DNA from: Sneathiellales bacterium
Lineage (GTDB): Bacteria > Pseudomonadota > Alphaproteobacteria > JANQFL01
Reading direction: 5' to 3'
NCBI GenBank assembly: GCA_028277845.1
Contig: JANQFL010000040.1
Location: 1-64,000, forward strand
Length of the DNA: 64,000 nucleotides
In this document: in pieces, positions 1 through 64,000 of the stretch
How the letters are laid out: every line of letters starts with the position of its first letter
Position numbering within the stretch: the stretch's first letter is position 1
Notes under the pieces: generated by a model
Databases searched by the model: none
The model's input: the letters and a program-made list of their open reading frames with translations, nothing else
Told to the model about the DNA's origin: nothing
Position numbers and translations under genes: made by a program

Positions 1-2
1 TC

Positions 3-152
3 GGCGGCATCATCATCGGCCTGGTGGAACAGTTCGCCGGTGTCTACCTGGATAGTAGCCTGCGCGAGTTGAGCGTCTACGGCTTCTTCTTCGTGCTGCT
101 CGCCCTGTTCCCCCGCGGCATCCTCGGCGGCGGTTTCGCCAAGCGGGTCTGA
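3..152 (+). CDS. livH: Branched-chain amino acid ABC transporter permease, C-terminal fragment (gene begins upstream of window)
   Basis: Frame 3 reads ...GGIIIGLVEQFAGVYLDSSLRELSVYGFFFVLLALFPRGILGGGFAKRV*, a typical LivH C-terminus. The stop lies 5 nt before the livM start. Confidence 0.7.
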   Translation, partial: GGIIIGLVEQFAGVYLDSSLRELSVYGFFFVLLALFPRGILGGGFAKRV

Positions 153-157
153 CGGCG

Positions 158-1234
158 ATGCACTACGACTTCAAAACCAGCTACAGCCAGGACGTCGGCC
201 TGTTCCCGCGGACCGAGAACCGGGTGTTCTTCGCCGCCCTGGCGGTCTTGCTGCTGGCGGCGCCGCTGGTGCTGTCCAACTTCTACATCACCGAGTTCAC
301 CGGCATCTTCATCTTCGCCATCATCGTCGTCGGTTACATGCTGGCGGCGGGCATGGCCGGTTTGATTTCGCTCGGCCACGCAGCCTTCGTCGGCATCGGC
401 GCCTACACCCACGCCCTGGCCGTCGAGGCCGGCTGGCCGTTCCTCATGGCCCTGGCCGCCGCGGCATCCGTCTCCGCCGTGTTCGGCTTCGTGCTGGCGG
501 TCCTGTCCCTGCGCCTGTCGGGGCTGTATCTCGGCGTCGCCACGCTGATCTTCGGTCTGGCCGTCGAACACGTGCTGACGGCCTGGGACGCGGTGACCGG
601 CGGCGCCGAAGGCCTGCTGGTGGGCTCGCCGGTGATCTTCGGGTTCGACCTGTCCGGCTACACGGCGTTCTACTATCTCAGCCTCGTGGCGCTCGCCTTC
701 GTCATCTGGATCGCCGCCAACCTGATGCGTTCGGCCACCGGCAAGGCGCTGATCGCCATCCGCGACAGCGAACCGGCGGCCCAGTCGCTCGGCGTCAACC
801 TGATCAAGCTCAAGGTGCTGGCCTTCACCCTGTCGGGCGCGGTGACCGGGTTCGGCGGCGCCTTTCTCGCCCACCGGGTCGGCTTCCTGACGCCCGAGGG
901 TTTCAACATCATGATGTCGCTGCAGATCGTGCTGGCCGCGGTCATCGGCGGGCTCGGCAGCATCGCCGGAGCGGTGATGGGGGCGGTGCTCATAGGCTTC
1001 ATCCCGGAAATCGTCAGCACGGTCAAGTCGGTGTTGCCGCAAAGCCTGGCCTACCAGCCCGGGCCGGACCTGCTGATCTACGGCGGCCTGCTGGCGGTGT
1101 TCGTCATGTTCGAACCCCTCGGCCTTTACGGGCGCTGGAAAAAACTCGAGGCCAAGCTGCGGACCTTCCCCATGGACCGCAAGGAAACCTTCGTGCGCAC
1201 CCGCACCTACATGAAGTCGGAGCGCGCCCGATGA
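158..1234 (+). CDS. livM: Branched-chain amino acid ABC transporter permease (LivM type)
   Basis: 358 aa, multi-TM, typical LivM sequence (NFYITEF...IFAIIVVGYML...). Stop overlaps livG start (ATGA). Confidence 0.85.
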   Translation: MHYDFKTSYSQDVGLFPRTENRVFFAALAVLLLAAPLVLSNFYITEFTGIFIFAIIVVGYMLAAGMAGLISLGHAAFVGIGAYTHALAVEAGWPFLMALAAAASVSAVFGFVLAVLSLRLSGLYLGVATLIFGLAVEHVLTAWDAVTGGAEGLLVGSPVIFGFDLSGYTAFYYLSLVALAFVIWIAANLMRSATGKALIAIRDSEPAAQSLGVNLIKLKVLAFTLSGAVTGFGGAFLAHRVGFLTPEGFNIMMSLQIVLAAVIGGLGSIAGAVMGAVLIGFIPEIVSTVKSVLPQSLAYQPGPDLLIYGGLLAVFVMFEPLGLYGRWKKLEAKLRTFPMDRKETFVRTRTYMKSERAR

Positions 1235-1998
1235 GCCTGCTGTCGACCCATAACCTGACCCGGCAGTTCGGCGGCGTCGCCGCCGTCAAGGGCGTCAGCA
1301 TGGCCGTCGAGCCCGGCGACATCTTCGCCATCATCGGCACCAACGGCGCCGGCAAGACGACGCTGATCAACGTCATCTCCGGCGTCTTCCCGCCGAGCTC
1401 CGGTACCGTCGGCTTCAAGGGCGCCGACATCACCGGCCTCGGCGCCGACCGGGTCGCCGGCCGGGGTCTGGCGCGCACGTTTCAGAACATCGAGCTGTTC
1501 GAGCATGCCAGCGTGCTCGACAATCTGCTGCTGGGCCGCTACCGGCACCGGCGCGCGACCCTGGCCGAGGAACTGCTGTTCCTGCCCCGCGCGCGCAAGG
1601 AGGCCCTGGCATTTCGTGAATCCGTCGAGGAAGTCATCGAGTATCTCGAACTGGAGCAATGGCGCGACAGCACGGTGTCGAACTTGCCCTACGGCATCCG
1701 TAAGCAGGTGGAACTGGGCCGGGCCCTGGCCTCGGCGCCGGAGCTGCTGATCCTCGATGAGCCGGCCTCGGGCCTGACGCCGGAGGAAACCGCCGATCTC
1801 GCCTACCTGATCCGCGACATGGCGCGCAACCGGGGCATGACCGTTGTCATGATCGAACACGACATGGGTCTGGTCGGCGGCGTCGCCGACCACGTCATGG
1901 CCATGAACAGCGGCGAGGTGATCGCCGAAGGCAGCGCCGCCCATGTGCAGTCCCACCCGGCGGTGCTGGACTGCTATCTCGGCACGCAGGCGGCGTAA
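1231..1998 (+). CDS. livG: Branched-chain amino acid ABC transporter ATP-binding protein
   Basis: Walker A GTNGAGKTT, ABC signature and the LivG-typical long linker. 255 aa. Confidence 0.85.
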   Translation: MSLLSTHNLTRQFGGVAAVKGVSMAVEPGDIFAIIGTNGAGKTTLINVISGVFPPSSGTVGFKGADITGLGADRVAGRGLARTFQNIELFEHASVLDNLLLGRYRHRRATLAEELLFLPRARKEALAFRESVEEVIEYLELEQWRDSTVSNLPYGIRKQVELGRALASAPELLILDEPASGLTPEETADLAYLIRDMARNRGMTVVMIEHDMGLVGGVADHVMAMNSGEVIAEGSAAHVQSHPAVLDCYLGTQAA

Positions 1999-2002
1999 CA
2001 AA

Positions 2003-2767
2003 ATGTCCGTACTCAGCGTTACCAACCTCGAAACCTTCTACGGCCCGGTGCCGGCCCTGCGCGGTGTCAGCGTCGACGTGGACGAAGGCAGCTTCACCTG
2101 CGTCCTCGGCGCCAACGGGGCGGGCAAGACGACGTTGCTGAACAGCATCGGCGGAGTCCTGGAACCGCGTTTCGGCCGCGTCATGTTCGACGGCCGCGAC
2201 ATCACCGGGCAGCCGCCCGACGAGGTGGCCGCCGGCGGCCTGGTGCTGTGCCCCGAGGGCCGCCAGGTGTTCCCGTTCCTCAGCGTGCGCGAGAACCTGC
2301 TGCTGGGCGCCTACCGCAAGGTTGCCCGGCCGGCGCGGGCGGACAATATCGACCGGGTGCTCGACTATTTCCCGCCGCTGGGCGCGCGTATCGACAAGCC
2401 GGCCGGCGTGTTGTCGGGCGGCGAACAGCAGATGCTGGCCATCGGCCGGGCCATCCTGGCGGAACCGCGATTGCTGTTGCTGGACGAACCGTCGCTCGGC
2501 CTCAGCCCCAAGGTGGTCGGCATGATCTACGCGGTCCTGGCCGACATCAACCGCTCGACCGGCCTGACCATCCTGCTGGTCGAACAGAACGCCGCCATCG
2601 CCCTGGACACCGCGTCGTTCGGCTATGTCATGGAACTGGGCCGTATCGTCATGGCCGGCGACTGCGCCGTGCTGAAGACCAAGGACGTCATCCAGGAAAG
2701 CTTCCTCGGCCACGCCGACATCGAACCGGAAATGAAGCGGTTCCGGAGGAAGAAACGATGGCGCTAG
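2003..2767 (+). CDS. livF: Branched-chain amino acid ABC transporter ATP-binding protein
   Basis: Start at ATG 2003 (MSVLSVTNLETFYG). Walker A GANGAGKTT, LSGGEQQMLAIGRA signature. The ORF-track start at 1943 is an upstream extension. Confidence 0.85.
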   Translation: MSVLSVTNLETFYGPVPALRGVSVDVDEGSFTCVLGANGAGKTTLLNSIGGVLEPRFGRVMFDGRDITGQPPDEVAAGGLVLCPEGRQVFPFLSVRENLLLGAYRKVARPARADNIDRVLDYFPPLGARIDKPAGVLSGGEQQMLAIGRAILAEPRLLLLDEPSLGLSPKVVGMIYAVLADINRSTGLTILLVEQNAAIALDTASFGYVMELGRIVMAGDCAVLKTKDVIQESFLGHADIEPEMKRFRRKKRWR

Positions 2768-4605
2768 AGACATCGGCCTTCTCCTCCATGGCGGCGCTGC
2801 TGCGCGACCGTGCGTCGCGCTGGGCGGCGCACCCGGCCATGCGCCACAAGCACCGCGGCATCTGGCACACCACCACCTGGCGGCAGTATTTCGAACGGGT
2901 CTGCCAGGCGGCGGCGGCGCTGCATGCCCTGGGCCTGGGGCCGGGCGTGACCAGCGCCATCCTGTCGGAAAACCGGCCCGAATGGCTGATCGCCGATTTC
3001 GGCGCCATCCTCTGCCGCGCCATGTCCAGTGGCATCTACACCACATCCTCGGCCAACCAGATCGATTACCACCTGGATCACAGCGGTTCCAAGATCCTAT
3101 TCGTCGAGGACGGCGAACAATATGAAAAGCTGGCCGACGTGGCGCCGGCCACCATCGCCGGCCTGTACCGCATCGTCGTCTTCGACATGGACGGCCTGGA
3201 CCACGTGGTCGACCCGCTGATTCAGAGCTGGGACGATTTCCTGGCCGAGGGCGCCGCTGTGCTGGAAAACGATCCCGGCCTGCCGGACCGGCTGATCGAC
3301 GCCATCGGCCCCGACGACATCGCCTTGCTGATCTACACCTCGGGCACTACCGGCGCACCCAAGGGGGCGATGATCAGCCACGACAACCTGGCCGCACAGG
3401 TCGAGGCATGGGCCATCACCTACGACATCGGACTCAACGACCGGTCGGTGTGTTTCCTGCCGCTCTGCCACGTGGCCGAGCGGCTGTTCTCGGTATTCAG
3501 TCCGCTGGCCAACGGCACCATCGTGCATTTCAGCGAAAGCGCCGCGGCCGTTGTTGAGAACATGCGCGAAATCAAGCCCACCCTGGTATTCGCGCCGCCG
3601 CGTTTCTACGAAAAGATCCACGCCGCCATCGACCTGGCCATGCGCGAGGCGCGGCCATCCAGCCAGGCCGCCTATGCCCGGGCCAGGCGCTGGGTCGGCG
3701 CGGCCATGGCGCCGCCGGGCAAGGTGGATACGGCGCCGCTTGGCATTGTGGCCCGGACCCGGCGCTGGATCGCCCGCCATGTCCTGCTGCGTAACGTGCT
3801 GCGCGCCATGGGCATGGGCAGCGTGCGCTACAGCATGACCGGCGCGGCGCCGGTGTCGGCCGAACTGGTGGACTGGTATCGCGGCCTCGGCGTCAATCTG
3901 TTCGAGCTTTACGGCATGACCGAAACCAGCGGTTCGCAAACCCGCTTGAACCCGCGGGGGCCGCACCGCGCCGCCGGATATCCGGTCGCCATCGGCGAAC
4001 TGAAAATCGGCCCCAACGACGAAGTGCTGGTGCGCGGCCGCCATGTGTTCCAGGGCTATCTCAACGATCCCGAGAACACGGCCAAGACCATCGAAGCCGA
4101 CGGCTGGCTCCATACCGGCGACCAGGGGCGGTTGGACGAACACGGTAATCTTTCGATTATCGGCCGCATCAAGGACGTGATGATCACCTCGGGCGGCAAG
4201 AACCTGACCCCGTCGAAGATCGAAACCCTGGTCAAGGTGTCGCCCTTCGTCACCGACGCGCTGCTGATCGGCGACGGCCGCCATTACGTCACCTGTCTGA
4301 TCATGATCGATTACGACATGGTGGCGCGCCACGCCCGCGATCACGGCATCGCCTTCACCGACTATCCCAGCCTGTGCCGTAAGCCGGAAATTTCCGACCT
4401 CATCGGGCGCGAGGTCGCCAACGCCAACGACAAGCTGAACCAGGTCGAGAAGATCAAGAAGTTCCGCATCATCGACGTCGAGCTGGACGCCGAGGACGAG
4501 GAACTGACGCCGACCATGAAGCTGCGGCGCGCGGCGATCGAAGCGAAATACAAGGACATGATCGAAGACATGTATCGAGAAGAAAAGGGAGGACGAGCAT
4601 CATGA
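2758..4605 (+). CDS. AMP-dependent synthetase/ligase (long-chain acyl-CoA synthetase-like)
   Basis: AMP-binding motif LIYTSGTTGAPKGAMISHDNL. Start ATG 2758 (MALETSAF) overlaps the livF stop by 10 nt. The 785-aa ORF in the track is a 5' read-through. Stop overlaps the next gene (ATGA at 4602). Confidence 0.8.
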   Translation: MALETSAFSSMAALLRDRASRWAAHPAMRHKHRGIWHTTTWRQYFERVCQAAAALHALGLGPGVTSAILSENRPEWLIADFGAILCRAMSSGIYTTSSANQIDYHLDHSGSKILFVEDGEQYEKLADVAPATIAGLYRIVVFDMDGLDHVVDPLIQSWDDFLAEGAAVLENDPGLPDRLIDAIGPDDIALLIYTSGTTGAPKGAMISHDNLAAQVEAWAITYDIGLNDRSVCFLPLCHVAERLFSVFSPLANGTIVHFSESAAAVVENMREIKPTLVFAPPRFYEKIHAAIDLAMREARPSSQAAYARARRWVGAAMAPPGKVDTAPLGIVARTRRWIARHVLLRNVLRAMGMGSVRYSMTGAAPVSAELVDWYRGLGVNLFELYGMTETSGSQTRLNPRGPHRAAGYPVAIGELKIGPNDEVLVRGRHVFQGYLNDPENTAKTIEADGWLHTGDQGRLDEHGNLSIIGRIKDVMITSGGKNLTPSKIETLVKVSPFVTDALLIGDGRHYVTCLIMIDYDMVARHARDHGIAFTDYPSLCRKPEISDLIGREVANANDKLNQVEKIKKFRIIDVELDAEDEELTPTMKLRRAAIEAKYKDMIEDMYREEKGGRAS

Positions 4606-5771
4606 AGACATTGACTAAACTGGCCCTGGCCGGCGCGTTGCTGGCCGCTACGACAACCGCCGCGCAATCCGGCAGCCGCGGCGTCAGCGACGGCGAAATC
4701 GTCATTGGCACGCACCTGGACCTGTCCGGTCCGGTGGCGGCGGCCATGCCGCCCTTGAAGGCGGGCATCGAAATGCGTCTCAAGGAAGTCAACGACGCCG
4801 GCGGTATTCACGGCCGCAAGGTCCGCCTGGTGATCGAGGACAACGGCTATCAGCCGGCCCAGGCGGTGCGTGCCGCCCAGAAGATGGTGCTGAAGGACGA
4901 AACCTTCGCCCTGTTCAGCCCGTTCGGCACCGGCACCTCGGCGGCTGGCTATTCGGTTGCCGCCAAGTCGGGCGTGCCGCATGTATTCCCGTGGAGCGGT
5001 GTCCCGGCGATCTTCCACAAGACCGGCGACGCCAAAAGCTTCACCTACGTGGTCGACTATGCCTGGGCGACGGCGGCCGGACTGAGTTGGTTCCTCAATG
5101 ACAAGGGCGCCAAGAAGATCGGCGTGCTTTACCAGGACGACGCCTTCGGCAAGCTGGTGATGGCCGGCGTCAACAAGGCCGTCGCGGACAACGGTGCCGA
5201 AGTGGTCGAAACCGCCGGCTACAAGCCGGGTGCGGTCGACTTCTCGGCCCAGGTGACCAAGCTGCGCGCCGCCGGCGTGGATCTGGTGGTGATGGCGACG
5301 GTGATTCGCGAAACCATCGGTGCCTACGTCACCATGCGCAAGATGGGCTGGGACGTCGACGTCATCACGTCCATTCCCGGCCGTTCGCAGATCATTCCGC
5401 TGCTGGCCAAGGGCGGCGTCAGCGGCCTTTACGGCATCGGCCAGTGGAACATTCCCCAGACCGGCAACGACTCGCCGGCCGCCCAGGCCTGGCTCAAGCG
5501 CTTTGCCGCCGCCTATCCGAAGATGCCCAGCGAGTCCGCCGCCGTGGCCTACATGATGACCGATTGGCTGGTGCAGGGCCTGACCGCTGCGGGCAAGGAC
5601 CTGACCGTGGACAGCTTCACCAAGGCCATGGCCGGCAGCACGTATGAAGACAAGATTTTCGGCAATCCGTCGCTCGGCTTTGCCAACGGCCACATCACGC
5701 CGCAGGTCGCCTCGGTGTGGCAGGTCGACGGCATGGTCTGGAAGAAGGTATCGCCGGACCTGACCGAATAG
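4602..5771 (+). CDS. ABC transporter substrate-binding protein, Leu/Ile/Val-binding (LivK-like) family
   Basis: 389 aa, N-terminal signal peptide (MKTLTKLALAGALLAATTTAAQS), type-I periplasmic binding fold motifs. Confidence 0.8.
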   Translation: MKTLTKLALAGALLAATTTAAQSGSRGVSDGEIVIGTHLDLSGPVAAAMPPLKAGIEMRLKEVNDAGGIHGRKVRLVIEDNGYQPAQAVRAAQKMVLKDETFALFSPFGTGTSAAGYSVAAKSGVPHVFPWSGVPAIFHKTGDAKSFTYVVDYAWATAAGLSWFLNDKGAKKIGVLYQDDAFGKLVMAGVNKAVADNGAEVVETAGYKPGAVDFSAQVTKLRAAGVDLVVMATVIRETIGAYVTMRKMGWDVDVITSIPGRSQIIPLLAKGGVSGLYGIGQWNIPQTGNDSPAAQAWLKRFAAAYPKMPSESAAVAYMMTDWLVQGLTAAGKDLTVDSFTKAMAGSTYEDKIFGNPSLGFANGHITPQVASVWQVDGMVWKKVSPDLTE

Positions 5772-5814
5772 GGGAGCGCCGCGCGCCCCGCCGATGAGTA
5801 TGAAGGAGGCCAAC

Positions 5815-7053
5815 ATGTCGAACACGGTTTACATCCTCGGCGGGGCGCAGAGCGACTTCGCCCGCAACTGGCACCGCGAAGGCCTGGGCATCGACGCCAT
5901 GATGGGCGAGGTGCTCATGCAGGGGCTGGAGCAGGCCCGGCTCGAACCTCATGACATCGACTGCGTGCATGTGGGCAACTTCACCGCCGAATTGTTCTGC
6001 CAGCAGGGCCAGTTGGGCGGCATGGTCGCCGGGTTGCACCCCGACCTGTCCGGCAAGCCGACCAGCCGGCACGAGGCGGCCTGCGCGTCCGGGTCCATCG
6101 CCATGCTGTCGGCGGCGGCGGAGATCGAGGCCGGTCGCTACGGCCTGGTCTGCGTGCTGGGCGTCGAATACATGCGCAACGTGCACGGCGACAAGGCGGC
6201 CGAATATCTCGGCGCCGCCGCCTGGGCCGGGCGCGAATGGACCGATGCCACCTACGTCTGGCCGGCGGCGTTTTCCGATTTGATCGATGCCTACGGCGAG
6301 AAGTACGGCCGGGTGGACTACGCCCACCTGGGTGAAATCGCCCGCATCAACTACGACAACGCCAGGCGCAACCCCTACGCCCAGACCCGCAAGTGGGACT
6401 TCAACGACAAGAGTTTCACAGAGGACGACGAGGCCAACCCGGTCATCGAGGGACGCATCCGCCGCAACGATTGCGGCCAGGTGACCGATGGCGCCGCCGT
6501 CGTGTTTCTGGCATCGGAAGACCGCGCGCGGGACTACGCCAAAGCCCGTGGCCTGGCGCTCTCCGATCTGGCCAAAATCGAAGGCTGGGGCCACCGCACC
6601 GCGCCCATGCTGTTCGAGGACAAGCTGAAGGAGAGCCGCAACTCCCGTTACGTCCTGCCCCAGGTGCAGAAGACCATCACGGAGTGTTTCACCCGGGCCG
6701 GCGTCGATAATGTCTTCCAACTGGACGCCATCGAAACCCACGACTGTTTCGCCATGACCGAATACGCCGCCATCGACTGTTTCGGCATCACCGAACCGGG
6801 CGAAAGCTGGAAGGCGGTCGAGGAAGGGGTCATCGCCGCCGATGGCAAATTGCCGATCAATCCCTCGGGCGGACTGATCGGTCTCGGCCACCCCGTCGGC
6901 GCCACCGGCGTGCGCATGATGCTGGACGGCTACCGCCAGGTCACCGGCCAGGCCGGCGACTGCCAGGTGGATGGTGCCCGGCGCGTCGGGTTGCTCAACA
7001 TCGGTGGCTCCACGACAACCATCGCGTCATTCGTCGTGGGCGCCGTAGCTTGA
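5815..7053 (+). CDS. Thiolase-family protein (acetyl-CoA acetyltransferase / SCP-x-like)
   Basis: Active-site Cys context EAACASGSIAM, C-terminal GHPVGATG. Start chosen at ATG 5815, 6 nt after GAAGGAGG. Confidence 0.7.
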   Translation: MSNTVYILGGAQSDFARNWHREGLGIDAMMGEVLMQGLEQARLEPHDIDCVHVGNFTAELFCQQGQLGGMVAGLHPDLSGKPTSRHEAACASGSIAMLSAAAEIEAGRYGLVCVLGVEYMRNVHGDKAAEYLGAAAWAGREWTDATYVWPAAFSDLIDAYGEKYGRVDYAHLGEIARINYDNARRNPYAQTRKWDFNDKSFTEDDEANPVIEGRIRRNDCGQVTDGAAVVFLASEDRARDYAKARGLALSDLAKIEGWGHRTAPMLFEDKLKESRNSRYVLPQVQKTITECFTRAGVDNVFQLDAIETHDCFAMTEYAAIDCFGITEPGESWKAVEEGVIAADGKLPINPSGGLIGLGHPVGATGVRMMLDGYRQVTGQAGDCQVDGARRVGLLNIGGSTTTIASFVVGAVA

Positions 7054-7066
7054 TGTAACTGTCGGT

Positions 7067-8845
7067 TCAGGCGCCCGGCTGCGGCCGCATGTCGTTCGGG
7101 TCGATGCCGGCCACCTCGACGGGCTTCTTCATGGCGTCGCGGCGGAACGGTTCGCCCAGTTCCTGGTTGAGCAGTACCTCGATGAAGGTGGTCACTCCCT
7201 GATCCTGGGCCGAGCAGGCCTCCCGCAATGCGGACGTCAGTTCCTCCTGGGTTTTGACCTGTACGCCCTTCAGGCCGCAGCCTTCCGCGACCTTGGCGTA
7301 GCTCAAACCGGGATTGAGTTCGGTGCCGACGAAATTGTTGTCGTACCACAGCGTCGTGTTGCGCTTTTCGGCGCCCCACTGGTAGTTGCGGAAGACCACC
7401 ATGGTGACGGCCGGCCAGTCCTCGCGGCCGCACGACGTCATTTCGTTCATGCTGATGCCGAAGGCGCCGTCGCCGGCGAACCCAACCACGGGGACGCCGG
7501 GACAGCCGATCTTGGCGCCCAGGATGGACGGGAACCCGTAACCGCAGGGCCCGAACAGGCCGGGCGCCAGGTATTTGCGGCCTTGCTCGAAGGTCGGGTA
7601 GGCGTTGCCGATGGCGCAGTTGTTGCCGATGTCGCTGGAGATGATGGCGTCCTTGGGCAGGCCGGCCTGAATGGCGCGCCAGGCCTGACGGGGCGACATG
7701 AGATCGGCGTCCCGTTCCCGCGAGTCGGCGTTCCAGGTGGTGCCGGGATCGTCGTCCTCGTGGTCCATGCTGCTCAGCGCCTGCAGCCAGGCGGACTTGG
7801 CCTGATGGATGGTGGCCTTGCGTTCCTCGCGGCCGGCGTCGCCGGCGTTCGGCGTCAGTTTGTCGAGGATCTGTTCGGCCACCAGTTTGGCGTCGCCGCA
7901 AATACCGACGGTGACCTTCTTGGCCAGGCCGATGCGGTCGGGGTTCATGTCGACCTGGATGATGGCGGCGTCCTTGGGCCAATAGTCGATGCCGTAGCCG
8001 GGCAGGGTGGAAAACGGGTTGAGCCGGGTGCCCAGCGCCAGCACCACGTCGGCCTTGGCGATCAGTTCCATCGCCGCCTTCGATCCGTTGTAGCCGAGCG
8101 GGCCGGCCGCCAGCGGGTGGCTGCCGGGGAAGCTGTCGTTGTGCTGATAGCCGCTGGCCACCGGTGCATCGAGCCGTTCGGCCAGCGCCTTGCACGCGCC
8201 GATGGCGTCGCCGATGACGACACCGGCACCCGACAGGATCACCGGGAACTTGGCGTCCGACAGCAGTTGCGCGGCCCGGGCGATGGCCTCCGCGCCGCCA
8301 CCCTGCCGTTCCAGCCGGACGATCTGCGGCAGCTCGATGTCGACCACCTGAGTCCAGTAATCGCGCGGCACGTTGATCTGGGCCGGCGCCGAACCGCGGA
8401 TGGATTTCTCGATCACCCGGTTGAGCACCTCGGCGATGCGCGACGGGTCGCGGACCTCTTCCTGGTAGCACACCATGTCGCGGAACAGGGCCATCTGCTC
8501 GACTTCCTGGAAACCGCCCTGGCCGATGGTCTTGTTGGCCGCCTGCGGCGTGACCAGCAGCATGGGCGTATGGTTCCAGTATGCGGTCTTGATCGCGGTG
8601 ACGAAATTGGTGATGCCGGGGCCGTTCTGGGCGATCGCCATGCCGATCTTGCCCGATGCGCGCGTGTAACCGTCGCAAATAATGCCGCCGTTGGTTTCGT
8701 GCGCCACGTCCCAGAACGTAATGCCGGCCTTGGGAAACAGATCGGAAATCGGCATGAAAGCCGATCCGATAATGCCGAATGCATGTTCGATGCCGTGCAT
8801 CTGCAAGACCTTCACGAAGGCTTCCTCGGTCGTCATCTGGGTCAT
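7067..8845 (-). CDS. xsc: Thiamine-diphosphate enzyme, sulfoacetaldehyde acetyltransferase (Xsc)-like
   Basis: 592 aa. N-terminus MTQMTTEEAFVKVLQMHGIEHAFGIIGSAFMPISDLFPKAGITFWDVAHE closely resembles Xsc proteins as recalled. TPP-binding GDGAFG motif. Start ATG 8845 after GGAGGAG. Confidence 0.55.
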   Translation of the reverse strand: MTQMTTEEAFVKVLQMHGIEHAFGIIGSAFMPISDLFPKAGITFWDVAHETNGGIICDGYTRASGKIGMAIAQNGPGITNFVTAIKTAYWNHTPMLLVTPQAANKTIGQGGFQEVEQMALFRDMVCYQEEVRDPSRIAEVLNRVIEKSIRGSAPAQINVPRDYWTQVVDIELPQIVRLERQGGGAEAIARAAQLLSDAKFPVILSGAGVVIGDAIGACKALAERLDAPVASGYQHNDSFPGSHPLAAGPLGYNGSKAAMELIAKADVVLALGTRLNPFSTLPGYGIDYWPKDAAIIQVDMNPDRIGLAKKVTVGICGDAKLVAEQILDKLTPNAGDAGREERKATIHQAKSAWLQALSSMDHEDDDPGTTWNADSRERDADLMSPRQAWRAIQAGLPKDAIISSDIGNNCAIGNAYPTFEQGRKYLAPGLFGPCGYGFPSILGAKIGCPGVPVVGFAGDGAFGISMNEMTSCGREDWPAVTMVVFRNYQWGAEKRNTTLWYDNNFVGTELNPGLSYAKVAEGCGLKGVQVKTQEELTSALREACSAQDQGVTTFIEVLLNQELGEPFRRDAMKKPVEVAGIDPNDMRPQPGA

Positions 8846-9116
8846 GGATTCTCCTCCATCGTCACTCGTACTGGCACCGGCAGCCGGTGCTGGCCGCGAT
8901 CCTCGGAATTGACAGATAAACAACCTCCCCGAACCGGCATAGGGCCAGATGGATCCAATCGTCTATGTCAGATTGGGGCCAATCGGCGGGGCGGGGTGAC
9001 ATCCCTTTTCGCACGGCCATGGCCGTGGATATTTGGCTCGGTGCATTGGTTGTGCCATGCTTGGGCAAGAGCGGATTCGACCTCGATGGAACAACAGGAG
9101 CCGAAGGGGCGCTCAT

Positions 9117-9956
9117 ATGCCGACGGAACGCATCAACAGTCACGACATGTACTACGAAGTGCACGGCCAGGGCGATCCGCTGCTGTGCATGACCGGTTGG
9201 GGCACGTTTTGCCACGGCAATCTGCATCAGTTGGCCCGTGGCCTGACCGACCGCTACACCTGCGTCATGTTCGACCACCGCGGATTGGGGGAGTCGGGCG
9301 ACGACTACAGCCAGACGCCGAGCATGCGCCTCTATGCCGAGGACGCCGCCGGGCTGCTCGATCATCTGGGCATGAGCAACGTGCACATCATGGGCCTGGT
9401 CGGCATGGGCGCCTGCATCGGCCAGGAAATGGCGATCGACCGGCCCGACCTGGTGCGCAGCATGGTCAACATGGGGGCCTGGGCCCATTGCGACGATTTT
9501 CTATATGATCAACTGGAAATGCTGCGCCACGTGCATCGCGCGCTGGGCTGGCAGGCGTTTCAGCAGCTCGTCGTCACTTTGTCGTTCCTGCCCGAATTCT
9601 ACAACGAACATAAATCCCGCCTGTTGGGCCCCGAGGGGCCGTGGAAGGAACTCTACGGCCGCTACGAGGCTCATTCGCGTCTGGTGACCGCCTGTTTGAG
9701 CCATGACACCCGCGACCGGCTGCACCTGATCAAGGCGCCGACACTCATCATCCACGCGGGGCAGGACATGGTGAACCCGCCGCGCACCACCTTGCCGCTG
9801 GAGGAGGGCATCCCGGGTGCCAGGGGTGTGATGATGGAAGACGTCGCCCACGTGGTGGCCGGGCGCGACCAGAAAAAACGGTTCTGCGACATCCTGCTCG
9901 GTTTCCTGGCCGAGGTCGACGCCATGGCCGATGGCGGGCAGGCGGCGGCCTCTTGA
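9117..9956 (+). CDS. Alpha/beta-fold hydrolase family protein
   Basis: HG..(20)..FDHRGLGES N-terminal pattern of the alpha/beta hydrolase fold. Start ATG 9117 after AGGAG. Nucleophile elbow appears atypical (GLVGMGA). Confidence 0.65.
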   Translation: MPTERINSHDMYYEVHGQGDPLLCMTGWGTFCHGNLHQLARGLTDRYTCVMFDHRGLGESGDDYSQTPSMRLYAEDAAGLLDHLGMSNVHIMGLVGMGACIGQEMAIDRPDLVRSMVNMGAWAHCDDFLYDQLEMLRHVHRALGWQAFQQLVVTLSFLPEFYNEHKSRLLGPEGPWKELYGRYEAHSRLVTACLSHDTRDRLHLIKAPTLIIHAGQDMVNPPRTTLPLEEGIPGARGVMMEDVAHVVAGRDQKKRFCDILLGFLAEVDAMADGGQAAAS

Positions 9957-10008
9957 AAGCGGACCGGTCGAAGGTATTTGGATGGACGATGCGTAACGGA
10001 GACGTGCG

Positions 10009-11244
10009 ATGACGGTACCGGCGGAAGAACGGGATGAACGCCTGCACGGGCCGCTGGTCGGCGTCCGGGTGATCGAGATGGGCCAGTTGCTGGCCGGCCC
10101 TTTCACGGGATCGCGGTTGGCCGATTTCGGCGCCGAGGTGATCAAGGTGGAGACGCCGGAAAAGGGCGACCCCATGCGCGAGTGGGGCCATCATCGTTAT
10201 GAAGGCAAGTGCCTGTGGTGGCCGGTCCTGGCCCGCAACAAGAAATCCGTTACGGCCAACCTGCGCGACGAACGCGGCCAGGACCTTGTGCGCAAGCTGG
10301 TCGCCCAATCGGATGTGCTGATCGAGAATTTCAAACCCGGCACGTTGGAGAAATGGGGCCTGGGCCCCGATGAACTGCACGCCATCAACCCGGGCCTGGT
10401 GATCGCCCGGATCTCGGGCTTCGGCCAGACCGGGCCGTATTCGGACCGGCCCGGCTTCGCCAGTGTCGGCGAGGCCATGGGCGGCCTGCGCCACATCAAC
10501 GGCTATCCCGACCAGCCGCCGCCGCGCACCGGTATTTCGCTGGGCGATACCCTGACCGGCATGTTCGCGGCGCAAGGCGTGGTCATGGCGCTCTATTGGC
10601 GGGACGGCGCCGGCAACGGCAAGGGTCAGGTGGTCGACGCCTCGATCATGGAATCGTGCTTCGCCATGATGGAAAGCTCGCTGCCCGAATACGACAAATT
10701 GGGCGTGGTGCGCGAACCCAGCGGCACCGGGCTGGCCAATGTGTCGCCGTCCAACATCTTCCCCACCAAGGACGGCAAATGGGTGGTCATCGCCGCCAAC
10801 ATCGATCCCATGTTCCGCCGCCTGTGCCAAGCCATGGACCAACCGGAGCTGGCCGACAATCCGCGCTATGTCGACCACAAGGCGCGGGGCGAAAACGCCG
10901 CCGAACTGGACGGCCGTATCGCCGAATGGACCAAGACCATGACGGCCGGCGAATTGGACGCACAACTCGACAAGCACGGCGTTGTCGTCGGTCCGATCTA
11001 TTCCATCGCCGATATCATGAACGATCCGCAATACCAGGCCCGCGACATGATCCGGCGCTATCAGGACGAAACCTTCGGCGAGCTGGCGGTGCCGGGCATC
11101 GTGCCCAGACTGACCGAGTCGGCCGGTGACGTGTCCTGGCTCGGGCCGCAGGACGTCGGGGCGCACAACGGCGAGATTTACGGGGGGCTGCTCGGCTTGT
11201 CCGAGACCGAACTGTCGGAGCTCAAACATGACGGCATCATCTGA
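10009..11244 (+). CDS. CoA-transferase family III (CaiB/BaiF) protein
   Basis: N-terminal GPLVGVRVIEMGQLLAGPF...KVE motif of family III CoA-transferases. 411 aa. Confidence 0.8.
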   Translation: MTVPAEERDERLHGPLVGVRVIEMGQLLAGPFTGSRLADFGAEVIKVETPEKGDPMREWGHHRYEGKCLWWPVLARNKKSVTANLRDERGQDLVRKLVAQSDVLIENFKPGTLEKWGLGPDELHAINPGLVIARISGFGQTGPYSDRPGFASVGEAMGGLRHINGYPDQPPPRTGISLGDTLTGMFAAQGVVMALYWRDGAGNGKGQVVDASIMESCFAMMESSLPEYDKLGVVREPSGTGLANVSPSNIFPTKDGKWVVIAANIDPMFRRLCQAMDQPELADNPRYVDHKARGENAAELDGRIAEWTKTMTAGELDAQLDKHGVVVGPIYSIADIMNDPQYQARDMIRRYQDETFGELAVPGIVPRLTESAGDVSWLGPQDVGAHNGEIYGGLLGLSETELSELKHDGII

Positions 11245-12160
11245 TCCGAACACATTCGTCGATATCTGCGAGGTCGGTCCTCGTGACGGCCTGCAAAGCG
11301 AGAAACGAATCTGGAGCGCCGGCGAGCGCGCCGAATTGATCGACCGGCTGGCCGCCACCGGTCTCGCACATATCGAGGCGGTCAGCTTCGTCAATCCCAA
11401 GCGGGTGCCGCAGATGGCCGATGCCGAAGCCGTGCTGCAAAAGGTCACGTGCCGCGACACGGCGACCCTGGCCGGCTTGGCCCTCAATCTGCGCGGCGTC
11501 GAACGGGCCGTGGACGCCGGCGTCGACGAAGTGCGCTATGTCGTCGTCGCTTCCGAGACCTTCAACCGGAAAAACCAGGGTGCCAGTATCGACGAGACGC
11601 TCGGTGCCTTCGAGGCCGTCGCCGCCCGGGTCGGCGACGCCGGTCTGAAACTGGCGGCGGTCATCGGCGCCTCGTTCGGCTGCCCCTTCGAAGGGGAGGT
11701 GCCGACGGAGCAGGTCGTTTCCATCGCCCGCCGCCTCGTGGCCGCCGGTGCCGGCGAAATCTACCTGGCCGACTCCATCGGCTGCGCCGTGCCCAATCAG
11801 GTCGCCGACCGCATCACCGCGGTCCGGGTGGCGATCGGGGCGGACGTTCCACTCGGCTGTCATTTCCACAACACCCGCAACACCGGCATCGCCAATGCGG
11901 CCGCGGCCGTCATGGCGGGCGTGCGCAAGCTGGATTCGTCGGTTGGCGGCATCGGCGGCTGCCCGTTCGCGCCGCGGGCCACCGGCAACATCTCGACCGA
12001 AGACGTCGGCTATCTGCTGCGCAACATGGGTTATGAGACCGGAATTGACCTCGATGCCTTGATCGCCGTTGCTGGCTGGACCGAAGGTTATTTCGACGCA
12101 CCGCTCCCGGGCCAGGTCATGAAGGCCGGCCTGTTCCCCGAGATCGCCGCCGCGCAATAG
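11228..12160 (+). CDS. Hydroxymethylglutaryl-CoA lyase-like (HMGL-like TIM barrel) protein
   Basis: VGPRDGLQSE...HFHNTRNTGIANAAAAV motifs of the HMGL-like family. Start ATG 11228 overlaps the CoA-transferase end. Confidence 0.7.
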   Translation: MTASSDPNTFVDICEVGPRDGLQSEKRIWSAGERAELIDRLAATGLAHIEAVSFVNPKRVPQMADAEAVLQKVTCRDTATLAGLALNLRGVERAVDAGVDEVRYVVVASETFNRKNQGASIDETLGAFEAVAARVGDAGLKLAAVIGASFGCPFEGEVPTEQVVSIARRLVAAGAGEIYLADSIGCAVPNQVADRITAVRVAIGADVPLGCHFHNTRNTGIANAAAAVMAGVRKLDSSVGGIGGCPFAPRATGNISTEDVGYLLRNMGYETGIDLDALIAVAGWTEGYFDAPLPGQVMKAGLFPEIAAAQ

Positions 12161-12400
12161 ACGTTCGCCGTTATCCTGGACGCACCGTGAACGGGATACC
12201 GTTCGCGGTGCCGCTCACAGTTTGGCCTGCGCCCGGTTCCGGTTCCATTCGCTGAACAGGACGTGGCACCGGACGTTCCGTCGCTTGCACGACAGGCGCC
12301 GCACGGCCGCTCTGCAGTTCGTCGAACTGCCGTTTGCTGTCGGCCAGCAAGTCGTCGAAGGGTGAGAAACGGCCGGATGCCATGACACGGTCTCCTGTAT

Positions 12401-13096
12401 TCAGTTGCCCTGGCTCCACCAGCGTTGGAAGCTCTTGTCGGATTCCGACAGGGCACTCACCTTGAGGGTATCGAGATAGTCCAGTACCTCCTGGCCCGGC
12501 ACCACGTCGGCGTATTTGGCGTCCATGTCGAACAGGTTGGCCTCGTGCGGGCCTTGCGCCCGGTCGCCGACGCCGTCCCGCACGACGATGGTGTTGTAGC
12601 CGTATTGCAGCGAATCGACCGCGGACGCGCGAACGCAGCCGCTGGTGGTGCAGCCGGTGATCACCACCGTATCGACACCCTGGGTCTTCAGATAGGTGTC
12701 CAGGTTAGTGCCGAAAAACGAACTCGCGTACTTTTTCGAAACGATGTAGTCGACGCTGCGCGGCGGGATCCGTTCATCGATCAAACACATATCCGATCCG
12801 CGGACCAATACGGCCAGCGACGGCACTTTTTTGATGAACACCCCGGCGTCGCGGAAATCCGGTTCGTATTCGATCGTGGTGAAGGCGACCGGCAATGCGT
12901 GATCATGAAACGCGTCCAGCAATTGCCGTGTGACCGCCAGTTCGGCGCTGAAATCGCCGCCCAGCGGCGACGACGGATCGGTGAATCCCTGAATGAAATC
13001 AACGATGAGCAGGGCCGGCCGCTCGCCGTATCCGGAGCGTTCGGCAAAGCCCTTGCTTTGATAACTCGCCAACGTGTCTTTTTGCCAATCGTTCAT
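12401..13096 (-). CDS. Isochorismatase-family cysteine hydrolase (N-carbamoylsarcosine amidase / biuret hydrolase-like)
   Basis: 231 aa. LLIVDFIQGF...VITGCTTSGCVRASAVD (catalytic Cys in GCxxxxCV context). Strong RBS GGGAGGA upstream. Confidence 0.75.
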   Translation of the reverse strand: MNDWQKDTLASYQSKGFAERSGYGERPALLIVDFIQGFTDPSSPLGGDFSAELAVTRQLLDAFHDHALPVAFTTIEYEPDFRDAGVFIKKVPSLAVLVRGSDMCLIDERIPPRSVDYIVSKKYASSFFGTNLDTYLKTQGVDTVVITGCTTSGCVRASAVDSLQYGYNTIVVRDGVGDRAQGPHEANLFDMDAKYADVVPGQEVLDYLDTLKVSALSESDKSFQRWWSQGN

Positions 13097-13285
13097 GGCG
13101 TGTCCTCCCGTGACCGGTGCATCTGATGGCGAACCTGACAGTAAGTATAGGCCGTGGGACGGATTCGTAAAATGCCGCGTGCCCCGTTGCCATGATCCCG
13201 ACTCGCGTGCAGACTAATGTGCAAAGCAACGACAACGCCGGAACAAGGCCAATCCCGGCGCCAAGAAAACAGGGAGGGTTCAGTC

Positions 13286-14344
13286 ATGAGCAGCGGTTCC
13301 CGTTATGGCCGTGCGCCCTACGGATCGGGCCAGGCACGCAATGTCACCGGCCCCCGGTACCAGCCCCGGCCATTGCTGTCGCCGTCACCGGCCGCCGCAT
13401 CGGTCGCGTCCCGCTCTCGCAGCACGGCCGGCGGCAAGAAGGAAATCCTGTGCGCCTTCGGCATCGACGTCGATGCCGTCGCCGGCTGGCTCGGATCTTA
13501 TGGCGGCGAGGATTCGCCCTGTGATATTTCCCGTGGCCTGTTCGCCGGCGAGGTCGGCACGCCGCGCCTGGTCGATCTGTTCGATCGGTTTCAGATTCCG
13601 ACCACCTGGTTCATCCCAGGCCACTCCATCGAAACCTTCCCGGAGCAAACCAGGATGGTGGTCGATGCCGGCCACGAGATCGGCATGCACGGCTATTCCC
13701 ACGAAAACCCCATCGCCATGACGCCCGAACAGGAAGAGGCGGTGCTGGACAAGTGCATCGACCTGATCGAGCGGGTTTCCGGCCGCAGCCCGACCGGTTA
13801 CGTGGCGCCGTGGTGGGAATTCAGCCCGGTGACCAACGAGCTTTTGCTCAGCAAGGGCATCAAGTACGACCACAGCCTGATGAACGACGACTTCCATCCG
13901 TTCTATGTCCGGGTCGGCGACAGCTGGACGCCGATCGATTACTCCAAACATCCGGACGAATGGATGAAACCGCTGGTGCGCGGCGTGGAAACCGACCTGA
14001 TCGACATTCCCGGCAGTTGGTATCTCGACGACCTGCCGCCGATGATGTTTATCAAGAGCGCGCCCAATTCCTTCGGCTTCGTCAATCCCCACGACATCGA
14101 GGAACTGTGGCGCGACCAGTTCGACTGGGTTTACCGGGAATACGACTACGCCGTCTTCACCATGACCATCCACCCCGACGTATCGGGCCGGCCGCAGGTC
14201 TTGTTGATGCTGGAACGGGTGTTCGAACATATCTCGAGCCACGCCGGCGTGCGCTTCTGCACCTTCGATGAAATCGCCGACGATTTCGCCCGCCGGCATC
14301 CGCGTGACAAGACGGCGCAGGGCGGCGCCGAGGCGGCGGACTAG
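13286..14344 (+). CDS. Polysaccharide deacetylase (NodB-homology) family hydrolase with a roughly 55-aa disordered N-terminal extension
   Basis: NodB motifs CAFGIDVDA and [12 protein letters not shown]-terminus [47 protein letters not shown] is low complexity. RBS AGGGAGG. Confidence 0.65.
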
Positions 14345-14348
14345 GCCC

Positions 14349-14669
14349 ATGTGCGGCTTGTGCGGCGTGCTCGGCGGACGCGGGCACTGGACCGAAACTT
14401 CGACCAACCCGGACGCCTTCGCCAGCCGCACCGCCGCTCATACCACCGGGCGTGAACGCCAGGCGCGCACCGTTCTGGTCAATCGGGTGCTGAAACACTA
14501 CGGCCTCGGTCTCAAGGACTGGTCGGGCAGTTCCTATGTCCTGCGCAGCAGCACCGGCAAGACCGCGCTGGTCGACAATCTGACCCAGATGTGGGCCCAG
14601 GCCGAGTCGCTGACCGGTCGCGACTGCGACCCGCTGGACGACGCGTTGCTCGCGGCGTTGCGGCGCTAG
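14349..14669 (+). CDS. Hypothetical small protein (106 aa) starting MCGLCGV...
   Basis: ATG 5 nt after the deacetylase stop. Ends 12 nt before the COG0523 gene. GC3-rich codon usage. No recognisable family. Confidence 0.35.
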   Translation: MCGLCGVLGGRGHWTETSTNPDAFASRTAAHTTGRERQARTVLVNRVLKHYGLGLKDWSGSSYVLRSSTGKTALVDNLTQMWAQAESLTGRDCDPLDDALLAALRR

Positions 14670-14681
14670 AAAGGCCCCGCC

Positions 14682-15728
14682 GTGGATTACGCCGGTCTCA
14701 TTCCTGTCAATGTCGTGACAGGCTTTCTCGGCAGCGGCAAGACGACGTTGTTGCGCCGGCTTCTGGCGGCGCCGTCGCTCAGCGACACCGCCGTCCTGGT
14801 CAACGAGTTCGGCGAGGTCGGTCTCGATCATCATCTGCTGCAGAACGTCACCGAAAGCGCCCTGTTGCTGGACAATGGCTGCGTCTGCTGCGCCATCCGC
14901 GGCGATTTGCAGGATTCGTTGCGGCAGCTGTTTTCCCAGCGCGACCGCGGCGAGGTGCCGCCGTTCCGGCGCGTGGTCATCGAAACCTCGGGCCTGGCCG
15001 ATCCGGTGCCGATCGCCTACACCGTGCTGTCCGAGCCGGTGCTGCAGCATCACTTTCGCCTGGGCGCCGTCGTTACCACGGTCGACGCCGTCAACGGCGC
15101 CGGGCAACTGGCGCGCTTCGAGGAATCGGTCAAACAGGTCGCCGTGGCCGACCGCATCGTCGTGACCAAGGCCGACCTCGCCGATGCGGAAACCGTCGCC
15201 GCGTTACGCCGGGCCATCCGGCGCCTCAACGGTGCCGCGCCGATCATCGATAGCGGCGACGGCGGCTGGTCGCCCGAGCAACTGATCGTTGACGATATCT
15301 ACGATGCCGACGGCAAGGCGCGGGAGGTGGGCCACTGGCTCGCTGCGCAGGGCGAGGGGGCGGGTGCTGAGCATGGCCATACCGACGGTGTCTCGTCCTT
15401 CGCCGTCGTCTTCGATCGACCGCTGGACTGGACCGCTTTCGGCGTCTGGATGACCATGCTGCTCAACCGGCACGGCGATAAGGTGTTGCGAATCAAGGGT
15501 TTGCTCAATGTCTCCGGGATCGCCGAACCGGTGCTGATCAACGGCGTGCAGCACATCGTGCATCCGCCCGTGCACATGGACGGCTGGCCCGACGGCGACA
15601 GGCGCAGCCGCATCGTCTTCATTGTCCGCGGGCTCGAGCAGGCACGCATCGAGGCGTCGCTGAATGTCTTCAACGACATGGTCAATTCGTCTGCGGAAGA
15701 GACGAGCGGGCTAATCCGAGCCGGATGA
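14682..15728 (+). CDS. COG0523 (CobW/HypB/UreG-type) G3E-family GTPase, putative metallochaperone
   Basis: P-loop GFLGSGKTTLL, diagnostic GCVCCA (CxCC) motif, C-terminal CobW-C-like domain. Confidence 0.8.
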   Translation: MDYAGLIPVNVVTGFLGSGKTTLLRRLLAAPSLSDTAVLVNEFGEVGLDHHLLQNVTESALLLDNGCVCCAIRGDLQDSLRQLFSQRDRGEVPPFRRVVIETSGLADPVPIAYTVLSEPVLQHHFRLGAVVTTVDAVNGAGQLARFEESVKQVAVADRIVVTKADLADAETVAALRRAIRRLNGAAPIIDSGDGGWSPEQLIVDDIYDADGKAREVGHWLAAQGEGAGAEHGHTDGVSSFAVVFDRPLDWTAFGVWMTMLLNRHGDKVLRIKGLLNVSGIAEPVLINGVQHIVHPPVHMDGWPDGDRRSRIVFIVRGLEQARIEASLNVFNDMVNSSAEETSGLIRAG

Positions 15729-16241
15729 GCCGGGGCTGACGCGGGGCGGCGGGCGGCGGGTCTGCCAGCCGTCGCGGAAGGCGCGCACCACGTGGTGCAG
15801 CAGGTAAAACAGCACCGCCAGGATGATCAGCAGCACGATGGCGAGCAGCTTTTCGCCGAACCCCGAGCCGATCATCGCCTCTTGGCCCATCAGGTGCAGG
15901 GCCAGCATGGCGACGGCCTGCAGCGTCGCGCCGGCGCAGAAAATAACGGCGATCAGGATCGATATCTGCAATGTATCGAACACCAGGGCGCCGACGTCCA
16001 GGTCCTTGACATGGCGGATCAGGTTGCGCCGGAAGGATTGCCAGTGGGACACCGCGTAGGCCAGCACCCCGACCACCGAGGCGAACCAGAAAATCACATT
16101 GGTGAAGTGGATATTGGGGATGCTGCCGACCAGGAATTTCTCGAACGGGGCGTAAAAATACAGGAAAATCAAAAAGATAATGATTGCGATCAGGATGATC
16201 CAGAATCGCGGCCGCCGCCCGGTGGTGGTTTCTTCTGCCAT
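15711..16241 (-). CDS. Small integral membrane protein (about 4 TM), uncharacterised family; paralog of 29807..30289
   Basis: 176 aa. LIFLYFYAPFE...IFW...HW...ATLQAV..L motif block shared with the second copy. Divergent from hyuA-1. Confidence 0.55.
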   Translation of the reverse strand: MAEETTTGRRPRFWIILIAIIIFLIFLYFYAPFEKFLVGSIPNIHFTNVIFWFASVVGVLAYAVSHWQSFRRNLIRHVKDLDVGALVFDTLQISILIAVIFCAGATLQAVAMLALHLMGQEAMIGSGFGEKLLAIVLLIILAVLFYLLHHVVRAFRDGWQTRRPPPRVSPGSSGSD

Positions 16242-16501
16242 GGCCGAAACACTCGCCTCGCGTTGCCAGGGCTGCTCTGCCGTCAGCCTGCGAAAAAGGA
16301 TGGTAGCTTAATTCCTTGCGCTGTCAAATCGCTGACGGCTCGAGCGGCGCGCGATGCAACGGCTGGTGCAGCGCATTTCGAACAACCCGTTCAAGTTTGT
16401 TGACCGGGCCCCCCGCATGGAGAATCATGTAAGGGTCCAAACGAATAAACCGGCCGAACCGACGACAAGTTTGGACACCGGCCGCGTACCGGGGAGGAAG
16501 A

Positions 16502-18571
16502 ATGTCAGGCCGTCTCGGCATTGACGTCGGAGGCACGTTTACGGACCTCCTGTTGTTCGACGGCAGCACGGGCGCCATGCACCTGCTGAAGACGCCGTCC
16601 ACGTCCGACGACCAGTCCATCGGCATTCACACCGGCATTCGCGACATGGTACGCCGGTCCGGCATCGCGCCCGGACAGATCGATGCGGTGCTGCACGGCA
16701 CCACCGTGCCGACCAACATCGTGCTCGAGGAAAAGGGCGCTAAGGTCGGCCTGCTGGTGACGGAAAACTTCGAGCAGGTGCTGCATCTCGCCCGCTCGCA
16801 GACGCCGGGGCCGCTGGCCGGCTGGATCATCATGGAAAAGCCGGATCCGCTGGCCGATCTGGAATTCACCCGCGGCGTGCGCGAGCGCATGTCGGCCCAC
16901 GGCGACGTCATCACCCCGCTCGACGAGACCAGCGTCACGGCCGCGATCCGCGACCTGCTCGATGCCGGCGTCGAATCGATCACCGTGTCGCTGCTGCATT
17001 CCTACGCCAATCCCGATCACGAGCGCCGCATCAAGGCGATGATCGTCGACATGGATGCCGACATCCCGGTGTCGCTGTCGTCCGACCTGCTGCCCGAGTT
17101 CCGCGAATACGAGCGCACGTTGGTCACCGTGATGAACGCCTATGTGCGCCCCAGCATGCGCCGCTATCTGACCGGCTTCGAGGACAAGCTGAAATCCCTC
17201 GAGGTGACGCCGCACGTCAACATCGTGCGCTCCGACGGCGGGCTGATGAGCGTGCCCAGGGCGTCCGATTCGCCGGTCCACACCATGCTGTCGGGGCCGG
17301 CCGGCGGCGTGTCGGGCGCGGCCTATCTGGCCGGCCTGGCCGGTTATCCCGACGCGCTCGGTTTCGACATGGGCGGCACGTCCACCGACGTCTCGCTGAT
17401 CCAGGACGGCAAACCGACCATTTCGCGCCAGACATCGCTCGGCTACTACCCGATCAAGGTGCCCTCGGTCGAAGTGCACAGCGTCGGCGCCGGCGGCGGC
17501 TCCGTCGCCCACGTGCCGATGACCGGCGCGCTCAGGGTCGGGCCGGAAAGCGCCGGTGCCATGCCGGGCCCGGCCTGCTACGGCCATGGCGGCACGGCGC
17601 CCACGGTGACCGACGCCAACGTGGTGCTCGGCCGCCTGCCGCCGCAGCTTTTGGGCGGCGATATGGTCCTCGACACGGCGGCGGCGGAGGAGGTGATCAC
17701 CACACTCGGCCGCAAGATCGGCCTCGACATGCACGCCGCCGCGGAAGGCATTCTCGACATCGTCAACGAAAACATGTTCGGCGCCCTGCGCCTGGTGTCG
17801 GTGCAGAAGGGATTGGACCCGCGCGACTTCGCCCTCGTCGCCTTCGGCGGCGCCGGGCCGCTGCACGCCAACGCCATGGCGATGCTGGCCGGCTGCTACC
17901 CGGTCATCGTGCCGCCCACGCCCGGCGTGCTGTCGGCGCTGGGCTTCCTCTATTCCGACATCAAGAACGAGTTTGCCCGCACCTTCGCCCGCACCCTCGA
18001 CGAAGCCACGCCCGAGCAGGTCGGTGGCATCCTCGAGGATTTGCGGCGCGACGCGCGCGCCTGGTTGGCCGAGGAAGGCCTGGCCGAGGACCGTCAGACG
18101 CTCGGCTTCCAGGCCGACGTGCGCTATTTCCGCCAGGGCTACGAGCTGTCGCTCGACATCGACCCGGCGGCCATGCGCAACGGCGGCATGGCGGATCTGG
18201 CCGCCCGCTTCGGCGCCGCCCACGAACAGCTTTACGGCTTCAAGCTCGACCAGCCCGTGGAACTGGTCAATCTGCGTGCGGTCGGCAGCGGCCGGGTCGA
18301 CAAGCAGGCGGTGCCGCGCTTCGAGCCGGAGGGCGCCGACGCCGCGACGGCCAAGGCCGGCCAGCACCAGGTCTATTTCAACGGCGCCTTCGTCAATACG
18401 GCGGTGTACGACCGGGCCAAGCTGCGGGCCGGCAACCGTCTCGTCGGCCCCGCCATCGTCACACAGACCGACACCACCACGGTCATCCATCCCGGCCATG
18501 TCGGCGAGGTCGACGCCTATCTGAATATCCTCATCCATCGCGAGGGCGAAGCCCTGGCGGAGCGGCGCTGA
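16502..18571 (+). CDS. hyuA: Hydantoinase/oxoprolinase family A subunit (HyuA / N-methylhydantoinase A-like)
   Basis: LGIDVGGTFTDLLLF start and full-length hydantoinase_A domain architecture. 689 aa. RBS GGGGAGGAAG. Confidence 0.85.
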   Translation: MSGRLGIDVGGTFTDLLLFDGSTGAMHLLKTPSTSDDQSIGIHTGIRDMVRRSGIAPGQIDAVLHGTTVPTNIVLEEKGAKVGLLVTENFEQVLHLARSQTPGPLAGWIIMEKPDPLADLEFTRGVRERMSAHGDVITPLDETSVTAAIRDLLDAGVESITVSLLHSYANPDHERRIKAMIVDMDADIPVSLSSDLLPEFREYERTLVTVMNAYVRPSMRRYLTGFEDKLKSLEVTPHVNIVRSDGGLMSVPRASDSPVHTMLSGPAGGVSGAAYLAGLAGYPDALGFDMGGTSTDVSLIQDGKPTISRQTSLGYYPIKVPSVEVHSVGAGGGSVAHVPMTGALRVGPESAGAMPGPACYGHGGTAPTVTDANVVLGRLPPQLLGGDMVLDTAAAEEVITTLGRKIGLDMHAAAEGILDIVNENMFGALRLVSVQKGLDPRDFALVAFGGAGPLHANAMAMLAGCYPVIVPPTPGVLSALGFLYSDIKNEFARTFARTLDEATPEQVGGILEDLRRDARAWLAEEGLAEDRQTLGFQADVRYFRQGYELSLDIDPAAMRNGGMADLAARFGAAHEQLYGFKLDQPVELVNLRAVGSGRVDKQAVPRFEPEGADAATAKAGQHQVYFNGAFVNTAVYDRAKLRAGNRLVGPAIVTQTDTTTVIHPGHVGEVDAYLNILIHREGEALAERR

Positions 18572-18573
18572 CC

Positions 18574-20868
18574 ATGTCGGAGACCACGACCAGAAAACCG
18601 CTGTCGCTCGACGACCTGCTGGCCGCCAATAAGGACCAGTTCGATCAGCTGTTCTCCCGGCAGATGACCCAGAAACCGCCGCCGGTAGTGCCGGTCAGGG
18701 AAGCGGTGCCCGAGCCCGCCGCCGTGACCGAGCCGTCCGAACCTGCGCCGGCGGAACCGGATGAAGCCGATCACGGCGTCGGCAACGTCAACGCCCACCT
18801 CAACCGGCTCTTCAGCATCGACTGGTCGTCCGAAGTTCTCGAACGCGCCATCGCCGACGACCGCGTGACCGTGCGCTGCCGGCTGACCGTCAGGGACGAG
18901 ACCATTGAAGTAGAAGGCTCGGCGCCCAATCGCGGCGATGCCGACGCGGCCCTGCAACGCGCGGTCGACGATGCGCTGCTGCGCGGCGCCGCGCGTGTGC
19001 TCGGCGAGGAACCGCCCGCCCGGCCCAAGAAGCCCTCGGAGCGCTGGAAGGAACGCGACGCGCCACCGCCGCCGGTGCGCCGTGTCGTCGACGAGCAAGA
19101 GCGGGCCGGCCTCGACATCGTCACCCTGGATCTGATCGAGAACGCGCTGCGCAACGCCCGCCACGAAATGGATGCGGTCTTGTTCCGGTCCGCCATGTCG
19201 CCGGTGATCCGCGAGCAGCACGACGAATTCCCCATGATCACCGATGCCGAGGGGCGTATGATCGTCGGCCAGTTCGGCTCGTACATCTCGGAAATGCTGC
19301 GCCAGCGGGACTTCGACCTGCGGCCGGGCGACGTCATTTTGCAGAGCGATCCCTACAAGTGCGGCGGCGCCATCAGCCACATCAACGACTGGATGGTGCT
19401 GGTGCCGGTGTTTCACCGCGGCGACCTGGTCGGTTTTACCTCCATGTTCGGCCACATGATGGACGTGGGCGGGCCGGTGCCCGGCAGCATGCCGACGGCG
19501 GCGACGTCGATCTTCGGCGAGGGCATGCGCATCCCGCCGATCAAGATCTACGAGGCCGGCCAGCTCAACCAGGGCGCTCTCGACCTGCTCATGAACAACA
19601 CCCGCACGCCGGAGATGAACTACTCCGATCTGATGGCGATCATCGCCGGCTGCAAGGCCGGCGAGAAGCGGGTGATCGAAATCTGCGAACGTTTCGGCGC
19701 GGCTTTGTACCGCCAGGCCTGCGCGGCCCTGCTCGAGCGCACCAACACCGCCATGCGCCAGCTCATCGTCCAGAACCTGCCCGAGGAACCGCAATCCTTC
19801 GAGGATTTCGTCGACGACGACGGCTGCGGCAACGGCCCGTTCGTCATGAAGCTGACCGTGTGGCGCGAAGGCGATCATGCCTATTTCGACTGGACCGGTA
19901 CCTCGGCCCAGGCGCCGGGGCCGGTCAACTTCTACCTGCACGAAGGCATGTTCAAGATGTTCATCGGCGTCTACATGATCATGGTCTTCGATCCCCAGAT
20001 CCTGTTCAACGACGGCTTCTACGACCTGATCCACGTCAACATGCCGAAGGGTTCGTTGATCCATCCGGAGTTTCCCGCCGCACTGGGCTGCCGCACCCAT
20101 GCGCTGGCCCGGCAATTCGACGTACTGGGCGGCGCGCTCGGCCGTCACACGCCGGAAACGGCGACCGCCGCCGGCTACGGCTCCAGCCCCTATTTCCTGT
20201 TTTCCGGCACCGACGAGGCCGGCCGGCCGTTTCAGTTGATGGAAATCCTCTACGGCGGCATTCCCGGCCGGCCCATCGGCGACGGCATGGACGGCCATTC
20301 CTGGTGGCCGCTGTTCGAGAACATTCCGACCGAGTACCTGGAAAGCTTCTATCCCATGGTGATCGAAAGCTATGCCAGCCTGGCCGATACCGGCGGCGCC
20401 GGCAAACACCGCGGCGGCAATGGGATCGAGAAGGTCTACCGGCTGCTGGAGGACGGTATGGTGTCGATCCACGACGACCGCCACCGCACCCAGCCATGGG
20501 GCATTCTCGGCGGCCAGCCCGGCGCCTGTTCGCGGAAATGGCTGCAACGCCGGGACGGCGAGCGCGAAGAGCTGCCTTCGAAGATCGACGGTATCCGGGT
20601 GCGCAAGGGTGATCGCATCGTTTTCCGCACCGCCGGCGGCGGCGGATGGGGCGACCCGTTGGAACGGGATGCCGGCCGCGTACGCAACGATGTCGCCCGG
20701 CGGCTGATGTCGATCGAGAAAGCGCGCGACGACTACGGCGTCGTGCTGATGGCCGATGGCCTGCAACTCGATGTTCGCGCCACGCGCGATTTACGCGCTA
20801 ATATGAAACACAGCAGAAGACCGCTGGAGTTGTTCGAGTACGGTGACCGGCCGGCTACGGCCACGTGA
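18574..20868 (+). CDS. hyuB: Hydantoinase/oxoprolinase family B subunit (HyuB-like) with a roughly 170-aa N-terminal extension
   Basis: Hydantoinase_B core begins near residue 175 (DIVTLDLIENALRNARHEMDAVLF...). ATG 2 nt after the hyuA stop. Extension has GC3-rich coding signal, Pro/Glu-rich. Confidence 0.8.
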   Translation: MSETTTRKPLSLDDLLAANKDQFDQLFSRQMTQKPPPVVPVREAVPEPAAVTEPSEPAPAEPDEADHGVGNVNAHLNRLFSIDWSSEVLERAIADDRVTVRCRLTVRDETIEVEGSAPNRGDADAALQRAVDDALLRGAARVLGEEPPARPKKPSERWKERDAPPPPVRRVVDEQERAGLDIVTLDLIENALRNARHEMDAVLFRSAMSPVIREQHDEFPMITDAEGRMIVGQFGSYISEMLRQRDFDLRPGDVILQSDPYKCGGAISHINDWMVLVPVFHRGDLVGFTSMFGHMMDVGGPVPGSMPTAATSIFGEGMRIPPIKIYEAGQLNQGALDLLMNNTRTPEMNYSDLMAIIAGCKAGEKRVIEICERFGAALYRQACAALLERTNTAMRQLIVQNLPEEPQSFEDFVDDDGCGNGPFVMKLTVWREGDHAYFDWTGTSAQAPGPVNFYLHEGMFKMFIGVYMIMVFDPQILFNDGFYDLIHVNMPKGSLIHPEFPAALGCRTHALARQFDVLGGALGRHTPETATAAGYGSSPYFLFSGTDEAGRPFQLMEILYGGIPGRPIGDGMDGHSWWPLFENIPTEYLESFYPMVIESYASLADTGGAGKHRGGNGIEKVYRLLEDGMVSIHDDRHRTQPWGILGGQPGACSRKWLQRRDGEREELPSKIDGIRVRKGDRIVFRTAGGGGWGDPLERDAGRVRNDVARRLMSIEKARDDYGVVLMADGLQLDVRATRDLRANMKHSRRPLELFEYGDRPATAT

Positions 20869-20945
20869 TGAGTGAAGACCAAGATCCCTGAACGTTCGGG
20901 ATCGTCAGAAACAGGGACGAACGACACAACACGGGTGTTTGGACA

Positions 20946-23762
20946 ATGTTGGAAATCTGGATCGGTGCGATATTCACGGCGATCGTCGTTATCGCCATTT
21001 TCTACATCATCTCAATCTGGGTGTACAAAAGGGCGCCCGCCAACATGGGATTTATCCGAACAGGTTTCCTCGGCACCAAGGTCTGTCTGGGCCGCGGCGC
21101 CATGGTGCTGCCCGTCTTCCACGAAGTCACCTGGATATCGCTTGAGACCATCAAGCTGATTGTCAGCCGCTCGCGCGAACAGGCCATCCTGACGTCCGAC
21201 AAGATCCGCATCGACGTGAACGCGGAGCTCTATTCCCACGTCGGCCGCACGGAAGACGACCTGCTCACCGCCAGCCGCAGCCTGGGTGAAAAGACGTTCG
21301 ACGCCGAGAACGTGCGCAAGCTGCTGGAAGCCAAGGTGGTCAGCGCGCTGCGCAGTTATGCCGCGACCAAGACGCTGAACGAACTGCACGAAAACCGCGA
21401 CGACTTCGCCCAGGTGGTCAAGGACAAGGTCATCGCCAGTTTCCAGGCCAACGGCCTGGTTCTGGAAGAAGTCACCATCGTGTCCCTCGAGCAGACCGGC
21501 AAGGAGTTCTTCAAGGCCGACAACGTGTTTGACGCCGAAGGTCTGAAGATCATCACCGAGATTACCTCCGACGCCCGCCGCAAGGTGCACGACACCGAGA
21601 AGCGCACCACCGTCGCCATCCGCCAGAAGGATCTGGATACGCAGCTCGAACTGCTGGAAATCGAACGCAAGGAAGCCTTCGCCCAGGCGTCGCAGGATAA
21701 GGACGTGGCCAACCAGCAGGCCCTGCAATTGGGCGAGAAGCAGATGTACATGCTCGATCAACGCAAGGCCGTTGAGGAGCGCGAACTGGCCAACGAGGTG
21801 GAACTGGAGCGCTTGCGCACGGAACGCGAGGTCGCCAAGACCGAGGAAAACAAAAAGCGCGAATCGTCCGACATCGAGCGGCAACTCGCCTTGGAGAAGG
21901 AGCAGCGCGACAAGGACATCGCCCTGATCGCCAAGGCCGAGGAAGAGGAACTGGCCAACATCCACCGTAATCTGGCGCTGGAGAAAGCCGAACGGGACCG
22001 CCACATCGAACTGATCGAAAAGGCCAAGCAGGAGGAACTGGCCGAAATCGCCCGCAACCTGGCCCGCGAGCAGGCCGAGAAGGACCGGGAAATCGAACTG
22101 ACCGAGAAGGAACGGGAACGGCAGAAGGCCGAAATCGCCCGCGCCACCGAAGTGTTGAAGGCCGAGGAAGCGGCCCGCGACGCCCGTCACGAAGCTTCGG
22201 AGGAAACCTCTCTGGCCATGCGTCAGCGTGCCCTGGACACCAAGCTGAAGGCGTTGGAGATCGACAAGAACGAAGCCTTCGCCGAGGTTCAGCAGGAAAA
22301 GGACGTGTCCGACGAGAAGGCGCGCATCCTCAGCGAACAGCAGCGCAACATCCTCGATCGCCGCTTGGAGGTCGAGCAGGAGGAAATCGCCAAGGAGCAG
22401 GCCGTCGAGCAGGCGCGCATCAAGAAGGACGCAGCGGTGATCGACGAGGCCAAGTCCCGCGAAGCGGCCGAAGTACGCCGTCAATTGGCGCGCGAGCAGG
22501 AGGAACGCGACCGCGAAATCGCCCTCGTGGCCAAGGCCGAGGAATTGGAGCGGGCCGAGATCCGCCGTCAATTGGCCCGCGAACAGGAAGAGCGGGACCG
22601 TGACATCGCCCTGGTCGCCAAGGAAGAGGAACTGCGCCAGGCCGAGGTGCGCCAGCAACTGACCATCGAATTGGAGGAAAAGGAGCGCGAAATCCGCATC
22701 ATCGCCAAGGAACAGGAGCGGGAAAAAGCGGACATCATGCGGTTCCTGTCCCGGGAGCTGGAGGAGCGCAACCGGGAAATCTCCCTGGTCAACAAGACCC
22801 GTGAACTGGAAGAGGTCGAAACCAAGCGGCTCAAGGTGACCGCCGACAAGGAAAAGGCCGAACACATGGCCGAGTCGGTGCGCAAGGTGGCCGATGCCGA
22901 GCGCGAGAAGGAAATCGAGCGCATCGCCGCCGAGAAGGCCGCCGAGGCCAAGCGTATCGAGGAAGAGGCCCAGGCCGCCATCGCCAGCATGCACATGGTC
23001 AGCCAGGCCGAGGCGCGCAAACAGTCGGCGGCCGAGGAATCCGACGCCACGCTGATCCGGGCCAAGGCCATGAGCGAGGCGCAGAAGATTTCCGCCGAGG
23101 GGATCGAGAAGGAAGCCGCCGCGCGCGGGCGGGCGGAAGCTGAGGTCGAGGCGCTCAGGGTCGAGAACACCCAGCGCATGCTGGAGGCCGAAGCCACCGG
23201 ACTGGAAGCCAAGGCCGACGCTCTCAAGAAGTACAACGAGGCGGCCACGTTCCTCGAGCTGTCGAAACTGCACATCGAAGCCGAACGCGACGTCCACATC
23301 GACCAGGCCAAGGCCATGGGCAACGCGTTGTCCGGTGCCCAGATCCGCATGTACGGCGGCGGCGACGGCACCGTCGACACCATCCGCGACATGTTCACCT
23401 CGGGCTTCTCGCTCGGCGAGGTGCTGGAAGGCGTGGCGCAATCCCTGCCGGAGGGCCTGCGCAGCCGTTTCGCCGCCAACGGTATCCGCGGCATCTTCGG
23501 CAAGCCCTATCGCAGCGGTCAGTTCAAGGAGATGACCGAGCAGTTGAGCCAATTGGTGCGCGACAATCTCGGCACCAGGAAGAAGCGCGAAGTGTCGTTC
23601 GCCAAGGCGCTCGCCTTGCTGGAAGACAAGTCCGGCGGCAACGAGGCCCAGACCCAGGCATTGAACCTGTTGAAGGACGCCAACGAGAACGGCGTCTTCG
23701 ACGAGGTGCCGTTCGAAACCGTCTGGTCGCTGCTGCAGGCCACCGCCAAGGCGGCCGACTGA
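20946..23762 (+). CDS. Flotillin-like SPFH/band-7 protein with a very long repeat-rich coiled-coil (938 aa)
   Basis: N-terminal TM helix plus SPFH domain, then at least 9 tandem 29-residue units of type AEIRRQLAREQEERDRDIALVAKEEELRQ. Flotillin-type C-terminus. Confidence 0.7.
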   Translation: MLEIWIGAIFTAIVVIAIFYIISIWVYKRAPANMGFIRTGFLGTKVCLGRGAMVLPVFHEVTWISLETIKLIVSRSREQAILTSDKIRIDVNAELYSHVGRTEDDLLTASRSLGEKTFDAENVRKLLEAKVVSALRSYAATKTLNELHENRDDFAQVVKDKVIASFQANGLVLEEVTIVSLEQTGKEFFKADNVFDAEGLKIITEITSDARRKVHDTEKRTTVAIRQKDLDTQLELLEIERKEAFAQASQDKDVANQQALQLGEKQMYMLDQRKAVEERELANEVELERLRTEREVAKTEENKKRESSDIERQLALEKEQRDKDIALIAKAEEEELANIHRNLALEKAERDRHIELIEKAKQEELAEIARNLAREQAEKDREIELTEKERERQKAEIARATEVLKAEEAARDARHEASEETSLAMRQRALDTKLKALEIDKNEAFAEVQQEKDVSDEKARILSEQQRNILDRRLEVEQEEIAKEQAVEQARIKKDAAVIDEAKSREAAEVRRQLAREQEERDREIALVAKAEELERAEIRRQLAREQEERDRDIALVAKEEELRQAEVRQQLTIELEEKEREIRIIAKEQEREKADIMRFLSRELEERNREISLVNKTRELEEVETKRLKVTADKEKAEHMAESVRKVADAEREKEIERIAAEKAAEAKRIEEEAQAAIASMHMVSQAEARKQSAAEESDATLIRAKAMSEAQKISAEGIEKEAAARGRAEAEVEALRVENTQRMLEAEATGLEAKADALKKYNEAATFLELSKLHIEAERDVHIDQAKAMGNALSGAQIRMYGGGDGTVDTIRDMFTSGFSLGEVLEGVAQSLPEGLRSRFAANGIRGIFGKPYRSGQFKEMTEQLSQLVRDNLGTRKKREVSFAKALALLEDKSGGNEAQTQALNLLKDANENGVFDEVPFETVWSLLQATAKAAD
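22467..22640 (+). repeat. Near-identical tandem 87-bp (29-codon) repeat pair inside the flotillin-like gene
   Basis: gccgaagtacgccgtcaattggcgcgcgagcaggaggaacgcgaccgcgaaatcgccctcgtggccaaggccgaggaattggagcgg is followed directly by a copy with few substitutions. Older diverged copies lie on both sides. Confidence 0.75.
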
Positions 23763-23800
23763 GCGGTCGGCGGCATGGCCGGGCGTAACGGGTAACGGAC

Positions 23801-24907
23801 ATGGCCGACTACGACGTCGTTCTGGACCACGTCCATAAGACCTATCCGGGCGGCGTCCGCGCGGTGATCGATTTCAACGCCGAAATCGAACGCGGCGAAT
23901 TCGTCGCCATGCTGGGCCCCTCCGGTTGCGGCAAGACGACCACGTTGCGCATGATCGGTGGCCTTGAGGAAGTCACCGAGGGCAAGATCTACATTGCCGG
24001 CCAGGACGTCACCGATCTGCCGCCGTCGCAGCGCGATACCTCGATGATGTTTCAGAGCTTCGCTCTGTTTCCCCACCGCAACGTGTTCCAGAACGTCGAA
24101 TTCAGCCTCAAGATGAAAGGCATCGACAAGGACGAGCGGGCGCGCCAGGTCTGGGAAATGGTCGAAATGGTGGGCTTGAAGGAACTGGCCATGCGCCGGC
24201 CGCACGATCTCAGCGGCGGCCAGCAGCAGCGCGTCGCCCTGGCGCGGGCTTTGATCAGCCGGCCGACCCTGCTGTTGCTTGACGAACCGCTGGGCGCGTT
24301 GGACTACAGCCTGCGCCAGGCCATGATGATCGAACTCAAGCGCATTCAGCGCGAACTGGGCATCACCTTCATCATGGTCACCCACTCGCAGCAGGAAGCC
24401 ATGGCCATGGCCGACAAGGTGGTGGTGATGAGCGATGCCCTGGTGCAGCAGATCGGCCCGTCACGGGAGATCGCCGAATCGCCGCGCACCCGCTTCGTCG
24501 CCGATTTCATCGGCAACAACAACCTGTTCACCGGCACCATCAAATCGCAAAGCGGCTCGATCGTCTTCGTCGAGGCCAAGGACAGGCTCTACTACGTGCG
24601 CGTGCCCGATTACATCAAGCGCGTGCCGGTCGGCGGGGAGGTGGATTTCTCCGTCCGCGCCGATCTCATGCATACCGGCGAACACCGCAACATGGCCAAC
24701 AGCGTCAAGGGCAGTTACGTCACGACCGAATATCTCGGCACCCTGGAAACCGATGTGTTCGAGATCGCGCCCGGCCATTACGTGCATGTCGAGCAGCACC
24801 GCAAACTGTCCGACCGGGTCTACCAGATGGGCGAGACGGAAACCATCTGCTGGAGCGCCGAGGCCGGCATCCTGCTCGAAAAGGCCGGCGCCCACCTGAC
24901 GCAATAA
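23801..24907 (+). CDS. ABC transporter ATP-binding protein, PotA/spermidine-putrescine type (with C-terminal TOBE-like region)
   Basis: Walker A GPSGCGKTT, LSGGQQQRVALARAL, 368 aa. Convergent with its presumed permease genes. Confidence 0.8.
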   Translation: MADYDVVLDHVHKTYPGGVRAVIDFNAEIERGEFVAMLGPSGCGKTTTLRMIGGLEEVTEGKIYIAGQDVTDLPPSQRDTSMMFQSFALFPHRNVFQNVEFSLKMKGIDKDERARQVWEMVEMVGLKELAMRRPHDLSGGQQQRVALARALISRPTLLLLDEPLGALDYSLRQAMMIELKRIQRELGITFIMVTHSQQEAMAMADKVVVMSDALVQQIGPSREIAESPRTRFVADFIGNNNLFTGTIKSQSGSIVFVEAKDRLYYVRVPDYIKRVPVGGEVDFSVRADLMHTGEHRNMANSVKGSYVTTEYLGTLETDVFEIAPGHYVHVEQHRKLSDRVYQMGETETICWSAEAGILLEKAGAHLTQ

Positions 24908-24916
24908 TCCGCTCCG

Positions 24917-25744
24917 TCAGTGCGAGCGGCGGTACAGGATGGTGTAGATCGCCAGGAACAGCCCGATCATGAACAGCGAGAACAGGGTGGAGATGGTCCC
25001 CAACGCGAACAGGGTCGGCCGGATGCGCTGGGTCATCGAGGCGTTGATGTCGAGCGGCAAGGTGTTGAACTCGCCCGACAGCAGTGTCGTGCGGGCAAAC
25101 TCGTCGTAGGAGAGCGTGAAACCGAACAGGCCGGCGGCGACGATGCCCGGCGTGATCAAGGGCAGCGTCACTTCCTTGAACACCGTCCATTCGTCGGCGC
25201 CCATGTCGCGGGCCGCCTCCTCCAGACTGGCGTCGAACCGGTTGAACACCGCCATCATCACCAGGAAGCCGAACGGCAGAGCCCAGACCACATGCACGGC
25301 AAGCGCCGAGGTGTACCAGGACGGCGACAGGCCGAGCTGGCGCATCAGCGTCGCCAGGCCCAGGCTGAGCAGGACGCCCGGCACCATCAGGCCGGCCAGG
25401 ATGGTGTAGAACAAGGCGTTGGAAAAACGGAACTTGTGGCGGAACGCCATCGCCAGCATGGTCGAAAACAGCGCCGTGATGACCATGACGATGAGGGCCA
25501 GAACGATGGAGCGGCCCATGGCGCCCTGCAGGTCGCCGACCGTCGACGGCTCCAGCAGTTTGTTCCACCAGTACAAACTCCAACCGCGCATCGGAAAGCT
25601 CGTGCCGCCGCGCCGGCCCTGGAACGACAGGATGAACATGGCGATCATCGGGCCGTAGATGAACAACAGGAACAGCACGTAGTAGATGCTGAACCCGGTC
25701 TTCACCCGCAGCTTGCGCCATCGTTCCGGGGTCCATCGCGCCAT
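24917..25744 (-). CDS. ABC transporter permease (PotC-like)
   Basis: 275 aa, 6 TM, binding-protein-dependent transport EAA-loop region. Confidence 0.8.
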   Translation of the reverse strand: MARWTPERWRKLRVKTGFSIYYVLFLLFIYGPMIAMFILSFQGRRGGTSFPMRGWSLYWWNKLLEPSTVGDLQGAMGRSIVLALIVMVITALFSTMLAMAFRHKFRFSNALFYTILAGLMVPGVLLSLGLATLMRQLGLSPSWYTSALAVHVVWALPFGFLVMMAVFNRFDASLEEAARDMGADEWTVFKEVTLPLITPGIVAAGLFGFTLSYDEFARTTLLSGEFNTLPLDINASMTQRIRPTLFALGTISTLFSLFMIGLFLAIYTILYRRSH

Positions 25745-25745
25745 C

Positions 25746-26726
25746 TCACAGTTCCTTGCGGATATCGACGATACGCAAAATGACGATGATGCCGATCACC
25801 ATGGCCACCATCAGCATGAGCGCGTTGACCGCGGCAAACGGATAATTGGCGATGCCGTAATAGTTGAGGATGACGGTGCCCGTCGTGCTGGTCTTGCCGC
25901 CGTAGACGACGACCGCGGTGGCAAACTCGCCCATGATCATGACGAAGATGAAGATCATGCCGATGGCGACACCGGGCAACGACAGCGGACCGATGATCTC
26001 GCGAAAGATCTGGAACGGCGTCGCCCCCATATCGATGGCGGCTTCGATGATGGCCTTGTCGATCTTGGCCAGCGAGAAAAAGATCGGCCCGATGCACAAC
26101 ACCACGTAGATCTGCACCAGCGCCATGGTGTAGCCGAATTCCGAATAGAACAGGAAGCTGACCGGCTTGTCGACGATCCCCATGCCGACCAGGGCCTGAT
26201 TGATCAGGCCGCGGCGGCCCAGCATGGGCAGCCAGGCCACCGCCCGGATCAGGTAGCTGGTCCAGAACGGCACCATGCACAGAAGGAACAGCGCCAGTTG
26301 CCACTTGAAGGCCTGCACCTGCATGGCCAGGAAATAGGCGATGGGATAGCCGACGATCAGGCACAACAGCATGACGACGAGCGTGAAGTAGATCGTCGAA
26401 CCCAATGTGCGGATAAAGATGCTGGGCAGCAGAAAGCGATCCGAACCCGGCTCGAAGAAGCCTTCGGTGAAGAAGTATTCGAAGTAGGACTTGAACGACA
26501 GTTCGGGAATCATGCCGTGCGGCGTCGATTTCCAGAAACTGAAGACGATGATCGAGACCAGCGGGACGACCAGGAACACGATCAGCCACAAAGTCGCGGG
26601 GGCAATCAGCCAGCCGGGGGAAAACCCTTCCTGAGGCCGCACCACCTTCGCCCGCACGACCGACTCGTCCGGCGTGGGCTGGCTGCCGATCAATCCTGGA
26701 TGATGGGTGCCGGTGACTTCAGTCAT
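25746..26726 (-). CDS. ABC transporter permease (PotB-like)
   Basis: 326 aa, multi-TM. 1-nt gap to the downstream permease. Confidence 0.8.
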   Translation of the reverse strand: MTEVTGTHHPGLIGSQPTPDESVVRAKVVRPQEGFSPGWLIAPATLWLIVFLVVPLVSIIVFSFWKSTPHGMIPELSFKSYFEYFFTEGFFEPGSDRFLLPSIFIRTLGSTIYFTLVVMLLCLIVGYPIAYFLAMQVQAFKWQLALFLLCMVPFWTSYLIRAVAWLPMLGRRGLINQALVGMGIVDKPVSFLFYSEFGYTMALVQIYVVLCIGPIFFSLAKIDKAIIEAAIDMGATPFQIFREIIGPLSLPGVAIGMIFIFVMIMGEFATAVVVYGGKTSTTGTVILNYYGIANYPFAAVNALMLMVAMVIGIIVILRIVDIRKEL

Positions 26727-26858
26727 GAAACGACGGACCTGCCATGTCCTGCGGCATGCAATACATCAACAACCGGGGCATCAACAATCGGGCCGGTACG
26801 GCAAACATCGTACCGGCCCGTGTTGCGTACGCGGTCCCCGAACACGAGACCACGAAAA

Positions 26859-28133
26859 CTACGCGCTGAGGAACTCGGTCCAGCGCTTCACCAGATAGTC
26901 GTTTTCCTTCATGATCGAGTTCCACACGGCGATCTTCTTGAAGCGTTTCTCGTAGGAACCGCCGTCGCGGACCGTGCCTTTCTCGACCAACGGATTGCCG
27001 AACGGGTCGGGCAGTTCCTTGGCAGCCGGCTTGCCCTCGTACCAGTAGTCCCACTCGTCCTGCGGCAGGTGCTTCTTCACTGGCTCGAACGCCGACATGT
27101 AGTAGCCCTGGCGGGCGACGAAGGCACCGGCCCAGCCGTCGAGCCACCAGTTGAGGTACTCGTAAGCCTGGTCGAGCTTCTTGCCCGTGGCCTTGGCCGA
27201 GATGGCCTTGGCACCGTGCCAACCGCGCATGCCTTCCTTGGGCGACGCATAGATGCACCGGACGCCTTCGGCGTTGACGGCGGTGACGGCCGGCGACCAC
27301 ATGCTTTGCAGAATGACTTCGCCCGACACCATCAGGTTGACCGACTGGCCGAAGGTTTCCCAGAAGGCGCGGAAATGGCCTTCCTTTTTCTTCTTGATCA
27401 GGAAGTCGACCAGGAAGTCGATTTCCTCTCTCGTCATGTCGCCCTTGTCGCCGAACTTCTTCAGGCCGAGCGCTTCGACACCCATGGCGGCATCCATGGC
27501 GCCGATCTGCGGCACGTTCAACAATGCGACGGCGCCCTTGAAGTCGGGATGGAACAGTTCGGCCCAGCTTTCGATATCCCGGCCGGTGTCGTCGGGTGCA
27601 TAGCCCAGGCTATCGGCGTTGTGGATGGTCGGCAGCGCCGAGATATAGCGTGACGGACCCTTGATCCGCTTGCCGTCCTTATCGACCCACATCTGGCGCA
27701 CCGGCGCGTCGCCGTCGCCGATCTGAGAACCTTCCGTCAGCATGCCGGTCTTGGTCAAATTGGAAACCAGATCCCAGTTTTTGATGCGCTGGGTGTCGAT
27801 GGGCTGGAACACGCCGGCCGGTACCATGGCATCGAACATGTCGAAGTAGCATTCGGACACTTCGTACTGGTCGTTCTGGTTCAGGGTCTTGCCGAACAAG
27901 GCACCATATCCGAGCGCCTGGCCACGGATCGGGATGCCCGTATCCTTCGACGCCTGCGCCTGGATTTCGTTGATGATGCTCACGCCCAGACCGATGGTCC
28001 GGATCGGATCGGCGGCACGCACGATGTTTGGGAAGCCGACGATCGAACCGGCGGCGATCGCACCGGCTCCGCCTACGAATTGCCGGCGCGAGATGTCTTT
28101 AATGAGCGACTTGCTTTTCTTCTTCTTGGCCAT
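26859..28133 (-). CDS. ABC transporter periplasmic substrate-binding protein (family 1, PotD/PotF-like) with Tat signal
   Basis: N-terminus MAKKKKSKSLIKDISRRQFVGGAGAIAAG (twin-arginine motif). 424 aa. Confidence 0.75.
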   Translation of the reverse strand: MAKKKKSKSLIKDISRRQFVGGAGAIAAGSIVGFPNIVRAADPIRTIGLGVSIINEIQAQASKDTGIPIRGQALGYGALFGKTLNQNDQYEVSECYFDMFDAMVPAGVFQPIDTQRIKNWDLVSNLTKTGMLTEGSQIGDGDAPVRQMWVDKDGKRIKGPSRYISALPTIHNADSLGYAPDDTGRDIESWAELFHPDFKGAVALLNVPQIGAMDAAMGVEALGLKKFGDKGDMTREEIDFLVDFLIKKKKEGHFRAFWETFGQSVNLMVSGEVILQSMWSPAVTAVNAEGVRCIYASPKEGMRGWHGAKAISAKATGKKLDQAYEYLNWWLDGWAGAFVARQGYYMSAFEPVKKHLPQDEWDYWYEGKPAAKELPDPFGNPLVEKGTVRDGGSYEKRFKKIAVWNSIMKENDYLVKRWTEFLSA

Positions 28134-28342
28134 CTAGATCCTCCCAAGGTTATGAACCGGATTGTTTGTTGGCCGAGATGTGTCCTCCACGAACTTACGC
28201 ACCTAACTTCACCGCGAGCGCATGCTCGTATTCGGATGAATCAGGGCCGATCGATGATTCTGTCGTCCACTCAGTATGTGAATGATATAGTAGACTAATT
28301 CGTTAGGAAACTGCCGATAGAGTAGTCGATGGGGAGGTAACC

Positions 28343-29794
28343 GTGAGCGTACTGATTAAGAACGGTCGCATTGTTACGGCAACCGACGATTATCATGCGG
28401 ACATTTTCGCCAGCGGAGAACGCGTCGATCTCATTGGCACAAACCTGGAAATTGATGCCGATCTGGTTGTCGACGCCGGCGGCAAGCTGGTCATCCCCGG
28501 CGGCATCGACCCGCACACGCACCTAGAACTTCCGTTCGGCGGTACAACCACATCCGATACGTTCGAAACCGGCACCCGCGCCGCGGCGTTCGGCGGTACA
28601 ACCAGCATCATTGATTTCGCGGTGCAGTTCAAAGGCGAGTCGACCCTGGAAGCGCTCGAGACATGGCACGAGAAGGCGGCCGGCAAAACGGCGATCGACT
28701 ACAGCTTTCACATGATCATCACCGACATGCCGGAAAGCCGCACACATGAAATGCGCCGGCTCTCGGAGGAAGGGGTCTCCAGCTACAAGCTGTTCATGGC
28801 CTATCCCGGTGCCATGCTGTCCGACGACGGCACCATATTCCGCGCCATGCGACAGGCCGGTGAGGACGGCACCCTGGTCTGCATGCACGCCGAGAACGGC
28901 ATCGTCATCGACGAACTGATCAAGATCGCCCTGGAGCAAGGGCACATCGAACCGAAATATCATGCCCTGACCCGGCCGACGCGATTGGAGGCGGAAGGCG
29001 TGCATCGGGCGCTGGCGATCGCCGAGGTCGCGCGCTCGCCCGTCTACATCGTGCACCTCAGCGCATACGATGCTTTGCAGGAACTGCGTATGGCGCAGGC
29101 CCGCGGCGTCATGGCTCATGCCGAAACCTGTCCGCAGTATCTGCTGCTCGACGTGTCCGCCTACGACGAGCCGGGTTTCGACGGCGCCAAATATGTGCTG
29201 ACGCCGCCGTTGCGCGAGAAATGGAACCAGGAGGAACTGTGGCGCGGTCTGCGGGGCAATGCCCTGAACGCCATCTCGACCGACCACTGTCCGTTCTGCC
29301 TCAAGGAACAGAAGGAACTGGGCAAATACGATTTCAGCAAGATCCCCAACGGCGGGCCGGGTATCGAGAACCGCATGAGCCTGATCTATCACTACGGCGT
29401 CAACGGCGGCTACATCGATCTCAACCGTTTCGTCGAACTGACGTCGACCGGACCGGCCAAGATTTTCGGCATGTTCCCGAAGAAGGGCACCATCGCCGTC
29501 GGGTCCGATGCCGATATCGTCATATTCGATCCGGAGCGGGAAGAGACGATCAGCTACTACAACGCCCACACCCACCACATGAATATCGACTACAACGCCT
29601 ATGAAGGCATGCCTGTCAAAGGCTTCACCGAAACCGTGTTCAGCCGTGGCCGCATGATCATCGACCGGGGCGAATATCTCGGCCGGCCGGGCGACGGGGA
29701 GTTCATCAAACGCGGGCCCTACGGCGGCATGTACACGCCGTCGCGCTCAGGCGAGATACCGTCGCAGGCACCGTCCACGCGCCGGGGCGGATAG
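28343..29794 (+). CDS. Dihydropyrimidinase / D-hydantoinase (cyclic amidohydrolase)
   Basis: GTG start after GGGGAGG. GGIDPHTHLELPF metal-binding motif. The expected carbamylatable Lys is not located in this read. 483 aa. Confidence 0.8.
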   Translation: MSVLIKNGRIVTATDDYHADIFASGERVDLIGTNLEIDADLVVDAGGKLVIPGGIDPHTHLELPFGGTTTSDTFETGTRAAAFGGTTSIIDFAVQFKGESTLEALETWHEKAAGKTAIDYSFHMIITDMPESRTHEMRRLSEEGVSSYKLFMAYPGAMLSDDGTIFRAMRQAGEDGTLVCMHAENGIVIDELIKIALEQGHIEPKYHALTRPTRLEAEGVHRALAIAEVARSPVYIVHLSAYDALQELRMAQARGVMAHAETCPQYLLLDVSAYDEPGFDGAKYVLTPPLREKWNQEELWRGLRGNALNAISTDHCPFCLKEQKELGKYDFSKIPNGGPGIENRMSLIYHYGVNGGYIDLNRFVELTSTGPAKIFGMFPKKGTIAVGSDADIVIFDPEREETISYYNAHTHHMNIDYNAYEGMPVKGFTETVFSRGRMIIDRGEYLGRPGDGEFIKRGPYGGMYTPSRSGEIPSQAPSTRRGG

Positions 29795-29806
29795 GGCGGA
29801 AAGACC

Positions 29807-30289
29807 TTATGTTGAAGCGGGCGCGGCCGCCTTGCCGCTGCGGATGATCTTCAGCAGCCAGAAGATAATGCAGAACAGGCCGGTCAGAATGACCAGGGCG
29901 ATGACGGCGGCCAATAGTTTGCCGAAGTCGGCGCCCAGGGTGTAACCGGGCTCGAGCAAATAGGCGCACAGCATCTGTACGGCCTGCAGCGTGGCGCTGG
30001 CGCTCAGCAAAATGGCGGTGAACGTCGAGCCGCGCAGCGAACTCAACACCATGGCCTCGACATTGTGCTGTTCCAGAATGTGCAGCCGGTAGGCGCGCCA
30101 GTGAAACACGCAGAAACCGACGATGCCGATGATCAGCCCGGCCCAGAAAATGGCGTTGTCGTAGCCCAGGCCGTAGACGACGAGGTTGAACAGGTCCTCG
30201 AACGGCTTGTAAAAATACAGGAAAATCAGAACGATAATGAAAACGATAAACCCGACGAGGGTCCAAAACCACTGCCACCCGGTCATCTT
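29807..30289 (-). CDS. Small integral membrane protein, paralog of 15711..16241
   Basis: Shares the LIFLYFYKPFE / IFW / HW / ATLQAVQML / DFGKLLA motif blocks. Start taken at ATG 30289 (MTGWQWFW). The track ORF extends to a TTG at 30352. Confidence 0.5.
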   Translation of the reverse strand, partial: KMTGWQWFWTLVGFIVFIIVLIFLYFYKPFEDLFNLVVYGLGYDNAIFWAGLIIGIVGFCVFHWRAYRLHILEQHNVEAMVLSSLRGSTFTAILLSASATLQAVQMLCAYLLEPGYTLGADFGKLLAAVIALVILTGLFCIIFWLLKIIRSGKAAAPAST

Positions 30290-30374
30290 CTCTGCGTCCC
30301 TCGTCGTTGTTGCAAGCCGGTTCCCTGTTCCGGCACGGAGACTTCGAGACAAAGTCTATCCTAGCCGCCAGCCG

Positions 30375-31811
30375 TCAGGCAACCGGCGGCGTTTTCGGTA
30401 AGTCCCCGGGCGTTTGCGTGTGCCATGAGGTTGCGGTTTCGTAGGCCGCCGCCGCTGCCAGCAGTTCCGGCTCCTCGAACCAGCGGCCGATCAACTGCAG
30501 TCCGACGGGCAGGCCTTCGCCGGTCAGTCCGCACGGCACACTGATGGCCGGCTGTCCGGTGAACGATGCCAACCGGCATGGCCGGCCCAGAACGGCGGCG
30601 GCATCGATGTCTTCTCCGTTCTGACGGTAACAGCCGGTGTCGATCAACGGCGCCGGTCCGGACGCCGTCGGTACGGCCAGGACATCGACCGACGTCATGA
30701 CGTCGGCCATGGCCTGCTTGATATCCGCCTGACGGCATTGCGCCAGTTGGTAATCGGCGGCGGCAATGTCCTTGCCCTGCAACAGCCGTGCCTCGACTTC
30801 GGGTCCCATGACGCCCGGATGCTCGGCCACCCGGTCGGCATGCACGGCATAGGCTTCGGATAGGGCCATCACCGTCCAGCTTTCCAGCGCGTCGTCGGCG
30901 AACGGGAGGGCGATGGGGCGCACCTCCGCGCCCAGCCCGGCGAGTTCATCGATGGCGGTGCGGATGGCGGCTTCGATATCGGGGTGCGGGCCGTCGAAAA
31001 AGAAATTGTCCGGCACGCCGATGATGCGGCCGCGCAGGCCGTCGCCGATGTGCTCGCTATAGTCTCGCACGCGGACGCCGTGCGTGGTCGGATCCGCGCC
31101 GTCTTCTCCGGCGATCGCCTGCAGCACCAGTGCCGCGTCCCGCACGGTCCGGGCCAGCGGGCCGCCGTGATCGAAACTGTCGCACAACGGGAAGATTCCC
31201 CGGCGGCTGACCAGGCCGTAGCTCTGCTTCAATCCGACCACGCCGCACAGCGCCGCCGGAATGCGGATCGAGCCGCCGGTGTCCGTGCCCAGTGCCGCCG
31301 GCACCAGCGACGCCGCGACGGCGCACCCGGACCCGGCGCTGGAGCCGCCGCAGCCGCGTTCCCGGTCCCACGGATTGCGGGCCGAGCCGAAATGCGGATT
31401 GATGCCCGTCGGGCCGTAGGCGAATTCGTTGAGGTTGAGCAATCCGACGACGATGGCGCCGGCGTCCTTCAATTTGCCGACGGTCGCGGCGTCCTGCGGG
31501 TCGGCCTCCTCGGTGAACAGTTTCGAACCGCAGGTGCGGCGCATGCCGGCGACGGCATAGAGGTCCTTCACCGCCACCGGCACGCCGTGCAACGGGCTCC
31601 GCCGGCGCCCGGCCCGGATCTCCGTCTCCGCCACACGGGCGGCGGCCAGGGCCTGGTCGGGATAGACCGAGAGGAAGGCGTTGAGGACCGGGTTCAGCGC
31701 CTCGATGCGGTCGAGCGTCGCCCGCATCACCTCGACCGGCGAGACCGCGTCGGTGTCCAGAAGGTCACTCAGTTCGGCAATGGTCAGGCGGGCGAGATCC
31801 GTCCCGCTCAC
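30375..31811 (-). CDS. Amidase-signature (AS) family amidase
   Basis: GGSSAGSGCAVAASLVPAALGTDTGGSIRIPAA signature. GTG start at 31811 overlaps the TGA of the upstream membrane-protein gene (GTGA). The 798-aa track ORF is a 5' read-through. Confidence 0.8.
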   Translation of the reverse strand: MSGTDLARLTIAELSDLLDTDAVSPVEVMRATLDRIEALNPVLNAFLSVYPDQALAAARVAETEIRAGRRRSPLHGVPVAVKDLYAVAGMRRTCGSKLFTEEADPQDAATVGKLKDAGAIVVGLLNLNEFAYGPTGINPHFGSARNPWDRERGCGGSSAGSGCAVAASLVPAALGTDTGGSIRIPAALCGVVGLKQSYGLVSRRGIFPLCDSFDHGGPLARTVRDAALVLQAIAGEDGADPTTHGVRVRDYSEHIGDGLRGRIIGVPDNFFFDGPHPDIEAAIRTAIDELAGLGAEVRPIALPFADDALESWTVMALSEAYAVHADRVAEHPGVMGPEVEARLLQGKDIAAADYQLAQCRQADIKQAMADVMTSVDVLAVPTASGPAPLIDTGCYRQNGEDIDAAAVLGRPCRLASFTGQPAISVPCGLTGEGLPVGLQLIGRWFEEPELLAAAAAYETATSWHTQTPGDLPKTPPVA

Positions 31812-32923
31812 GCCGCCGCCTCGGGGATCGCCGCGATCAGCAGGATGCCGTAGATGATGAGGAACAGGACATCCTTGGCCAGGGGGATGCCCTGGCTTTG
31901 CGATTCGCGGGTGATGATCAGGCTGATGACTTCGAGCACGAAAAAGACGACGGCGAGGCCGAAGAAGGGCCAGATGGTGCTCCACCAGGAAATAGCGGCC
32001 GGTACCTCGACGCCCTGCACCGTGCGCCAGATCAGCAGCAGGATGGGCAGGGCGATCAGGTAGGCGTAGGCGATCAGGAAGCGCAGCCGCGTCAGCTTGC
32101 GGTCGATAATCCAGAACAGCAACAGAAACGCGGTGACGTGGATGAAATCCCAGAACAGGGCCGCATAGGTGTCGCCGCCGCCCGACTGCAGCAGGTTGAG
32201 GTAGCCGATGACGTAGAGAAACACCAGCGCGTCGCAGAACAGCCACTCGCGCAGGCTCTCGCCCGGCGTTTTCACGTTCCAGGTGCGTGAGGCCTTGTCG
32301 AACAGCATGACCAGGGCGACGATCAGGCCCGCCGGGTAGATCAGGTTGCTGATCAGCACGTATTGCTGGGCGTTGGGCACGTACGACCAGTTGAGGATGA
32401 GAAAGGCCAGTCCGAGGCCGAGCAGGCCGATCAGCCGCACCGCCGACGGCGATTCGTAGCGCGCCACCGGGGCGGTTTCCGTCGGTTCCGCGGTTTCGGC
32501 CGGCGCCTCCTCGGCGATGGCGGCGGTCGTTGCGGCCGCCGCGGCGGCCAGGTCCCGGTTCAGCCGCGCCTGGCGCCAGAAGACGGTCAGCAGGAACACC
32601 AGCAGCCCGGCGGCGGCGATCAGGCCCATGACGATGATGAAGGTCAGCGAGCGGCCGTCGGTCTGCCATTCGGCCGGGGCGAGGCCGGGCAGCGTGCCCG
32701 GCGGGAACTGCCAGAACAGCAGCACGACGGCGATGACGATCACCGCGCCGGCCAGCAGGAACGCGTACCACTGGGGCGCGTATCCGTCCGCCGCCTGGCC
32801 GTCCGTCCCGGCCGCTTGCGGCCGCCGGGCGTAGCGCGAGATGAGGAAAATCAGGAACGACAGCACGCCGATCACGGCGATGGCGATCATGACTTCGAGA
32901 AAGGCGACGGATCGATTGTCCAA
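31808..32923 (-). CDS. Polytopic integral membrane protein of unknown function (371 aa), translationally coupled to the amidase
   Basis: About 9-10 hydrophobic segments. N-terminal LSFLIFLISRYARRP resembles the LIFLYFY segment of the small membrane paralogs. Ala/Thr/Glu-rich loop in the middle. Confidence 0.55.
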   Translation of the reverse strand: MDNRSVAFLEVMIAIAVIGVLSFLIFLISRYARRPQAAGTDGQAADGYAPQWYAFLLAGAVIVIAVVLLFWQFPPGTLPGLAPAEWQTDGRSLTFIIVMGLIAAAGLLVFLLTVFWRQARLNRDLAAAAAATTAAIAEEAPAETAEPTETAPVARYESPSAVRLIGLLGLGLAFLILNWSYVPNAQQYVLISNLIYPAGLIVALVMLFDKASRTWNVKTPGESLREWLFCDALVFLYVIGYLNLLQSGGGDTYAALFWDFIHVTAFLLLFWIIDRKLTRLRFLIAYAYLIALPILLLIWRTVQGVEVPAAISWWSTIWPFFGLAVVFFVLEVISLIITRESQSQGIPLAKDVLFLIIYGILLIAAIPEAAA

Positions 32924-33133
32924 AACGGTGCCTCGGTTCTTGCGGCGGCCTTTATTCCCTGCCCGGCAAGGCTAACATCGGTCAATCGGGCTGTCGATTC
33001 GCCGCGATGGGATGGAAGCATACATAACTGACACATTAGACGTTGACCGTGGGCGCCGATATCGGTGACCATTTGGCAACACAGGCGCCGAACCGGGACC
33101 ATCGAAACGGCGCCGGACAGGGGAGGAGGCACC

Positions 33134-33790
33134 GTGAGTGATCCGTCGGCTTCTGTTTACCAGGAACGCACCTATGGCGCGCACCAGATCGGCTACGGCC
33201 AGCGGCCCGGCATCATCGTCGTCGATTTCCAGAACGGTTTCACCGACCCGCAGTACCCGCTGGGCGGCGCGCCGCTGATCCGGCGCGCGGTCGACAACAC
33301 GGCCCGGCTGCTCGAAGTCGGCCGCCGCTGCAACGTGCCCGTCGCGACCTGCTACACCGCCTACAACTCGAAGAAGGACATGCCCTACTGGAAGGTGGCG
33401 GCGGTGATGGAAGACCTGGTCGAAGGCCATCCGTCGACCGAACTGGATCCCCGGCTCTACGATCCCGATTACGATGTCGCCATGCGCAAGAGCGGCGCGT
33501 CGATCTTCTTCCAGACCCCGGCGACGGCCTATCTCAACAAGGAAAACGTCGACACCGTCATCGTCACCGGCTGCGTCACCTCGGGCTGCGTCCGCGCCTC
33601 CATCGTCGACAGTTTCCAATGGGGCTTCCGCACCATCGTGCCCGAGGACTGCGTCGGCGACCAGGACGACCGGCCGCACCAGGACAATCTGCGCGACGTC
33701 AACCGCCGCTATGCCGACGTCACGGATTCGGCGGAAGTGATCGCGTGGATCGAATCCCTGCGCGGCCGCAATGCGCCGGAAGACGGCTAG
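33134..33790 (+). CDS. Isochorismatase-family cysteine hydrolase, second copy (N-carbamoylsarcosine amidase-like)
   Basis: GIIVVDFQNGF...VIVTGCVTSGCVRASIVD. GTG 33134 after GGGAGGAGG. Ends 6 nt before hyuA-2. Confidence 0.75.
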   Translation: MSDPSASVYQERTYGAHQIGYGQRPGIIVVDFQNGFTDPQYPLGGAPLIRRAVDNTARLLEVGRRCNVPVATCYTAYNSKKDMPYWKVAAVMEDLVEGHPSTELDPRLYDPDYDVAMRKSGASIFFQTPATAYLNKENVDTVIVTGCVTSGCVRASIVDSFQWGFRTIVPEDCVGDQDDRPHQDNLRDVNRRYADVTDSAEVIAWIESLRGRNAPEDG

Positions 33791-33796
33791 GCCGCC

Positions 33797-36250
<2,454 letters not shown>

Positions 36251-36265
36251 GGAAAGGCTGACACT

Positions 36266-38179
36266 ATGCCTGCCAACGTCGTGCAAACCAACAACCGGCC
36301 CTTCAGCAAGGTCGATATCGATCCCATCACCCTCGACATCATCGAGAACGCCCTGCGCAATGCCCGCAGCGAAATGGATGCGGTGCTGTTCCGCACCGCC
36401 ATGTCGCCCGGCATTCGCGAACAGCACGATGCCTTCCCCATGATCGCCAACCCCGAAGGCAAGATGGTGGTCGGCCAGTTCGGCTCGTTTTTCTGGGGCT
36501 TCCAGCAGGGTTATGACGGCGACATCGAGGAAGGCGACGTCTTCCTGACCAACGACCCCTATGTCTGCAACGGCGCCATCAGCCATCTCAACGACTGGCT
36601 GACCATGATGCCGATCTACATCGACGGCCGCCTGGTCGCCTGGGCCGCCATGTTCGGCCACATGACGGATATCGGCGGCAAGGTGCCGGGCAGCCTGCCG
36701 ACCGACGCCGCCCAGGTGTTCGAGGAAGGGGTGCAGATCCCGCCGGTCAAGATCATCCGCAAGGGCAAGCTGAACGAGGAAATCCTCGAGCTGATCCTGC
36801 GCAATTGCCGGCTGCCGGAATGGAACCGCTCCGACTTCAACGCCATCGTCGCCGCCCTGCGCCTGGCCGAACGCCGGGTGCTGGAAATGGCCGACCGCTT
36901 CGGCGTCGACACGCTGGTCAGCGCCATGCAGGACATGCTCGACCGCAACAAGCGGGCCATGGGTGAGATCCTCAAGATGGTGGTGCCGGAAACCAAGCAG
37001 TATTTCGAGGACTATATCGACGACGACGGCATGGGCATGGGCCCCTACAAGATCGCCTGTACCCTGTGGCGCGAGGGCGACGGCGTCATCTTCGATTTCG
37101 AAGGCACCGATCCGCAATCGATCAGTTCGGTGAATTTCCTGCTCAACGAGGAAATGTTCAAGATGTTCCTCGGCGCCTTCTTCATCAACCTGTTCGATCC
37201 GCAGATCCTGTTCAACGACGGCTTCTATGACCTGGTGGAGGTGCGCATTCCGCGCGGCACCATACTCAAACCGATCCGTCCGGCGGCGTTGAGCAGCCGC
37301 ACCCATCTGCTCGCCCGCATTTTCGACATCATGAGCGGCCTCTTGGGCCAGGGTTCGCCCGAGGCGCTGTGCGCCGCCGGCTTTTCCGACAGTCCCCACT
37401 TCATGTATTCGGGCTACGACAAGAACGGCGAGTGGTATCAGCTCTACCAGATCGGCTTCGGCGGCATCCCCGGCCGGCCCGCCGGCGACGGCCCCGACGG
37501 CCATTCCCTGTGGCCCGCCTTCACCAACGTACCCAACGAATTCCTCGAGGCCTATTTCCCGCTGCGCATCGTCAAGTATGAGACCATCGCCGATTCCGGC
37601 GGGCCCGGCCTGCACCGCGGCGGCAACGGCCTGTCCATGGGCTATCAGTTCCTCGAGCCGGGTGAAATTTCCATCCACGACGACCGCTGGCTGACCCACC
37701 CCTGGGGCGTCAACGGCGGCCTGCCCGGCGCGCGCAGCCACAAGCTCATGGTCCGGGCCGACGGCAGCGAGGAATGGATGCAGTCCAAGTGCGACCGGAT
37801 CAAGGTCGCTGCCGGCGATACGCTCTATTTCAACACCTGGGGGGGTGGCGGCTGGGGCGATCCGCTCGAGCGTGACGCGGCCAAGGTGGCGCTCGATGCC
37901 GAACGGGGCATCGTCACCGTTGAAGGCGCCAAGCGCTACGGCGTGGTGCTGGGATCCGATTTCTCGGTGGACCGGCGGGCAACGGAAGACCTGCGGCGCA
38001 GGATCGCGTCGGAACGCGGCACGACCGAGTTGTTCAACCGCGGCGGCACCGTTGAGGAATTGAAGGCGCGCTGCAAGGCCGACACCCATCTCGATCCCCC
38101 GACCACGCCGGTGTTCCAGAAATGGATGGGCCGGCGCGAGGACGGCGGGCGCGGCGAGTTGGCCGACGCCGCGGAATAG
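36266..38179 (+). CDS. hyuB: Hydantoinase/oxoprolinase family B subunit (HyuB-like)
   Basis: IDPITLDIIENALRNARSEMDAVLFRTAMSP start, full hydantoinase_B length (637 aa). RBS GAGGAAAGG. Confidence 0.85.
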   Translation: MPANVVQTNNRPFSKVDIDPITLDIIENALRNARSEMDAVLFRTAMSPGIREQHDAFPMIANPEGKMVVGQFGSFFWGFQQGYDGDIEEGDVFLTNDPYVCNGAISHLNDWLTMMPIYIDGRLVAWAAMFGHMTDIGGKVPGSLPTDAAQVFEEGVQIPPVKIIRKGKLNEEILELILRNCRLPEWNRSDFNAIVAALRLAERRVLEMADRFGVDTLVSAMQDMLDRNKRAMGEILKMVVPETKQYFEDYIDDDGMGMGPYKIACTLWREGDGVIFDFEGTDPQSISSVNFLLNEEMFKMFLGAFFINLFDPQILFNDGFYDLVEVRIPRGTILKPIRPAALSSRTHLLARIFDIMSGLLGQGSPEALCAAGFSDSPHFMYSGYDKNGEWYQLYQIGFGGIPGRPAGDGPDGHSLWPAFTNVPNEFLEAYFPLRIVKYETIADSGGPGLHRGGNGLSMGYQFLEPGEISIHDDRWLTHPWGVNGGLPGARSHKLMVRADGSEEWMQSKCDRIKVAAGDTLYFNTWGGGGWGDPLERDAAKVALDAERGIVTVEGAKRYGVVLGSDFSVDRRATEDLRRRIASERGTTELFNRGGTVEELKARCKADTHLDPPTTPVFQKWMGRREDGGRGELADAAE

Positions 38180-38187
38180 GAGAAAGT

Positions 38188-38967
38188 ATGCGCAGTTTCG
38201 GCGACGCCCATGTCGAGATGCTGGATCATGTGGCCGTCGTCGAAATCCGGCGGCCGCCGCACAATTATTTCGATCCGGCGCTGATCGGCGGGCTGGTCGA
38301 CGCGTTCCGGGCATTGCAGGATGACGTGTCCTGCCGGGCCATCGTTCTGGCGGCACAGGGCAAATCGTTTTGTGCCGGAGCCGATTTCAGCGGCAGCCTC
38401 GACCTGTTTGACGAAAACTCCGCGTACACCGGCAAGGATCTCTATCACCACGCGGCCCAATTGTTCGGCTGTTCAAAGCCGGTGGTCGGCGCGGTCCAGG
38501 GCAACGCCATCGGCGGCGGATTGGGCCTGGCCCTGGTGCCGGACTTTCGCGTCGTCAGCCCGGAGACGCGGTTCTCCGCCAACTTCGTCAAACTGGGCAT
38601 CCATCCCGGCTTCGGCCTGACCCACACACTGCCGCGTTTGATCGGCGGGCAAAAGGCCGCTCTGATGTTTCAAACCGGCCGGCGGATCGGAGGCGAACAG
38701 GCGGTGGCGTGGGGTCTCGCCGACATCCTGACCGGCGGGGACCGGCTAAGGGAGACGGCGCTGGAATTGGCCAACGAGATTGCGGAAAACGCGCCGTTGG
38801 CGGTTCAGTCCACCCGCGAAACGCTCAGGATCGGCCTGGTCGAAGCGGTAAAGAAACAAACCGAACGCGAATTCAGCGAACAGAGCCGGCTGGTCAAAAC
38901 CGAGGACCACCAGGAAGGCGTCCGGGCGGTCGCCGAGCGCCGGCCGGGGAATTTCGCCGCCCGTTGA
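38188..38967 (+). CDS. Enoyl-CoA hydratase/isomerase (crotonase) family protein
   Basis: FCAGADFSG oxyanion-hole motif. Start ATG 38188 after AGGAGAAAG. 259 aa. Confidence 0.8.
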   Translation: MRSFGDAHVEMLDHVAVVEIRRPPHNYFDPALIGGLVDAFRALQDDVSCRAIVLAAQGKSFCAGADFSGSLDLFDENSAYTGKDLYHHAAQLFGCSKPVVGAVQGNAIGGGLGLALVPDFRVVSPETRFSANFVKLGIHPGFGLTHTLPRLIGGQKAALMFQTGRRIGGEQAVAWGLADILTGGDRLRETALELANEIAENAPLAVQSTRETLRIGLVEAVKKQTEREFSEQSRLVKTEDHQEGVRAVAERRPGNFAAR

Positions 38968-38984
38968 TCCCGCCGAACGGCCGC

Positions 38985-39722
38985 TCAGGCCTTGGCGGCC
39001 ATGATCGCCTTGAGGTCGATGTCGAAGCGGTCGATCAAAATGCCGCAGATCTCGTCGTAGACCGCACCGACGCGGATGGTCTCGTAGCTCACCAAATCGA
39101 CGATGGAACTGCCGAGGCCCTTGTCGTTGTTGTAGGGCACCAGGCCGTAGTCGATGGTGATGTCGGCAACATCCCGCACCTGGTCTTCGATGTCCTCGAA
39201 GACGAACTTGCTGCCGGTGAGTGAGCGATTGGCGGAGGATCCGGCGACGGCGAAGCTGTTCTCCCGGGCCAGGCGGGCGATCTCGTCGTGCAGCGGACCG
39301 GCGTTCAGCAGCATGTCCATGGTGCCGGCCTTGGTGGCGTTTTTCAACGCGAAGGGCGGCAGGCTGGCGACGACCGGATGGTCGGCCTTGAACGGGGCGA
39401 CGATGGAGAACGGCAGGTCGTGCTCGATGATGATGGTGCGCACCACCTCACGGGCCCGGTCGTCCACCTCGATGGCCTCGTTGAAAAGCTGCCAGTCGCA
39501 GAAATTGCCGCACGGTTTTTCGAAGCTGCGTTCCTTGGCCTCGTAGATGCGGGCGATGGCTTCGTCGCTATGGCCGACGATGGCGTAGCCGACACTGACC
39601 GGGAAGATGGCGACGCCGCCGTCCCGCACGGTGTCGAACACGCGTTGGGCGTCTTCCTTGATGGCTTGACCCTCGAACATCGAATGGAACTCCCGATGGG
39701 TGGTTGTAGACCGCTCTGCCAT
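38985..39722 (-). CDS. YrdC/Sua5 (TsaC)-like domain protein (threonylcarbamoyl-AMP synthase fold), standalone
   Basis: VAIFPVSVGYAIVG / AKERSFEKP / SSANRSLTGS correspond to the YrdC motifs (YPTEAVFGVG / KQRPVDKG / SANLSG). 245 aa. Confidence 0.5.
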   Translation of the reverse strand: MAERSTTTHREFHSMFEGQAIKEDAQRVFDTVRDGGVAIFPVSVGYAIVGHSDEAIARIYEAKERSFEKPCGNFCDWQLFNEAIEVDDRAREVVRTIIIEHDLPFSIVAPFKADHPVVASLPPFALKNATKAGTMDMLLNAGPLHDEIARLARENSFAVAGSSANRSLTGSKFVFEDIEDQVRDVADITIDYGLVPYNNDKGLGSSIVDLVSYETIRVGAVYDEICGILIDRFDIDLKAIMAAKA

Positions 39723-39902
39723 CGAGGGTATCGAAATCTTGGTATCGGGTCAGTTTGAAAATCGGCGGGGTCGGCAGATCCTGGCGACGTACGCGGCAGA
39801 TGCCGGATTTCGCCATGACGGGACACAAAAGACGAACCCGGTCCGTTAGACCGGGTGGGTTCTCGGAATTGGTATGAATAAATTTTTCTGAATATCTTGT
39901 TG

Positions 39903-39920
39903 AAAGAATATTTATTCTTT
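39903..39920. promoter_or_regulatory. Perfect 8-2-8 palindrome AAAGAATA-tt-TATTCTTT in an AT-rich divergent promoter region (candidate operator)
   Basis: Read directly from the sequence. Lies between the divergent YrdC-like and RpiR genes in a roughly 120-bp AT-rich island. Confidence 0.4.
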
Positions 39921-39997
39921 TCAATTCTGAAAACATATGTTCATATCACTCGTGCTGGAAAAACACCGTCGCCACATACAGGTTTTTTGAGGTCCCG

Positions 39998-40888
39998 ATG
40001 AGCACAGGTGCCAAAGCCGCGGTTGCCCGTCCCGACACCTTCGACAGCCTCAAGGAACTGATCGCCAAGCGCTATCCGGACTTCCGCGGGCAAATGAAGC
40101 GGATCGCCGAATACGCCATCGAAAACCCCAACGAAATGGCCCTCAAAACCGTCGCCCAAATCGCCGACGACGTCGGTGTGCAGCCGTCCAGCATGGTACG
40201 GTTCGCCAAGGGTTTGGGCTATGAGGGGTTCTCCGACATTCAGTCCGTCTTCCGTACCCGCCTGATGAACGCCCCGGCCGGCCACGTGGAACGCATCCGC
40301 GGCCACCGGCGCGAACACAGGCTGACGGAACACGGGCTGACGGAACACGGGGACACGCCGGATGCGGTGCTGTCCGATTTCGTCGAGCGGGGCATCGAAT
40401 CCCTGGATATGCTGCGCAGCCAAACGGCGCCGGAGAAGATCGCCCGGGCCGTGCGGATCCTGGCCAACGCCAACGATATCTATCTCCTGGCCCAGCGCCG
40501 GGCCTTTCCGGTCGCCTTCTATCTCGGCTACGCCCTGGCGCGGCTCGAACAGCGCAGCATCCTGTTGGACGGTGTCGGCGGTTTGCTGGCCCAGCAGGCG
40601 TCACTGGCAACGCGGCAGGACGCCGTCGTCGCCGTCAGCTTCCGGCCCTACACGCCGACGGTCGTCGACATCGTCACCGAACGCAGCGAAAAGGGCGTGC
40701 CGATCATCTCCATTACCGACAGCGCGCTCAGCCCGCTGGTGCTGGAGAGCACGGTGTCCTTCGAGACGCCGGAGCTGGAAGACAGTGGATTCCGCACGTT
40801 GCTGGCACCCATGTGCCTGGCGCAGGCGCTCGTCGTCAGCCTGGGCCATCAATTGGCGGCGATCGAAAACGGCGGCGGCCAGCCATGA
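39998..40888 (+). CDS. MurR/RpiR-family transcriptional regulator (HTH + SIS domain; IolR-like)
   Basis: N-terminal HTH_6, C-terminal SIS. Contains in-frame LTEHG-LTEHG from a 15-bp tandem repeat at 40322..40351. Confidence 0.8.
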   Translation: MSTGAKAAVARPDTFDSLKELIAKRYPDFRGQMKRIAEYAIENPNEMALKTVAQIADDVGVQPSSMVRFAKGLGYEGFSDIQSVFRTRLMNAPAGHVERIRGHRREHRLTEHGLTEHGDTPDAVLSDFVERGIESLDMLRSQTAPEKIARAVRILANANDIYLLAQRRAFPVAFYLGYALARLEQRSILLDGVGGLLAQQASLATRQDAVVAVSFRPYTPTVVDIVTERSEKGVPIISITDSALSPLVLESTVSFETPELEDSGFRTLLAPMCLAQALVVSLGHQLAAIENGGGQP

Positions 40889-41363
40889 ACACGCGTTCTC
40901 TCGATGTCATATGTCTGGGGCGATCATCGGTCGATCTTTACGGCGAGCAGGTCGGCCGCCGCTTGGAGGACGTCCGGATATTCGCCAGATATGTCGGCGG
41001 CCGCCCGACCAACATCGCCGTCGCCGAACGTGTTTCCGCCGGCTGCATCGCCTCGTCGAAGGCACTGCTGGTCACCGGCACGCATTTTCCAAGCCGGGTG
41101 TGGAGGCGGTCGGCCGGGCGGTGCAACTGGGCAGATTGAGAAAACTTTATGTGGCGTGCCTGGCGATGGACCACGGTTTGCTGACCGAAGTGATCCCGCC
41201 GGAGACCGTGCCGCAGGATCCGTCCACCGTGCCGCAGGATCCGTCCACCGTGACGCGGTCGCCGTCGGCCATCTACGAATCCGGGGTATTTCCCGACTGG
41301 TGGAAGCTGCCGCCGGCGGAAATCGCCGCCCAACGGGCGTCAATTGCAACTATTAATAGTTAA
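40885..41363 (+). pseudogene. Decayed PfkB-family kinase (5-dehydro-2-deoxygluconokinase IolC-like) remnant
   Basis: First frame encodes MNTRSLDVICLGRSSVDLYGEQVG...RYVGGRPTNIAVA (IolC-type N-terminus) and then loses homology and terminates at 41139. Remaining sequence is readable only in other frames. Contains a 21-bp x2 tandem duplication at 41208..41249. ATGA overlap with the rpiR stop. Confidence 0.45.
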
Positions 41364-41404
41364 TATAATATATATTATCCCGTTATATTTGTATTGGTCT
41401 GCAC

Positions 41405-41608
41405 ATGCCGATCGAGGACCTGGTGGAGCGGTTCGGATCCGCCCATGGCGAGGCGTGGTGCAAGGGGTTTGCCGTCGGCCGGACCATATTCTGGGATGCC
41501 GCCGAGACGTGGTTTTCCGGTGTCGTCGACGACGAAGAGGCTGTGCGGCAGTTCGGTGACGTGTTTACCCGGCTGTCACAGACCTGGCCGGCCGCCGAGG
41601 CGACATAA
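41405..41608 (+). CDS. Small ORF (67 aa), possibly another remnant of the decayed gene; function unknown
   Basis: MPIEDLVERFGSAHGEAWCKGFAVGRTIFWDA... Flanked by AT-rich tracts. Weak support. Confidence 0.25.
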   Translation: MPIEDLVERFGSAHGEAWCKGFAVGRTIFWDAAETWFSGVVDDEEAVRQFGDVFTRLSQTWPAAEAT

Positions 41609-41776
41609 CCTGTCCCGGTCCGAGGCCATCACGACCCGCCGGCCCGCCGGCCGCCCATAATCCGACTCCACAAAACTCCATGGCGCCGACCGAACGGCGA
41701 TTCGTGCCGGCTTCGCGTATTGACAACGCCGCCGGCCGGAGTCAGTATGTGCAAATAATAAAACATTGTTTTATAT

Positions 41777-42112
41777 ATGAGACAAGCGATGACGGACGAG
41801 TGGCACGACGTAGGCGCGGACAGCGACGTTTCGGACGAAGACGCCTTTTCCGCGAAGGTGGGCGACACCGAGATCGGCATCTATCGGATCGACGGCACGC
41901 TGTATGCGCTGGAGGACGTGTGCCCCCACGCCTACGCCCTGCTGTCGCAGGGCTTCGTCGACGGCGATCAGGTGGAATGCCCGCTGCACGAGGCCGTCTT
42001 CCACATTCCCTCGGGCAAATGCCTGAAGGAGCCCGCCGACCGGGATCTCAAGACCTACGAAGTCAAAGCCGAGAACGGGCGTCTGTTGGTCCGTGCCTCG
42101 AACGCAGGCTGA
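41777..42112 (+). CDS. Rieske [2Fe-2S] ferredoxin component of an oxygenase system
   Basis: CPH...(17)...CPLH motifs, about 107-111 aa. Alternative start at ATG 41789. Confidence 0.8.
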   Translation: MRQAMTDEWHDVGADSDVSDEDAFSAKVGDTEIGIYRIDGTLYALEDVCPHAYALLSQGFVDGDQVECPLHEAVFHIPSGKCLKEPADRDLKTYEVKAENGRLLVRASNAG

Positions 42113-42125
42113 AGGAGCGACGGCC

Positions 42126-42422
42126 ATGACCCACAACGTGCATCTGAAGCCTTGGAACAAACCCAAACCCAACGAGGTGGCCGGCAAGGGCAATATCGAA
42201 GTGCCGGGCCAGGTGGAAAACATCGTCTGGCAGACCCGGGCCGCGCCGCCGACGGAATATGAAACCCGTCTCGGCGATGCCCTGGAAGTCGCGTTCGACG
42301 AAGGCATCGAGGATCTGGATGGCCTGGTGGCCAAGCTGAACGAAATCGGCGTACAGACCCAGGACGGACAGGCCTGGACCGTGGACGCGTTCACCGCCGA
42401 AATGGCGCGGCTCGGTTACTGA
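42126..42422 (+). CDS. Hypothetical protein (99 aa), conserved-looking, unknown function
   Basis: ATG 13 nt after the ferredoxin stop, with AGGAGCGACGG upstream. GC3-rich. MTHNVHLKPWNKPKPNEV... Confidence 0.4.
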   Translation: MTHNVHLKPWNKPKPNEVAGKGNIEVPGQVENIVWQTRAAPPTEYETRLGDALEVAFDEGIEDLDGLVAKLNEIGVQTQDGQAWTVDAFTAEMARLGY

Positions 42423-42437
42423 GAGACGGACCGCGCC

Positions 42438-43238
42438 GTGCAGCAGCCCCGGATCGAATACAAGGACATCACCAAGCGTTTTATGCAGAACGGCGGTGGC
42501 GAGGGCAGCGCCATCGTCGCCGTCGAGGACGTAACCCTGTCCATCAAGGACAAGGAAGTGGTGTCGCTCATCGGCCCGAGCGGCTGCGGCAAGAGCACGC
42601 TGCTCAATATGGGGTCGGGCCTGTATCCGCCCAGTGAAGGCGAGGTCAAGGTCGACGGCGAACGGGTCAGCGGCCCCAACGACCATGTCGCCTTCATGCT
42701 GCAGAAGGATTTGCTGCTGCCGTGGCGCACCATCCGCCAGAACGTGGAACTGGGACAGGAGATCAAGGGCACGCCCGGCAAGCAGCGCCGGGAGCGGGCC
42801 CGCGAACTGCTGGAGAAATGCCACCTCGGCCAGTTCGCCGATCACTATCCCCATCAACTGTCGGGCGGCATGCGCCAGCGCGCGGCCCTGGCCCGGACTC
42901 TGGCGGTCGATCCCACGGTGCTGCTGATGGACGAGCCGTTTTCAGCCCTGGACGCCCAGACCAAGATGATCCTGCAGCAGGACCTGGCGGAAACCCTGGA
43001 ACGGGAAGGCAAGACGGCGCTGTTCATCACCCACGACCTGGCCGAATCGGTGGCCCTGTCGGACCGCATTCTGGTCATGAGCCAGCGGCCGGGCACCATC
43101 ATCAGCGAAATCGTCGTCGACATCCCCGGCCGGGGCAATCCCATGGAGCGGCGCCACCAGCGCAAGGTGGCCGACTATGTCGGCGAATTGATGGAACTGC
43201 TGCACGTCGGCGATCAGGCCGCCGGAGACGAGATTTAG
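42438..43238 (+). CDS. ABC transporter ATP-binding protein, NitT/TauT (nitrate/sulfonate/taurine) family
   Basis: GTG start. Walker [25 protein letters not shown]. SsuB/TauB-like size (266 aa). Confidence 0.8.
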   Translation: MQQPRIEYKDITKRFMQNGGGEGSAIVAVEDVTLSIKDKEVVSLIGPSGCGKSTLLNMGSGLYPPSEGEVKVDGERVSGPNDHVAFMLQKDLLLPWRTIRQNVELGQEIKGTPGKQRRERARELLEKCHLGQFADHYPHQLSGGMRQRAALARTLAVDPTVLLMDEPFSALDAQTKMILQQDLAETLEREGKTALFITHDLAESVALSDRILVMSQRPGTIISEIVVDIPGRGNPMERRHQRKVADYVGELMELLHVGDQAAGDEI

Positions 43239-43285
43239 ACCCAGGTACGACAGCCAAGACAATCACAACAACACGGGAGGATCCC

Positions 43286-44278
43286 ATGTTCAGACGCAGA
43301 CATCTTTTGAAGACCGTTGCCGCCGCCACTGCCATGGCGACCCTGGCCTGGGCCGCGGCGCCCGAACGCGCGGCCGCGGCCGACGACGTCACCTATCTGC
43401 TGCCGGCTCCGGCATTCCTGCCCGCCTTCGGTCCGTGGATGCTGGCCAAGGCGCGCGGCTACTATGCCGATGAGGGCTTGAATGTCACGTTCCAGTCGGC
43501 CAAGGGCGGCGTCGACGTGGCCAAGCAGGTCGGCGCCGGCAATGCCGTCGTCGGCGGCGCCATCGGCGATACGCCGATCATCGTCCGCGCCAACGGCATC
43601 CCCGTGAAGGCCGTCGCCGTGCTGGGCGGCAAGTCGCTGATGCAGTTGGTCGCCCACCAGAGCACCGGCATCAAGGGCCCGGGCGACCTGAAGGGCAAGA
43701 CCGTCACCACCATGTCCTACCAGGACACCACGTATTATGCCCTGCTCGGCATGCTGGCCTCTGCCGGTTTGAGCAAGAACGACGTCAACGCCCAGGCCGC
43801 CGGCCCGGCCGGCACCTGGAAACTGTTCATCGCCGGCGAGGCCGACGCCATGGCCGCGGTGCCCGACTGGATCGGTATCGCCATGGGCGCCGGCAAGAAA
43901 CTGACCATCATTCCCGCCGACGATCATTTCCGCTCCATGGCCCAGGCCATTCTGGCCTCCGACGACACCATCAAGAACAATCCGGAACTGGTCGGCAAGC
44001 TGGTGCGGGCGACGCTGCGCGGCATGAAGGACATCATGGCCGACCCGGCCGCCGCGGCGAAGGACTATGTCGCCGCCGTACCGCAGCACAAGGGCAAGGA
44101 GAAAGCCATGGAAGGCGTCTTCCGGCTCTACAACAAGTACGTCTATCCCGGCCAGAAGACGGTCGGCGAGATGGACGAAGGCCGGCTGAATGAGCTGCAG
44201 GCGTTTTACGTCAAACAAGGGATCGTCCGGCGGGCGACGCCGCTCGACGACCTGTACACCAACCAGTTCGTCAACTGA
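43286..44278 (+). CDS. ABC transporter substrate-binding protein, NMT1/SsuA/TauA-like, Tat signal
   Basis: MFRRRHLLKTVAAATAMATLAWAA twin-arginine signal. 330 aa. RBS GGGAGG. Confidence 0.75.
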   Translation: MFRRRHLLKTVAAATAMATLAWAAAPERAAAADDVTYLLPAPAFLPAFGPWMLAKARGYYADEGLNVTFQSAKGGVDVAKQVGAGNAVVGGAIGDTPIIVRANGIPVKAVAVLGGKSLMQLVAHQSTGIKGPGDLKGKTVTTMSYQDTTYYALLGMLASAGLSKNDVNAQAAGPAGTWKLFIAGEADAMAAVPDWIGIAMGAGKKLTIIPADDHFRSMAQAILASDDTIKNNPELVGKLVRATLRGMKDIMADPAAAAKDYVAAVPQHKGKEKAMEGVFRLYNKYVYPGQKTVGEMDEGRLNELQAFYVKQGIVRRATPLDDLYTNQFVN

Positions 44279-44308
44279 GCGCAACCAGGCCGGACACGGG
44301 AGGATGAT

Positions 44309-45103
44309 GTGAACGGATCCAGTGGCATGAGCCTGCGCAACGGCGTGATCTCCAGCGCCGTGTTGCTGGTCGTCATTCTGGCCGCCTGGGAATGGGGTCC
44401 CGCCGCCATGGGCGTGCCGGCCTACATCATTCCACCCGTGTCCGACGTGGTGCGCGAATTCATGATCATGCAGGAAACCGAGAAACTGCTGATGCATTCC
44501 AGCATCACGGCGGCCGAAGTGGTGGCCGGCTTCGTTCTCGGATCCCTGCTGGGCATGGTCGTCGGCTACATCCTCGGCATGTCGCCGGCGACCGAGCTGG
44601 TGCTGTCGCCCTATATTCTGGCGTTGCAGATCGCGCCCAAGGTGGCGTTCGCGCCCCTGTTCGTCATGTGGTTCGGCTACACGGTCTACCCCAAGGTGCT
44701 GGTCGCCATCCTGATCGTATTCTTCCCGGTCATGGTCAATGTGCTGACGGCGATCCGCACCGTGGACCCCGACCTCAAGAACCTGGCGCGTTCGTTCCGT
44801 GCCAGCCGCTGGACCATTTTCCGCAAGATCGAGTTCCCCGCCGCCATGCCGCCGCTGTTTTCCGGCCTGCGCATCGGTGCGACGCTGGCGGTCATCGGCG
44901 TGGTCGTGGGCGAGATGGTCGGTGGCAATGCCGGCCTCGGTTACTTGCTGGTGTTCGGCGAGGGATCGGGCAACACCGCCATGGTGTTCGTCTCGATCAT
45001 CCTGCTGACCCTGATCGGCATCGCCGCCTATCTGGCGGTCATCTTCGCCGAGCGCAAAGTGCTTCACTACCTGCCCAAGGACAATGCCGCGCACTCGGTG
45101 TGA
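44309..45103 (+). CDS. ABC transporter permease, NitT/TauT family (SsuC-like)
   Basis: GTG start 5 nt after GGGAGG. 6 TM. EAA-like loop (RSFRASRWTIFRKIEFPAAMP). Confidence 0.8.
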   Translation: MNGSSGMSLRNGVISSAVLLVVILAAWEWGPAAMGVPAYIIPPVSDVVREFMIMQETEKLLMHSSITAAEVVAGFVLGSLLGMVVGYILGMSPATELVLSPYILALQIAPKVAFAPLFVMWFGYTVYPKVLVAILIVFFPVMVNVLTAIRTVDPDLKNLARSFRASRWTIFRKIEFPAAMPPLFSGLRIGATLAVIGVVVGEMVGGNAGLGYLLVFGEGSGNTAMVFVSIILLTLIGIAAYLAVIFAERKVLHYLPKDNAAHSV

Positions 45104-45111
45104 CGCCGGCA

Positions 45112-46155
45112 ATGGAGGACATCATGGCAACCTCGGAAATGGACACGTTGATCGAAGACCGCATCAACAAGGGGCTGAAGAACTACTGGTATCCGGTCCT
45201 GCCCAGTTGGGGCGTGCACGACGCGCCGGTCGGCATCACCCGCCTGTCCGAGAACATCGTGCTGTGGCGCGACGAGGACGGCAAGATCAACGCCATCGAG
45301 GACCGCTGCCCCCATCGCGGCGCCCGCCTGTCGCTGGGCTGGAACCTGGGTGACCGGGTCGCCTGCTGGTACCACGGCGTCGAGGTCGACAAGACCGGCA
45401 CGGTGCGCGACGTGCCCGCCGTCGATAGTTGCCCGCTGGAAGGTCAGGCCTGCCTGCGCGCCTACCCGGCGGAGGAACGGCAAGGCGCCATCTTTCTCTA
45501 TTTCGGCGACGATCCGCAGGCCGAGCCCTGCGACCTGGAACTGCCCGAGGAACTGTCGAGCGACGACTACAGTTCGTTCCTGTGTACGGCGGTGTGGAAG
45601 TGTAACTACCGCTACGCCGTCGATAATGTCATGGACCCCATGCACGGCGCCTATCTGCATGCGGTGTCCCATTCCATGGCGTCGGGCGACAAGACCGCCG
45701 AGATGAAGGCGCGCAAGACCGACACCGGTTTCGTGTTCGAAAAGACAACCCAGGCCGGCGTCAACTTCGACTGGGTCGAGTTCGGCGAGAGCGGCGCCAT
45801 GTGGCTGCGCCTGTCGATCCCCTACCAGAAGAAATACGGTCCCGGCGGCCCGTTCTACATCATCGGCTTCGCCACGCCCATGGACGAGGAGCACACGCGG
45901 GTCTTCTTCTGGCGCGTGCGCAAGGTTCAGGGCTGGCAACGGGACGTCTGGCGCTTTCTTTACCGTGACCGGCTCGAAGGGCTGCACTGGAACGTGCTGG
46001 AGCAGGACCGCATCGTGCTCGAGCAGATGTCGCCCAATGCCCGCGACCATGAGTTTCTGTATCAGCACGACGTTGGCCTCAGCCGCCTGCGCCGTATCCT
46101 GAAGAACAAGGCGCGCGAGCAGGTCGAGGCGCAACTGACCCAGGCAGCCGAGTAG
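45112..46155 (+). CDS. Rieske non-heme iron oxygenase, alpha (catalytic) subunit, phthalate-family type (no beta subunit present)
   Basis: Rieske CPHRGARLS...CWYHG. Mononuclear Fe His motif DPMHGAYLH. Alternative start ATG 45124 (GGAGGA upstream). Confidence 0.8.
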   Translation: MEDIMATSEMDTLIEDRINKGLKNYWYPVLPSWGVHDAPVGITRLSENIVLWRDEDGKINAIEDRCPHRGARLSLGWNLGDRVACWYHGVEVDKTGTVRDVPAVDSCPLEGQACLRAYPAEERQGAIFLYFGDDPQAEPCDLELPEELSSDDYSSFLCTAVWKCNYRYAVDNVMDPMHGAYLHAVSHSMASGDKTAEMKARKTDTGFVFEKTTQAGVNFDWVEFGESGAMWLRLSIPYQKKYGPGGPFYIIGFATPMDEEHTRVFFWRVRKVQGWQRDVWRFLYRDRLEGLHWNVLEQDRIVLEQMSPNARDHEFLYQHDVGLSRLRRILKNKAREQVEAQLTQAAE

Positions 46156-46166
46156 GCGGCAGGGCG

Positions 46167-46931
46167 ATGACGGCTTCGGTTCCATTGAACGGCAGACGCA
46201 TTCTCGTGACCGGCGCGGCGCGCGGGTTGGGGGCGGCGTTCGCCGGTGCCGCGGCCGCGGCCGGCGCCAAGGTGGCGCTGGCCGATATTCTCGAGGACCG
46301 TGGCCGTGAAACCACTGCGGCGATCCGCAATGCCGGCGGTGACGCGGTATTTGTACCGCTCGACCTGGCCGATCCGGCCTCAATCGAGCGCTGTGCCGGC
46401 GCGGCGACCGAGGCAATGGGCGGGCTGGATGGGGTGGTGAACAACGGTGCCATCGCCACCGGCATCGGTGGCAAGACCATGGACGAGATCGACATCGAAA
46501 CCTGGGACCGGGTGATGACGGTGAACATTCGTGGCACCTGGCTCATGACCAAGGCCGCCATCGGCGCGTTGAAGGAGTCGGGTAAGGGGCGGGTCGTCAA
46601 TGTCGCCTCCGACACCGCCCTTTGGGGTGCGCCCAAGCTGATGCACTACGTCGCCAGCAAGGGCGCGGTCATGGCCATGACGCGGGCGATGGCGCGCGAA
46701 CTGGGCAATAACGGTATTGCCGTCAATGCCGTTGCGCCCGGCCTGACCCTGGTCGAGGCCACCGAATACGTGCCCGAGGACCGTCACCGTCACTATGTGG
46801 ACGGCCGGGCCATCAACCGGGCGCAGGAGCCGGACGACGTGGTCGGTCCGGTGTTGTTTCTACTGTCCGACGGGGCCGGTTTCACCACGGGACAGGTGCT
46901 GCCGGTCAACGGCGGCTTCGTTTTCAACTGA
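46167..46931 (+). CDS. SDR-family oxidoreductase
   Basis: TGAARGLG cofactor motif, Y-x3-K (YVASKGAV). 254 aa. Confidence 0.8.
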   Translation: MTASVPLNGRRILVTGAARGLGAAFAGAAAAAGAKVALADILEDRGRETTAAIRNAGGDAVFVPLDLADPASIERCAGAATEAMGGLDGVVNNGAIATGIGGKTMDEIDIETWDRVMTVNIRGTWLMTKAAIGALKESGKGRVVNVASDTALWGAPKLMHYVASKGAVMAMTRAMARELGNNGIAVNAVAPGLTLVEATEYVPEDRHRHYVDGRAINRAQEPDDVVGPVLFLLSDGAGFTTGQVLPVNGGFVFN

Positions 46932-46950
46932 GCATGCAGGGAGAGCACAT

Positions 46951-47508
46951 ATGAGTGCAGCGCCGCAACCGATCGACGACCAATACGAGGACCTGCCGAC
47001 TTGGAGCAAGCCGGAGGGGACATCGCTGGCCGACTGGGTGGAAAGCCGTATCGCCCGCTTCGACACCCGCCGGTATGACTGGGACGCCCTGAAGTTCCAG
47101 GCCGACTACGATCCGAAGTACAAACGCGCCCAGATGCGGTATCTCGGTACCGGCGCCGCCGGCGTGACGTCCGACAGCAACACGGTGCCGTCGGAACACT
47201 TCACCTTCTCGACCATGGTGTTGCCGGCGGGATGCGAAGGCCCCATGCACGTGCACGACGATGTGGAGGAAGTGTTCTTCATGCTGCGCGGCCGCATCAA
47301 GCTCTTCGTGGAGATGGACGGTGAGACCGTGGAAACCGTTCTCAACGAACGGGACCTGGTGTCGGTGCCGCCGAAGCTCTACCGCGGACTGCTCAATATC
47401 GGCCAGGAAGAGGCACTGATGTGCGTCATGCTGGGCACGCCCAAGCCGAAGATCCCGACCTACCCGCCGGATCATCCGCTGGCCGGCATCAAGCGGCCGA
47501 AGAAGTAG
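46951..47508 (+). CDS. Cupin-domain protein
   Basis: PMHVHDDVEEVFFMLRGRIKL cupin motif. Start ATG 46951 after GGGAGAG. 185 aa. Confidence 0.55.
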   Translation: MSAAPQPIDDQYEDLPTWSKPEGTSLADWVESRIARFDTRRYDWDALKFQADYDPKYKRAQMRYLGTGAAGVTSDSNTVPSEHFTFSTMVLPAGCEGPMHVHDDVEEVFFMLRGRIKLFVEMDGETVETVLNERDLVSVPPKLYRGLLNIGQEEALMCVMLGTPKPKIPTYPPDHPLAGIKRPKK

Positions 47509-47537
47509 GCGGGCAATTCGGAGACGGACGTGCATTC

Positions 47538-48371
47538 ATGGACCCGACGGCACAGGACCTGCTCGCGGCCTACCCCGAGGACAGCATCACCGCGGGCGGC
47601 CGCCGCATCAGCTATCGCCAGGCCGGCTCCGGCCGGCCGGTGGTGCTGCTGCACGGCATCGGTTCGGGGTCCGGGTCCTGGGTCCGGCTGCTGCCGATCC
47701 TGGAAGGGCGAAACCGGCTCGTCGCCTGGAACGCGCCGGGTTACGGAACGTCCGAACGCCTCGAACCGTCGCACCCCGAGGCGACGGACTATGCCGCCGC
47801 CTTGGCGGACTTCATCACCGCGCTCGACATCCAGCGGCCCGTTCTGGTCGGCCACTCGTTGGGGGCGCTGATGGCGGCGGCGTACACGATTCGGCACGTG
47901 GAGACGATATCCGGCTTGGTGCTGGGGAGTCCGGCGCAGGGACATGGACACCTGGCGCCCGACGAGCGCGAAAACCGGCTCGCCAGCCGGCTCTACGCCA
48001 TGGCCAAGTACGGTCCCGAAGGCAACGCCGACCGGCGGGCGAACAAGCTGCTGTCGGAGAAAGCCGACCGGATATCCCGCGACCTCGTGCACTGGAACAT
48101 GGCGCGGCTCAATCCCGATGGCTACGCCCAGGCCGCCCGTATGCTGTCGACCGGAACATTGATCGACGATGTGGCGCAGATCGAAACAGACATTCTCGTC
48201 GTCTGCGGATCGGAAGACGCCATCACGCCACCCGATGGGGCCTCCGGAGTCGCCGAAGCCGCGCCGAAGAGTGCATTTCGTCTCATGGACGGTGCCGGGC
48301 ATGCCTGTTATGTCGAGCAGCCGCATGAATTCGCCCGTTTGTTGGGCGGCTATCTGGAAGACCGCTTATGA
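47538..48371 (+). CDS. Alpha/beta hydrolase (meta-cleavage-product hydrolase-like)
   Basis: VVLLHGIGSGSGSW and nucleophile elbow GHSLGA. 277 aa. Stop overlaps iclR start (ATGA). Confidence 0.7.
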   Translation: MDPTAQDLLAAYPEDSITAGGRRISYRQAGSGRPVVLLHGIGSGSGSWVRLLPILEGRNRLVAWNAPGYGTSERLEPSHPEATDYAAALADFITALDIQRPVLVGHSLGALMAAAYTIRHVETISGLVLGSPAQGHGHLAPDERENRLASRLYAMAKYGPEGNADRRANKLLSEKADRISRDLVHWNMARLNPDGYAQAARMLSTGTLIDDVAQIETDILVVCGSEDAITPPDGASGVAEAAPKSAFRLMDGAGHACYVEQPHEFARLLGGYLEDRL

Positions 48372-49186
48372 GTAACGATTTGGACAGCGGGCAGGAACGG
48401 TATCTGGTTCCCGGGTTGGTTCGGGGCATCCGGATACTGCGGTTGTTCCGCAGCGACCGGCCGGTGATTTCCGCACCCGAAATGGCGCAGGAGCTGAACA
48501 TCCCCCGGTCCACCGTGTTCCGCCTGGCCCAGACCCTGGAGTTTCTCGGCTTGCTCGAGAAGGTGGAGCACGGCCAGTCCTACCGCCTCGGTGTCAGCCT
48601 GCTTTCCCTGGGTTTCGAGTTCCTCGCGTCGCTGGACATCGCCGAATTGGGCCGGCCCATCGCCGATGCATTGGCGGACCGCACCGGACTGTCGAGCCAC
48701 GTGGTCATTCGCGACGGCACGGACGTGGTGGTCGTGTACAAGGCGGCCGGCCGTTCGGCGTTTACCGGCGCTCTGACTCCCGGCGCCCGTCTTCCCGCCC
48801 ATGCGACCGTTTTGGGACGGGTAATTTTGGCGGACATGCCGGATGGCGAATTGGATGCGCTTTACGGCGGCAAGGCGCTGGAGGCGTCGAGCGACAAGAC
48901 ACCGGTTCGCTTGGACGATCTGAAAAAGCTTCTGGCGGAAGACCGGACACGTGGCTATGCCGTCAGCGATTCGTTCTTCGAGCAGGGCATTTCCGCCATT
49001 GCCGCACCGGTGCGCGACCATACCGGCCGCGCGATCGGCGCCATCAATACGACCATTCTCGGCGCCGCCGACGCCCGGGAAGACCTGGACGCTCTCATCG
49101 TTCAGGTCTGCGACTCCGCCGATCAGCTTTCACGGTCGTTGAATTTCCGGCCCGACGGCATGGGAGCGCAGCGCCGTGCCGTATGA
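48368..49186 (+). CDS. IclR-family transcriptional regulator
   Basis: N-terminal wHTH (ISAPEMAQELNIPRSTVFRLAQTLE) plus C-terminal IclR effector domain. 272 aa. Confidence 0.8.
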   Translation: MSNDLDSGQERYLVPGLVRGIRILRLFRSDRPVISAPEMAQELNIPRSTVFRLAQTLEFLGLLEKVEHGQSYRLGVSLLSLGFEFLASLDIAELGRPIADALADRTGLSSHVVIRDGTDVVVVYKAAGRSAFTGALTPGARLPAHATVLGRVILADMPDGELDALYGGKALEASSDKTPVRLDDLKKLLAEDRTRGYAVSDSFFEQGISAIAAPVRDHTGRAIGAINTTILGAADAREDLDALIVQVCDSADQLSRSLNFRPDGMGAQRRAV

Positions 49187-49973
49187 CCTGACCGACTTCC
49201 GTGCCGTGGTCACCGGCGGGTCGTCGGGAATCGGCCTGGCGACGGCACGACTTCTGCTGACGTGTGGCGCCCGGGTGGCGATCTGCGGCCGGGACGAAAC
49301 CCGCCTGGAAAACGCCCACCGGTCGCTTGTGGAACTAGGTGGTTCCGACCGGTTGATGTCGGTGTCCTGCAATGTGCTGGAGCAAGAGGGGATCGATCGA
49401 TTCGTCGGCCAGGTCGAGGATCGCTTCGGTGGTCTCGACATTCTCGTCAACAACGCCGGGCAGGGGCGCATGTCGACATTCGCCGATACCGCCGACCAGG
49501 ACTGGCGCGATGAACTCGACCTCAAGTTCTTCGGCGTGATTCGTCCGACCCGCGGCTTTCTGCCGTTGCTGCAGAAATCCCACGCCGGCGCCATCGTCTG
49601 CGTCAATTCCCTGCTGGCCTTGCAGCCCGAACCGCACATGGTGGCGACATCGGCGGCGCGGGCCGGACTGCTGAGCCTGGTGCATTCTCTGGCAATCGAA
49701 TTCGCGCCCATGAACATCCGGGTCAATTCCATCCTGCTCGGCCTTGTGGACTCGGGCCAGTGGCGCCGGCGTTTCGAAAACCGTGACGACCCGTCCCTGG
49801 ATTGGGAAGCCTGGTGTGACCAACTGGCATCTCAGAAAGCCATTCCACTCCGCCGGCTTGGCCGGCCCGAAGAAGCCGCCGAAGCGATCGTTTTCCTGGC
49901 CTCGCCCGCCAGTGCCTATACGACCGGTTCGTCCATCGATGTCTCGGGAGGTCTCGCACGTCATGTCGCTTGA
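49176..49973 (+). CDS. SDR-family oxidoreductase
   Basis: TGGSSGIGLA, NNAG. The catalytic Tyr-x3-Lys is not located in this read. 265 aa. 11-nt overlap with iclR. Confidence 0.8.
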   Translation: MPYDLTDFRAVVTGGSSGIGLATARLLLTCGARVAICGRDETRLENAHRSLVELGGSDRLMSVSCNVLEQEGIDRFVGQVEDRFGGLDILVNNAGQGRMSTFADTADQDWRDELDLKFFGVIRPTRGFLPLLQKSHAGAIVCVNSLLALQPEPHMVATSAARAGLLSLVHSLAIEFAPMNIRVNSILLGLVDSGQWRRRFENRDDPSLDWEAWCDQLASQKAIPLRRLGRPEEAAEAIVFLASPASAYTTGSSIDVSGGLARHVA

Positions 49974-51609
49974 ACGCACCGTCGGTGACGCCGTCGCCGA
50001 ATTTCTGGAGGTCAATGACGTCCCCGTCACGTTCGGCGTCATATCCATTCACAACATGCCGATCCTCGATGCGATTGCACAACGCGGCAACCTAAGGTTC
50101 GTGCCGGCCCGCGGCGAGGCGGGCGCGGTGAACATGGCTGACGCGGCGACCCGGGCCTCCGGCAGGCCGTGTGTCGCCTTCACCAGCACGGGTACGGCGG
50201 CCGGTAACGCAGCCGGCGCCATGGTCGAGGCGCAAACGGCCGGCACGCCCATGTTGCACATCACCGGACAGATCGAACGGCCTTATCTCGACCGCAACCA
50301 CGGCTACATCCATGAGGCCCGCGATCAGATGGGCATGCTCAACGCGGTGTCCAAGGCCGCGTACCGGGCCGACGTACCCGAGGACGTGGTATCTACGTTG
50401 CAGAATGCCCTGACCGCCGCCCTGACGGCACCGACCGGACCGGTCAGCGTGGAAATCCCCATCGATGTCCAGAAGGCCAAGCTGGGCAACGGCGCAATGC
50501 CGGCGCCATCGATGGCGGACGAAGTGCAGACCGATCTGCTTGCGATCGACGAACTGGCGGACCGGGCGGCGTCGGCCCGCCGTCCGGTCCTGTGGCTCGG
50601 CAGCGGTGCTCTCAAGGCCGGCGATGCCGTCAAACGGCTGCTCGGCATGGGCGTCGCCGTGGTGACCACCACCAACGGACGCGGCGTGGTGCCCGAGGAT
50701 CATCCGTTGTGCCTGGGCGCCTTCACGTCCGCGGCCCCGGTCGAGACATTGTTCGCGTCGTGCGATTTGATGCTGGTGGCTGGGTCGCGCCTGCGCGGCA
50801 ACGAAACCCTGAAGTATTCCCTGTCCCTGCCGTCGCCCCGGTACCGCATCGACGTCGATCCGGACGCGTTCGGCCATCCCTACGACATGGACGGCAATAT
50901 CGTCGGTGATGTCGCTGTCTCGTTGAACCGTTTGGCCGACCGTCTCGAGGGGCGCTTGCAGACCGATCCGGCGTTTGCCGCTGACGTGGCGGCGGCGCGC
51001 TCATCCGCGGAAGCCGCGTTGCGGCAGGATCTCGGTGTCTACGCCACGTTATTCGACGCGCTCCGGCAGACCATGGGCGATCGCTTCACCTGGGTGCGTG
51101 ACGTGACGATTTCCAACAGCATGTGGGGCAATAAGCTGCCGCCCATCGCGAACCCACGCCAGGCGGTGCATGCCGTCGGCGGCGGGATCGGCCAGGGCCT
51201 GGCCATGGCCGTCGGCGCGGCCTTGGCCGGCACGGGCCGCAAGACGGTGTGTCTATCCGGCGACGGCGGCTTCCAGCTCAACATCGGCGAGTTGGCGACG
51301 GCGGCGCAGGAACAGGCCGACCTGTTGGTCCTGCTGATGAACAGCAGCGGCTATCAGGTCATCCGCAATATCCAGGATGTCGAATATGGTGGCCGACATC
51401 CTTATGTCGACCTGTTGACGCCGGATTTTGCCCAGGTTTGCGGGGCCGTTGGCGTGCGCCACGTCAAGGTCTCGGAGCTGTCGGATGCCGAGGATATCCT
51501 GGCCAAGGCGATGGCGCACACCGGTACGGTGGTCGTGGAAATCGACATGGCCGCGTGCGGCGATTTCGCCCGGCCGTTCGCCGGGCCGCCGGTACGCAAG
51601 GCCGGCTGA
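49963..51609 (+). CDS. Thiamine-diphosphate-dependent enzyme (acetolactate synthase / benzoylformate decarboxylase-like)
   Basis: TPP N-terminal, central and C-terminal domains. GDGGFQ motif. Start ATG 49963 overlaps the SDR stop. Confidence 0.75.
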   Translation: MSLERTVGDAVAEFLEVNDVPVTFGVISIHNMPILDAIAQRGNLRFVPARGEAGAVNMADAATRASGRPCVAFTSTGTAAGNAAGAMVEAQTAGTPMLHITGQIERPYLDRNHGYIHEARDQMGMLNAVSKAAYRADVPEDVVSTLQNALTAALTAPTGPVSVEIPIDVQKAKLGNGAMPAPSMADEVQTDLLAIDELADRAASARRPVLWLGSGALKAGDAVKRLLGMGVAVVTTTNGRGVVPEDHPLCLGAFTSAAPVETLFASCDLMLVAGSRLRGNETLKYSLSLPSPRYRIDVDPDAFGHPYDMDGNIVGDVAVSLNRLADRLEGRLQTDPAFAADVAAARSSAEAALRQDLGVYATLFDALRQTMGDRFTWVRDVTISNSMWGNKLPPIANPRQAVHAVGGGIGQGLAMAVGAALAGTGRKTVCLSGDGGFQLNIGELATAAQEQADLLVLLMNSSGYQVIRNIQDVEYGGRHPYVDLLTPDFAQVCGAVGVRHVKVSELSDAEDILAKAMAHTGTVVVEIDMAACGDFARPFAGPPVRKAG

Positions 51610-51613
51610 CGCC

Positions 51614-52414
51614 ATGCCTCTTTCGGTCCTGATGATCGGCTACGGCACCATCGCCCGGTATGTATCGGCAGCGGTTGCGGGACGGCCGGATATCGCCATC
51701 ACCTCAGTCCTGGCCCGGCCCGGGCGCGAAAATGCGGCTTCCGACGTCTTCGGAAGCGATGTGGACATCGTGACATCCGTTGCCGACGTCACGGCTTCGG
51801 TCGACGTGGCGCTGGAATGCGCCGGCCATGAAGGCCTGCGGCAACACGGATCTGCCGTGCTGGACCAGGGAACGGACCTGATCGTCGCTTCGGTCGGCGG
51901 CTTGACCGATGACGGGCTGGCATCCGACCTGGAAGCCGCGGCGAAGCGGGGTAAGGCACAGATCGAAGTCCTTTCGGGTGCGGTTGGCGCACTCGATGCC
52001 CTGGCGTCGGCGCGGCAGGGTGGCCTGGAGACGGTGACCTACCAGGGACGCAAGCCGCCGGCCGGCTGGAAGGGCAGCCCGGCGGAGGAGGCGTGCGACC
52101 TGGATCGCCTTGCCGAACCCTTCGTGCATTTCGAAGGCTCGGCACGGGACGCGGCATCGCGTTACCCGAAAAACGCCAATGTGGCCGCGGCCGTCGCCCT
52201 GGCCGGTGTCGGCCTGGATGCGACACGCGTCAGGCTGATCGCGGATCCCAAGGCGCCCGGCAATGAACACGAAATCGCGGCGGAAGGCGCGTTCGGCCGT
52301 TTTCAATTCAACATCGTCGGCAATCCGCTGCCCGGCAATCCGCGCTCCTCTTCGTTGACCGCCATGAGCGCCGTGCGGGCCCTGGACAACCGCGTCTCGG
52401 CCATGAGGATCTAG
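51614..52414 (+). CDS. Aspartate dehydrogenase (NadX)-like NAD(P)-binding domain protein
   Basis: MIGYGTIARYV Rossmann start. Length and layout of the Asp-DH family. 266 aa. Confidence 0.5.
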   Translation: MPLSVLMIGYGTIARYVSAAVAGRPDIAITSVLARPGRENAASDVFGSDVDIVTSVADVTASVDVALECAGHEGLRQHGSAVLDQGTDLIVASVGGLTDDGLASDLEAAAKRGKAQIEVLSGAVGALDALASARQGGLETVTYQGRKPPAGWKGSPAEEACDLDRLAEPFVHFEGSARDAASRYPKNANVAAAVALAGVGLDATRVRLIADPKAPGNEHEIAAEGAFGRFQFNIVGNPLPGNPRSSSLTAMSAVRALDNRVSAMRI

Positions 52415-52416
52415 CC

Positions 52417-53889
52417 GTGTCTGACGGGACGTTGGATATCCTGGTTGGCGGTGCCTGGCGTCCGGGCAATGGCGCACGGTATGCGACGACGTTTCCCGCC
52501 GACGGCAGCAGCAACGCGGAACTGCACGCCGCCGATGCCGCGGACGTGGACGATGCGGTCGAGGCCGCCGACCGGGCCTGGCGGGCAACCGGCTGGCGCG
52601 ATCCGATGCCGCACGACCGGGCGCGCGTTCTGTACCGTATCGCCGACCTGATCCGCGACCGTCATGAGGAACTGGCCCAGTTGCAGATGCGCGACAACGG
52701 CAAGCCGATCACTGAAACCCGTGCCCTCGTCGCGAGCGCCGCCAACACGTTCCAGTTCATGGGCGCCGCATGCGAGACCATGGAGGAGGAGATCACGCCG
52801 CCGCGCGGCGATTACGTGACCATGAGCACGTGGGAGCCCATGGGCGTCGTCGCCGCCATCACACCGTGGAATTCGCCCATTGCCAGCGAAGCGCAGAAAC
52901 TGGCGCCGGCCCTGGCCGCCGGCAACGCCGTCATCGTCAAGCCCGCCGAAGTGACGCCGTTGCTGGCCCTGGAACTGGGCCGGATTTGCGAACAGGCCGG
53001 CGTGCCTTCGGGGATCGTCAGCGTTTTGCCGGGCAAGGGATCGGTAGTGGGCGACGCGCTGGTGCGCCATCCCAAGGTGCGCAAGGTGTCGTTCACCGGC
53101 GGCACCGCGACGGGCAAATCCATCGCCGCCATCGCTGCCGAGAAGATGATGCCGGTAACCCTGGAACTGGGCGGCAAGTCGCCCACCGTGGTCTTCGACG
53201 ACACCGACCTGGACCACGCCGTCAATGGCGTGCTGTTCGGCATCTTTTCCTCGTCCGGTGAAAGCTGCATCGCCGGATCGCGCCTGTTCGTGCAGTCGGA
53301 CATCGCCGACGCCTTCATCGAACGCCTGGTGTCCAAGACGGAGTCCCTGCGTATCGGCGATCCGCGTGACGAGGTCACCCAGATGGGTCCGTTGATTTCC
53401 CACGCACACCAGGGTGTCGTCGAAGGCTATGTGCGCATGGGCGTCGACGAAGGTGGACAGGTGCTGGCCGGCGGCGCTCGGCCCGAGGGCGGCGTATTCG
53501 AGGCCGGCCCCTACTACCGGCCCACCATCATCGGCGGTTTGGCCAACGACGCCCGCATGTGCCAGGAAGAAATCTTCGGACCGGTTCTCGCGGTGTTGCG
53601 GTTCGACGACGAAGAGGACCTGCTGGCGCAGGCGAACGATTCGGTCTTCGGATTGGCCGCGGGCCTTTGGACGCAGGACTACAAACGGGCCTGGCGCGTG
53701 GCGCGGCGCCTGGATACCGGCACGGTGTGGATCAATACCTACAAACAGTTCTCCATCACGACGCCGTTCACCGCCCGCAAGGCCAGCGGTATCGGCCGCG
53801 ACAAGGGCCGCATGGCCATCCGCGAGTACATGAATCAGAAAAGCCTCTATTGGGGCCTGAACGATGCCCCCATTCCATGGGCCGGCTAA
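52417..53889 (+). CDS. NAD(P)-dependent aldehyde dehydrogenase
   Basis: ELGGKSP (catalytic Glu motif) and SGESCIAGSR (catalytic Cys). 490 aa. GTG start 2 nt after the previous stop. Confidence 0.85.
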   Translation: MSDGTLDILVGGAWRPGNGARYATTFPADGSSNAELHAADAADVDDAVEAADRAWRATGWRDPMPHDRARVLYRIADLIRDRHEELAQLQMRDNGKPITETRALVASAANTFQFMGAACETMEEEITPPRGDYVTMSTWEPMGVVAAITPWNSPIASEAQKLAPALAAGNAVIVKPAEVTPLLALELGRICEQAGVPSGIVSVLPGKGSVVGDALVRHPKVRKVSFTGGTATGKSIAAIAAEKMMPVTLELGGKSPTVVFDDTDLDHAVNGVLFGIFSSSGESCIAGSRLFVQSDIADAFIERLVSKTESLRIGDPRDEVTQMGPLISHAHQGVVEGYVRMGVDEGGQVLAGGARPEGGVFEAGPYYRPTIIGGLANDARMCQEEIFGPVLAVLRFDDEEDLLAQANDSVFGLAAGLWTQDYKRAWRVARRLDTGTVWINTYKQFSITTPFTARKASGIGRDKGRMAIREYMNQKSLYWGLNDAPIPWAG

Positions 53890-53905
53890 GACGGGAGCGA
53901 AACGC

Positions 53906-54835
53906 ATGACCATCACAGGGATCGACGGCATCACCTACGGCGTGGAGGACATGGACGCCTGCACCCGCTTTCTGGCCGATTGGGGTCTGACCGAGGTGTC
54001 CCGCGCCGCCGACCGGGTCGGTTGCGAAACCCTGGACGGCACCGAAGTCTGGGCCGTCGACGGCGCCGCGTCCGACCTGCCGCCGGCGGTCGAGGACGGC
54101 CCGACCCTGCGCCGGGTCACATGGGGCGTTTCCGACCAGGCGGCCCTGGGCGCTTTGCGCGCCGCGCTGCACGACACCACGGCTGTCCAGGATACGGATG
54201 ACGGGTTTAGCTGCGAGGATCCCAACGGCATCACCCTGTCGTTCCGGGTCAGCCGGCGCCGGTCCGTGTCGATCACAGGCGCGCCGGTGAACACGGTCGA
54301 CCAGACGCCCCGGGTCGACCGGCGAGCGCCGGTCTACGACCGCGCCGAGCCGGTCAAGGTGGGCCATGTGGTGTTCTTCGTCGCCGACGTGGCCGAGGCC
54401 GTGGCATTCTATACCGGACACCTCGGGTTCCATGTGTCCGACTGTTATCCCGGTGTCGGGTATTTCCTGCGCTGCCGGGAGGAAGGCGGCCACCACGACC
54501 TGTTCCTGCTGCAGACGCCCGACCGCAAGCGCGGCCTCAATCACGTCGCCTTCACGGTGCGCGACCTGGAGGAAGTGTTCGGCGGCGGCATCCACATGAA
54601 CGCCCGCGGCTGGCGGACCCAGATCGGCCCGGGCCGCCATCCCATTTCGTCGGCCTATTTCTGGTACGTGCACAATCCCTGCGGCGCGCTGGCCGAGTAC
54701 TACACCAACGAGGACTACTGCACCGCCGCCTGGCAACCCAAGGAATGGGAACGCGGCAATGACAATTTCGCCGAATGGGCCATCGCCGGGGGTATCGATC
54801 CGGAGACCAGGCGCCAGGTCCGCAAGACGGATTGA
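53906..54835 (+). CDS. Two-domain vicinal-oxygen-chelate (VOC) extradiol ring-cleavage dioxygenase-like protein
   Basis: Two glyoxalase/extradiol modules (HVVFFVAD..., LNHVAFTVRD...). 309 aa. Confidence 0.65.
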   Translation: MTITGIDGITYGVEDMDACTRFLADWGLTEVSRAADRVGCETLDGTEVWAVDGAASDLPPAVEDGPTLRRVTWGVSDQAALGALRAALHDTTAVQDTDDGFSCEDPNGITLSFRVSRRRSVSITGAPVNTVDQTPRVDRRAPVYDRAEPVKVGHVVFFVADVAEAVAFYTGHLGFHVSDCYPGVGYFLRCREEGGHHDLFLLQTPDRKRGLNHVAFTVRDLEEVFGGGIHMNARGWRTQIGPGRHPISSAYFWYVHNPCGALAEYYTNEDYCTAAWQPKEWERGNDNFAEWAIAGGIDPETRRQVRKTD

Positions 54836-54846
54836 CGGGCACGGCG

Positions 54847-56043
54847 ATGGACGACGTCGTCATCATCGGCGCGGGGCAGGCCGGGGGGTGGGTCGCCAAA
54901 ACCCTGCGTGCCCAGGGGTTCGATGGCCGCATCACCTTGATCGGCGCCGAAGCCCATGCGCCCTACGAGCGGCCGCCTCTGTCGAAAGCGGTGTTGCTGG
55001 GCGAGGCGGACCCGGGCACCACGGCGCTGTTTTCCGAATCCGATTTCGCCGCGCTCGAACTGTCGTTCCTGCCGGGGACCCGGGCCGAGGCCATCGACCG
55101 CGCGGTCCGCGCCGTGACGACGGACGACGGACAAACGGTTGGCTATGACAAACTGGTCATCGCCACCGGCGGCACGGCGCGGCCGCTGCCGGTACCCGGC
55201 GCGGCCCAGCACGCGCTTTATCTGCGCAGCCGCGACGACGCGGTGGTCCTGCACGAGCGGCTGGTGCGGGCCAAGAACGTCGCCATCGTGGGCGGCGGCT
55301 GGATCGGGCTGGAGGTCGCGGCCGCGGCGACCAAGTTGGGCGCCGCCGTCACGGTCTACGAAGCGGCGGAGCGGCTGTGCGGCCGTGCGGTGCCGCCGGA
55401 GGTTTCCGATTATCTGTTCGATCTGCACACCCGCCATGGCGTGACGGTGCACCTGAATGCGGCGGTCGAACGTATCGATGCCGGCACCGTGACCGTGGAC
55501 GGGGCGACGCAGCCGGTTGATCTGGTGATGGCCGGAATCGGCTTGGTGCCCGATACGGCCCTGGCCGCGGCCGCCGGGTTGGCGGTCGACAACGGCATCC
55601 TGGTGGACGGGGACGGGCGCACGTCGGACCCCGACATCCATGCCGTCGGCGACGTGGCGAACCGGGACAGCCCGGTGCTGGGCCGGCGTGTGCGGCTCGA
55701 ATCCTGGGGCAATGCCCAGGATCAGGGTGTCGCCGTCGCCAAGCATCTCCTGGGGATCGATCCCGGCGAGGAGGGTGTGCCGTGGTTCTGGTCCGACCAG
55801 TACGACGTCAATATGCAGATCCTCGGCCTGCCCGAGGCGTGGGGATCGCCGGTGCGGCGGCCCGGCGACGGGCCGGACCGGTTCTCCCTGTTTTATCTCG
55901 ACGGTGCGCGCCTGACGGCCGTCGTCGCCGCCAACAACGCCATGGATATCAAGATCGCCAAGCGCCTGATGGCCGCGGACAAGGCCGTCGATCCGCATAT
56001 GCTGGCCGATCCGGCGGCCAATCTCCGCGATCTTCTGCGTTAG
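54847..56043 (+). CDS. FAD-dependent ferredoxin-NAD(P)+ reductase component (pyridine nucleotide-disulfide oxidoreductase family)
   Basis: VVIIGAGQAGG and VAIVGGGWIGLE dinucleotide-binding motifs. 398 aa. Confidence 0.8.
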   Translation: MDDVVIIGAGQAGGWVAKTLRAQGFDGRITLIGAEAHAPYERPPLSKAVLLGEADPGTTALFSESDFAALELSFLPGTRAEAIDRAVRAVTTDDGQTVGYDKLVIATGGTARPLPVPGAAQHALYLRSRDDAVVLHERLVRAKNVAIVGGGWIGLEVAAAATKLGAAVTVYEAAERLCGRAVPPEVSDYLFDLHTRHGVTVHLNAAVERIDAGTVTVDGATQPVDLVMAGIGLVPDTALAAAAGLAVDNGILVDGDGRTSDPDIHAVGDVANRDSPVLGRRVRLESWGNAQDQGVAVAKHLLGIDPGEEGVPWFWSDQYDVNMQILGLPEAWGSPVRRPGDGPDRFSLFYLDGARLTAVVAANNAMDIKIAKRLMAADKAVDPHMLADPAANLRDLLR

Positions 56044-56052
56044 AAGGCTGTC

Positions 56053-57615
56053 CTACCAGGGCGCCGGAGCGTCCCGGCGCGGGCTGAAACCGGCGGGCAG
56101 GCAGGGCCGGGCGTCGGCGTTGAAGTCCGCCGTGGGCATGAAGCGCGGGTTTTTCCGCGCCTGGGTGACGTGTTCGAAGCCGGCGGCGATGGCGAACAGG
56201 TCCGGCTCGCCGAACGCCCGGCCCATGAACGACACGTTGACCGGCAGCCCGTACAGGAACCCGGCGGGCACGGAGATGTTGGGATAGCCCGCCACGGCCG
56301 CAGGCGCGGCGCTGGTGCCGCGCCGGTTGTCGCCGTTGACCCAGTCGATCGGCCAGGGCAGGCCGCCCGTCGCCGCCATGACCGCGTCCAGCCGGTGTTC
56401 GGCGATGACCGTGTCGAGGCCGTCCTCGCCGGCCAGCCGCAGGCTGGTGGCGCGCGCCTCGCGATAGGCCGCGTCGTCGAGCCCCGGCATCTCGGCGGCC
56501 TTCTCGAGAATGTCCTGGGGAAAGTAGGGCATGACCCGGTCGGCGTGGCGCCGGTTGAAGGCGATCAGATCCCGCAGCGAGCGGACCGGCGTATCGCCGC
56601 CGCGCGCGGCCAGATAGGCATCCATGCCGGCTTTGAACTCGTGCAGCAGCACGGTGTATTCGTGCGGCCGGATATCCTCCACCCGCACCAGCTCGATCTT
56701 GACGATCTCGGCGCCGGCGTCGCGGATGGCGGCCAGCGCGTCCGACAGGATCCCGTCGACGCGCTCGTCGAAGCCGCAGTAATTGACGGCGAAGCCGATG
56801 CGCTTGCCCCTCAAACCGTCCGGATCGGCGCAGGGGCGGTAATCGGCCGGACGGTGCGTGTCGGCGTCGCGGGTGGCCGGATCCGCCGGGTCGGTGCCGG
56901 CGATCGCCGACAACAGGACAGCCGCATCGGCGACCGTGCGGGCCATGGGCCCGGCCGTATCCTGGCTGCTGGATATGGGCACGATGCCGCTGCGGCTGAC
57001 CAATCCGACCGTCGGTTTCAACCCGACGGCCGCGTTCATGGCGGCGGGATTGACGATGGAGCCCGACGTCTCGGTGCCGACGGCGAGCGGGCAATAGCCC
57101 GCCGACACGGCGACGCCCGATCCGGAACTGGACCCGCCCGGCGTGCGGTCGAGGGCGAAGGGGTTGCGGGTCTGGCCGCCCAGGCTGCTCCAGCCGCTCG
57201 ACGAGCGCACGGAACGGAAGTTGGCCCATTCGCTCAAATTGGTCTTGCCCAGCAGCACGGCGCCGGCGGCGCGCAACTTGGCGACGACGGCCGAATCGGC
57301 CGCGGCATGGGTGCCGTCCAGGGCCAGCGACCCGGCGGTCGTCGCCATGCGGTCGCCGGTATCGAGATTGTCCTTCACCATGACCGGGATACCGTGCAGC
57401 GGCCCGCGGATGTGACCGGCGGCCCGCTCGCGGTCGCGTTCGGCGGCGATGTCCAGGGCGTCCGGGTTGCGGGTCAGCACGGCGTTGGTCCGGTCGTCGT
57501 GACGGCCGATCCGGTCCAGCAGCGCCTGCGCCAGGTCGACGGACGTCAGCGTACCCTGTTCGAGGGCCCCGGAGAGCTCCGCGACTCCGGCCCACTCCAG
57601 CGCATCCATGCTCAT
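56053..57615 (-). CDS. Amidase-signature (AS) family amidase
   Basis: [33 protein letters not shown] signature. ATGA overlap with the dppC-like stop. 520 aa. Confidence 0.8.
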
Positions 57616-58520
57616 GCCTTGTCCTGGGTTTCGCGCACGTCGAGGAAATCCCTGAGCGCGTCGCCGACGAAATTGATACTAAGGACGACCAGCATGATGG
57701 CCAAGCCCGGGAAAACGCCGATCCACCAGGCGCGGGAGATGAAGCTGCGGCCTTCCGACAACATCAATCCCCAGGTCGGCGTATCGGCTTCCACGCCGAG
57801 ACCGAGGAACGACAGCGTGGCCTCGCCGAGTATGGCGTAGGAGACGCTGACCGTCGCCTGGACGATGATCGGCGCGGCGGCGTTCGGCAGGATATGACGC
57901 CACATGATGCGGAAATCGGACACCCCGACCGTGCGGGCGGCGGCGACGTATTGCTCCTCCTTGATCGACAGCACCATGCCGCGGGCGACCCGGGCGAAAT
58001 CGTCGATATAGGCCAGCGCCAAGGCGGCAATGATATTGGCGAGGCCGGTGCCGAACACGGCCACCAGGTAGACGGCGATCAGGATGTTGGGAAACGCCCA
58101 CTGCAGGTCGATGTAACGCATGATCACGTTGTCGAGCCAGCCGCCGAAATATCCGGCGAGAATGCCCAGCGTCAGCCCGGCGATCAACGACAGCACGACC
58201 GTCGAAACGCCGACGAAGATGGATATCTGTGCGCCCTGAATGATGCGGGAGAGGAGGTCCCGCCCGAGATCATCCGTGCCCAGTGGATGCGCCAGGCTGG
58301 GCGCCGCCATGAAATCGTATTCCATGTCGTTGGGGTCGTAGGGCGTGATCAGGGGCGCGAAAATGGCCGCCAAAACAAAGACGGTCAGCACGACGACGCC
58401 GACCATGGCCTTCTTGTCCTGCCATAGGGCGTTGAGGAACCGTTTCTTGGCGCTCATCCGGCGCGGCGGGACATCCTGCTGGCTGACGACATCGACGGGA
58501 CTGGCGGAAACTTCGGTCAT
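57612..58520 (-). CDS. Peptide/nickel-type ABC transporter permease (DppC/OppC-like)
   Basis: 302 aa, 6 TM, conserved permease loop. Confidence 0.8.
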   Translation of the reverse strand: MTEVSASPVDVVSQQDVPPRRMSAKKRFLNALWQDKKAMVGVVVLTVFVLAAIFAPLITPYDPNDMEYDFMAAPSLAHPLGTDDLGRDLLSRIIQGAQISIFVGVSTVVLSLIAGLTLGILAGYFGGWLDNVIMRYIDLQWAFPNILIAVYLVAVFGTGLANIIAALALAYIDDFARVARGMVLSIKEEQYVAAARTVGVSDFRIMWRHILPNAAAPIIVQATVSVSYAILGEATLSFLGLGVEADTPTWGLMLSEGRSFISRAWWIGVFPGLAIMLVVLSINFVGDALRDFLDVRETQDKA

Positions 58521-58536
58521 GTGCGGCCTGTCCCGT

Positions 58537-59478
58537 TCAATAGCGGATGCGCGGATCGATGATGGTGTAGAGCATATCGACCAGCAGATTGACGAACACG
58601 AAGATGGCCGAGACCACCAGTATGGTGCCCTGCACCACGGCGTAGTCCCGGTTGAGAATGCCCTGGATCAGCAGGCGTCCCAGCCCCTTGATGACGAACA
58701 CGTTCTCGACCACCACGGAGGCCGTCATCAGCAGGGCGAAGGCGATGCCCATGACCGTCACGACAGGAATCAGCGCATTGGGAAAGGCATGAAACAGAAT
58801 GAGAAACGGTTCCTTGAGGCCCTTGGAGCGCGCGACCTGCATGTAGTCGGCCTTCAGGACCTCAAGCATCGAGGAGCGGATCATCCGGGCGACGATGGCC
58901 GAAAAGGCGGTGCCGGCGGCGATGGCGGGCAGGATCAGGTGCTGCAGCCAGGGCCAGAAACCTTCCGACAACGGCGCGTAGCCGATGGCCGGCAGCCAGT
59001 GCAGGTTCGCGGCGAAGACGATGATGAGAATGATCGCCAGCCAGAAGTCCGGCATGCTGAGCCCGAGAAAGGCGAACACGGTCACCGAATGGTCGAGCTT
59101 GCTGTTCTTGCGCGTCGCCGCGATCAACCCGGCCGGGATGGCGATGACGATGGCGACGACAAACGACAGCAGAGCGAGCGAAATCGTACGCGGCAGTGCC
59201 TCGACGATCAGGCGGCTGACTTCGAGCCGGCTGCCGTAAATCGATGTGCCGAAATCACCCTGCAAGACCGCCCAGAACCACTTGACGTACTGAACGTAAA
59301 CGGGTTGATCGAGGCCGAACTTGGCCTTGAGCTGTTCGGCCATCTCCGGCGACGAATCGAAGAGCATGGCGGCGATGGGATCGCCGGGCACGATTCGCAG
59401 CATGAAGAAGACCAGCGTGGCGACGGCCCACATGACCACCAGGGCGCCGATCGAACGATGTATGAGGAACCGCAGCAT
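58537..59478 (-). CDS. Peptide/nickel-type ABC transporter permease (DppB/OppB-like)
   Basis: 313 aa. MLRFLIHRSIGALVVMWAVATLVF typical DppB N-terminus. Confidence 0.8.
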   Translation of the reverse strand: MLRFLIHRSIGALVVMWAVATLVFFMLRIVPGDPIAAMLFDSSPEMAEQLKAKFGLDQPVYVQYVKWFWAVLQGDFGTSIYGSRLEVSRLIVEALPRTISLALLSFVVAIVIAIPAGLIAATRKNSKLDHSVTVFAFLGLSMPDFWLAIILIIVFAANLHWLPAIGYAPLSEGFWPWLQHLILPAIAAGTAFSAIVARMIRSSMLEVLKADYMQVARSKGLKEPFLILFHAFPNALIPVVTVMGIAFALLMTASVVVENVFVIKGLGRLLIQGILNRDYAVVQGTILVVSAIFVFVNLLVDMLYTIIDPRIRY

Positions 59479-59548
59479 GGGTTGGCAGCACCGATAAAAG
59501 TGAGGGGCGGGCGGAAATTCGACGCCCGCCCCGATGTTCCCGACGTCA

Positions 59549-61336
59549 CTAGGAGGATAGAGTCACCCGATCCAGGTCGACGAGACCCGGAATACGGCTG
59601 ACAGCCGGGAAGTTCACTTTCTTGCTACGCACCTGGATATCGGCCGGGTGGAACAGGAAGGCCGACGCCACTTTATCGGACGTCAGCTTGTTGGCCTCCT
59701 GTACCAGCCTCTTGCGCTCGTCCAGGCTCGGTGCGACACGCTGATCGTTGGTCAGCTTGTCGACGTTTTTCTCGGAAAAGAAACCGAATGCCATCTTGGA
59801 CTTGTCGCGCGTGCGGCCATTGAACTTGGACGTGGTCTGCATCCAGTCGACCAGGCCGTCATCGGGATCGAAGTCACCGCCGCTGCCCAGGCGGCACATA
59901 TCCCAGCGCATGGAGTTGAAATCGTCGATCAGAACCGGGAAGTCCTTGGTGTCGATGCTGATCTTGATGTTCAGATTGCGCTTGAGGATGTTGGTGATGA
60001 CCTGGACCTCGCGCCGTTGCGACGGCGTGGTCAGGATTTTCACTTCCGGGAATCCGTCCCCGTTCGGATAACCGGCATCGGCCAGCAACTGGCGGGCTTC
60101 CTGGACATTGAAGCGCTGTTCGCTGCTGTCGGCCAGTTTATCGTCGAAGAAGAAGCCCATGGCCGGATTGATGGTGCCATAGGCGGGCCGCCCGCGTCCG
60201 AACTGGGCCTGCTTGAGATAGCGGTTGCGGTCCAGTGCCTTGGCGATCGCCAGGCGAACCTTGAAACCTTTCTCTTTTTTCAGTTCCGAAACCGGCTTGT
60301 TGAAATCCTTGACCATGAACGGTTCGCGGTGCGGGTTCATCCACACCGACTGGAAACCCGGTGCCGCAACTTCGTCCACCACCAGGTTGGGATTGGCCAG
60401 GAACCGGTCGACCAGTTCCGGCGCCACCGGATTGCCGCCGATCAGATGAATGTCGCCCGCTTCCATGGCGGCCGCCAAGGGCTCGGCGTCGATAATCGGC
60501 TTGATCACAACACGGTCGAGCTTGGGGCGGTCGGGGTCGTAATAGTCGGCGAATTTCTCCAGAACGACGCCCTGGCCAAGCTCGCGGGGCAATACCTTGA
60601 ACGGTCCTGTGCCGACCGGGGTCAGGCCATACTGAGAATCACCCATGGCTTCGATGGCGCCACGGCTGACGATGGCCATGGCACGGCCGCTGGAACGCTC
60701 GAGCGACTTGACCAGGAACGAGGCCTGCGGCGCCTTCAGTGTAAACCGTACTTCGTGATCATTGAGCTTGTCGACCGACGCGACGTTGGCGACGACGCGT
60801 CCGTGGATCGATTTGTCCGGGTTGATGGCGCGGTTGTAGGTGTAGATCACATCGTCGGCTGTGAACCTGTCGCCGTTGTGGAATGTCACGCCTTGGCGCA
60901 GCTTGAACGTATAGACCTTGCCTTCGTCGGAAATGGTCCAACTTTCGGCCAAATCGCCGCGCGCCACCAAATCGGCGTCGATGTGGGTCAGACCACTCAT
61001 GATGTTCGACGATATCTGGAACAGCAGCACCTGGTTGATCTGGTGCGGGTCCAGAGTCGTCAGTTCGCCGACGCCGGCCCAGCCGCAGTTCAGCGTGCCG
61101 CCTGCCGCGTGGGCCTCACGAATGCCGCCGGTGCCGGGAATGAGATGGTAAGCCGTGAGCGTTCCGGCGGCGGCCATGAGGCGCAGAACGGACCGGCGGC
61201 TCAGGCTTGGGCCGCTCATCTCGTCGGCGCTCAGGCCGAACATCGGATCCTTGGGGTCGAAGTCGTAAGCGTCCTTCAGGTCCGATTGGATGCGGGCTTC
61301 ATCGGGCCCGAAGAGTTTTCTGGTGTCATCTTTCAT
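59549..61336 (-). CDS. ABC transporter substrate-binding protein, family 5 (DppA/OppA-like), Tat signal
   Basis: SRRSVLRLMAAAGTLTA twin-arginine motif. Probable true start at ATG 61243 (MFGLSADEMSGPSLSRRSV...), which gives a normal-length Tat signal. Confidence 0.75.
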   Translation of the reverse strand: MKDDTRKLFGPDEARIQSDLKDAYDFDPKDPMFGLSADEMSGPSLSRRSVLRLMAAAGTLTAYHLIPGTGGIREAHAAGGTLNCGWAGVGELTTLDPHQINQVLLFQISSNIMSGLTHIDADLVARGDLAESWTISDEGKVYTFKLRQGVTFHNGDRFTADDVIYTYNRAINPDKSIHGRVVANVASVDKLNDHEVRFTLKAPQASFLVKSLERSSGRAMAIVSRGAIEAMGDSQYGLTPVGTGPFKVLPRELGQGVVLEKFADYYDPDRPKLDRVVIKPIIDAEPLAAAMEAGDIHLIGGNPVAPELVDRFLANPNLVVDEVAAPGFQSVWMNPHREPFMVKDFNKPVSELKKEKGFKVRLAIAKALDRNRYLKQAQFGRGRPAYGTINPAMGFFFDDKLADSSEQRFNVQEARQLLADAGYPNGDGFPEVKILTTPSQRREVQVITNILKRNLNIKISIDTKDFPVLIDDFNSMRWDMCRLGSGGDFDPDDGLVDWMQTTSKFNGRTRDKSKMAFGFFSEKNVDKLTNDQRVAPSLDERKRLVQEANKLTSDKVASAFLFHPADIQVRSKKVNFPAVSRIPGLVDLDRVTLSS

Positions 61337-61397
61337 AACGCTCTCCTTCTTCCTTATCGTTGATTGAACGGTTGGGTTTCTCCGGGTCGGCCAAACT

Positions 61398-62396
61398 CTA
61401 CGCGGCCGCCTGTGTTGGTCCGGTGTGGGGACAGGCGGCCCGGCGGTCGGGGCCGACCGTCTCCATCGCCGGGGTGAGGTCGCTACAGCTGGGCATCGCC
61501 TTCGGACAGCGTGGGTGGAACGCGCAGCCGCCGGGCGGGTTCATGGGGCTCGGCACCTCGCCCTTGATGGGTTCGAACTGACGGTCCTTTTCGACGGCGG
61601 GATCGGGGACCGGCACGGCTTCCAGCAAGGCCTGGGTGTAGGGGTGCTTCGGATCGGCGAACAGGCTTTCGCTTTCGCCGATCTCGACGATCTTGCCGAG
61701 ATACATGACGGCGACGCGATGGCAAATGTGGCGCACGACGCTGAGATCGTGGGCAATGAACAGATAGGTCAGTCCCAATTCCTCGCGCAGGTCCTCGAGC
61801 AGGCGAATGATCTGCGCCTGGATGGAAACATCCAGTGCGGACACCGCCTCGTCGCACACCAGAAAGTCCGGCCTGAGCGCCAAGGCCCGAGCGATGCCGA
61901 CGCGTTGCCGCTGGCCACCGCTCATTTCATGGGGATAGCGGTCCTGCACCCGGCCCGGCAGGCCGCAAAGCGAAAGCAAGTCACGTACCCGGCCGGGTAT
62001 TTCATCCCGTGCGCAAGCTTTGTGCACCAGGAACGGCTCACCGACGATTTCCTCCACGGTCATGCGGGGGTTCAGGGAGCTGTAAGGGTCCTGAAACACC
62101 GCCTGTACCCGGCGGCGGTATGCCTTGACTTCGGTAGACGGCAGATGGGCGACTTCGTCTCCATCAAAACGGATGGACCCGCCCGTGGGTTCTTCGAGTT
62201 TCAGGATACAGCGGCCGATCGTCGTCTTGCCGCAACCGGATTCGCCGACCAGTCCGAAGGTTTCGCCCTTCTCGATGTGGAAGTCGACGCCGTCCACGGC
62301 ACGGACCGCACCGACCTGGCGGCGGAAAACCATGCCCGCTGTCACGGGAAAATGCATCTGCAGATTATCAACCTGAAGAAGGGGACCGCTGCTCAT
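61398..62396 (-). CDS. Peptide ABC transporter ATP-binding protein (DppF/OppF-like)
   Basis: Walker A GESGCGKTT, C-terminal oligopeptide-ABC extension. 332 aa. Confidence 0.8.
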   Translation of the reverse strand: MSSGPLLQVDNLQMHFPVTAGMVFRRQVGAVRAVDGVDFHIEKGETFGLVGESGCGKTTIGRCILKLEEPTGGSIRFDGDEVAHLPSTEVKAYRRRVQAVFQDPYSSLNPRMTVEEIVGEPFLVHKACARDEIPGRVRDLLSLCGLPGRVQDRYPHEMSGGQRQRVGIARALALRPDFLVCDEAVSALDVSIQAQIIRLLEDLREELGLTYLFIAHDLSVVRHICHRVAVMYLGKIVEIGESESLFADPKHPYTQALLEAVPVPDPAVEKDRQFEPIKGEVPSPMNPPGGCAFHPRCPKAMPSCSDLTPAMETVGPDRRAACPHTGPTQAAA

Positions 62397-63385
62397 GCCG
62401 CCACCCCGCGGGAGAGGGCGTCCGTATTCCAGCAGGCGGATTCATGTCCACGGTGCAGGACCTGCATTTCCGGTGCGGCTATCGCGCATTGGTCGGTCGC
62501 ATATTTGCAGCGCGGCCGAAATGCGCAGCCTTCCGGCATTTGGATGAGATCCGGAGGGTTGCCCGGAATGGGCAGGATCGGATCTTCACGCGACCGATCC
62601 ATGCGGGGCACCGACTCCAACAGCCCGGCCGTGTAGGGATGGCGCGGCTGCTGATAGATGTCGCCCGCTTCGCCTTTCTCCACGATCCGCCCGGCATACA
62701 TGACATTGACCCGATGGGCGTAACGGGCCACGACCCCCAGGTTATGGGTAATGATGACCAGGGCCACGCCCAGCCGCTGGCACAAATCCTCCATCAGTGT
62801 CAGGATTTGCGCCTGAATGGTGACGTCCAGGGCCGTGGTCGGTTCATCGGCGATAATCAGCTCGGGTTCGCAGCTGAGCGCCATGGCGATCATCACCCGC
62901 TGGCGCATGCCGCCCGACAAAAGGTGCGGATACTGCTTCATGCGCCGCGCCGGTTCCGATATGCCGACCATCCGCAAAAGTTCGATGGCTTTCTCGCGCG
63001 CCTGCCGTTTGCCGTAGCCGAGATTGGCCACCATTGCCTCGGTCATTTGCCGGCCGATGGTGATCACCGGGTTCAGGGAGGTCATGGGTTCCTGGAAGAT
63101 CATTGCGATCCGCCGTCCCCGGACTTTCCGCAAGCTATCGTCGTCGAGCGTCAGCAGATCCTGACCGTCAAACAGGATACGTCCCTTTGGGATATTGCCG
63201 GGTGGGCGCGGCACCAATCCAAGAACCGCGCGTGCACTGACGGATTTGCCGCTACCGGACTCGCCGACCACCGCGACCACCTCACCGGGCGATACGCTGT
63301 AGCTTATGCCGTCGACCGCGCGTACCAGCCCCTCGGGCGTCTTGAATTCAACGTGCAAGTCTTCGACGGACAGGAGTTCGGACAC
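62393..63385 (-). CDS. Peptide ABC transporter ATP-binding protein (DppD/OppD-like)
   Basis: Walker [25 protein letters not shown]. 330 aa. ATGA overlap with the downstream ATPase gene. Confidence 0.8.
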
Positions 63386-63576
63386 GTGCCGTATGCCCCG
63401 ACGTTAAATGTCAGACGATTCGAAACGTAAGCACATCAGGGCAGCCATCGTATTTGTCCTCCGCAGTTATTGGCCGGAATCGGTGGCGTGAAAGTCAAAC
63501 GACTCCGGTCCGCTTCATGATCGAGCGGTAAATTGTGCCGATTCGCACTCTTGGATTGACAAGTGGTTCGGACGGT

Positions 63577-63596
63577 TATCATTATCGATATTGATA
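63577..63596. promoter_or_regulatory. 20-bp near-palindrome TATCATTATCGATATTGATA (2 mismatches) in the divergent dppD-like/gntR promoter region
   Basis: Read from the sequence. Centred on ATCGAT. Lies in the 400-bp intergenic region upstream of the GntR-family gene. Confidence 0.35.
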
Positions 63597-63784
63597 CTTG
63601 CGCCGTTCCTGCACGCTGTCAACCGTAGAGAGTCCGGAAGCGATACTTGTGAACGCCGGAGGGATATCCGGCGATGGCTTGAACGCCTTCACCTCACGGT
63701 GTGAATGAGCTAGTAGGGGCCGGAAGAAAGAAGACCGCACAGTTCGATGGCGGTCAGGAACCATGAGGAGGCGAGTCCAGACAG

Positions 63785-64000
63785 ATGCCGGCGCTGGAGA
63801 AATATCTGCAGGGGGACAAAGGCTATGGCCTGAAGATCCGCAAGGGCAACGCGGTCTATCATCTCCTGAAAACGGCGATCATTTTACGCGATCTCAAGCC
63901 GGGCGAATCCATCGGCGAACAAGCGATCGCGGCCCGCATGGGCTGTTCGCAGGGAACGGTGCGCGAGGCGCTGTTGCGACTGCAGGAAGACGGCTTGGTC
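63785..64000 (+). CDS. GntR-family transcriptional regulator, N-terminal part (continues beyond window)
   Basis: MPALEKYLQGDKGYGLKIRKGNAVYHLLKTAIILRDLKPGESIGEQAIAARMGCSQGTVREALLRLQEDGLV is a GntR-type wHTH. Confidence 0.65.
   Translation, partial: MPALEKYLQGDKGYGLKIRKGNAVYHLLKTAIILRDLKPGESIGEQAIAARMGCSQGTVREALLRLQEDGLV

Follow-up and report, generated by a model that had tools for sequence, protein, structure and literature searches.

A conserved and uncharacterised gene island predicted to degrade small nitrogen-containing ring compounds in uncultured Alpha- and Gammaproteobacteria

Introduction

Among described systems, the one closest to the locus reported here is the pairing of N-methylhydantoin amidohydrolase (HyuAB, EC 3.5.2.14) with N-carbamoylsarcosine amidase in creatinine catabolism, where, as in our island, an isochorismatase-family cysteine hydrolase is found beside a two-subunit ATP-dependent ring opener. 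Caprolactamase CapAB and the ATP-dependent lactamase family agree with our HyuAB proteins in Pfam architecture and ATP motifs; the caprolactamase structure paper supplies the working model adopted here for the HyuAB family, in which the A subunit phosphorylates the lactim and the B subunit hydrolyses it, and characterised members of this family with different substrates are only ~30% identical to one another (PMC8453981). A third point of reference is the maleamate amidohydrolase NicF and the metabolism of cyclic imides, in which an imidase is followed by a half-amidase; D-hydantoinases, too, are known to hydrolyse glutarimides.

Other parts of the locus resemble proteins from further systems. 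Deacetylase activities on peptidoglycan and acetyl-xylan have been ascribed to the Helicobacter pylori protein HP0310 ('PgdA'), which has a COG0523 neighbourhood; its structure paper describes a closed, PuuE-like pocket and no signal peptide, argues for a small-molecule substrate, and reports an association with polyamine-type importers, HP0312 serving as second anchor gene in the genomic-context comparison. Bacterial flotillins such as FloT and YqiK are anchored in the membrane by their N-terminus and contain an SPFH domain as well as a coiled coil. That a flotillin gene can be embedded, together with one for a small membrane protein, in a nitrogen-metabolism cluster has a precedent in marine bacteria, in their flotillin-associated rhodopsin cluster (PMC10308929). 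Finally, cargo of bacterial microcompartments (BMC) and encapsulins is targeted by a short terminal amphipathic helix and a flexible linker of low sequence conservation behind it.

Results and Discussion

In the window, i.e., the whole stretch of 64 kb analysed here, a sequence-only reading had placed a coherent island for cyclic-amide catabolism at 12401–38967, with a substrate that is not assignable from known families. GC3-based gene calling combined with Pfam and NCBIfam scans confirmed every gene listed there, coordinates included. From left to right, the island consists of an isochorismatase-like gene; genes for an HP0310-like deacetylase, a small CxxC protein and a COG0523 GTPase; the gene of a protein with four transmembrane segments (4-TM); hyuA, hyuB, SPFH and potA; potC, potB and a binding-protein gene; a dihydropyrimidinase (DHPase) gene; genes for membrane proteins; a second set of iso, hyuA and hyuB; and a YrdC-like gene. 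Because the same order recurs in ~45 of the 80 genome loci that we fetched (~45 species-level genomes; the count refers to the module-1 order, while synteny of module 2 and YrdC was seen in metagenome loci), the arrangement is far beyond chance and not a fortuitous juxtaposition. All carriers of the conserved order are uncultured Alpha- or Gammaproteobacteria. Among the island proteins only the DHPase passes an equivalog cutoff, and the models for caprolactamase, BiuH, RutB, AtzE and CobW/ZigA/YjiA all remained below theirs in the NCBIfam scan, which upholds the description as a coherent island whose substrate known families do not assign. Experiments on any member of the cluster were not found in the literature. 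Several features had escaped the earlier reading: the SPFH protein, three membrane proteins, the 106-aa CxxC protein, a 70-aa mini-ORF, the N-terminal extensions of HyuB1 and HyuA2, and three genes on the left at 9033–12160. Of these, the SPFH protein, the membrane proteins and the N-terminal extensions are the most unusual.

Each of the two modules comprises an isochorismatase-like cysteine hydrolase and a HyuAB pair. HyuA1 (16502–18571, plus strand), the ATP-binding subunit of a predicted ATP-dependent cyclic amidohydrolase, contains the domains Hydant_A_N, Hydantoinase_A and Hydant_A_C and the motifs DVGGTFTD, DMGGTS and GAMPGP, and the hydrolytic subunit HyuB1 (18574–20868, plus) carries PF02538 from residue 181 behind a 180-aa N-terminal extension. 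In module 2, it is HyuA2 (33797–36250, plus) that is extended, by 136 aa, its Pfam domains beginning at residue 138, and HyuB2 (36266–38179, plus; orthologues at 84–92% identity) lacks an extension, PF02538 starting at residue 19; the ATP-binding motifs are intact in both A subunits. Iso1 (12401–13096, minus; PF00857, 118 bits) and iso2 (33134–33790, plus; PF00857, 110 bits) are both placed in the CSHase/NicF subfamily: they are 38–41% identical to NicF, and the VDF, KK and TSGCVR motifs conserved in the family, which we take to represent the Asp-Lys-Cys triad, are present in both. The proposed iso2 start at 33134 is supported by a homologue in L036 even though the open reading frame could extend to 33065, and the 6-nt and 15-nt spacers given for iso2–hyuA2–hyuB2 are correct; orthologues of iso2 (63–79% identity) directly precede hyuA2. 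That the modules are duplicated also holds, since iso1 and iso2 (41% identity), HyuA1 and HyuA2 (51%) and HyuB1 and HyuB2 (53%) are paralogous, and the duplication is judged to be an old one, each copy having its own orthologues at 70–88% in other genomes. The best PDB match of iso1 is the N-carbamoylsarcosine amidohydrolase 26st (204 bits, 48.5% identity; NicF 4l07 follows at 41%), that of HyuA1 is the N-methylhydantoinase 7hk5 (462 bits; caprolactamase 6yra, 376 bits) and that of HyuB1 is the same 7hk5 chain (253 bits); the likeness to the pairing of these two enzymes pointed out earlier is real. The annotations of 7hk5 and 26st, as matches of HyuA1 and iso1, fit a route from ureide to amino acid and not one to a dicarboxylate.

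The island also encodes further candidate ring-opening enzymes. The protein at 13217–14344 (plus; PF01522), previously described as NodB-type and deacetylase-like, does belong to this family, yet can be placed more precisely as an HP0310-type NodB-fold zinc hydrolase, i.e., as a close relative of the protein for which a small-molecule substrate has been argued. It aligns with H. pylori HP0310 (3qbu/4ly4) without gaps over 291 residues at 519 bits, is about three-quarters identical to it by visual estimate from the alignment, retains the conserved DxD, HxxxH and IHPD motifs, which presumably hold the published metal ligands, and is 72–90% identical across related loci. Unlike HP0310, it has an additional low-complexity N-terminus and is encoded in a cytoplasmic catabolic cluster. 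It is followed by a 106-aa protein with an N-terminal CxxC (MCGLCG...; 14349–14669, plus; GC3 0.85) that gave no match in the Pfam scan and has equally placed homologues (45–69% identity) in the majority of module-1 loci (~35; 21 in one ORF cluster), and by a COG0523 GTPase and putative metallochaperone (14682–15728, plus; PF02492 and PF07683), which is conserved after the HP0310-like gene and scores below all NCBIfam equivalog cutoffs. The DHPase/D-hydantoinase (28343–29794, plus; TIGR02033, 591 bits, cutoff 393) has orthologues at 78–90% identity beside the binding-protein gene in nine loci (L007, L009, L010, L029, L030, L046, L082, L086 and L093).

An importer would be encoded by a PotA-like ATPase gene (23801–24907, plus; ABC_tran; 337 bits with the PotA model, cutoff 482) that is conserved after the SPFH gene, by PotC-like (24917–25744) and PotB-like (25746–26726) permease genes on the minus strand (BPD_transp_1; PotB/PotC models below cutoff; 69–94% identity in related loci), and by the gene of a periplasmic binding protein with a twin-arginine signal (26859–28133, minus; SBP_bac_8; SRRQFV motif), the ligand class of which cannot be inferred from its ~30 bits to PotF/PotD structures. 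Hyp176 (15711–16241, minus), divergent from hyuA1 and without a match in the Pfam scan, is a 4-TM protein by its hydrophobic segments with orthologues (50–68% identity) upstream of hyuA in ~45 loci, including L164; its 4-TM paralogue hyp181 (29807–30352, minus; 35% identity to hyp176) and hyp371 (31808–32923, minus), a polytopic protein with ~10 hydrophobic segments and again no match in the Pfam scan, are kept together beside iso2–hyuA2 in L009, L082, L086, L092 and L093, where the hyp371 homologues are 42–50% identical. The amidase-signature (AS) amidase (30375 to ~31805, minus; PF01425, 392 bits; AtzE 353 bits, cutoff 461) is a variable component, with an orthologue at this position only in L092 (51%).

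At its edges, the island has to be redrawn. The enoyl-CoA hydratase (38188–38967, plus; ECH_1, 183 bits), formerly counted as a member, adjoins hyuB2 in none of ~160 other loci searched by tblastn and is therefore probably not part of the system. Conversely, the YrdC/Sua5-like protein (38985–39722, minus; PF01300; TIGR00057, 37 bits with a cutoff of 123), which had been said not to fit, can be regarded as a conserved partner of the hyuA2B2 module: one or two copies are found beside hyuB2-type genes in at least 14 loci (L082, L092, L104, L106, L108, L110, L112, L115, L116, L119, L123, L152, L159 and L162). The left edge at 12401 was too tight, and the functional unit probably begins at ~9033 with an alpha/beta hydrolase (9033–9956, plus; Abhydrolase_1), a recurrent neighbour whose homologues (57–63% identity) adjoin CoA-transferase, iso or hyuAB genes in 11 related loci. 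It is followed by a SUGCT-like family III CoA-transferase (10009–11244, plus; CoA_transf_3, 409 bits), whose top PDB match is the unnamed CaiB/BaiF family protein 4ed9 (237 bits) and whose best named match is succinate-hydroxymethylglutarate CoA-transferase 9br7 (219 bits), and by an HMG-CoA-lyase-like enzyme (11228–12160, plus; HMGL-like; best PDB matches HMG-CoA lyases 1ydo and 2cw6, 200–217 bits), the start of which overlaps the CoA-transferase stop. These left-flank genes recur with iso–hyuAB modules in several phyla, in varying orders and in part as a single-strand operon: L071 and L074 have the order CoA-transferase, iso, lyase, hyuA, hyuB in one operon with gaps of 3 to ~400 nt (gene starts being uncertain), and L091 has alpha/beta hydrolase, CoA-transferase, lyase, iso2, hyuA2, hyuB2. 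Many loci have a CoA-transferase orthologue (≥45% identity) no more than 6 kb from hyuAB; at orthologue level, 31 of 162 loci have the transferase or the lyase within this distance and 20 have both. Only about one locus in five shows the link; most module-1 loci lack the two genes or have them at a distance of over 6 kb, and some of the transferase adjacency may be incidental, as these genomes commonly encode family III CoA-transferases. Of the earlier interpretation, the coherent cyclic-amide island stands; the left edge, the membership of the enoyl-CoA hydratase and the supposed misfit of YrdC do not.

The flotillin-like SPFH protein (20946–23762, plus; 938 aa; PF01145 (Band_7), 52 bits) has one transmembrane segment (residues 1–19), a Band_7 domain and a long coiled coil with 29-aa repeats, encoded by 87-nt repeats. 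It is about twice as long as FloT or YqiK (the FloT model has 477 positions), its homologues differ in length in 29-aa steps, and it lacks an NfeD partner; the FloT equivalog gives 34 bits against a cutoff of 700, and homologues are labelled YqiK by JGI. Its gene always lies directly 3' of an N-extended hyuB, which also holds for distant variants (58–64% identity). According to AlphaFold2, the HyuB1 extension, which is conserved in 22 homologues, consists of a helix (residues 12–32), a disordered segment, a folded domain (70–142, pLDDT 93–97) and a disordered linker; Foldseek relates the folded domain to Mgm101/RAD52 (E ~5e-4), and Pfam Rad52_Rad22 is above cutoff in homologue P0034. The HyuA2 extension combines the helix TDWFDSQLDDMKNEFDRL, the motif of which is kept in ~115 of 120 homologue clusters, with a Pro/Ala-rich linker. 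Common to both tags are the acidic helix and a linker predicted to be disordered, and HyuB1 has the Rad52-like domain in addition. Within the same clusters, the helix module is also encoded on its own: the 70-aa mini-ORF (12171–12383, minus; AGGAGA Shine-Dalgarno sequence upstream), read from the sequence, contains the putative docking-helix motif FDDLLADSKRQFDEL, which matches the HyuB1 N-terminus (no match in 100 shuffles), and its position is taken in other loci by ~160-aa proteins with helix and Rad52-like domain. As with cargo peptides of BMC and encapsulins, the module has a short amphipathic helix at a terminus and a flexible, little conserved linker behind it, sits on different subunits of two paralogous systems and also stands alone; different are the acidic nature of the helix and the presumed partner, a membrane SPFH protein, and the window contains no shell gene of BMC, EutN or encapsulin type. 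In comparison with the flotillins, the SPFH protein has a repeat array of variable copy number and a partner enzyme with a conserved N-terminal helix, which therefore defines a presumptive client. CapAB, in contrast, has neither N-terminal extension nor partner amidase nor membrane scaffold.

The HyuB tag is found in 45 of 45 loci with SPFH (40 by regular expression; L033 and L037 recovered on re-examination; L017, L049 and L050 inferred, as tblastn matches reach query residues 1–10) and in 0 of 26 without, the HyuB cores being equally divergent (65–70% identity) in both groups. Because of this strict co-occurrence, we infer that HyuAB is physically tethered to an SPFH platform. It is possible, if doubtful, that the extensions do not dock to SPFH and instead serve self-assembly (e.g., in Rad52-like rings), regulation or another partner, SPFH and 4-TM genes being a separate membrane-maintenance unit that travels with the cluster. 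Rad52/Mgm101 is a ring-forming family, and its relative in the HyuB1 extension, the stand-alone helix modules and the HyuA2-type loci L083 and L087, which have the helix and no membrane partner gene within 10 kb, all speak for such a role. However, gammaproteobacterial versions have lost the Rad52-like domain and kept helix, linker and SPFH; hyuA, hyuB, SPFH and potA share a strand, the gaps being 38–77 nt; and this SPFH subfamily adjoins HyuAB in every context examined, its 58% members included. For HyuA2, 11 of 18 loci with the N-extension also have hyp176, hyp181, hyp371 or SPFH, compared with 0 of 41 without it. The association between tag and SPFH could derive from one or a few ancestral events, and the alpha- and gammaproteobacterial clades may share it by transfer. 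Co-occurrence is also silent on which protein binds the helix.

With respect to the substrate, the matches to 7hk5 and 26st, the iso–hyuA–hyuB operon that mirrors the known enzyme pairing and the JGI annotation of homologues as N-methylhydantoinase A/B suggest creatinine or N-methylhydantoin catabolism, in which the HyuAB pairs would be N-methylhydantoinases, iso1 and iso2 N-carbamoylsarcosine amidases yielding sarcosine, and all else accessory. We nevertheless consider this quite unlikely: in line with the earlier observation that creatinine deaminase, sarcosine oxidase and carbamoylase are missing, the 64-kb window contains no such domain, nor a cytosine deaminase, creatininase or sarcosine dehydrogenase, so that both the upstream deaminase and a downstream sarcosine enzyme are lacking. 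Identities of 48.5% do not fix the substrate when 26st and NicF are themselves 45% identical; iso2 scores equally (~134 bits) with NicF 4l07 and CSHase 26st; and HyuA/B reach only ~35–40% identity to 7hk5 (a rough estimate from bit scores), in a family whose members of differing substrate are ~30% identical. Moreover, a sarcosine route would have no use for the SUGCT-like CoA-transferase and the HMG-CoA-lyase-like enzyme to which the modules are recurrently linked; the link argues against that route, suggests that the product is a carboxylic acid and not sarcosine or a different amino acid, and favours a ring yielding a dicarboxylic acid, e.g., a cyclic imide. Beyond these two, the island is linked to DHPase, HP0310-type hydrolase, YrdC-like proteins and the SPFH scaffold, all of which set it apart from the creatinine system. 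General salvage of hydantoins and dihydropyrimidines to amino acids and ammonia, with DHPase and HyuAB opening the rings, iso1 and iso2 as decarbamoylases and CoA-transferase and lyase as unrelated neighbours, appears unlikely, too. It agrees with a DHPase that passes its cutoff and is conserved beside the binding protein, with a second DHPase-like gene, a CN_hydrolase (a family that includes carbamoylases) and a luciferase-like monooxygenase in L082, with OMP-decarboxylase-like and Amidohydro_2 genes in L164 and L165, and with an HP0310 fold whose nearest relative is PuuE allantoinase. Against it, HP0310 was inactive on allantoin; dihydropyrimidine dehydrogenase was not seen in the window; and the tight CoA-transferase–iso–lyase–hyuA–hyuB operons in distant phyla are hard to call coincidence. 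Very improbable, finally, are 5-oxoprolinases or simple lactamases of the caprolactam/valerolactam type. The family includes such enzymes, and the best NCBIfam models for HyuAB are caprolactamase alpha/beta, but their 530 and 246 bits fall far short of the equivalog cutoffs of 1000, reaching about one half at most, and the amino-acid product of a lactam needs no amidase, so that the isochorismatase-like hydrolase, which is encoded alongside in every case, would have no amide to act on.

Conclusion

In the imide/hydantoin-type reading that we prefer, the Tat-exported binding protein and the PotABC-like importer, judged by their families, would bring in the compound, one or more small cyclic amides. 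The rings would be opened by the two paralogous ATP-dependent HyuAB enzymes, HyuA phosphorylating the lactim tautomer and HyuB hydrolysing it as in caprolactamase, as well as by the metal-dependent DHPase and probably by the HP0310-type zinc hydrolase, loaded by the COG0523 GTPase; their family membership is established and their chemistry predicted from it. The resulting half-amide or N-carbamoyl acid would be deamidated by the CSHase/NicF-type iso1 and iso2, a step suggested by the conserved iso–hyuA–hyuB operon. The recurrent synteny of the SUGCT-like CoA-transferase and HMG-CoA-lyase-like genes suggests that the former enzyme would then activate the carbon skeleton, most likely a C5–C6 dicarboxylate, and the latter cleave it. 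The logic of imide, half-amide and dicarboxylate would fit this link; compared with the NicF and imide pathways, the island lacks pyridine-ring enzymes, its ATP-dependent HyuAB replaces or accompanies a simple imidase, and the downstream CoA-ester route is no part of the imide scheme as described. A platform of SPFH and the small 4-TM proteins would keep HyuAB at the inner membrane next to the importer, the tether being an acidic N-terminal helix with a long flexible linker, carried by HyuB1 in module 1 and by HyuA2 in module 2. The island is a conserved, uncharacterised system for degrading small nitrogen-containing ring compounds, and there is about an even chance that it serves, as a whole, cyclic-amide catabolism of the imide or hydantoin type in uncultured Alpha- and Gammaproteobacteria, with a scaffold for HyuAB and a route via dicarboxylates.

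Gene Content of the Island

Genes in the window (about 64% G+C) were called via third-position GC and then scanned against Pfam and NCBIfam. All genes listed in the sequence-only reading were recovered, and their positions agree with its coordinates exactly or to within a few codons: The isochorismatase-like cysteine hydrolase iso1 (12401-13096, minus strand) is followed by a NodB-type hydrolase (13217-14344, plus strand), a COG0523 GTPase (14682-15728), HyuA1 (16502-18571) and HyuB1 (18574-20868), the importer genes for PotA, PotC, PotB and a binding protein bearing a twin-arginine signal (23801-28133), a dihydropyrimidinase (28343-29794), and an amidase-signature (AS) amidase (30375 to about 31805, minus strand). 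A second module comprises iso2 (33134-33790), HyuA2 (33797-36250) and HyuB2 (36266-38179), separated by spacers of 6 and 15 nt exactly as described earlier, and is followed by a crotonase (enoyl-CoA hydratase; 38188-38967) and a YrdC-like protein (38985-39722, minus strand). The two modules are paralogous, with identities of 41% for the isochorismatase-like enzymes, 51% for HyuA and 53% for HyuB.

Within the same limits, several features had been overlooked: an SPFH/Band_7 protein of 938 aa between hyuB1 and potA (20946-23762), a 106-aa CxxC protein between the NodB-type hydrolase and the GTPase (14349-14669), N-terminal extensions on two of the Hyu subunits, and three membrane proteins, namely the small four-transmembrane (4-TM) proteins hyp176 and hyp181, which are paralogous at 35% identity, and hyp371 with roughly 10 TM segments. 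No significant Pfam family was found for the small and membrane proteins or the extensions, save Rad52_Rad22 in one homologue. To the left of the island as originally delimited lie an alpha/beta hydrolase (9033-9956), a family III CoA-transferase (10009-11244) and an HMG-CoA-lyase-like (HMGL-like) lyase (11228-12160).

Further genes lie elsewhere in the window. An RpiR-type regulator (HTH_6 and SIS domains; 39998-40888, plus strand) points away from the YrdC-like gene and might control module 2; a tblastn search of the related loci returned no homologue of it. Upstream of the island, 158-8923 encodes a LIV-type ABC transporter, an acyl-CoA ligase, a thiolase-like protein and a TPP enzyme, which may be connected with the CoA-dependent steps. 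A second amidase-signature amidase shares its operon with an ABC transporter of the Opp/Dpp type (56053-63385, minus strand), a separate amide-uptake unit.

Family Assignment of the Putative Ring-Opening and Deamidating Enzymes

In both HyuA/HyuB pairs, one subunit carries Hydant_A_N, Hydantoinase_A and Hydant_A_C, and the subunit encoded next to it carries Hydantoinase_B (E values of 1e-9 to 1e-150). The ATP-binding motifs of the ASKHA superfamily, defined as DxGGTxTD, DxGGT and GxxPGP (PMC8453981), are present as DVGGTFTD, DMGGTS and GAMPGP in HyuA1 and as DVGGTFTD, DMGGTS and GAEPGP in HyuA2. The best structural match of HyuA1/HyuB1 is the fused "N-methylhydantoinase" 7hk5 (462/253 bits; identity of about 35-40% by rough estimate), whose lead over the next match, caprolactamase, is only modest (376 bits for HyuA1, 221 bits for HyuB1). 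The caprolactamase models CapA/CapB (NF050156/NF050157) were failed by the A subunits with 532 and 530 bits and by the B subunits with 246 and 217 bits at a cutoff of 1000.

The two cysteine hydrolases match PF00857 with 118 (iso1) and 110 bits (iso2), and their VDF, KK/RK and TSGCVR motifs, which we take to be the Asp-Lys-Cys catalytic triad, align with those of the maleamate amidohydrolase NicF (4l07) and the N-carbamoylsarcosine amidohydrolase CSHase (26st). The latter is the best match of iso1 (48.5% identity); iso2 is 40.6% identical to 26st and scores 26st and 4l07 equally. Since these two reference enzymes are themselves 45% identical, overall identity cannot fix the substrate of either hydrolase, and we rejected an assignment on this basis. 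The BiuH/RutB models were failed as well (45/44 bits for iso1 and 33/26 bits for iso2; cutoffs 370/378).

The dihydropyrimidinase passes TIGR02033 over its full length (591 vs 393 bits) and is the sole protein above an NCBIfam equivalog cutoff. The amidase-signature amidase remains below the AtzE cutoff (353 vs 461 bits) and matches the generic Amidase domain only. A derivation of the ligand class from the binding protein was likewise rejected: At about 30 bits, its similarity to PotF/PotD is too distant.

The HP0310-Type Hydrolase and its COG0523 Neighbor

The NodB-type hydrolase aligns with Helicobacter pylori HP0310 without gaps over 291 residues (519 bits), roughly three-quarters of which are identical as estimated visually from the alignment. 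For HP0310, the metal ligands Asp, Asp, His and His as well as a catalytic His have been described, and its structure shows a closed pocket of small-molecule size, with the allantoinase PuuE as the closest relative and no signal peptide (PMC3084791). An 18-residue stretch and a TIHPDV stretch are conserved between the two proteins and, judged by this alignment, probably hold the published metal ligands. HP0310 was inactive on GlcNAc oligomers, acetyl-polyamines, acetyl-dipeptides and allantoin and is genomically linked to polyamine-type importers (PMC3084791); a later paper assigned esterase and deacetylase activities to it.

The HP0310-like gene ranks with the best-conserved members of the cluster (72-90% identity), and the CxxC mini-protein and then the COG0523 GTPase follow it downstream. 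The GTPase combines a cobW nucleotide-binding domain (156 bits) with CobW_C (84 bits) and falls below the cutoffs of the YjiA-like, CobW and ZigA equivalogs. This gene order suggests a chaperone-loaded metallo-hydrolase that acts on a small cytoplasmic amide.

Conserved Synteny and the Limits of the System

An alignment of the HyuB1 family led to 80 species-representative genome loci, exclusively from MAGs, in which the window proteins were searched by tblastn. About 45 Alpha- and Gammaproteobacterial loci share the order of module 1: iso1 on the minus strand; the hydrolase, the small protein and the COG0523 GTPase on the plus strand; hyp176 on the minus strand; hyuA, hyuB, the SPFH gene and potA on the plus strand; potC, potB and the binding protein on the minus strand; the dihydropyrimidinase on the plus strand; and finally hyp181 and hyp371 on the minus strand. 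The window is related to uncultured, Rhodospirillaceae-like Alphaproteobacteria, L029 being its closest locus. The distant clades Binatia, Acidobacteriota, Methylomirabilota and Ktedonobacteraceae retain hyuA-hyuB alone, with the isochorismatase-like gene present or absent.

A second scan, based on the HyuA2 family, covered 80 metagenome loci and revealed a conserved iso2-hyuA2-hyuB2 order, with hyp371, hyp181, the dihydropyrimidinase and the transporter as frequent neighbors just as in the window (L082, L086, L092, L093). One or two YrdC-like genes accompany this trio in at least 14 metagenome loci, while no second case of an enoyl-CoA hydratase next to hyuB2 was found among the related loci searched. 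The sequence-only reading had set the YrdC-like protein aside as not fitting the pathway; this recurrence instead places it within the system, to which the crotonase probably does not belong. We therefore rejected the enoyl-CoA hydratase as a pathway member. The amidase-signature amidase was rejected as a core member and treated as variable, since an orthologue occurs in L092 only.

The scans also brought up variants of the cluster. Alphaproteobacterial MAGs from soil encode a third, distant HyuA/HyuB pair (31-37% identity) on the same strand, after iso1 and a stand-alone helix/Rad52-like protein. It was found in the region upstream of iso1 in L008, L011, L013-L015, L017, L018, L020, L022-L024, L026, L028, L032, L033, L035, L039, L049, L050 and L057, which amounts to up to three HyuAB modules per cluster. 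HyuA2-type modules that lack the N-terminal helix described below are tied to other importers (L116, L117, L129, L130, L159, L160 and two ORF clusters), namely a distant PotABCD-like set and, at about 15 loci of marine origin, a sugar-type ABC ATPase together with a Peripla_BP_4 binding protein. In L164/L165 (2600-9700; the lineage with the longest SPFH protein), a gene of the OMP-decarboxylase family lies between hyuA and hyuB, and an Amidohydro_2 gene (decarboxylase-type) and a Zn-alcohol dehydrogenase are located upstream; this gene content might indicate that the substrate in this lineage is a carboxylated heterocycle.

An SPFH Protein Downstream of a Tagged Enzyme

The SPFH protein matches PF01145 (52 bits vs a cutoff of 23.6), fails the FloT equivalog (34 vs 700 bits) and has a TM segment at residues 1-19. 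By the positive-inside rule, this single N-terminal segment would leave the bulk of the protein facing the cytoplasm. Its coiled coil contains Glu/Lys/Arg/Ala-rich 29-aa repeats, which are visible in the gene as two arrays of 87-nt units (21916-22110 and 22476-22717). Full-length homologues are stepped by about 29 residues (879, 909, 938, 965, 994 and 1023), from which it follows that the repeat copy number varies between species, as if setting a length. Even distant variants (58-64% identity, 965-1023 aa) still have an N-extended HyuB and an orthologue of hyp176 immediately before them.

The extension of HyuB1 comprises 180 residues and is conserved in 22 aligned homologues. AF2, run on an alignment, predicts a helix (residues 12-32; consensus SLDDLLxANKxQFDxLF), a disordered segment, an alpha-beta3-alpha domain (residues 70-142, pLDDT 93-97; window 18781-18999), and a disordered Pro/Ala-rich linker. 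The best Foldseek match of this domain is Mgm101/RAD52 (E of about 5e-4), with dsRBD-like folds at a similar score; the Rad52 N-terminal domain itself has a beta-beta-beta-alpha fold. Rad52_Rad22 (PF04098) finds no match in HyuB1 of the window and reaches 26 bits vs a cutoff of 20.3 in the homologue P0034, and the extension profile also matches proteins that resemble, by sequence, phage-type Rad52-like proteins. A predicted domain resembling that of the ring-forming Rad52/Mgm101 proteins is seen here fused to a metabolic enzyme. Gammaproteobacterial HyuB proteins lack the Rad52-like domain and keep the helix and the linker. In a profile search, the module was either HyuB-fused or stand-alone and in no case fused to another enzyme family; the hit P0464 was rejected as a chance match to a repetitive protein.

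The helix motif of HyuB is present in 45 of the 45 loci in which an SPFH gene follows hyuB and in none of the 26 without it; the HyuB cores of the two groups are equally close to the query (65-70% identity). Forty of the positive loci were detected by regular expression, two (L033, L037) were recovered on re-inspection of split tblastn hits, and three (L017, L049, L050) were counted on the strength of tblastn matches reaching query residues 1-10. HyuA2 carries an extension of 136 residues with a related helix (TxWFDxQLxxLKxEFDxL) and a linker, which recur in about 115 of 120 homologue clusters. In metagenome loci whose flanks add up to at least 8 kb, hyp176, hyp181, hyp371 or SPFH genes also occur in 11 of 18 with an extended HyuA2, compared to 0 of 41 with an unextended one. 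Immediately downstream of iso1, an unannotated 70-aa mini-ORF (12171-12383, minus strand) with a strong Shine-Dalgarno sequence encodes a third copy of the helix, which has the motif of the HyuB1 N-terminus. Its position is occupied in 17 other loci by a stand-alone protein (about 160 aa) that combines the helix and the Rad52-like domain and of which the copy in the window is a truncated version.

The CoA-Transferase/Lyase Link and the Possible Substrate

Among solved structures, the CoA-transferase scores highest against 4ed9, an unnamed protein of the CaiB/BaiF family (237 bits), and, among those with a name, against succinate-hydroxymethylglutarate CoA-transferase (219 bits). The lyase has an HMGL-like domain, and genuine HMG-CoA lyases are its nearest structures. 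With thresholds of at least 45% identity for the transferase, at least 40% for the lyase and a distance within 6 kb, one or the other lies by iso-hyuAB modules in 31 of 162 loci and both do so in 20, across several phyla and in varied gene orders. The closest packing is seen in single-strand operons, which read CoA-transferase-iso-HMGL-hyuA-hyuB in L071 and L074, with a gap of 3 nt between the first two genes, and alpha/beta hydrolase-CoA-transferase-HMGL-iso2-hyuA2-hyuB2 in L091. Further recurrent neighbors are acyl-CoA ligases, short-chain dehydrogenases and proteins of the PEP-mutase/isocitrate-lyase family.

These associations argue with moderate confidence for ring opening and deamidation to a carboxylic acid, which would then be CoA-activated and cleaved; our confidence is limited to this degree because the link is recurrent and not universal. 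With the same moderate confidence, we consider the conversion of a cyclic imide via a half-amide to a dicarboxylate, in which the isochorismatase-like enzyme would act like a maleamate amidohydrolase, a better fit than that of N-methylhydantoin to sarcosine. As a speculation, the substrate class might consist of substituted maleimides and related imides, for example products of tetrapyrrole photo-oxidation: This idea is compatible with the NicF-like hydrolases, the neighbors of the dialkylmalate-lyase family and the marine and soil distribution.

Interpretation and Alternatives

A membrane-organised cyclic-amide catabolic system, in which HyuAB would be physically tethered to a platform of SPFH and 4-TM proteins, is, in our judgment, the best explanation of the island, and the whole chain stands at roughly an even chance of being right. 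The generic first three steps, in which metabolic flow would run from import over ring opening to deamidation, deserve higher confidence. Two other pathways have to be compared with it. A creatinine route is what the names of the best matches of iso1 and HyuA1/HyuB1 would indicate; creatinine/cytosine deaminase and sarcosine oxidase/dehydrogenase were found neither in the 64-kb window nor among the recurrent neighbors, and we regard this route as improbable. Only slightly better are the prospects of a route from ureides to amino acids, for which the dihydropyrimidinase speaks: The whole window contains no dihydropyrimidine dehydrogenase and, as with creatinine deaminase and sarcosine oxidase, the earlier statement that a carbamoylase is missing holds, given that no classical carbamoylase was found there.

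With regard to the organisation at the membrane, we tentatively propose, as a model that is rather unlikely to be correct in full, that the SPFH and 4-TM proteins form a platform or cage on the inner membrane and that the conserved acidic helix with its flexible linker is a dedicated targeting signal recruiting the ring-opening enzymes beside the importer. The tag is carried by HyuB1, HyuA2 and the stand-alone mini-proteins; in this model, the 29-aa coiled-coil repeats might set the size of the platform, and the co-opted Rad52-like ring domain could multimerise the cargo. The competing view, that the tags are unrelated to SPFH, appears to us similarly doubtful and somewhat more probable than either alternative pathway; the strict co-occurrence of helix and SPFH gene behind HyuB weighs against it, and two HyuA2-type loci with the helix and no membrane partner gene within 10 kb (L083, L087) speak for it. 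A reading of the tags as microcompartment or encapsulin cargo signals was rejected in the absence of a shell gene, as a scan of 50 window proteins detected no BMC/EutN or encapsulin domain. A precedent, by analogy only, is offered by the flotillin-associated rhodopsin cluster of marine bacteria.

All enzymes of the island are from known families. Literature searches on isochorismatase with HyuA/B, COG0523 with deacetylase, and cyclic imide with half-amidase returned no description of the cluster, nor was a paper found in the library searched that joins a hydantoinase with SPFH or flotillin. The enzyme combination, the HP0310/COG0523 unit, the YrdC link and, above all, the SPFH scaffold with helix-linker tags and a co-opted Rad52-like domain appear to be undescribed.

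In metagenomes from marine, sponge and soil samples, creatinine/N-methylhydantoin catabolism is the routine annotation of such HyuAB and isochorismatase genes. The gene context conserved here suggests a different substrate class with CoA-dependent cleavage, and the creatinine annotations may mislead inferences on the nitrogen cycle. Moreover, the presence of a close HP0310 relative inside a cytoplasmic catabolic cluster reopens the question of what the "peptidoglycan deacetylase" HP0310 does in H. pylori. Bacterial flotillins have so far been without clear genetically linked clients: An SPFH subfamily that always stands behind one enzyme bearing a helix-linker tag seen only there offers a directly testable client-scaffold pair. 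If the model is true, a bacterial flotillin would for the first time have both a genetically defined metabolic client and a peptide that can be recognised as targeting this client.

Follow-up and report, generated by a model that had tools for sequence, protein, structure and literature searches.

We identified two small membrane proteins of the window (the whole stretch of 64,000 nucleotides that was analysed), here SMP1 and SMP2, as true paralogs by alignment, and found that they track the two HyuAB pairs of a gene cluster spanning ~27 kb (Table 1). We tentatively regard them as intramembrane subunits dedicated to an assembly that the flotillin would organise and in which substrate uptake would be joined to two HyuAB enzymes with unusual appended tags, a reading that we put forward from guilt by association as possible, short of probable. 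Among marine and soil Proteobacteria, at least 217 species-level genomes contain the cluster, and the 80 that scored best are all uncultured. A full-text literature search for hydantoinase together with flotillin, SPFH or the cluster gene set found nothing relevant, and no RNA element was matched by Rfam within the window.

Table 1 Features of the cluster and its SMP1-side flank, with positions in the window.
Feature	Position	Strand	Remarks
Isochorismatase-1	12401-13096	-	SMP1-side flank
Polysaccharide-deacetylase-family hydrolase	13217-14344	+	
Small CxxC ORF	about 14346-14669	+	
CobW/COG0523 GTPase	14682-15728	+	
SMP1, 176 aa, 4-TM orphan membrane protein	15711-16241	-	ATG start; divergent from hyuA1
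SMP1-hyuA1 divergent intergenic region, 260 bp	16242-16501		No Rfam match
HyuA-1, hydantoinase/oxoprolinase A subunit	16502-18571	+	Caprolactamase-alpha-like
HyuB-1	18574-20868	+	180-aa N-terminal add-on
Flotillin-like protein, 938 aa	20946-23762	+	
ABC ATPase	23801-24907	+	Always co-directional after the flotillin gene
PotB/PotC-like permeases (two)	24917-25744, 25746-26726	-	
Solute-binding protein, SBP_bac_8	26859-28133	-	
Dihydropyrimidinase/D-hydantoinase	28343-29794	+	TIGR02033, 591 bits; convergent with SMP2
SMP2, 159 aa, 4-TM paralog of SMP1	29807-30289	-	Last gene of the Mem371-amidase-SMP2 string
Amidase-signature amidase	30375-31811	-	AtzE-like (below family cutoff); GTG start
Mem371, 371 aa, ~10-TM polytopic orphan membrane protein	31808-32923	-	
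Isochorismatase-family hydrolase, module 2	33065-33790	+	
HyuA-2	33797-36250	+	137-aa N-terminal helix and Pro/Ala linker
HyuB-2	36251-38179	+	

The first-pass annotation had proposed that the proteins encoded at 15711-16241 and by the ORF at 29807-30352 are paralogs, and BLASTP bore this out (35% identity over 148 aa, E=2e-28). The shared blocks that it quoted (LIFLYFYxPFE, IFW, HW, ATLQAV and FG.KLLA) are all present, and most of them are invariant or nearly so among 28 homologs. Both paralogs are co-resident on the same contigs, SMP2 being the more conserved, and SMP1 and cobW overlap by 18 nt at their 3' ends. The length given for the second protein had to be corrected, as SMP2 starts at the ATG at 30289 rather than the TTG at 30352. 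A Shine-Dalgarno sequence (GAGGGA) lies ahead of this ATG, the product translated from it is 100% identical over its full 159 aa to a database protein (P0121), and almost every orthologous locus has a GGGG/GAGG Shine-Dalgarno sequence ahead of the SMP2 ATG.

SMP1, SMP2 and Mem371 drew no meaningful match when scanned against NCBIfam and a Pfam copy that excludes PF28548. Four SMP1 homologs bear a precomputed match to PF28548.1, a model to which the SMP family possibly corresponds, and the Pfam copy without it gives those proteins none; no mention of PF28548 was found in a full-text literature search. Profiles of the SMPs, of Mem371 and of a 75-aa domain of HyuAB (below) returned nothing below E=0.5 in a sequence-profile search of the PDB. 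Searching 1.84 billion representatives with the SMP profile (HMM) yielded 87 matches, all of them SMP family members or fragments thereof, with no informative fusions; an apparent Mem371-SMP2 read-through on a fragment (P0319) is probably an artefact. Neither SMP1 nor Mem371 was matched in a tblastn search of 72,556 plasmids. Judged by sequence, the SMPs are a narrow orphan family without relatives in the Pfam copy scanned, NCBIfam or the PDB, and the original statement that they match no known transporter family agrees with the empty Pfam and NCBIfam scans and with an HMM search that returned the SMP family only.

Four TM helices, as first described, are predicted for both proteins. For SMP1, hydropathy flagged 4/4 TM regions and the AF2 model agrees, whereas for SMP2 only three regions were flagged by hydropathy and TM3, which is less hydrophobic, was positioned through its homology with SMP1. 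The AF2 model, built for SMP1 only and as a monomer of moderate confidence (pLDDT 70, pTM 0.47), is all-helical with a short disordered tail (helices 10-29/31-40, 46-76, 83-117 and 127-159). By the positive-inside rule, both termini are predicted to be cytoplasmic, and SMP2 ends 13 residues past TM4. Fold searches were uninformative: Foldseek gave a best E-value of 0.77, with no significant match to a transporter or channel family. In both paralogs, entropy is 0.44-0.75 bits in the TM helices versus 0.57-2.44 bits in loops and tails, and such TM-dominated conservation is expected of helices buried in a membrane complex. There was no clear one-face periodicity in the TM helices (strongest signal, 77 of 2000 shuffles). 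The invariant polar and aromatic residues in or at the ends of TM helices are Y30, N48, W52, H66, W67 and Q108. In the 28-homolog alignment, none of the charged residues inside the SMP TM helices is invariant, and the PFE glutamate, at the periplasmic end of TM1, is not invariant.

Gene neighbourhoods were counted from 163 fetched loci, with denominators that vary by question. SMP1 adjoins hyuA1 in 81/90 loci, in divergent orientation in 78 and co-directionally in 3, where the order is cobW>SMP1>hyuA1>hyuB1>flotillin. One exceptional locus (L082) has metallopeptidase genes inserted upstream of SMP1. Mem371 precedes SMP2 on the same strand in all 36 loci (30 directly, 6 with the amidase inserted), with a Mem371-SMP2 spacer of 58-238 nt and not a coupled overlap. 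Among the 24 loci with enough upstream sequence, a hyuB gene lies no more than three genes upstream of SMP2 in 18, and the string ISO-hyuA2-hyuB2-Mem371-SMP2 is likewise found in 18. An SMP gene and a flotillin gene share a locus in 65 of 67 cases. The gene upstream of flotillin is hyuB1 in all mapped loci, and neither SMP gene adjoins that of the flotillin. In some genomes, hyuA1-hyuB1-flotillin-ABC ATPase-Mem371-SMP2 form one co-directional string, with a gap of 5 nt between the ATPase gene and Mem371.

The first-pass annotation had assigned one SMP copy to each amidohydrolase module, and this holds for the ATP-dependent HyuAB pairs, given the counts for SMP1 with hyuA1 and for the SMP2 string. 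It does not hold for the dihydropyrimidinase, whose gene often lies apart from SMP2; the constant partner there is Mem371. The amidase also fell away as a module partner: as 30/36 loci have Mem371 and SMP2 without it in between, we consider it an optional insertion, not a core partner, and its coupling to Mem371 a feature of one sub-lineage. The overlap of the Mem371 TGA stop with the amidase GTG start (as GTGA) was correctly noted and recurs as the same 4-nt overlap in four of the six other amidase-bearing loci, but the description of the two as translationally fused was not, since these are separate overlapping cistrons with coupling only. Mem371 had also been taken for a relative of the small proteins, which was rejected: BLASTP gave no significant match and profile-profile hhalign a probability of 0.9%, and the LSFLIFLIS common to Mem371 and the SMPs is an ordinary hydrophobic TM segment. 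The TTG start of Mem371 agrees with the family consensus MDxRSxxFLEVM, and its C-terminal 6-TM domain has a high-confidence predicted model.

Modules are appended to the HyuAB pairs of the cluster, to the A or the B subunit and at the N or the C terminus. One type is an acidic amphipathic helix at the N terminus, followed by a Pro/Ala linker, and the other is a domain of 75 aa; the HyuB-1 add-on combines them in the order acidic amphipathic helix, Pro/Ala linker, conserved domain of ~75 aa and second linker. Such a layout is typical of tethering or targeting tags. It resembles the cargo peptides of microcompartments and encapsulins in its terminal amphipathic helix and poorly conserved Pro/Ala-rich linker, an analogy that concerns the HyuAB add-ons and not the SMPs. 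However, there are no shell or encapsulin genes, and the sole scaffold-like protein is the membrane-anchored flotillin. The 938-aa protein has the parts of a flotillin/SPFH protein in their order: an N-terminal TM as membrane anchor, an SPFH/Band 7 domain and ~500 aa of repetitive coiled coil, followed by a C-terminal domain. It matches PF01145 (52 bits, cutoff 23.6) and shares 40% identity with annotated flotillins in its SPFH part, but it fails the equivalog FloT model (34 bits versus 700). As its N-terminal TM is followed by a basic segment, the SPFH domain and coiled coil are expected to be cytoplasmic, on the HyuAB side. No co-variation of SMP2 with the tag type of HyuAB-2 was found; the SMP2 cytoplasmic loop is the same whether HyuAB-2 has an N-terminal helix tag or a C-terminal domain tag, so direct docking of SMPs to the tags is not supported.

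In the mechanism that we propose, the cluster would constitute one multi-operon system of two ATP-dependent HyuAB cyclic-amide hydrolases, the flotillin, a Pot-like ABC importer, Mem371 and several amidohydrolases. The SMPs would act within the membrane, SMP2 as a hetero-oligomer with Mem371 and SMP1 in the service of the hyuA1-hyuB1-flotillin operon, and together they would make up the membrane-embedded part of a patch organised by the flotillin, as scaffold or as conduit. It is there that the imported cyclic amide would reach both HyuAB enzymes, which their helix, linker and domain tags would keep in place. We infer both the association of the SMPs with Mem371, flotillin or HyuAB and their scaffold or conduit role. 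The first-pass annotation had suggested membrane anchoring, substrate channelling or sensing rather than bulk transport; TM-centred conservation and the lack of co-variation with the tags speak against a plain anchor for docking in the cytosol but do not tell scaffold and conduit apart. Counted against a complex are the uncoupled spacer between Mem371 and SMP2 and the lack of a Mem371-like neighbour of SMP1. A more elaborate version, a membrane-attached enzyme compartment in which a cytoplasmic flotillin cage or raft recruits both HyuAB enzymes by their helix and 75-aa-domain tags while SMP1, SMP2 and Mem371 sit in its floor as gated conduits from the periplasm or the ABC importer, is distinctly unlikely; if true, it would amount to an SPFH-scaffolded metabolosome, a form of metabolic organisation not known to have been described in bacteria.

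The conservation of the TM helices, with their invariant polar and aromatic residues, would also suit pore or transport subunits. SMP2 and Mem371 would then be the two components of a secondary transporter or channel carrying a second substrate or product, as their strict pairing (4 TM with 10 TM) allows, and SMP1 would be a homo-oligomeric channel for module 1. At least three ring-opening enzymes are encoded in the cluster against only one recognisable importer, which favours such a role. However, that importer is already a complete ABC system, SMP1 lacks a large partner, no SMP TM holds an invariant charged residue, and no transporter or channel family was matched significantly in sequence or fold searches, so that we consider a transport role somewhat unlikely. 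The closest parallels are DctQ of TRAP and TctB of TTT systems, which SMP2 resembles in size (~160 aa), in its four TM helices and in its strict pairing with a larger polytopic membrane protein in a catabolic locus. Yet there was no Pfam match at E<=1 to DctQ-, DctM-, TctA- or TctB-type families, Mem371 included for DctM/TctA; in the SMP2 locus the gene of the large protein comes before that of the small one, about 115 nt apart; and the SBP_bac_8 solute-binding protein is part of the ABC system. SMR exporters (EmrE/Gdx) are proteins of about 110 aa with a conserved, membrane-embedded TM1 Glu, whereas the SMPs have neither a Pfam match nor an invariant acidic residue inside a TM. AmiS/UreI channels (6 TM) and NCS1 permeases such as Mhp1 and HyuP (12 TM) are likewise membrane proteins found beside amide- or hydantoin-hydrolysing enzymes, but they have recognisable Pfam signatures, unlike the 4-TM SMPs, which match neither Pfam nor NCBIfam.

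It is unlikely that the SMPs instead replace an NfeD/YqiJ-type partner and nucleate or regulate flotillin assembly rather than serve the enzymes. They are, like NfeD/YqiJ, small multi-TM inner-membrane proteins of similar size (about 150-215 aa) in a flotillin-family locus, SMP and flotillin nearly always occur together, and no NfeD/YqiJ-like gene lies beside this flotillin, where the canonical alphaproteobacterial operon has PspA, an OB-fold membrane protein and flotillin in overlapping genes. But the SMPs have no Pfam match to an NfeD/YqiJ-type family at E<=1 and no soluble C-terminal OB-fold domain (none in the SMP1 AF2 model, and SMP2 stops 13 residues past TM4), neither SMP gene adjoins or overlaps the flotillin gene, and two paralogs tracking two HyuAB pairs fit enzyme modules better than a single flotillin. 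A degenerate NfeD/YqiJ was rejected as well, as hhalign of the SMP profile against the OB-fold protein of the Rhizobium flotillin operon gave a probability of 0.2%. Very unlikely, in turn, is a metal-handling SMP1 that would work with the CobW/COG0523 GTPase and the small CxxC protein in metallating neighbouring hydrolases. In 83/95 loci SMP1 has a convergent cobW gene as its neighbour, and in some Gammaproteobacteria cobW and SMP1 run in the same direction. SMP1 also has, besides the invariant H66, a subfamily-specific invariant His in its 'LLH' motif, the two lying close to where TM2 and TM4 end on the cytoplasmic side. SMP2, however, has neither the 'LLH' His nor a cobW neighbour and yet is the more conserved paralog, there are no invariant Cys, Asp or Glu ligands, and the SMPs show no similarity to known metal transporters.

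To our knowledge, the function of bacterial flotillins is debated mainly for want of defined clients. Should the SMPs and Mem371 prove to be subunits of an assembly organised by the flotillin, the cluster would represent a genetically hard-wired flotillin scaffolding of a specific metabolic pathway, with client membrane proteins and enzyme tags all within one locus. Such a compact locus, with its candidate clients and tags, would make the flotillin question directly testable by heterologous expression. Overall, this work defines SMP and Mem371 as two orphan families of membrane proteins, and the cluster flags an unstudied catabolic system for nitrogen heterocycles.

The two small membrane proteins, SMP1 and SMP2, are a real paralogous pair (35% identity over 148 aa, E=2e-28, BLASTP of SMP1 against SMP2), as the first-pass annotation had proposed, and they form an orphan family with four transmembrane (TM) helices. 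The shared sequence blocks quoted there were found; in a set of 28 homologs most of them vary little or not at all, and F13, W14, L24, F26, Y30, P32, F33, N48, W52, G58, H66, W67, L91, A98, Q108, L141, F145 and R156 are invariant in both subfamilies. Coding frames were chosen using third-position GC (window G+C ~65%). The ATG used for SMP2 has a GAGGGA Shine-Dalgarno sequence upstream, almost all orthologous loci carry GGGG/GAGG ahead of the equivalent ATG, and the database protein P0121 equals SMP2 from this start (100% identity, 159 aa). Hydropathy flagged all four TM regions in SMP1 and only three in SMP2, where the less hydrophobic TM3 was located by homology to SMP1, and charge distribution assigned both termini and loop 2 to the cytoplasm. 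The AlphaFold2 model, built for SMP1 only, contains four long helices (pLDDT 70, pTM 0.47).

Word-indexed searches gave lists of 643 relatives for SMP1 and 588 for SMP2, with several long contigs common to both lists. All are named "hypothetical protein" or unnamed except P0071, whose label ("ABC-type xylose transport system permease subunit") is spurious. A two-subfamily profile (alignment A1) searched against 1.84 billion cluster representatives gave just 87 matches (four full-length clusters plus fragments) and no detectable distant relatives, so the family is narrow, with two subfamilies only. The SMPs matched no Pfam or NCBIfam model and no PDB sequence; PF28548.1, a model outside the Pfam set scanned here, is listed as a precomputed hit for four homologs, and a literature search found no paper mentioning PF28548. 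Scanning one genome per species, 217 of 185,579 were positive; the best 80 of these 217 are all metagenome-assembled and belong to Alphaproteobacteria (Rhodospirillaceae, Rhodobiaceae, Rhizobiaceae, Xanthobacteraceae), Gammaproteobacteria and Burkholderiales. Nothing was found among 72,556 plasmids.

Features of the window (Pfam and NCBIfam searches)
Feature	Position	Strand	Remark
Isochorismatase-1	12401-13096	-	
Polysaccharide-deacetylase-family hydrolase	13217-14344	+	
Small CxxC ORF	~14346-14669	+	~106 aa, opens MCGLCGVLGGRGHW; between deacetylase-family hydrolase and cobW
CobW	14682-15728	+	
SMP1	15711-16241	-	176-aa ORF
HyuA-1	16502-18571	+	
HyuB-1	18574-20868	+	764 aa, 180-aa N-terminal extension
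HyuB-1 N-terminus	18574-19113		
SPFH/flotillin-like protein	20946-23762	+	938 aa
ABC ATPase	23801-24907	+	
Two Pot-like permeases	24917-26726	-	
Solute-binding protein	26859-28133	-	
Dihydropyrimidinase	28343-29794	+	TIGR02033, 591 bits
SMP2	29807-30289	-	159 aa, ATG at 30289, inside ORF 29807-30352
Amidase	30375-31811	-	
Mem371	31808-32923	-	
Isochorismatase-2	33065-33790	+	
HyuA-2	33797-36250	+	817 aa, 137-aa N-terminal extension
HyuA-2 N-terminus	33797-34207		
HyuB-2	36251-38179	+	

Elsewhere the window encodes unremarkable catabolic and transport functions, and Rfam gave no match anywhere within it. The enzymes suggest catabolism of cyclic ureides or amides, a substrate class taken from family knowledge of the ATP-dependent HyuAB, the isochorismatase-family hydrolases (presumably carbamoyl-amidase-like), the deacetylase-family hydrolase (which we take to be PuuE-type), the dihydropyrimidinase and the optional amidase. 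The small CxxC ORF is conserved, is annotated as a 106-108 aa gene in two other genomes (L001, L003) and has no Pfam match.

Both SMPs are locked into a conserved flotillin/HyuAB/ABC/amidohydrolase cluster, as seen when 21 window proteins were mapped onto 163 loci (tblastn) and neighbours counted. SMP1 has hyuA as divergent neighbour in 78 of the 90 loci with at least 1.2 kb upstream; in 3 more of the same 90, from Gammaproteobacteria, the order is a co-directional cobW-SMP1-hyuA1-hyuB1-flotillin. The flotillin gene lies within the locus in 65/67, and cobW is the convergent neighbour of SMP1 in 83/95. Mem371 stands directly upstream of SMP2 on the same strand in 30/36 loci, the other order being Mem371-amidase-SMP2 with the amidase inserted (6/36), and hyuB lies at most three genes upstream of SMP2 on the same strand in 18/24. 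For the two HyuAB modules, the earlier idea that each has its own small membrane protein is thus in essence correct; its assignment of SMP2 to the dihydropyrimidinase and amidase did not hold, the fixed partner being Mem371. Relative to the compact layout of soil genomes (e.g. L112, L119), the window has the same gene set rearranged; that layout reads ABC ATPase, flotillin, hyuB1 and hyuA1 (leftward), SMP1 (rightward), cobW and the deacetylase-family hydrolase (leftward), isochorismatase, hyuA2, hyuB2, Mem371 and SMP2 (rightward), two permeases and the solute-binding protein (leftward), and dihydropyrimidinase (rightward). One lineage carries hyuA1-hyuB1-flotillin-ATPase-Mem371-SMP2 in one run of genes, the ATPase and Mem371 being 5 nt apart.

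Several local arrangements were also observed. The convergent genes cobW (+) and SMP1 (-) share 18 nt at their 3' ends (15711-15728), with similar near-abutment in L003 (17-nt overlap) and L001 (5-nt gap). In a gammaproteobacterial genome (L082, 1-10000), two secreted reprolysin-like metallopeptidase/CARDB proteins of ~1050 aa replace hyuA1 upstream of SMP1, in what looks like an insertion. The ATPase gene of the ABC importer is apart from its permease and binding-protein genes (24917-28133, -) and is always transcribed together with hyuA1, hyuB1 and the flotillin gene, a hint that expression of the enzyme/flotillin module may be coupled to that of the importer's energising subunit.

Mem371, the polytopic membrane protein with which SMP2 is obligately paired, is a second orphan family: none of its 267 relatives has a Pfam domain. 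Its stop codon does overlap the amidase GTG start (GTGA), as first described, whereas the suggested kinship with the small membrane proteins was not borne out (nothing by BLASTP; hhalign probability 0.9%). The consensus MDxRSxxFLEVM favours the TTG start at 32923 over a shorter 360-aa call, many charged and aromatic residues are invariant (alignment A2), and the C-terminal six-helix domain is modelled by AlphaFold2 at pLDDT ~70-96, mostly >85. The Mem371-SMP2 spacer is unusually long (median ~115 nt), and soil-type loci (L101, L104, L106, L108, L116, L119, L120) share a motif, TTGCCGTT...GACGTGCTCCAGTT, ~60-75 nt upstream of the SMP2 ATG that could be an internal promoter or regulatory site. 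One metagenomic fragment (P0319, 199 aa) joins the C-terminus of Mem371 to the N-terminus of SMP2 in a single frame that spans the spacer. An error in sequencing or gene calling probably explains it; were the fusion genuine, a Mem371-SMP2 complex would gain support.

Both HyuAB pairs carry add-ons. The extension of HyuB-1 opens with an acidic amphipathic helix (SLDDLLxANKxQFDxLF), followed by a Pro/Ala linker, a conserved ~75-aa domain and a second linker. In window-type genomes HyuA-2 likewise starts with a helix of this kind (NLTDWFDSQL...EFDxL), which leads into a Pro/Ala linker of 100 aa. Soil genomes instead have, at the C-terminus of HyuB-2, the ~75-aa domain also seen in HyuB-1 (L040, L041, L057, L063). 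The domain (consensus LNxRFGxxWSSEVVEH...SKMQFGSARANGDEG.ALQRATDDALAKCA) matches nothing significantly in Pfam or the PDB; Rad52_Rad22 is grazed by 2 of 16 members, at a non-significant E ~0.03. A module that shifts between subunits and between termini resembles a tag for tethering or targeting. The flotillin, co-operonic with hyuA1-hyuB1 and the ABC ATPase, comprises an N-terminal TM, an SPFH domain (sharing 40% identity with annotated flotillins), a ~500-aa coiled coil containing ERDREIALVAKAEE-type repeats and a ~200-aa C-terminal domain; basic residues after the TM place the SPFH domain and long repetitive coiled coil in the cytoplasm.

Per-position entropy over 118 SMP1 and 121 SMP2 sequences showed the TM helices to be far better conserved (0.44-0.75 bits) than loops and tails (0.57-2.44), with no clear one-face periodicity in any TM (strongest signal 77/2000 shuffles). 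Such a pattern points to helices that line a pore or are enclosed in an oligomer or hetero-complex, and does not fit a passive anchor presenting cytosolic loops. Genomes with one tag type show no difference in the SMP2 cytoplasmic loop from those with the other, which speaks against the SMPs docking directly onto the tags. We regard as unlikely a transporter or channel of two components in which SMP2 and Mem371 would be organised on the pattern of DctQ/M or TctB/A. Canonical flotillin operons (e.g. L164) include an OB-fold YqiJ/NfeD-like partner, whereas the flotillin here has no such gene; comparison showed the SMPs to be unrelated to that partner, and their replacing it functionally is improbable. 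Metal handling jointly with CobW, the usual convergent neighbour of SMP1, seems very improbable.

We tentatively favour, from gene context, SMPs that are intramembrane subunits of a flotillin-organised patch, although the odds are somewhat against even this reading. They would serve as scaffold or conduit inside the membrane, and the patch would couple uptake to both tagged HyuAB enzymes. A literature search found no description of a hydantoinase-flotillin link or of this gene set, and no characterised or structurally assigned relative was found for the SMP or Mem371 family; we therefore rate the SMP family and the flotillin/HyuAB system, with functions read from context, as a new kind.

Follow-up and report, generated by a model that had tools for sequence, protein, structure and literature searches.

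Portable helix-and-linker extensions on two hydantoinase-type enzymes encoded near a giant flotillin

Two enzyme modules with one extended subunit each

The window, the whole 64,000-nucleotide stretch of Sneathiellales DNA analysed here, encodes two paralogous ATP-dependent hydantoinase-type enzymes (modules 1 and 2) made of A and B subunits. In each module one subunit carries a long N-terminal extension: HyuB in module 1 and HyuA in module 2.

16502..18571, + strand: HyuA-1, untagged partner of HyuB-1
18574-20868, + strand: HyuB-1, 764 aa
18574..19113, + strand: HyuB-1 N-terminal extension, aa 1-180 (Pfam, PDB boundaries, homologue conservation)
19114..20868, + strand: HyuB-1 catalytic core, Hydantoinase_B (Pfam E 3.9e-150; PDB relatives 7hk5, 6yra)
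33797-36250, + strand: HyuA-2, 817 aa
33797..34204, + strand: HyuA-2 N-terminal extension, aa 1-136 (helix, then linker)
34205..36250, + strand: HyuA-2 catalytic core (Pfam Hydant_A_N, Hydantoinase_A and Hydant_A_C from aa 138)
36266..38179, + strand: HyuB-2, untagged partner of HyuA-2

The A and B subunits pass the Pfam gathering score (Hydant_A_N, Hydantoinase_A and Hydant_A_C; Hydantoinase_B) with E-values of 1e-50 to 1e-150, and their nearest NCBIfam equivalogs, caprolactamase alpha and beta, match far below cutoff. The Pfam boundaries separate the tagged from the untagged subunits: Hydantoinase_B starts at aa 181 in HyuB-1 but at aa 19 in HyuB-2, and Hydant_A_N at aa 138 in HyuA-2 but at aa 4 in HyuA-1. 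Against the solved relatives (7hk5, 6yra, 5l9w, 5m45, 5svb), HyuB-1 is alignable only from aa ~180 and HyuA-2 only from aa ~137 (136-139). The original prediction, which had assigned about 170 extra residues to HyuB-1 and about 135 to HyuA-2 and a canonical start to their partners, is thus close to the measured 180 and 136, and the Pfam matches of HyuA-1 (from aa 4) and HyuB-2 (from aa 19) agree with it.

Could the extensions be artefacts of mis-called start codons? This source is ruled out because more than 100 orthologues of each enzyme keep the extension, third codon positions are strongly G/C (GC3 0.83 in the HyuB-1 extension and 0.82 in that of HyuA-2), and both starts are translationally coupled, lying 2 nt (HyuB-1) and 6 nt (HyuA-2) past the preceding stop codons; the earlier claims of coding character and tight coupling stand. 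The best homologues of HyuB-1 all keep its extension (120/120), covering 96-100% of the query, and, for both extensions, length and motif are retained across the best 120 database homologues per protein; absence from orthologues, named beforehand as grounds for refutation, is not what the homologue search found. When the 179-aa extension alone was run against a word-indexed protein database, it returned zero matches, an index false negative: full-length and exhaustive profile searches recovered hundreds of relatives.

A shared helix followed by a disordered linker

Both extensions open with a short helix, and a third copy of the same motif, missed by the original prediction, lies in a small ORF (S) on the opposite strand.

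18607..18669, + strand: putative docking helix of HyuB-1, aa 12-32 (AF2 pLDDT 83-88)
18607-18651, + strand: HyuB-1 motif core, LDDLLAANKDQFDQL
18670..18783, + strand: HyuB-1 linker 1, aa 33-70, disordered, Pro/Ala/Glu-rich (26% Pro; pLDDT 48-58, no secondary structure)
18784..18999, + strand: HyuB-1 Rad52-fold alpha-beta-beta-beta-alpha domain, aa 71-142, 72 residues (AF2 pLDDT 93-97)
19000..19113, + strand: HyuB-1 linker 2, aa 143-180, disordered, Pro/Arg/Glu-rich by composition (pLDDT 52-62)
33809-33874, + strand: HyuA-2 helix, aa 5-26 (AF2 pLDDT ~87)
33830-33874, + strand: HyuA-2 motif, FDSQLDDMKNEFDRL
33875-34204, + strand: HyuA-2 linker, Pro/Ala/Arg-rich (no secondary structure predicted by AF2)
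12171..12383, - strand: S, 70-aa ORF (MASGRFSPFDDLLADSKRQFDELQ...GTANGIPFTVRPG) with helix, Pro-rich linker and a short GTANGIPF element, found by pattern match

Structure prediction (AF2), proposed earlier for both extensions, gives a single helix at aa 5-26 in HyuA-2, with no secondary structure in the remainder, and helix 12-32, disorder, a Rad52-like domain at 71-142 and again disorder in HyuB-1. The family consensus of the HyuB-1 helix is SLDDLLxANKxQFDxLF; the HyuA-2 family motif, (T)xWFDxQLxxLKxEFDxL, is kept in 117/120 homologues. The motif common to both had been read with a three-residue gap. The shared motif is real, but the gap is unneeded: the ungapped register, FDSQLDDMKNEFDRL over LDDLLAANKDQFDQL, fits best and yields [FL]D..L...K..FD.L, a heptad-patterned helix. 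When the window is translated in all six frames, the slightly relaxed pattern [FL]D..L...[KR]..F[DN].L matches exactly three times, always close to the N-terminal end of a genuine ORF, versus none in 200 shuffles. Profile-profile alignment (hhalign) of the N-terminal 40 aa links HyuA-2 to HyuB-1 (E 2.8e-4), HyuA-2 to the free-standing S family (E 3e-8) and HyuB-1 to S (E 1.9e-10); judged by these alignments, the three helix families are homologous.

The linkers contain 22-26% Pro and 8-26% Ala, in line with the original description of Pro/Ala/Glu-rich linkers; composition is conserved among them, sequence is not; they span 36-140 aa overall and 36-139 aa in the HyuA-2 family. The mean net charge of the helix is about -0.1 in the HyuB-1 type and -1.2 in the HyuA-2 type. 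A membrane-binding amphipathic helix is ruled out because the charge is neutral to acidic and flanking basic residues are lacking. The DUF465/HP1242 structure 1zhc was dropped as a relative of the helix, its match (E 0.17) not being significant. Some HyuA orthologues carry the helix in duplicate. Three other HyuA lineages have a different, leucine-zipper-like N-terminal helix and no membrane genes nearby.

A free-standing carrier and a Rad52-like domain

The S ORF (12171-12383, - strand) lies directly 3' of an isochorismatase-like gene (12401-13096, - strand), has an AGGAG Shine-Dalgarno sequence 8 nt upstream of its start, and scores E 2.9e-9 against the S profile. Short orthologues of 74-79 aa occur in three related loci (L002, L014, L091), and long forms of 150-200 aa, which contain a Rad52-like domain, in L001, L009, L011, L027 and others; in L027, L028, L061 and L062, S belongs to an operon with a small-TM and an isochorismatase-like gene (smallTM-iso-S). 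Across 91 loci, HyuA, HyuB and S are the only tag carriers. The isochorismatase-like amidase gene is often found upstream of a helix-bearing gene. As a universal partner of the helix, the amidase was rejected: many helix-bearing loci do not have it, and it is present in 16/28 loci that are negative for the helix profile.

What is the segment between the helix and the core of HyuB-1? The original prediction had noted a compact-looking stretch here; a compact domain does exist, but it is not anonymous: it is a Rad52/Mgm101-type fold. Its best structural matches are Rad52, Mgm101 and double-stranded RNA-binding domains (dsRBDs), and it contains the beta-beta-beta-alpha core fold of the Rad52/Rad22 SSAP superfamily. 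The Pfam family PF04098 matches 8 of 26 orthologous extensions (best E 7.4e-7), while the window copy gives no match even at E<=10; one homologue (P0034) bears a precomputed PF04098 label. A profile of the extension family collects 753 matches, including canonical Rad52-family proteins (PF04098) at about 1e-12. On average, the domain carries a net charge of about 0. No recombination or phage context was found around the tagged loci, whose neighbours are catabolic enzymes, transporters and flotillin; a canonical Rad52-family match (P0342), by contrast, adjoins UvrD- and RuvC-like genes. The Rad52-like domain can be N-terminal, C-terminal or free-standing, and a third HyuB paralogue in L009 and L011 bears a linker and a Rad52-like domain at its C-terminus.

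The tag thus has a modular build: a 15-20-residue amphipathic helix with a heptad-spaced hydrophobic seam, then a 36-140-residue Pro/Ala-rich disordered spacer, to which HyuB-1 and long S add the 72-residue Rad52-fold domain and a second spacer. It is portable: HyuB and HyuA both carry it, it also exists as a protein of its own, and the Rad52-like domain can sit at either end. The idea of a portable, non-catalytic peptide is supported by the same helix on HyuB of module 1, HyuA of module 2 and a free-standing protein.

Flotillin and membrane-protein neighbours

Several membrane-protein genes surround the two modules.

15711..16241, - strand: small 4-TM protein type 1, 176 aa, candidate membrane receptor, divergent from hyuA-1
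20946..23762, + strand: flotillin-like protein, 938 aa, candidate scaffold (Pfam Band_7; weak NCBIfam FloT-like match)
29807..30352, - strand: small 4-TM protein type 2 (likely start MTGWQWFW at 30286)
31808..32923, - strand: large TM protein, polytopic, 371 aa, encoded by the first gene of the operon bigTM-amidase-smallTM, which diverges from iso-hyuA-2

The flotillin-like protein consists of an N-terminal TM helix, an SPFH/Band_7 domain, a repeat-containing coiled coil of ~600 aa and a conserved C-terminal region of ~150 aa; both termini are conserved, and the gene contains 87-bp repeats. No NfeD family match was found for a flotillin partner. In 9/9 distinct loci, the extended HyuB is followed immediately by the gene for a flotillin of 850-940 aa, and all of them share the order small TM (- strand) / HyuA - HyuB(ext) - flotillin - ABC ATPase, including members with less than 50% identity. 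This adjacency is specific to HyuB-1; for HyuA-2, 9/48 loci have a flotillin no more than 10 kb away, and the Rad52-like S proteins of L027, L028, L061 and L062 have none within range.

The small and large TM proteins match no Pfam or NCBIfam family. Alignment shows small-TM types 1 and 2 to be paralogous, one per module; the small 4-TM gene lies upstream of HyuA in 8/8 module-1 loci covering that region. The stop of the large TM gene overlaps the GTG start of the amidase gene, and in L009 and L011 the large TM gene follows the C-terminally tagged HyuB. A small-TM gene occurs within 10 kb of 24/48 helix-bearing HyuA loci versus 0/28 profile-negative ones, a large-TM gene in 18/48 versus 0/28, and any of small-TM, large-TM or flotillin within 10 kb in 26/48 versus 0/28 loci without a profile-detected helix. 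A Fisher test on this HyuA co-occurrence gives p 1.9e-7, a value inflated by the fact that all helix-bearing HyuA proteins cluster in one clade; because they do, the 26/48 versus 0/28 contrast may mirror a single ancestral event. Inside this clade, a sub-clade of ~17 loci retains the helix but lacks TM, flotillin and isochorismatase genes within 10 kb; the one neighbour that helix-bearing HyuA always has is HyuB. The small membrane paralogues and the flotillin had been suggested as binding partners: their genes do co-vary with the tags, but this sub-clade keeps the helix without them nearby.

What might the tags do?

It is highly probable that the extensions serve assembly or localisation and not catalysis; the function is most likely that of a non-catalytic tag for assembling or localising a membrane-proximal enzyme complex. 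That the tag's partner is a membrane/flotillin scaffold is a tentative proposal, about which we are somewhat doubtful. The helix would act as a docking element through which HyuAB-1, HyuAB-2 and the S adaptor, whose gene lies beside that of the isochorismatase-like amidase, join one shared assembly close to the membrane. Located next to the ABC importer, this assembly may consist of the giant flotillin, the large TM protein and the small 4-TM paralogues, of which each module has one. By analogy with Rad52, Mgm101 and Sak, which form rings, the Rad52-like domain could serve as a hub for oligomerisation, on the assumption that the 72-aa core can form a ring. The long spacers would leave the catalytic (alpha-beta)2 cores free to move, yet keep them concentrated near substrate entry and the next enzymes of the pathway. 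A more daring picture, which we regard as unlikely, is a flotillin-walled metabolic compartment attached to the membrane: an unusually tall SPFH cage, built of the 850-940-aa flotillin, would stand on the cytoplasmic side of the inner membrane and cover the ABC importer together with the small and large TM proteins; both kinds of tag, helix and Rad52-like, would be signals that load the two hydantoinase-type enzymes and the amidase inside or onto the cage, with the recombinase-derived ring domain as a hub.

Do the tags need a membrane partner at all? The HyuB-1, HyuA-2 and S helices could instead bundle into homo- or hetero-oligomeric coiled coils and the Rad52-like domains close into rings, so that the dimeric (alpha-beta)2 enzymes become cross-linked in clusters or condensates in the cytoplasm; on this view, the flotillin and the TM proteins would serve the same catabolic island in transport or at the membrane and would not be partners. 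The heptad-spaced seam, the three paralogous helices per genome of the window type, the helix duplicated in some HyuA orthologues and the ring oligomers established for the Rad52 family all suit such soluble self-assembly, as do the leucine-zipper-like helices of other HyuA lineages away from membrane genes and the helix-bearing sub-clade that has no such neighbours. We nevertheless consider it rather unlikely: it leaves unexplained both the adjacency of HyuB(ext) and flotillin in 9/9 loci and the presence of one small-TM paralogue per tagged module, and the invariant polar positions of the helix (D, K, FD) point more to a specific partner being recognised than to a generic zipper. Alternatively, the tethered helix might dock on the HyuA/HyuB core, perhaps replacing or alongside a similar internal HyuB helix, and control (alpha-beta)2 assembly or activity, not localisation. 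Here, the universal presence of HyuB next to helix-bearing HyuA and the layout of the fused N-methylhydantoinase 7hk5, in which the B part starts ~17 residues after the A part, placing the HyuB N-terminus at the A/B junction, are in keeping with a latch; the S-type helix profile also weakly matches the internal HyuB-core helix (FVxAMDEMLxRNKRAMGxIL), but at a non-significant E of 0.07-1. A tether of 90-140 residues far exceeds any intramolecular need, and a free-standing 70-aa helix protein and a portable Rad52-like domain sit poorly with autoregulation, which makes a regulatory latch distinctly unlikely.

Two further readings take their cue from relatives of the tag's parts. If the Rad52/dsRBD-like domain still bound single-stranded DNA or RNA, it could anchor the enzyme on the nucleoid or on RNA, or moonlight in regulation; its best structural matches (Rad52, Mgm101, dsRBDs) all bind nucleic acid, and it is homologous to Rad52-family proteins of phage context. 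This is very improbable, given a purely catabolic and transport context with no recombination genes and a minimal 72-aa core with a mean net charge of about 0, and it does not account for the helix-only tag of HyuA-2. By analogy, a terminal amphipathic helix with a poorly conserved linker on differing subunits has just the form of microcompartment encapsulation peptides, and the original prediction drew the same parallel with encapsulin and microcompartment cargo. As a claim of membership, a cargo signal is scarcely credible: neither BMC-H/BMC-P nor encapsulin (HK97-fold) or Linocin families were found among ~50 GC3-supported ORFs of the window and the Pfam-labelled called genes of the 11 related loci scanned (L001-L011), and membership is rejected because shell genes are absent there.

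Significance

Helix-plus-linker terminal tags load enzymes into bacterial microcompartments and encapsulins. The tags described here look like an independent system, whose associated genes encode a giant flotillin and two uncharacterised families of membrane proteins. If the partnership is true, bacterial flotillins would gain defined soluble enzyme clients with recognisable address labels, and the long-debated scaffold role of bacterial SPFH proteins would become directly testable. A Rad52-type recombinase fold appears to have been turned into a module of metabolic enzymes, and the short portable helix with its linker could become an engineering tag.

Comparison with known systems

The tag system looks undescribed: literature searches linking hydantoinases with flotillin, with a Rad52-like domain, or with oxoprolinases and an N-terminal extension found no paper, no family model for these tags was found, and searches on flotillin gene neighbourhoods, SPFH cages or cargo found only papers unrelated to them. 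The cores are homologous (E 1e-19 to 1e-134) to hydantoinase, oxoprolinase, caprolactamase and acetone- and acetophenone-carboxylase structures (7hk5, 6yra, 5l9w, 5m45, 5svb), but none of these five solved enzymes has such an extension, their chains beginning 2-24 residues before the core start of the window proteins.

The encapsulation peptides of bacterial microcompartments (PduP, PduD, EutC) are non-catalytic and consist of a terminal amphipathic helix of ~18 residues and a poorly conserved flexible linker. The tags share with them a terminal helix and linker placed on varied subunits or enzymes of one pathway; however, the tag helix has no sequence relationship to theirs, its linkers, at 36-140 aa, far exceed theirs in length, a Rad52-fold domain is added, and the associated genes are flotillin and novel TM proteins instead of a shell. 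Encapsulin cargo-loading peptides and the N-terminal disordered domains of Family-2 cargo carry a short conserved motif in a long Pro/Ala-rich disordered terminus and are portable between enzymes. The tags have this same motif-in-disordered-terminus form, but their motif appears to differ from the known ones, and in place of an HK97-fold shell gene their context offers a candidate membrane scaffold.

Rad52-family proteins form ring oligomers. Relative to Rad52, Mgm101 and Sak (PF04098), the domain of the tags lacks the flanking Rad52 elements and is reduced to a minimal core; disordered linkers join it to a metabolic enzyme, or it makes up, with the putative docking helix, a protein of 150-200 aa, and the recombination context is absent at tagged loci. 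SPFH scaffolds (FloT/FloA-NfeD, HflK/C-FtsH cages) likewise combine an N-terminal anchor with a coiled coil and share one operon with their presumed clients. The flotillin of the tagged loci, however, contains repeats, is roughly double the normal length at 850-940 aa and has no NfeD partner, and its presumed clients are soluble ATP-dependent hydantoinase-type enzymes with dedicated tags.

Extended Subunits and Their Genes

HyuB-1 and HyuA-2 have extra N-terminal residues that their paralogs lack, as the original prediction stated: the Pfam core begins at residue 181 in HyuB-1 vs. 19 in HyuB-2, and at residue 138 in HyuA-2 vs. 4 in HyuA-1. All solved relatives compared, N-methylhydantoinase (7hk5), caprolactamase (6yra), acetophenone carboxylase (5l9w) and acetone carboxylase (5m45 and 5svb), align with HyuB-1 only from residue ~180 and with HyuA-2 only from ~137, and each alignment begins within 2–24 residues of the relative's own N-terminus. 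Genes were picked by third-position GC (G+C of the window, 60–70%) and named from Pfam and NCBIfam.

Genes of modules 1 and 2 and the free-standing tag carrier S
12171–12383, minus strand: S, 70-aa ORF with an AGGAG ribosome-binding site, directly 3′ of a second isochorismatase-like gene
15711–16241, minus strand: small 4-TM protein, module 1
16502–18571: HyuA-1, module 1
18574–20868: HyuB-1, module 1
20946–23762, plus strand: flotillin/Band_7 protein, 938 aa, module 1
ABC ATPase, two permeases and binding protein, module 1
28343–29794: dihydropyrimidinase (TIGR02033, above cutoff), module 1
29807–30352, minus strand: small-TM paralog, module 2, in an operon with the next two
30375–~31812, minus strand: amidase, module 2
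31808–32923, minus strand: large polytopic TM protein, module 2
33065–33790: isochorismatase-like hydrolase, module 2, in an operon with the next three
33797–36250: HyuA-2, module 2
36266–38179, plus strand: HyuB-2, module 2
enoyl-CoA hydratase, module 2

The operons of module 2 are divergent, and the stop codon of the large-TM gene overlaps the GTG with which the amidase starts (GTGA); a mechanical ORF list extends the "amidase" too far upstream, to 798 aa. Module 1 is flanked on both sides by a conserved catabolic island (9033–16241 and 23801–29794), encoding an alpha/beta hydrolase, a CoA-transferase, an HMG-CoA-lyase-like protein, an isochorismatase-like amidase, a polysaccharide-deacetylase/PuuE-like protein, dihydropyrimidinase, a ~108-aa unknown protein, a CobW GTPase and an ABC importer; its gene content points to a cyclic amide, ureide or hydantoin as the compound degraded.

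The extensions, whose linkers are 22–26% Pro, are translated and under selection, because their GC3 is high (0.83 in HyuB-1, 0.82 in HyuA-2), their ATGs lie 2 and 6 nt, respectively, past the upstream stop, and the best homologs conserve them: the best 120 HyuB-1 homologs are 740–792 aa long with 96–100% query coverage, and the helix motif with its extension is present in 117 of the 120 best HyuA-2 homologs. Orthologs thus do not lack the motif, a lack that would have refuted the original prediction. A word-indexed protein search with the isolated 179-aa extension returned no match, even to the identical database protein P0001; such negatives on low-complexity-rich queries are therefore unreliable, and relatives were found by full-length and exhaustive profile searches.

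One Helix on Three Carriers

The motif proposed for both extensions is indeed shared, although the gapped alignment first offered for it is not needed. The family consensuses are SLDDLLxANKxQFDxLFxxQ (HyuB-1) and (T)xWFDxQLxxLKxEFDxLxG (HyuA-2); in the best register, FDSQLDDMKNEFDRL (HyuB-1) pairs ungapped with LDDLLAANKDQFDQL (HyuA-2), which spaces the hydrophobic residues (i, i+4, i+7, i+11 and i+14) as a heptad seam. Exactly three matches to [FL]D..L...[KR]..F[DN].L occur in the six-frame translation of the window, and none in 200 shuffles. The third match opens S, which falls below the size limit of the ORF lists used and consists of the helix, a Pro-rich linker and a terminal GTANGIPFTVRPG. 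When profiles of the first 40 residues are compared with one another, the HyuA-2 type matches the HyuB-1 type (E 2.8e-4, 15 columns, ungapped) and the S type (E 3e-8), and HyuB-1 matches S (E 1.9e-10); the three helices are one family, with S bridging the enzyme-borne forms. No Pfam or NCBIfam model matches the helix or covers S, the small TM or the large TM protein.

Many HyuB-2 orthologs have an internal core helix, FVxAMDEMLxRNKRAMGxIL (VSAMQDMLDRNKRAMGEIL in the window, about residues 215–240), at a position where tag-bearing HyuB-1 has diverged; its likeness to the S-type helix (E 0.07–1) is not significant. Most HyuB-1 orthologs conserve GLVxxSHRPxTxxDLxSASL in linker 1, which separates helix from Rad52-like domain (columns ~35–60 of the family alignments A1/A2); a Pro-rich stretch replaces it in the window.

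A Rad52-like Domain and a Portable Tag

An AlphaFold2 model built with a 26-sequence alignment divides the HyuB-1 extension as follows.

Predicted parts of the HyuB-1 extension
Residues 12–32: helix (pLDDT 83–88)
Residues 33–70: disordered
Residues 71–142: compact alpha-beta-beta-beta-alpha domain (pLDDT 93–97)
Residues 143–179: second disordered stretch

The HyuA-2 extension is modeled as one helix (residues 5–26) followed by ~110 residues without secondary structure. An exhaustive profile search over 1.84 billion representative proteins (E ≤ 1e-3) gave 753 matches in three classes: HyuB fusions of 733–779 aa; free-standing proteins of 140–200 aa that combine this helix and a Pro/Ala linker with a Rad52-like domain into which a "GSADGVAFS" loop is inserted; and canonical members of the Rad52 family, which lack the helix and one of which has UvrD- and RuvC-like neighbors in a phage-like setting. 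Structurally, and probably by descent as well, the compact domain is a member of the Rad52 superfamily; by homology, it may form ring oligomers and act as a hub.

The window ORF and its 74–79-aa orthologs (loci L002, L014 and L091) represent a short S form that retains helix and linker together with a GTANG[IV]PF element corresponding to the loop of the long form; long forms (150–200 aa, with the Rad52-like domain) occur in related loci. A third HyuB paralog, absent from the window, is present in L009 (21211–22287, minus strand) and L011 (13142–15337, plus strand); here the Rad52-like domain is C-terminal, after a Pro/Ala-rich linker, and large-TM and small-TM genes come next. The module is thus N-terminal, C-terminal or free-standing, and the helix rides on HyuB, HyuA or S; no other protein type carries it at E < 1e-3 in 91 related loci. 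The tag is a conserved, modular and clearly non-catalytic element: a helix borne on a long, length-variable spacer, to which a Rad52-fold domain may be added. Within a single enzyme system the tag changes subunit and terminus; its predicted portability is borne out.

Genes That Travel With the Tag

The order smallTM(-) | HyuA–extended HyuB–flotillin–ABC ATPase is found in 9/9 distinct loci examined (the window, L001, L002 with identical L003, L007, L008, L009, L011, L046 and L048), different 50%-identity clusters included. The flotillin termini are strongly conserved (~150 aa at the C-terminus). The window flotillin is about twice the usual length, with two arrays of 87-bp (29-aa) repeats (21916–22110 and 22476–22717) within a ~600-aa coiled-coil region.

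A scan of one genome collection yielded 80 HyuA-2 loci, all from MAGs, in Alphaproteobacteria (Rhodospirillaceae, Rhizobiaceae, Limibaculum), Acidiferrobacteraceae, other Gammaproteobacteria and Burkholderiales. When the 76 with an intact N-terminus were surveyed by HMM, 48 had the helix.

Neighbors within 10 kb of HyuA-2 loci (helix-bearing; profile-negative)
Small TM, large TM or flotillin: 26/48; 0/28
Small TM: 24/48; 0/28
Large TM: 18/48; 0/28
Flotillin: 9/48; 0/28
Rad52-like: 8/48; 0/28
Isochorismatase-like: 30/48; 16/28

The Fisher p of this co-occurrence (1.9e-7) overstates independence because the HyuA proteins with the helix all belong to a single clade, within which a ~17-locus sub-clade retains the helix without any of these genes nearby. 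Helix-bearing loci usually read smallTM(-) .. bigTM(-), divergent from isochorismatase–HyuA(helix)–HyuB; small TM–isochorismatase–S operons occur in L027, L028, L061 and L062. The small 4-TM family, with one paralog per module, is the most consistent neighbor of all three helix types, and flotillin that of N-terminally Rad52-tagged HyuB. Three profile-negative HyuA lineages have a different, leucine-zipper-like N-terminal helix; in L063, L080 and L084, it is shorter (e.g., YESRLAELERRLARLE), with a 30–50-aa linker and no membrane-scaffold genes nearby.

What Might the Tag Do?

We infer that the tag would dock the enzymes into a common assembly, with its co-occurring flotillin and membrane proteins as putative partners. 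A serious alternative to such membrane docking is self-assembly in solution, by way of coiled coils and rings; the heptad seam and the Rad52 fold are the elements concerned. An intramolecular regulatory latch and nucleic-acid tethering are rivals too. The compact domain lacks the recombination context of the Rad52 superfamily. An encapsulin or microcompartment (BMC) signal is disfavored by missing shell genes.

Compared with known systems, the tag resembles microcompartment encapsulation peptides and encapsulin cargo-loading domains in form, and to that extent the original analogy holds; it fails as membership because the window has no encapsulin, microcompartment or other shell family. Searches of the literature turned up no account of these helix/linker/Rad52-like tags, in line with the original view that such extensions were not known to be described. 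Terminal docking tags for enzyme assembly are a known kind, of which we rate this system a new version; should flotillin turn out to be the container, something less ordinary is a real possibility.
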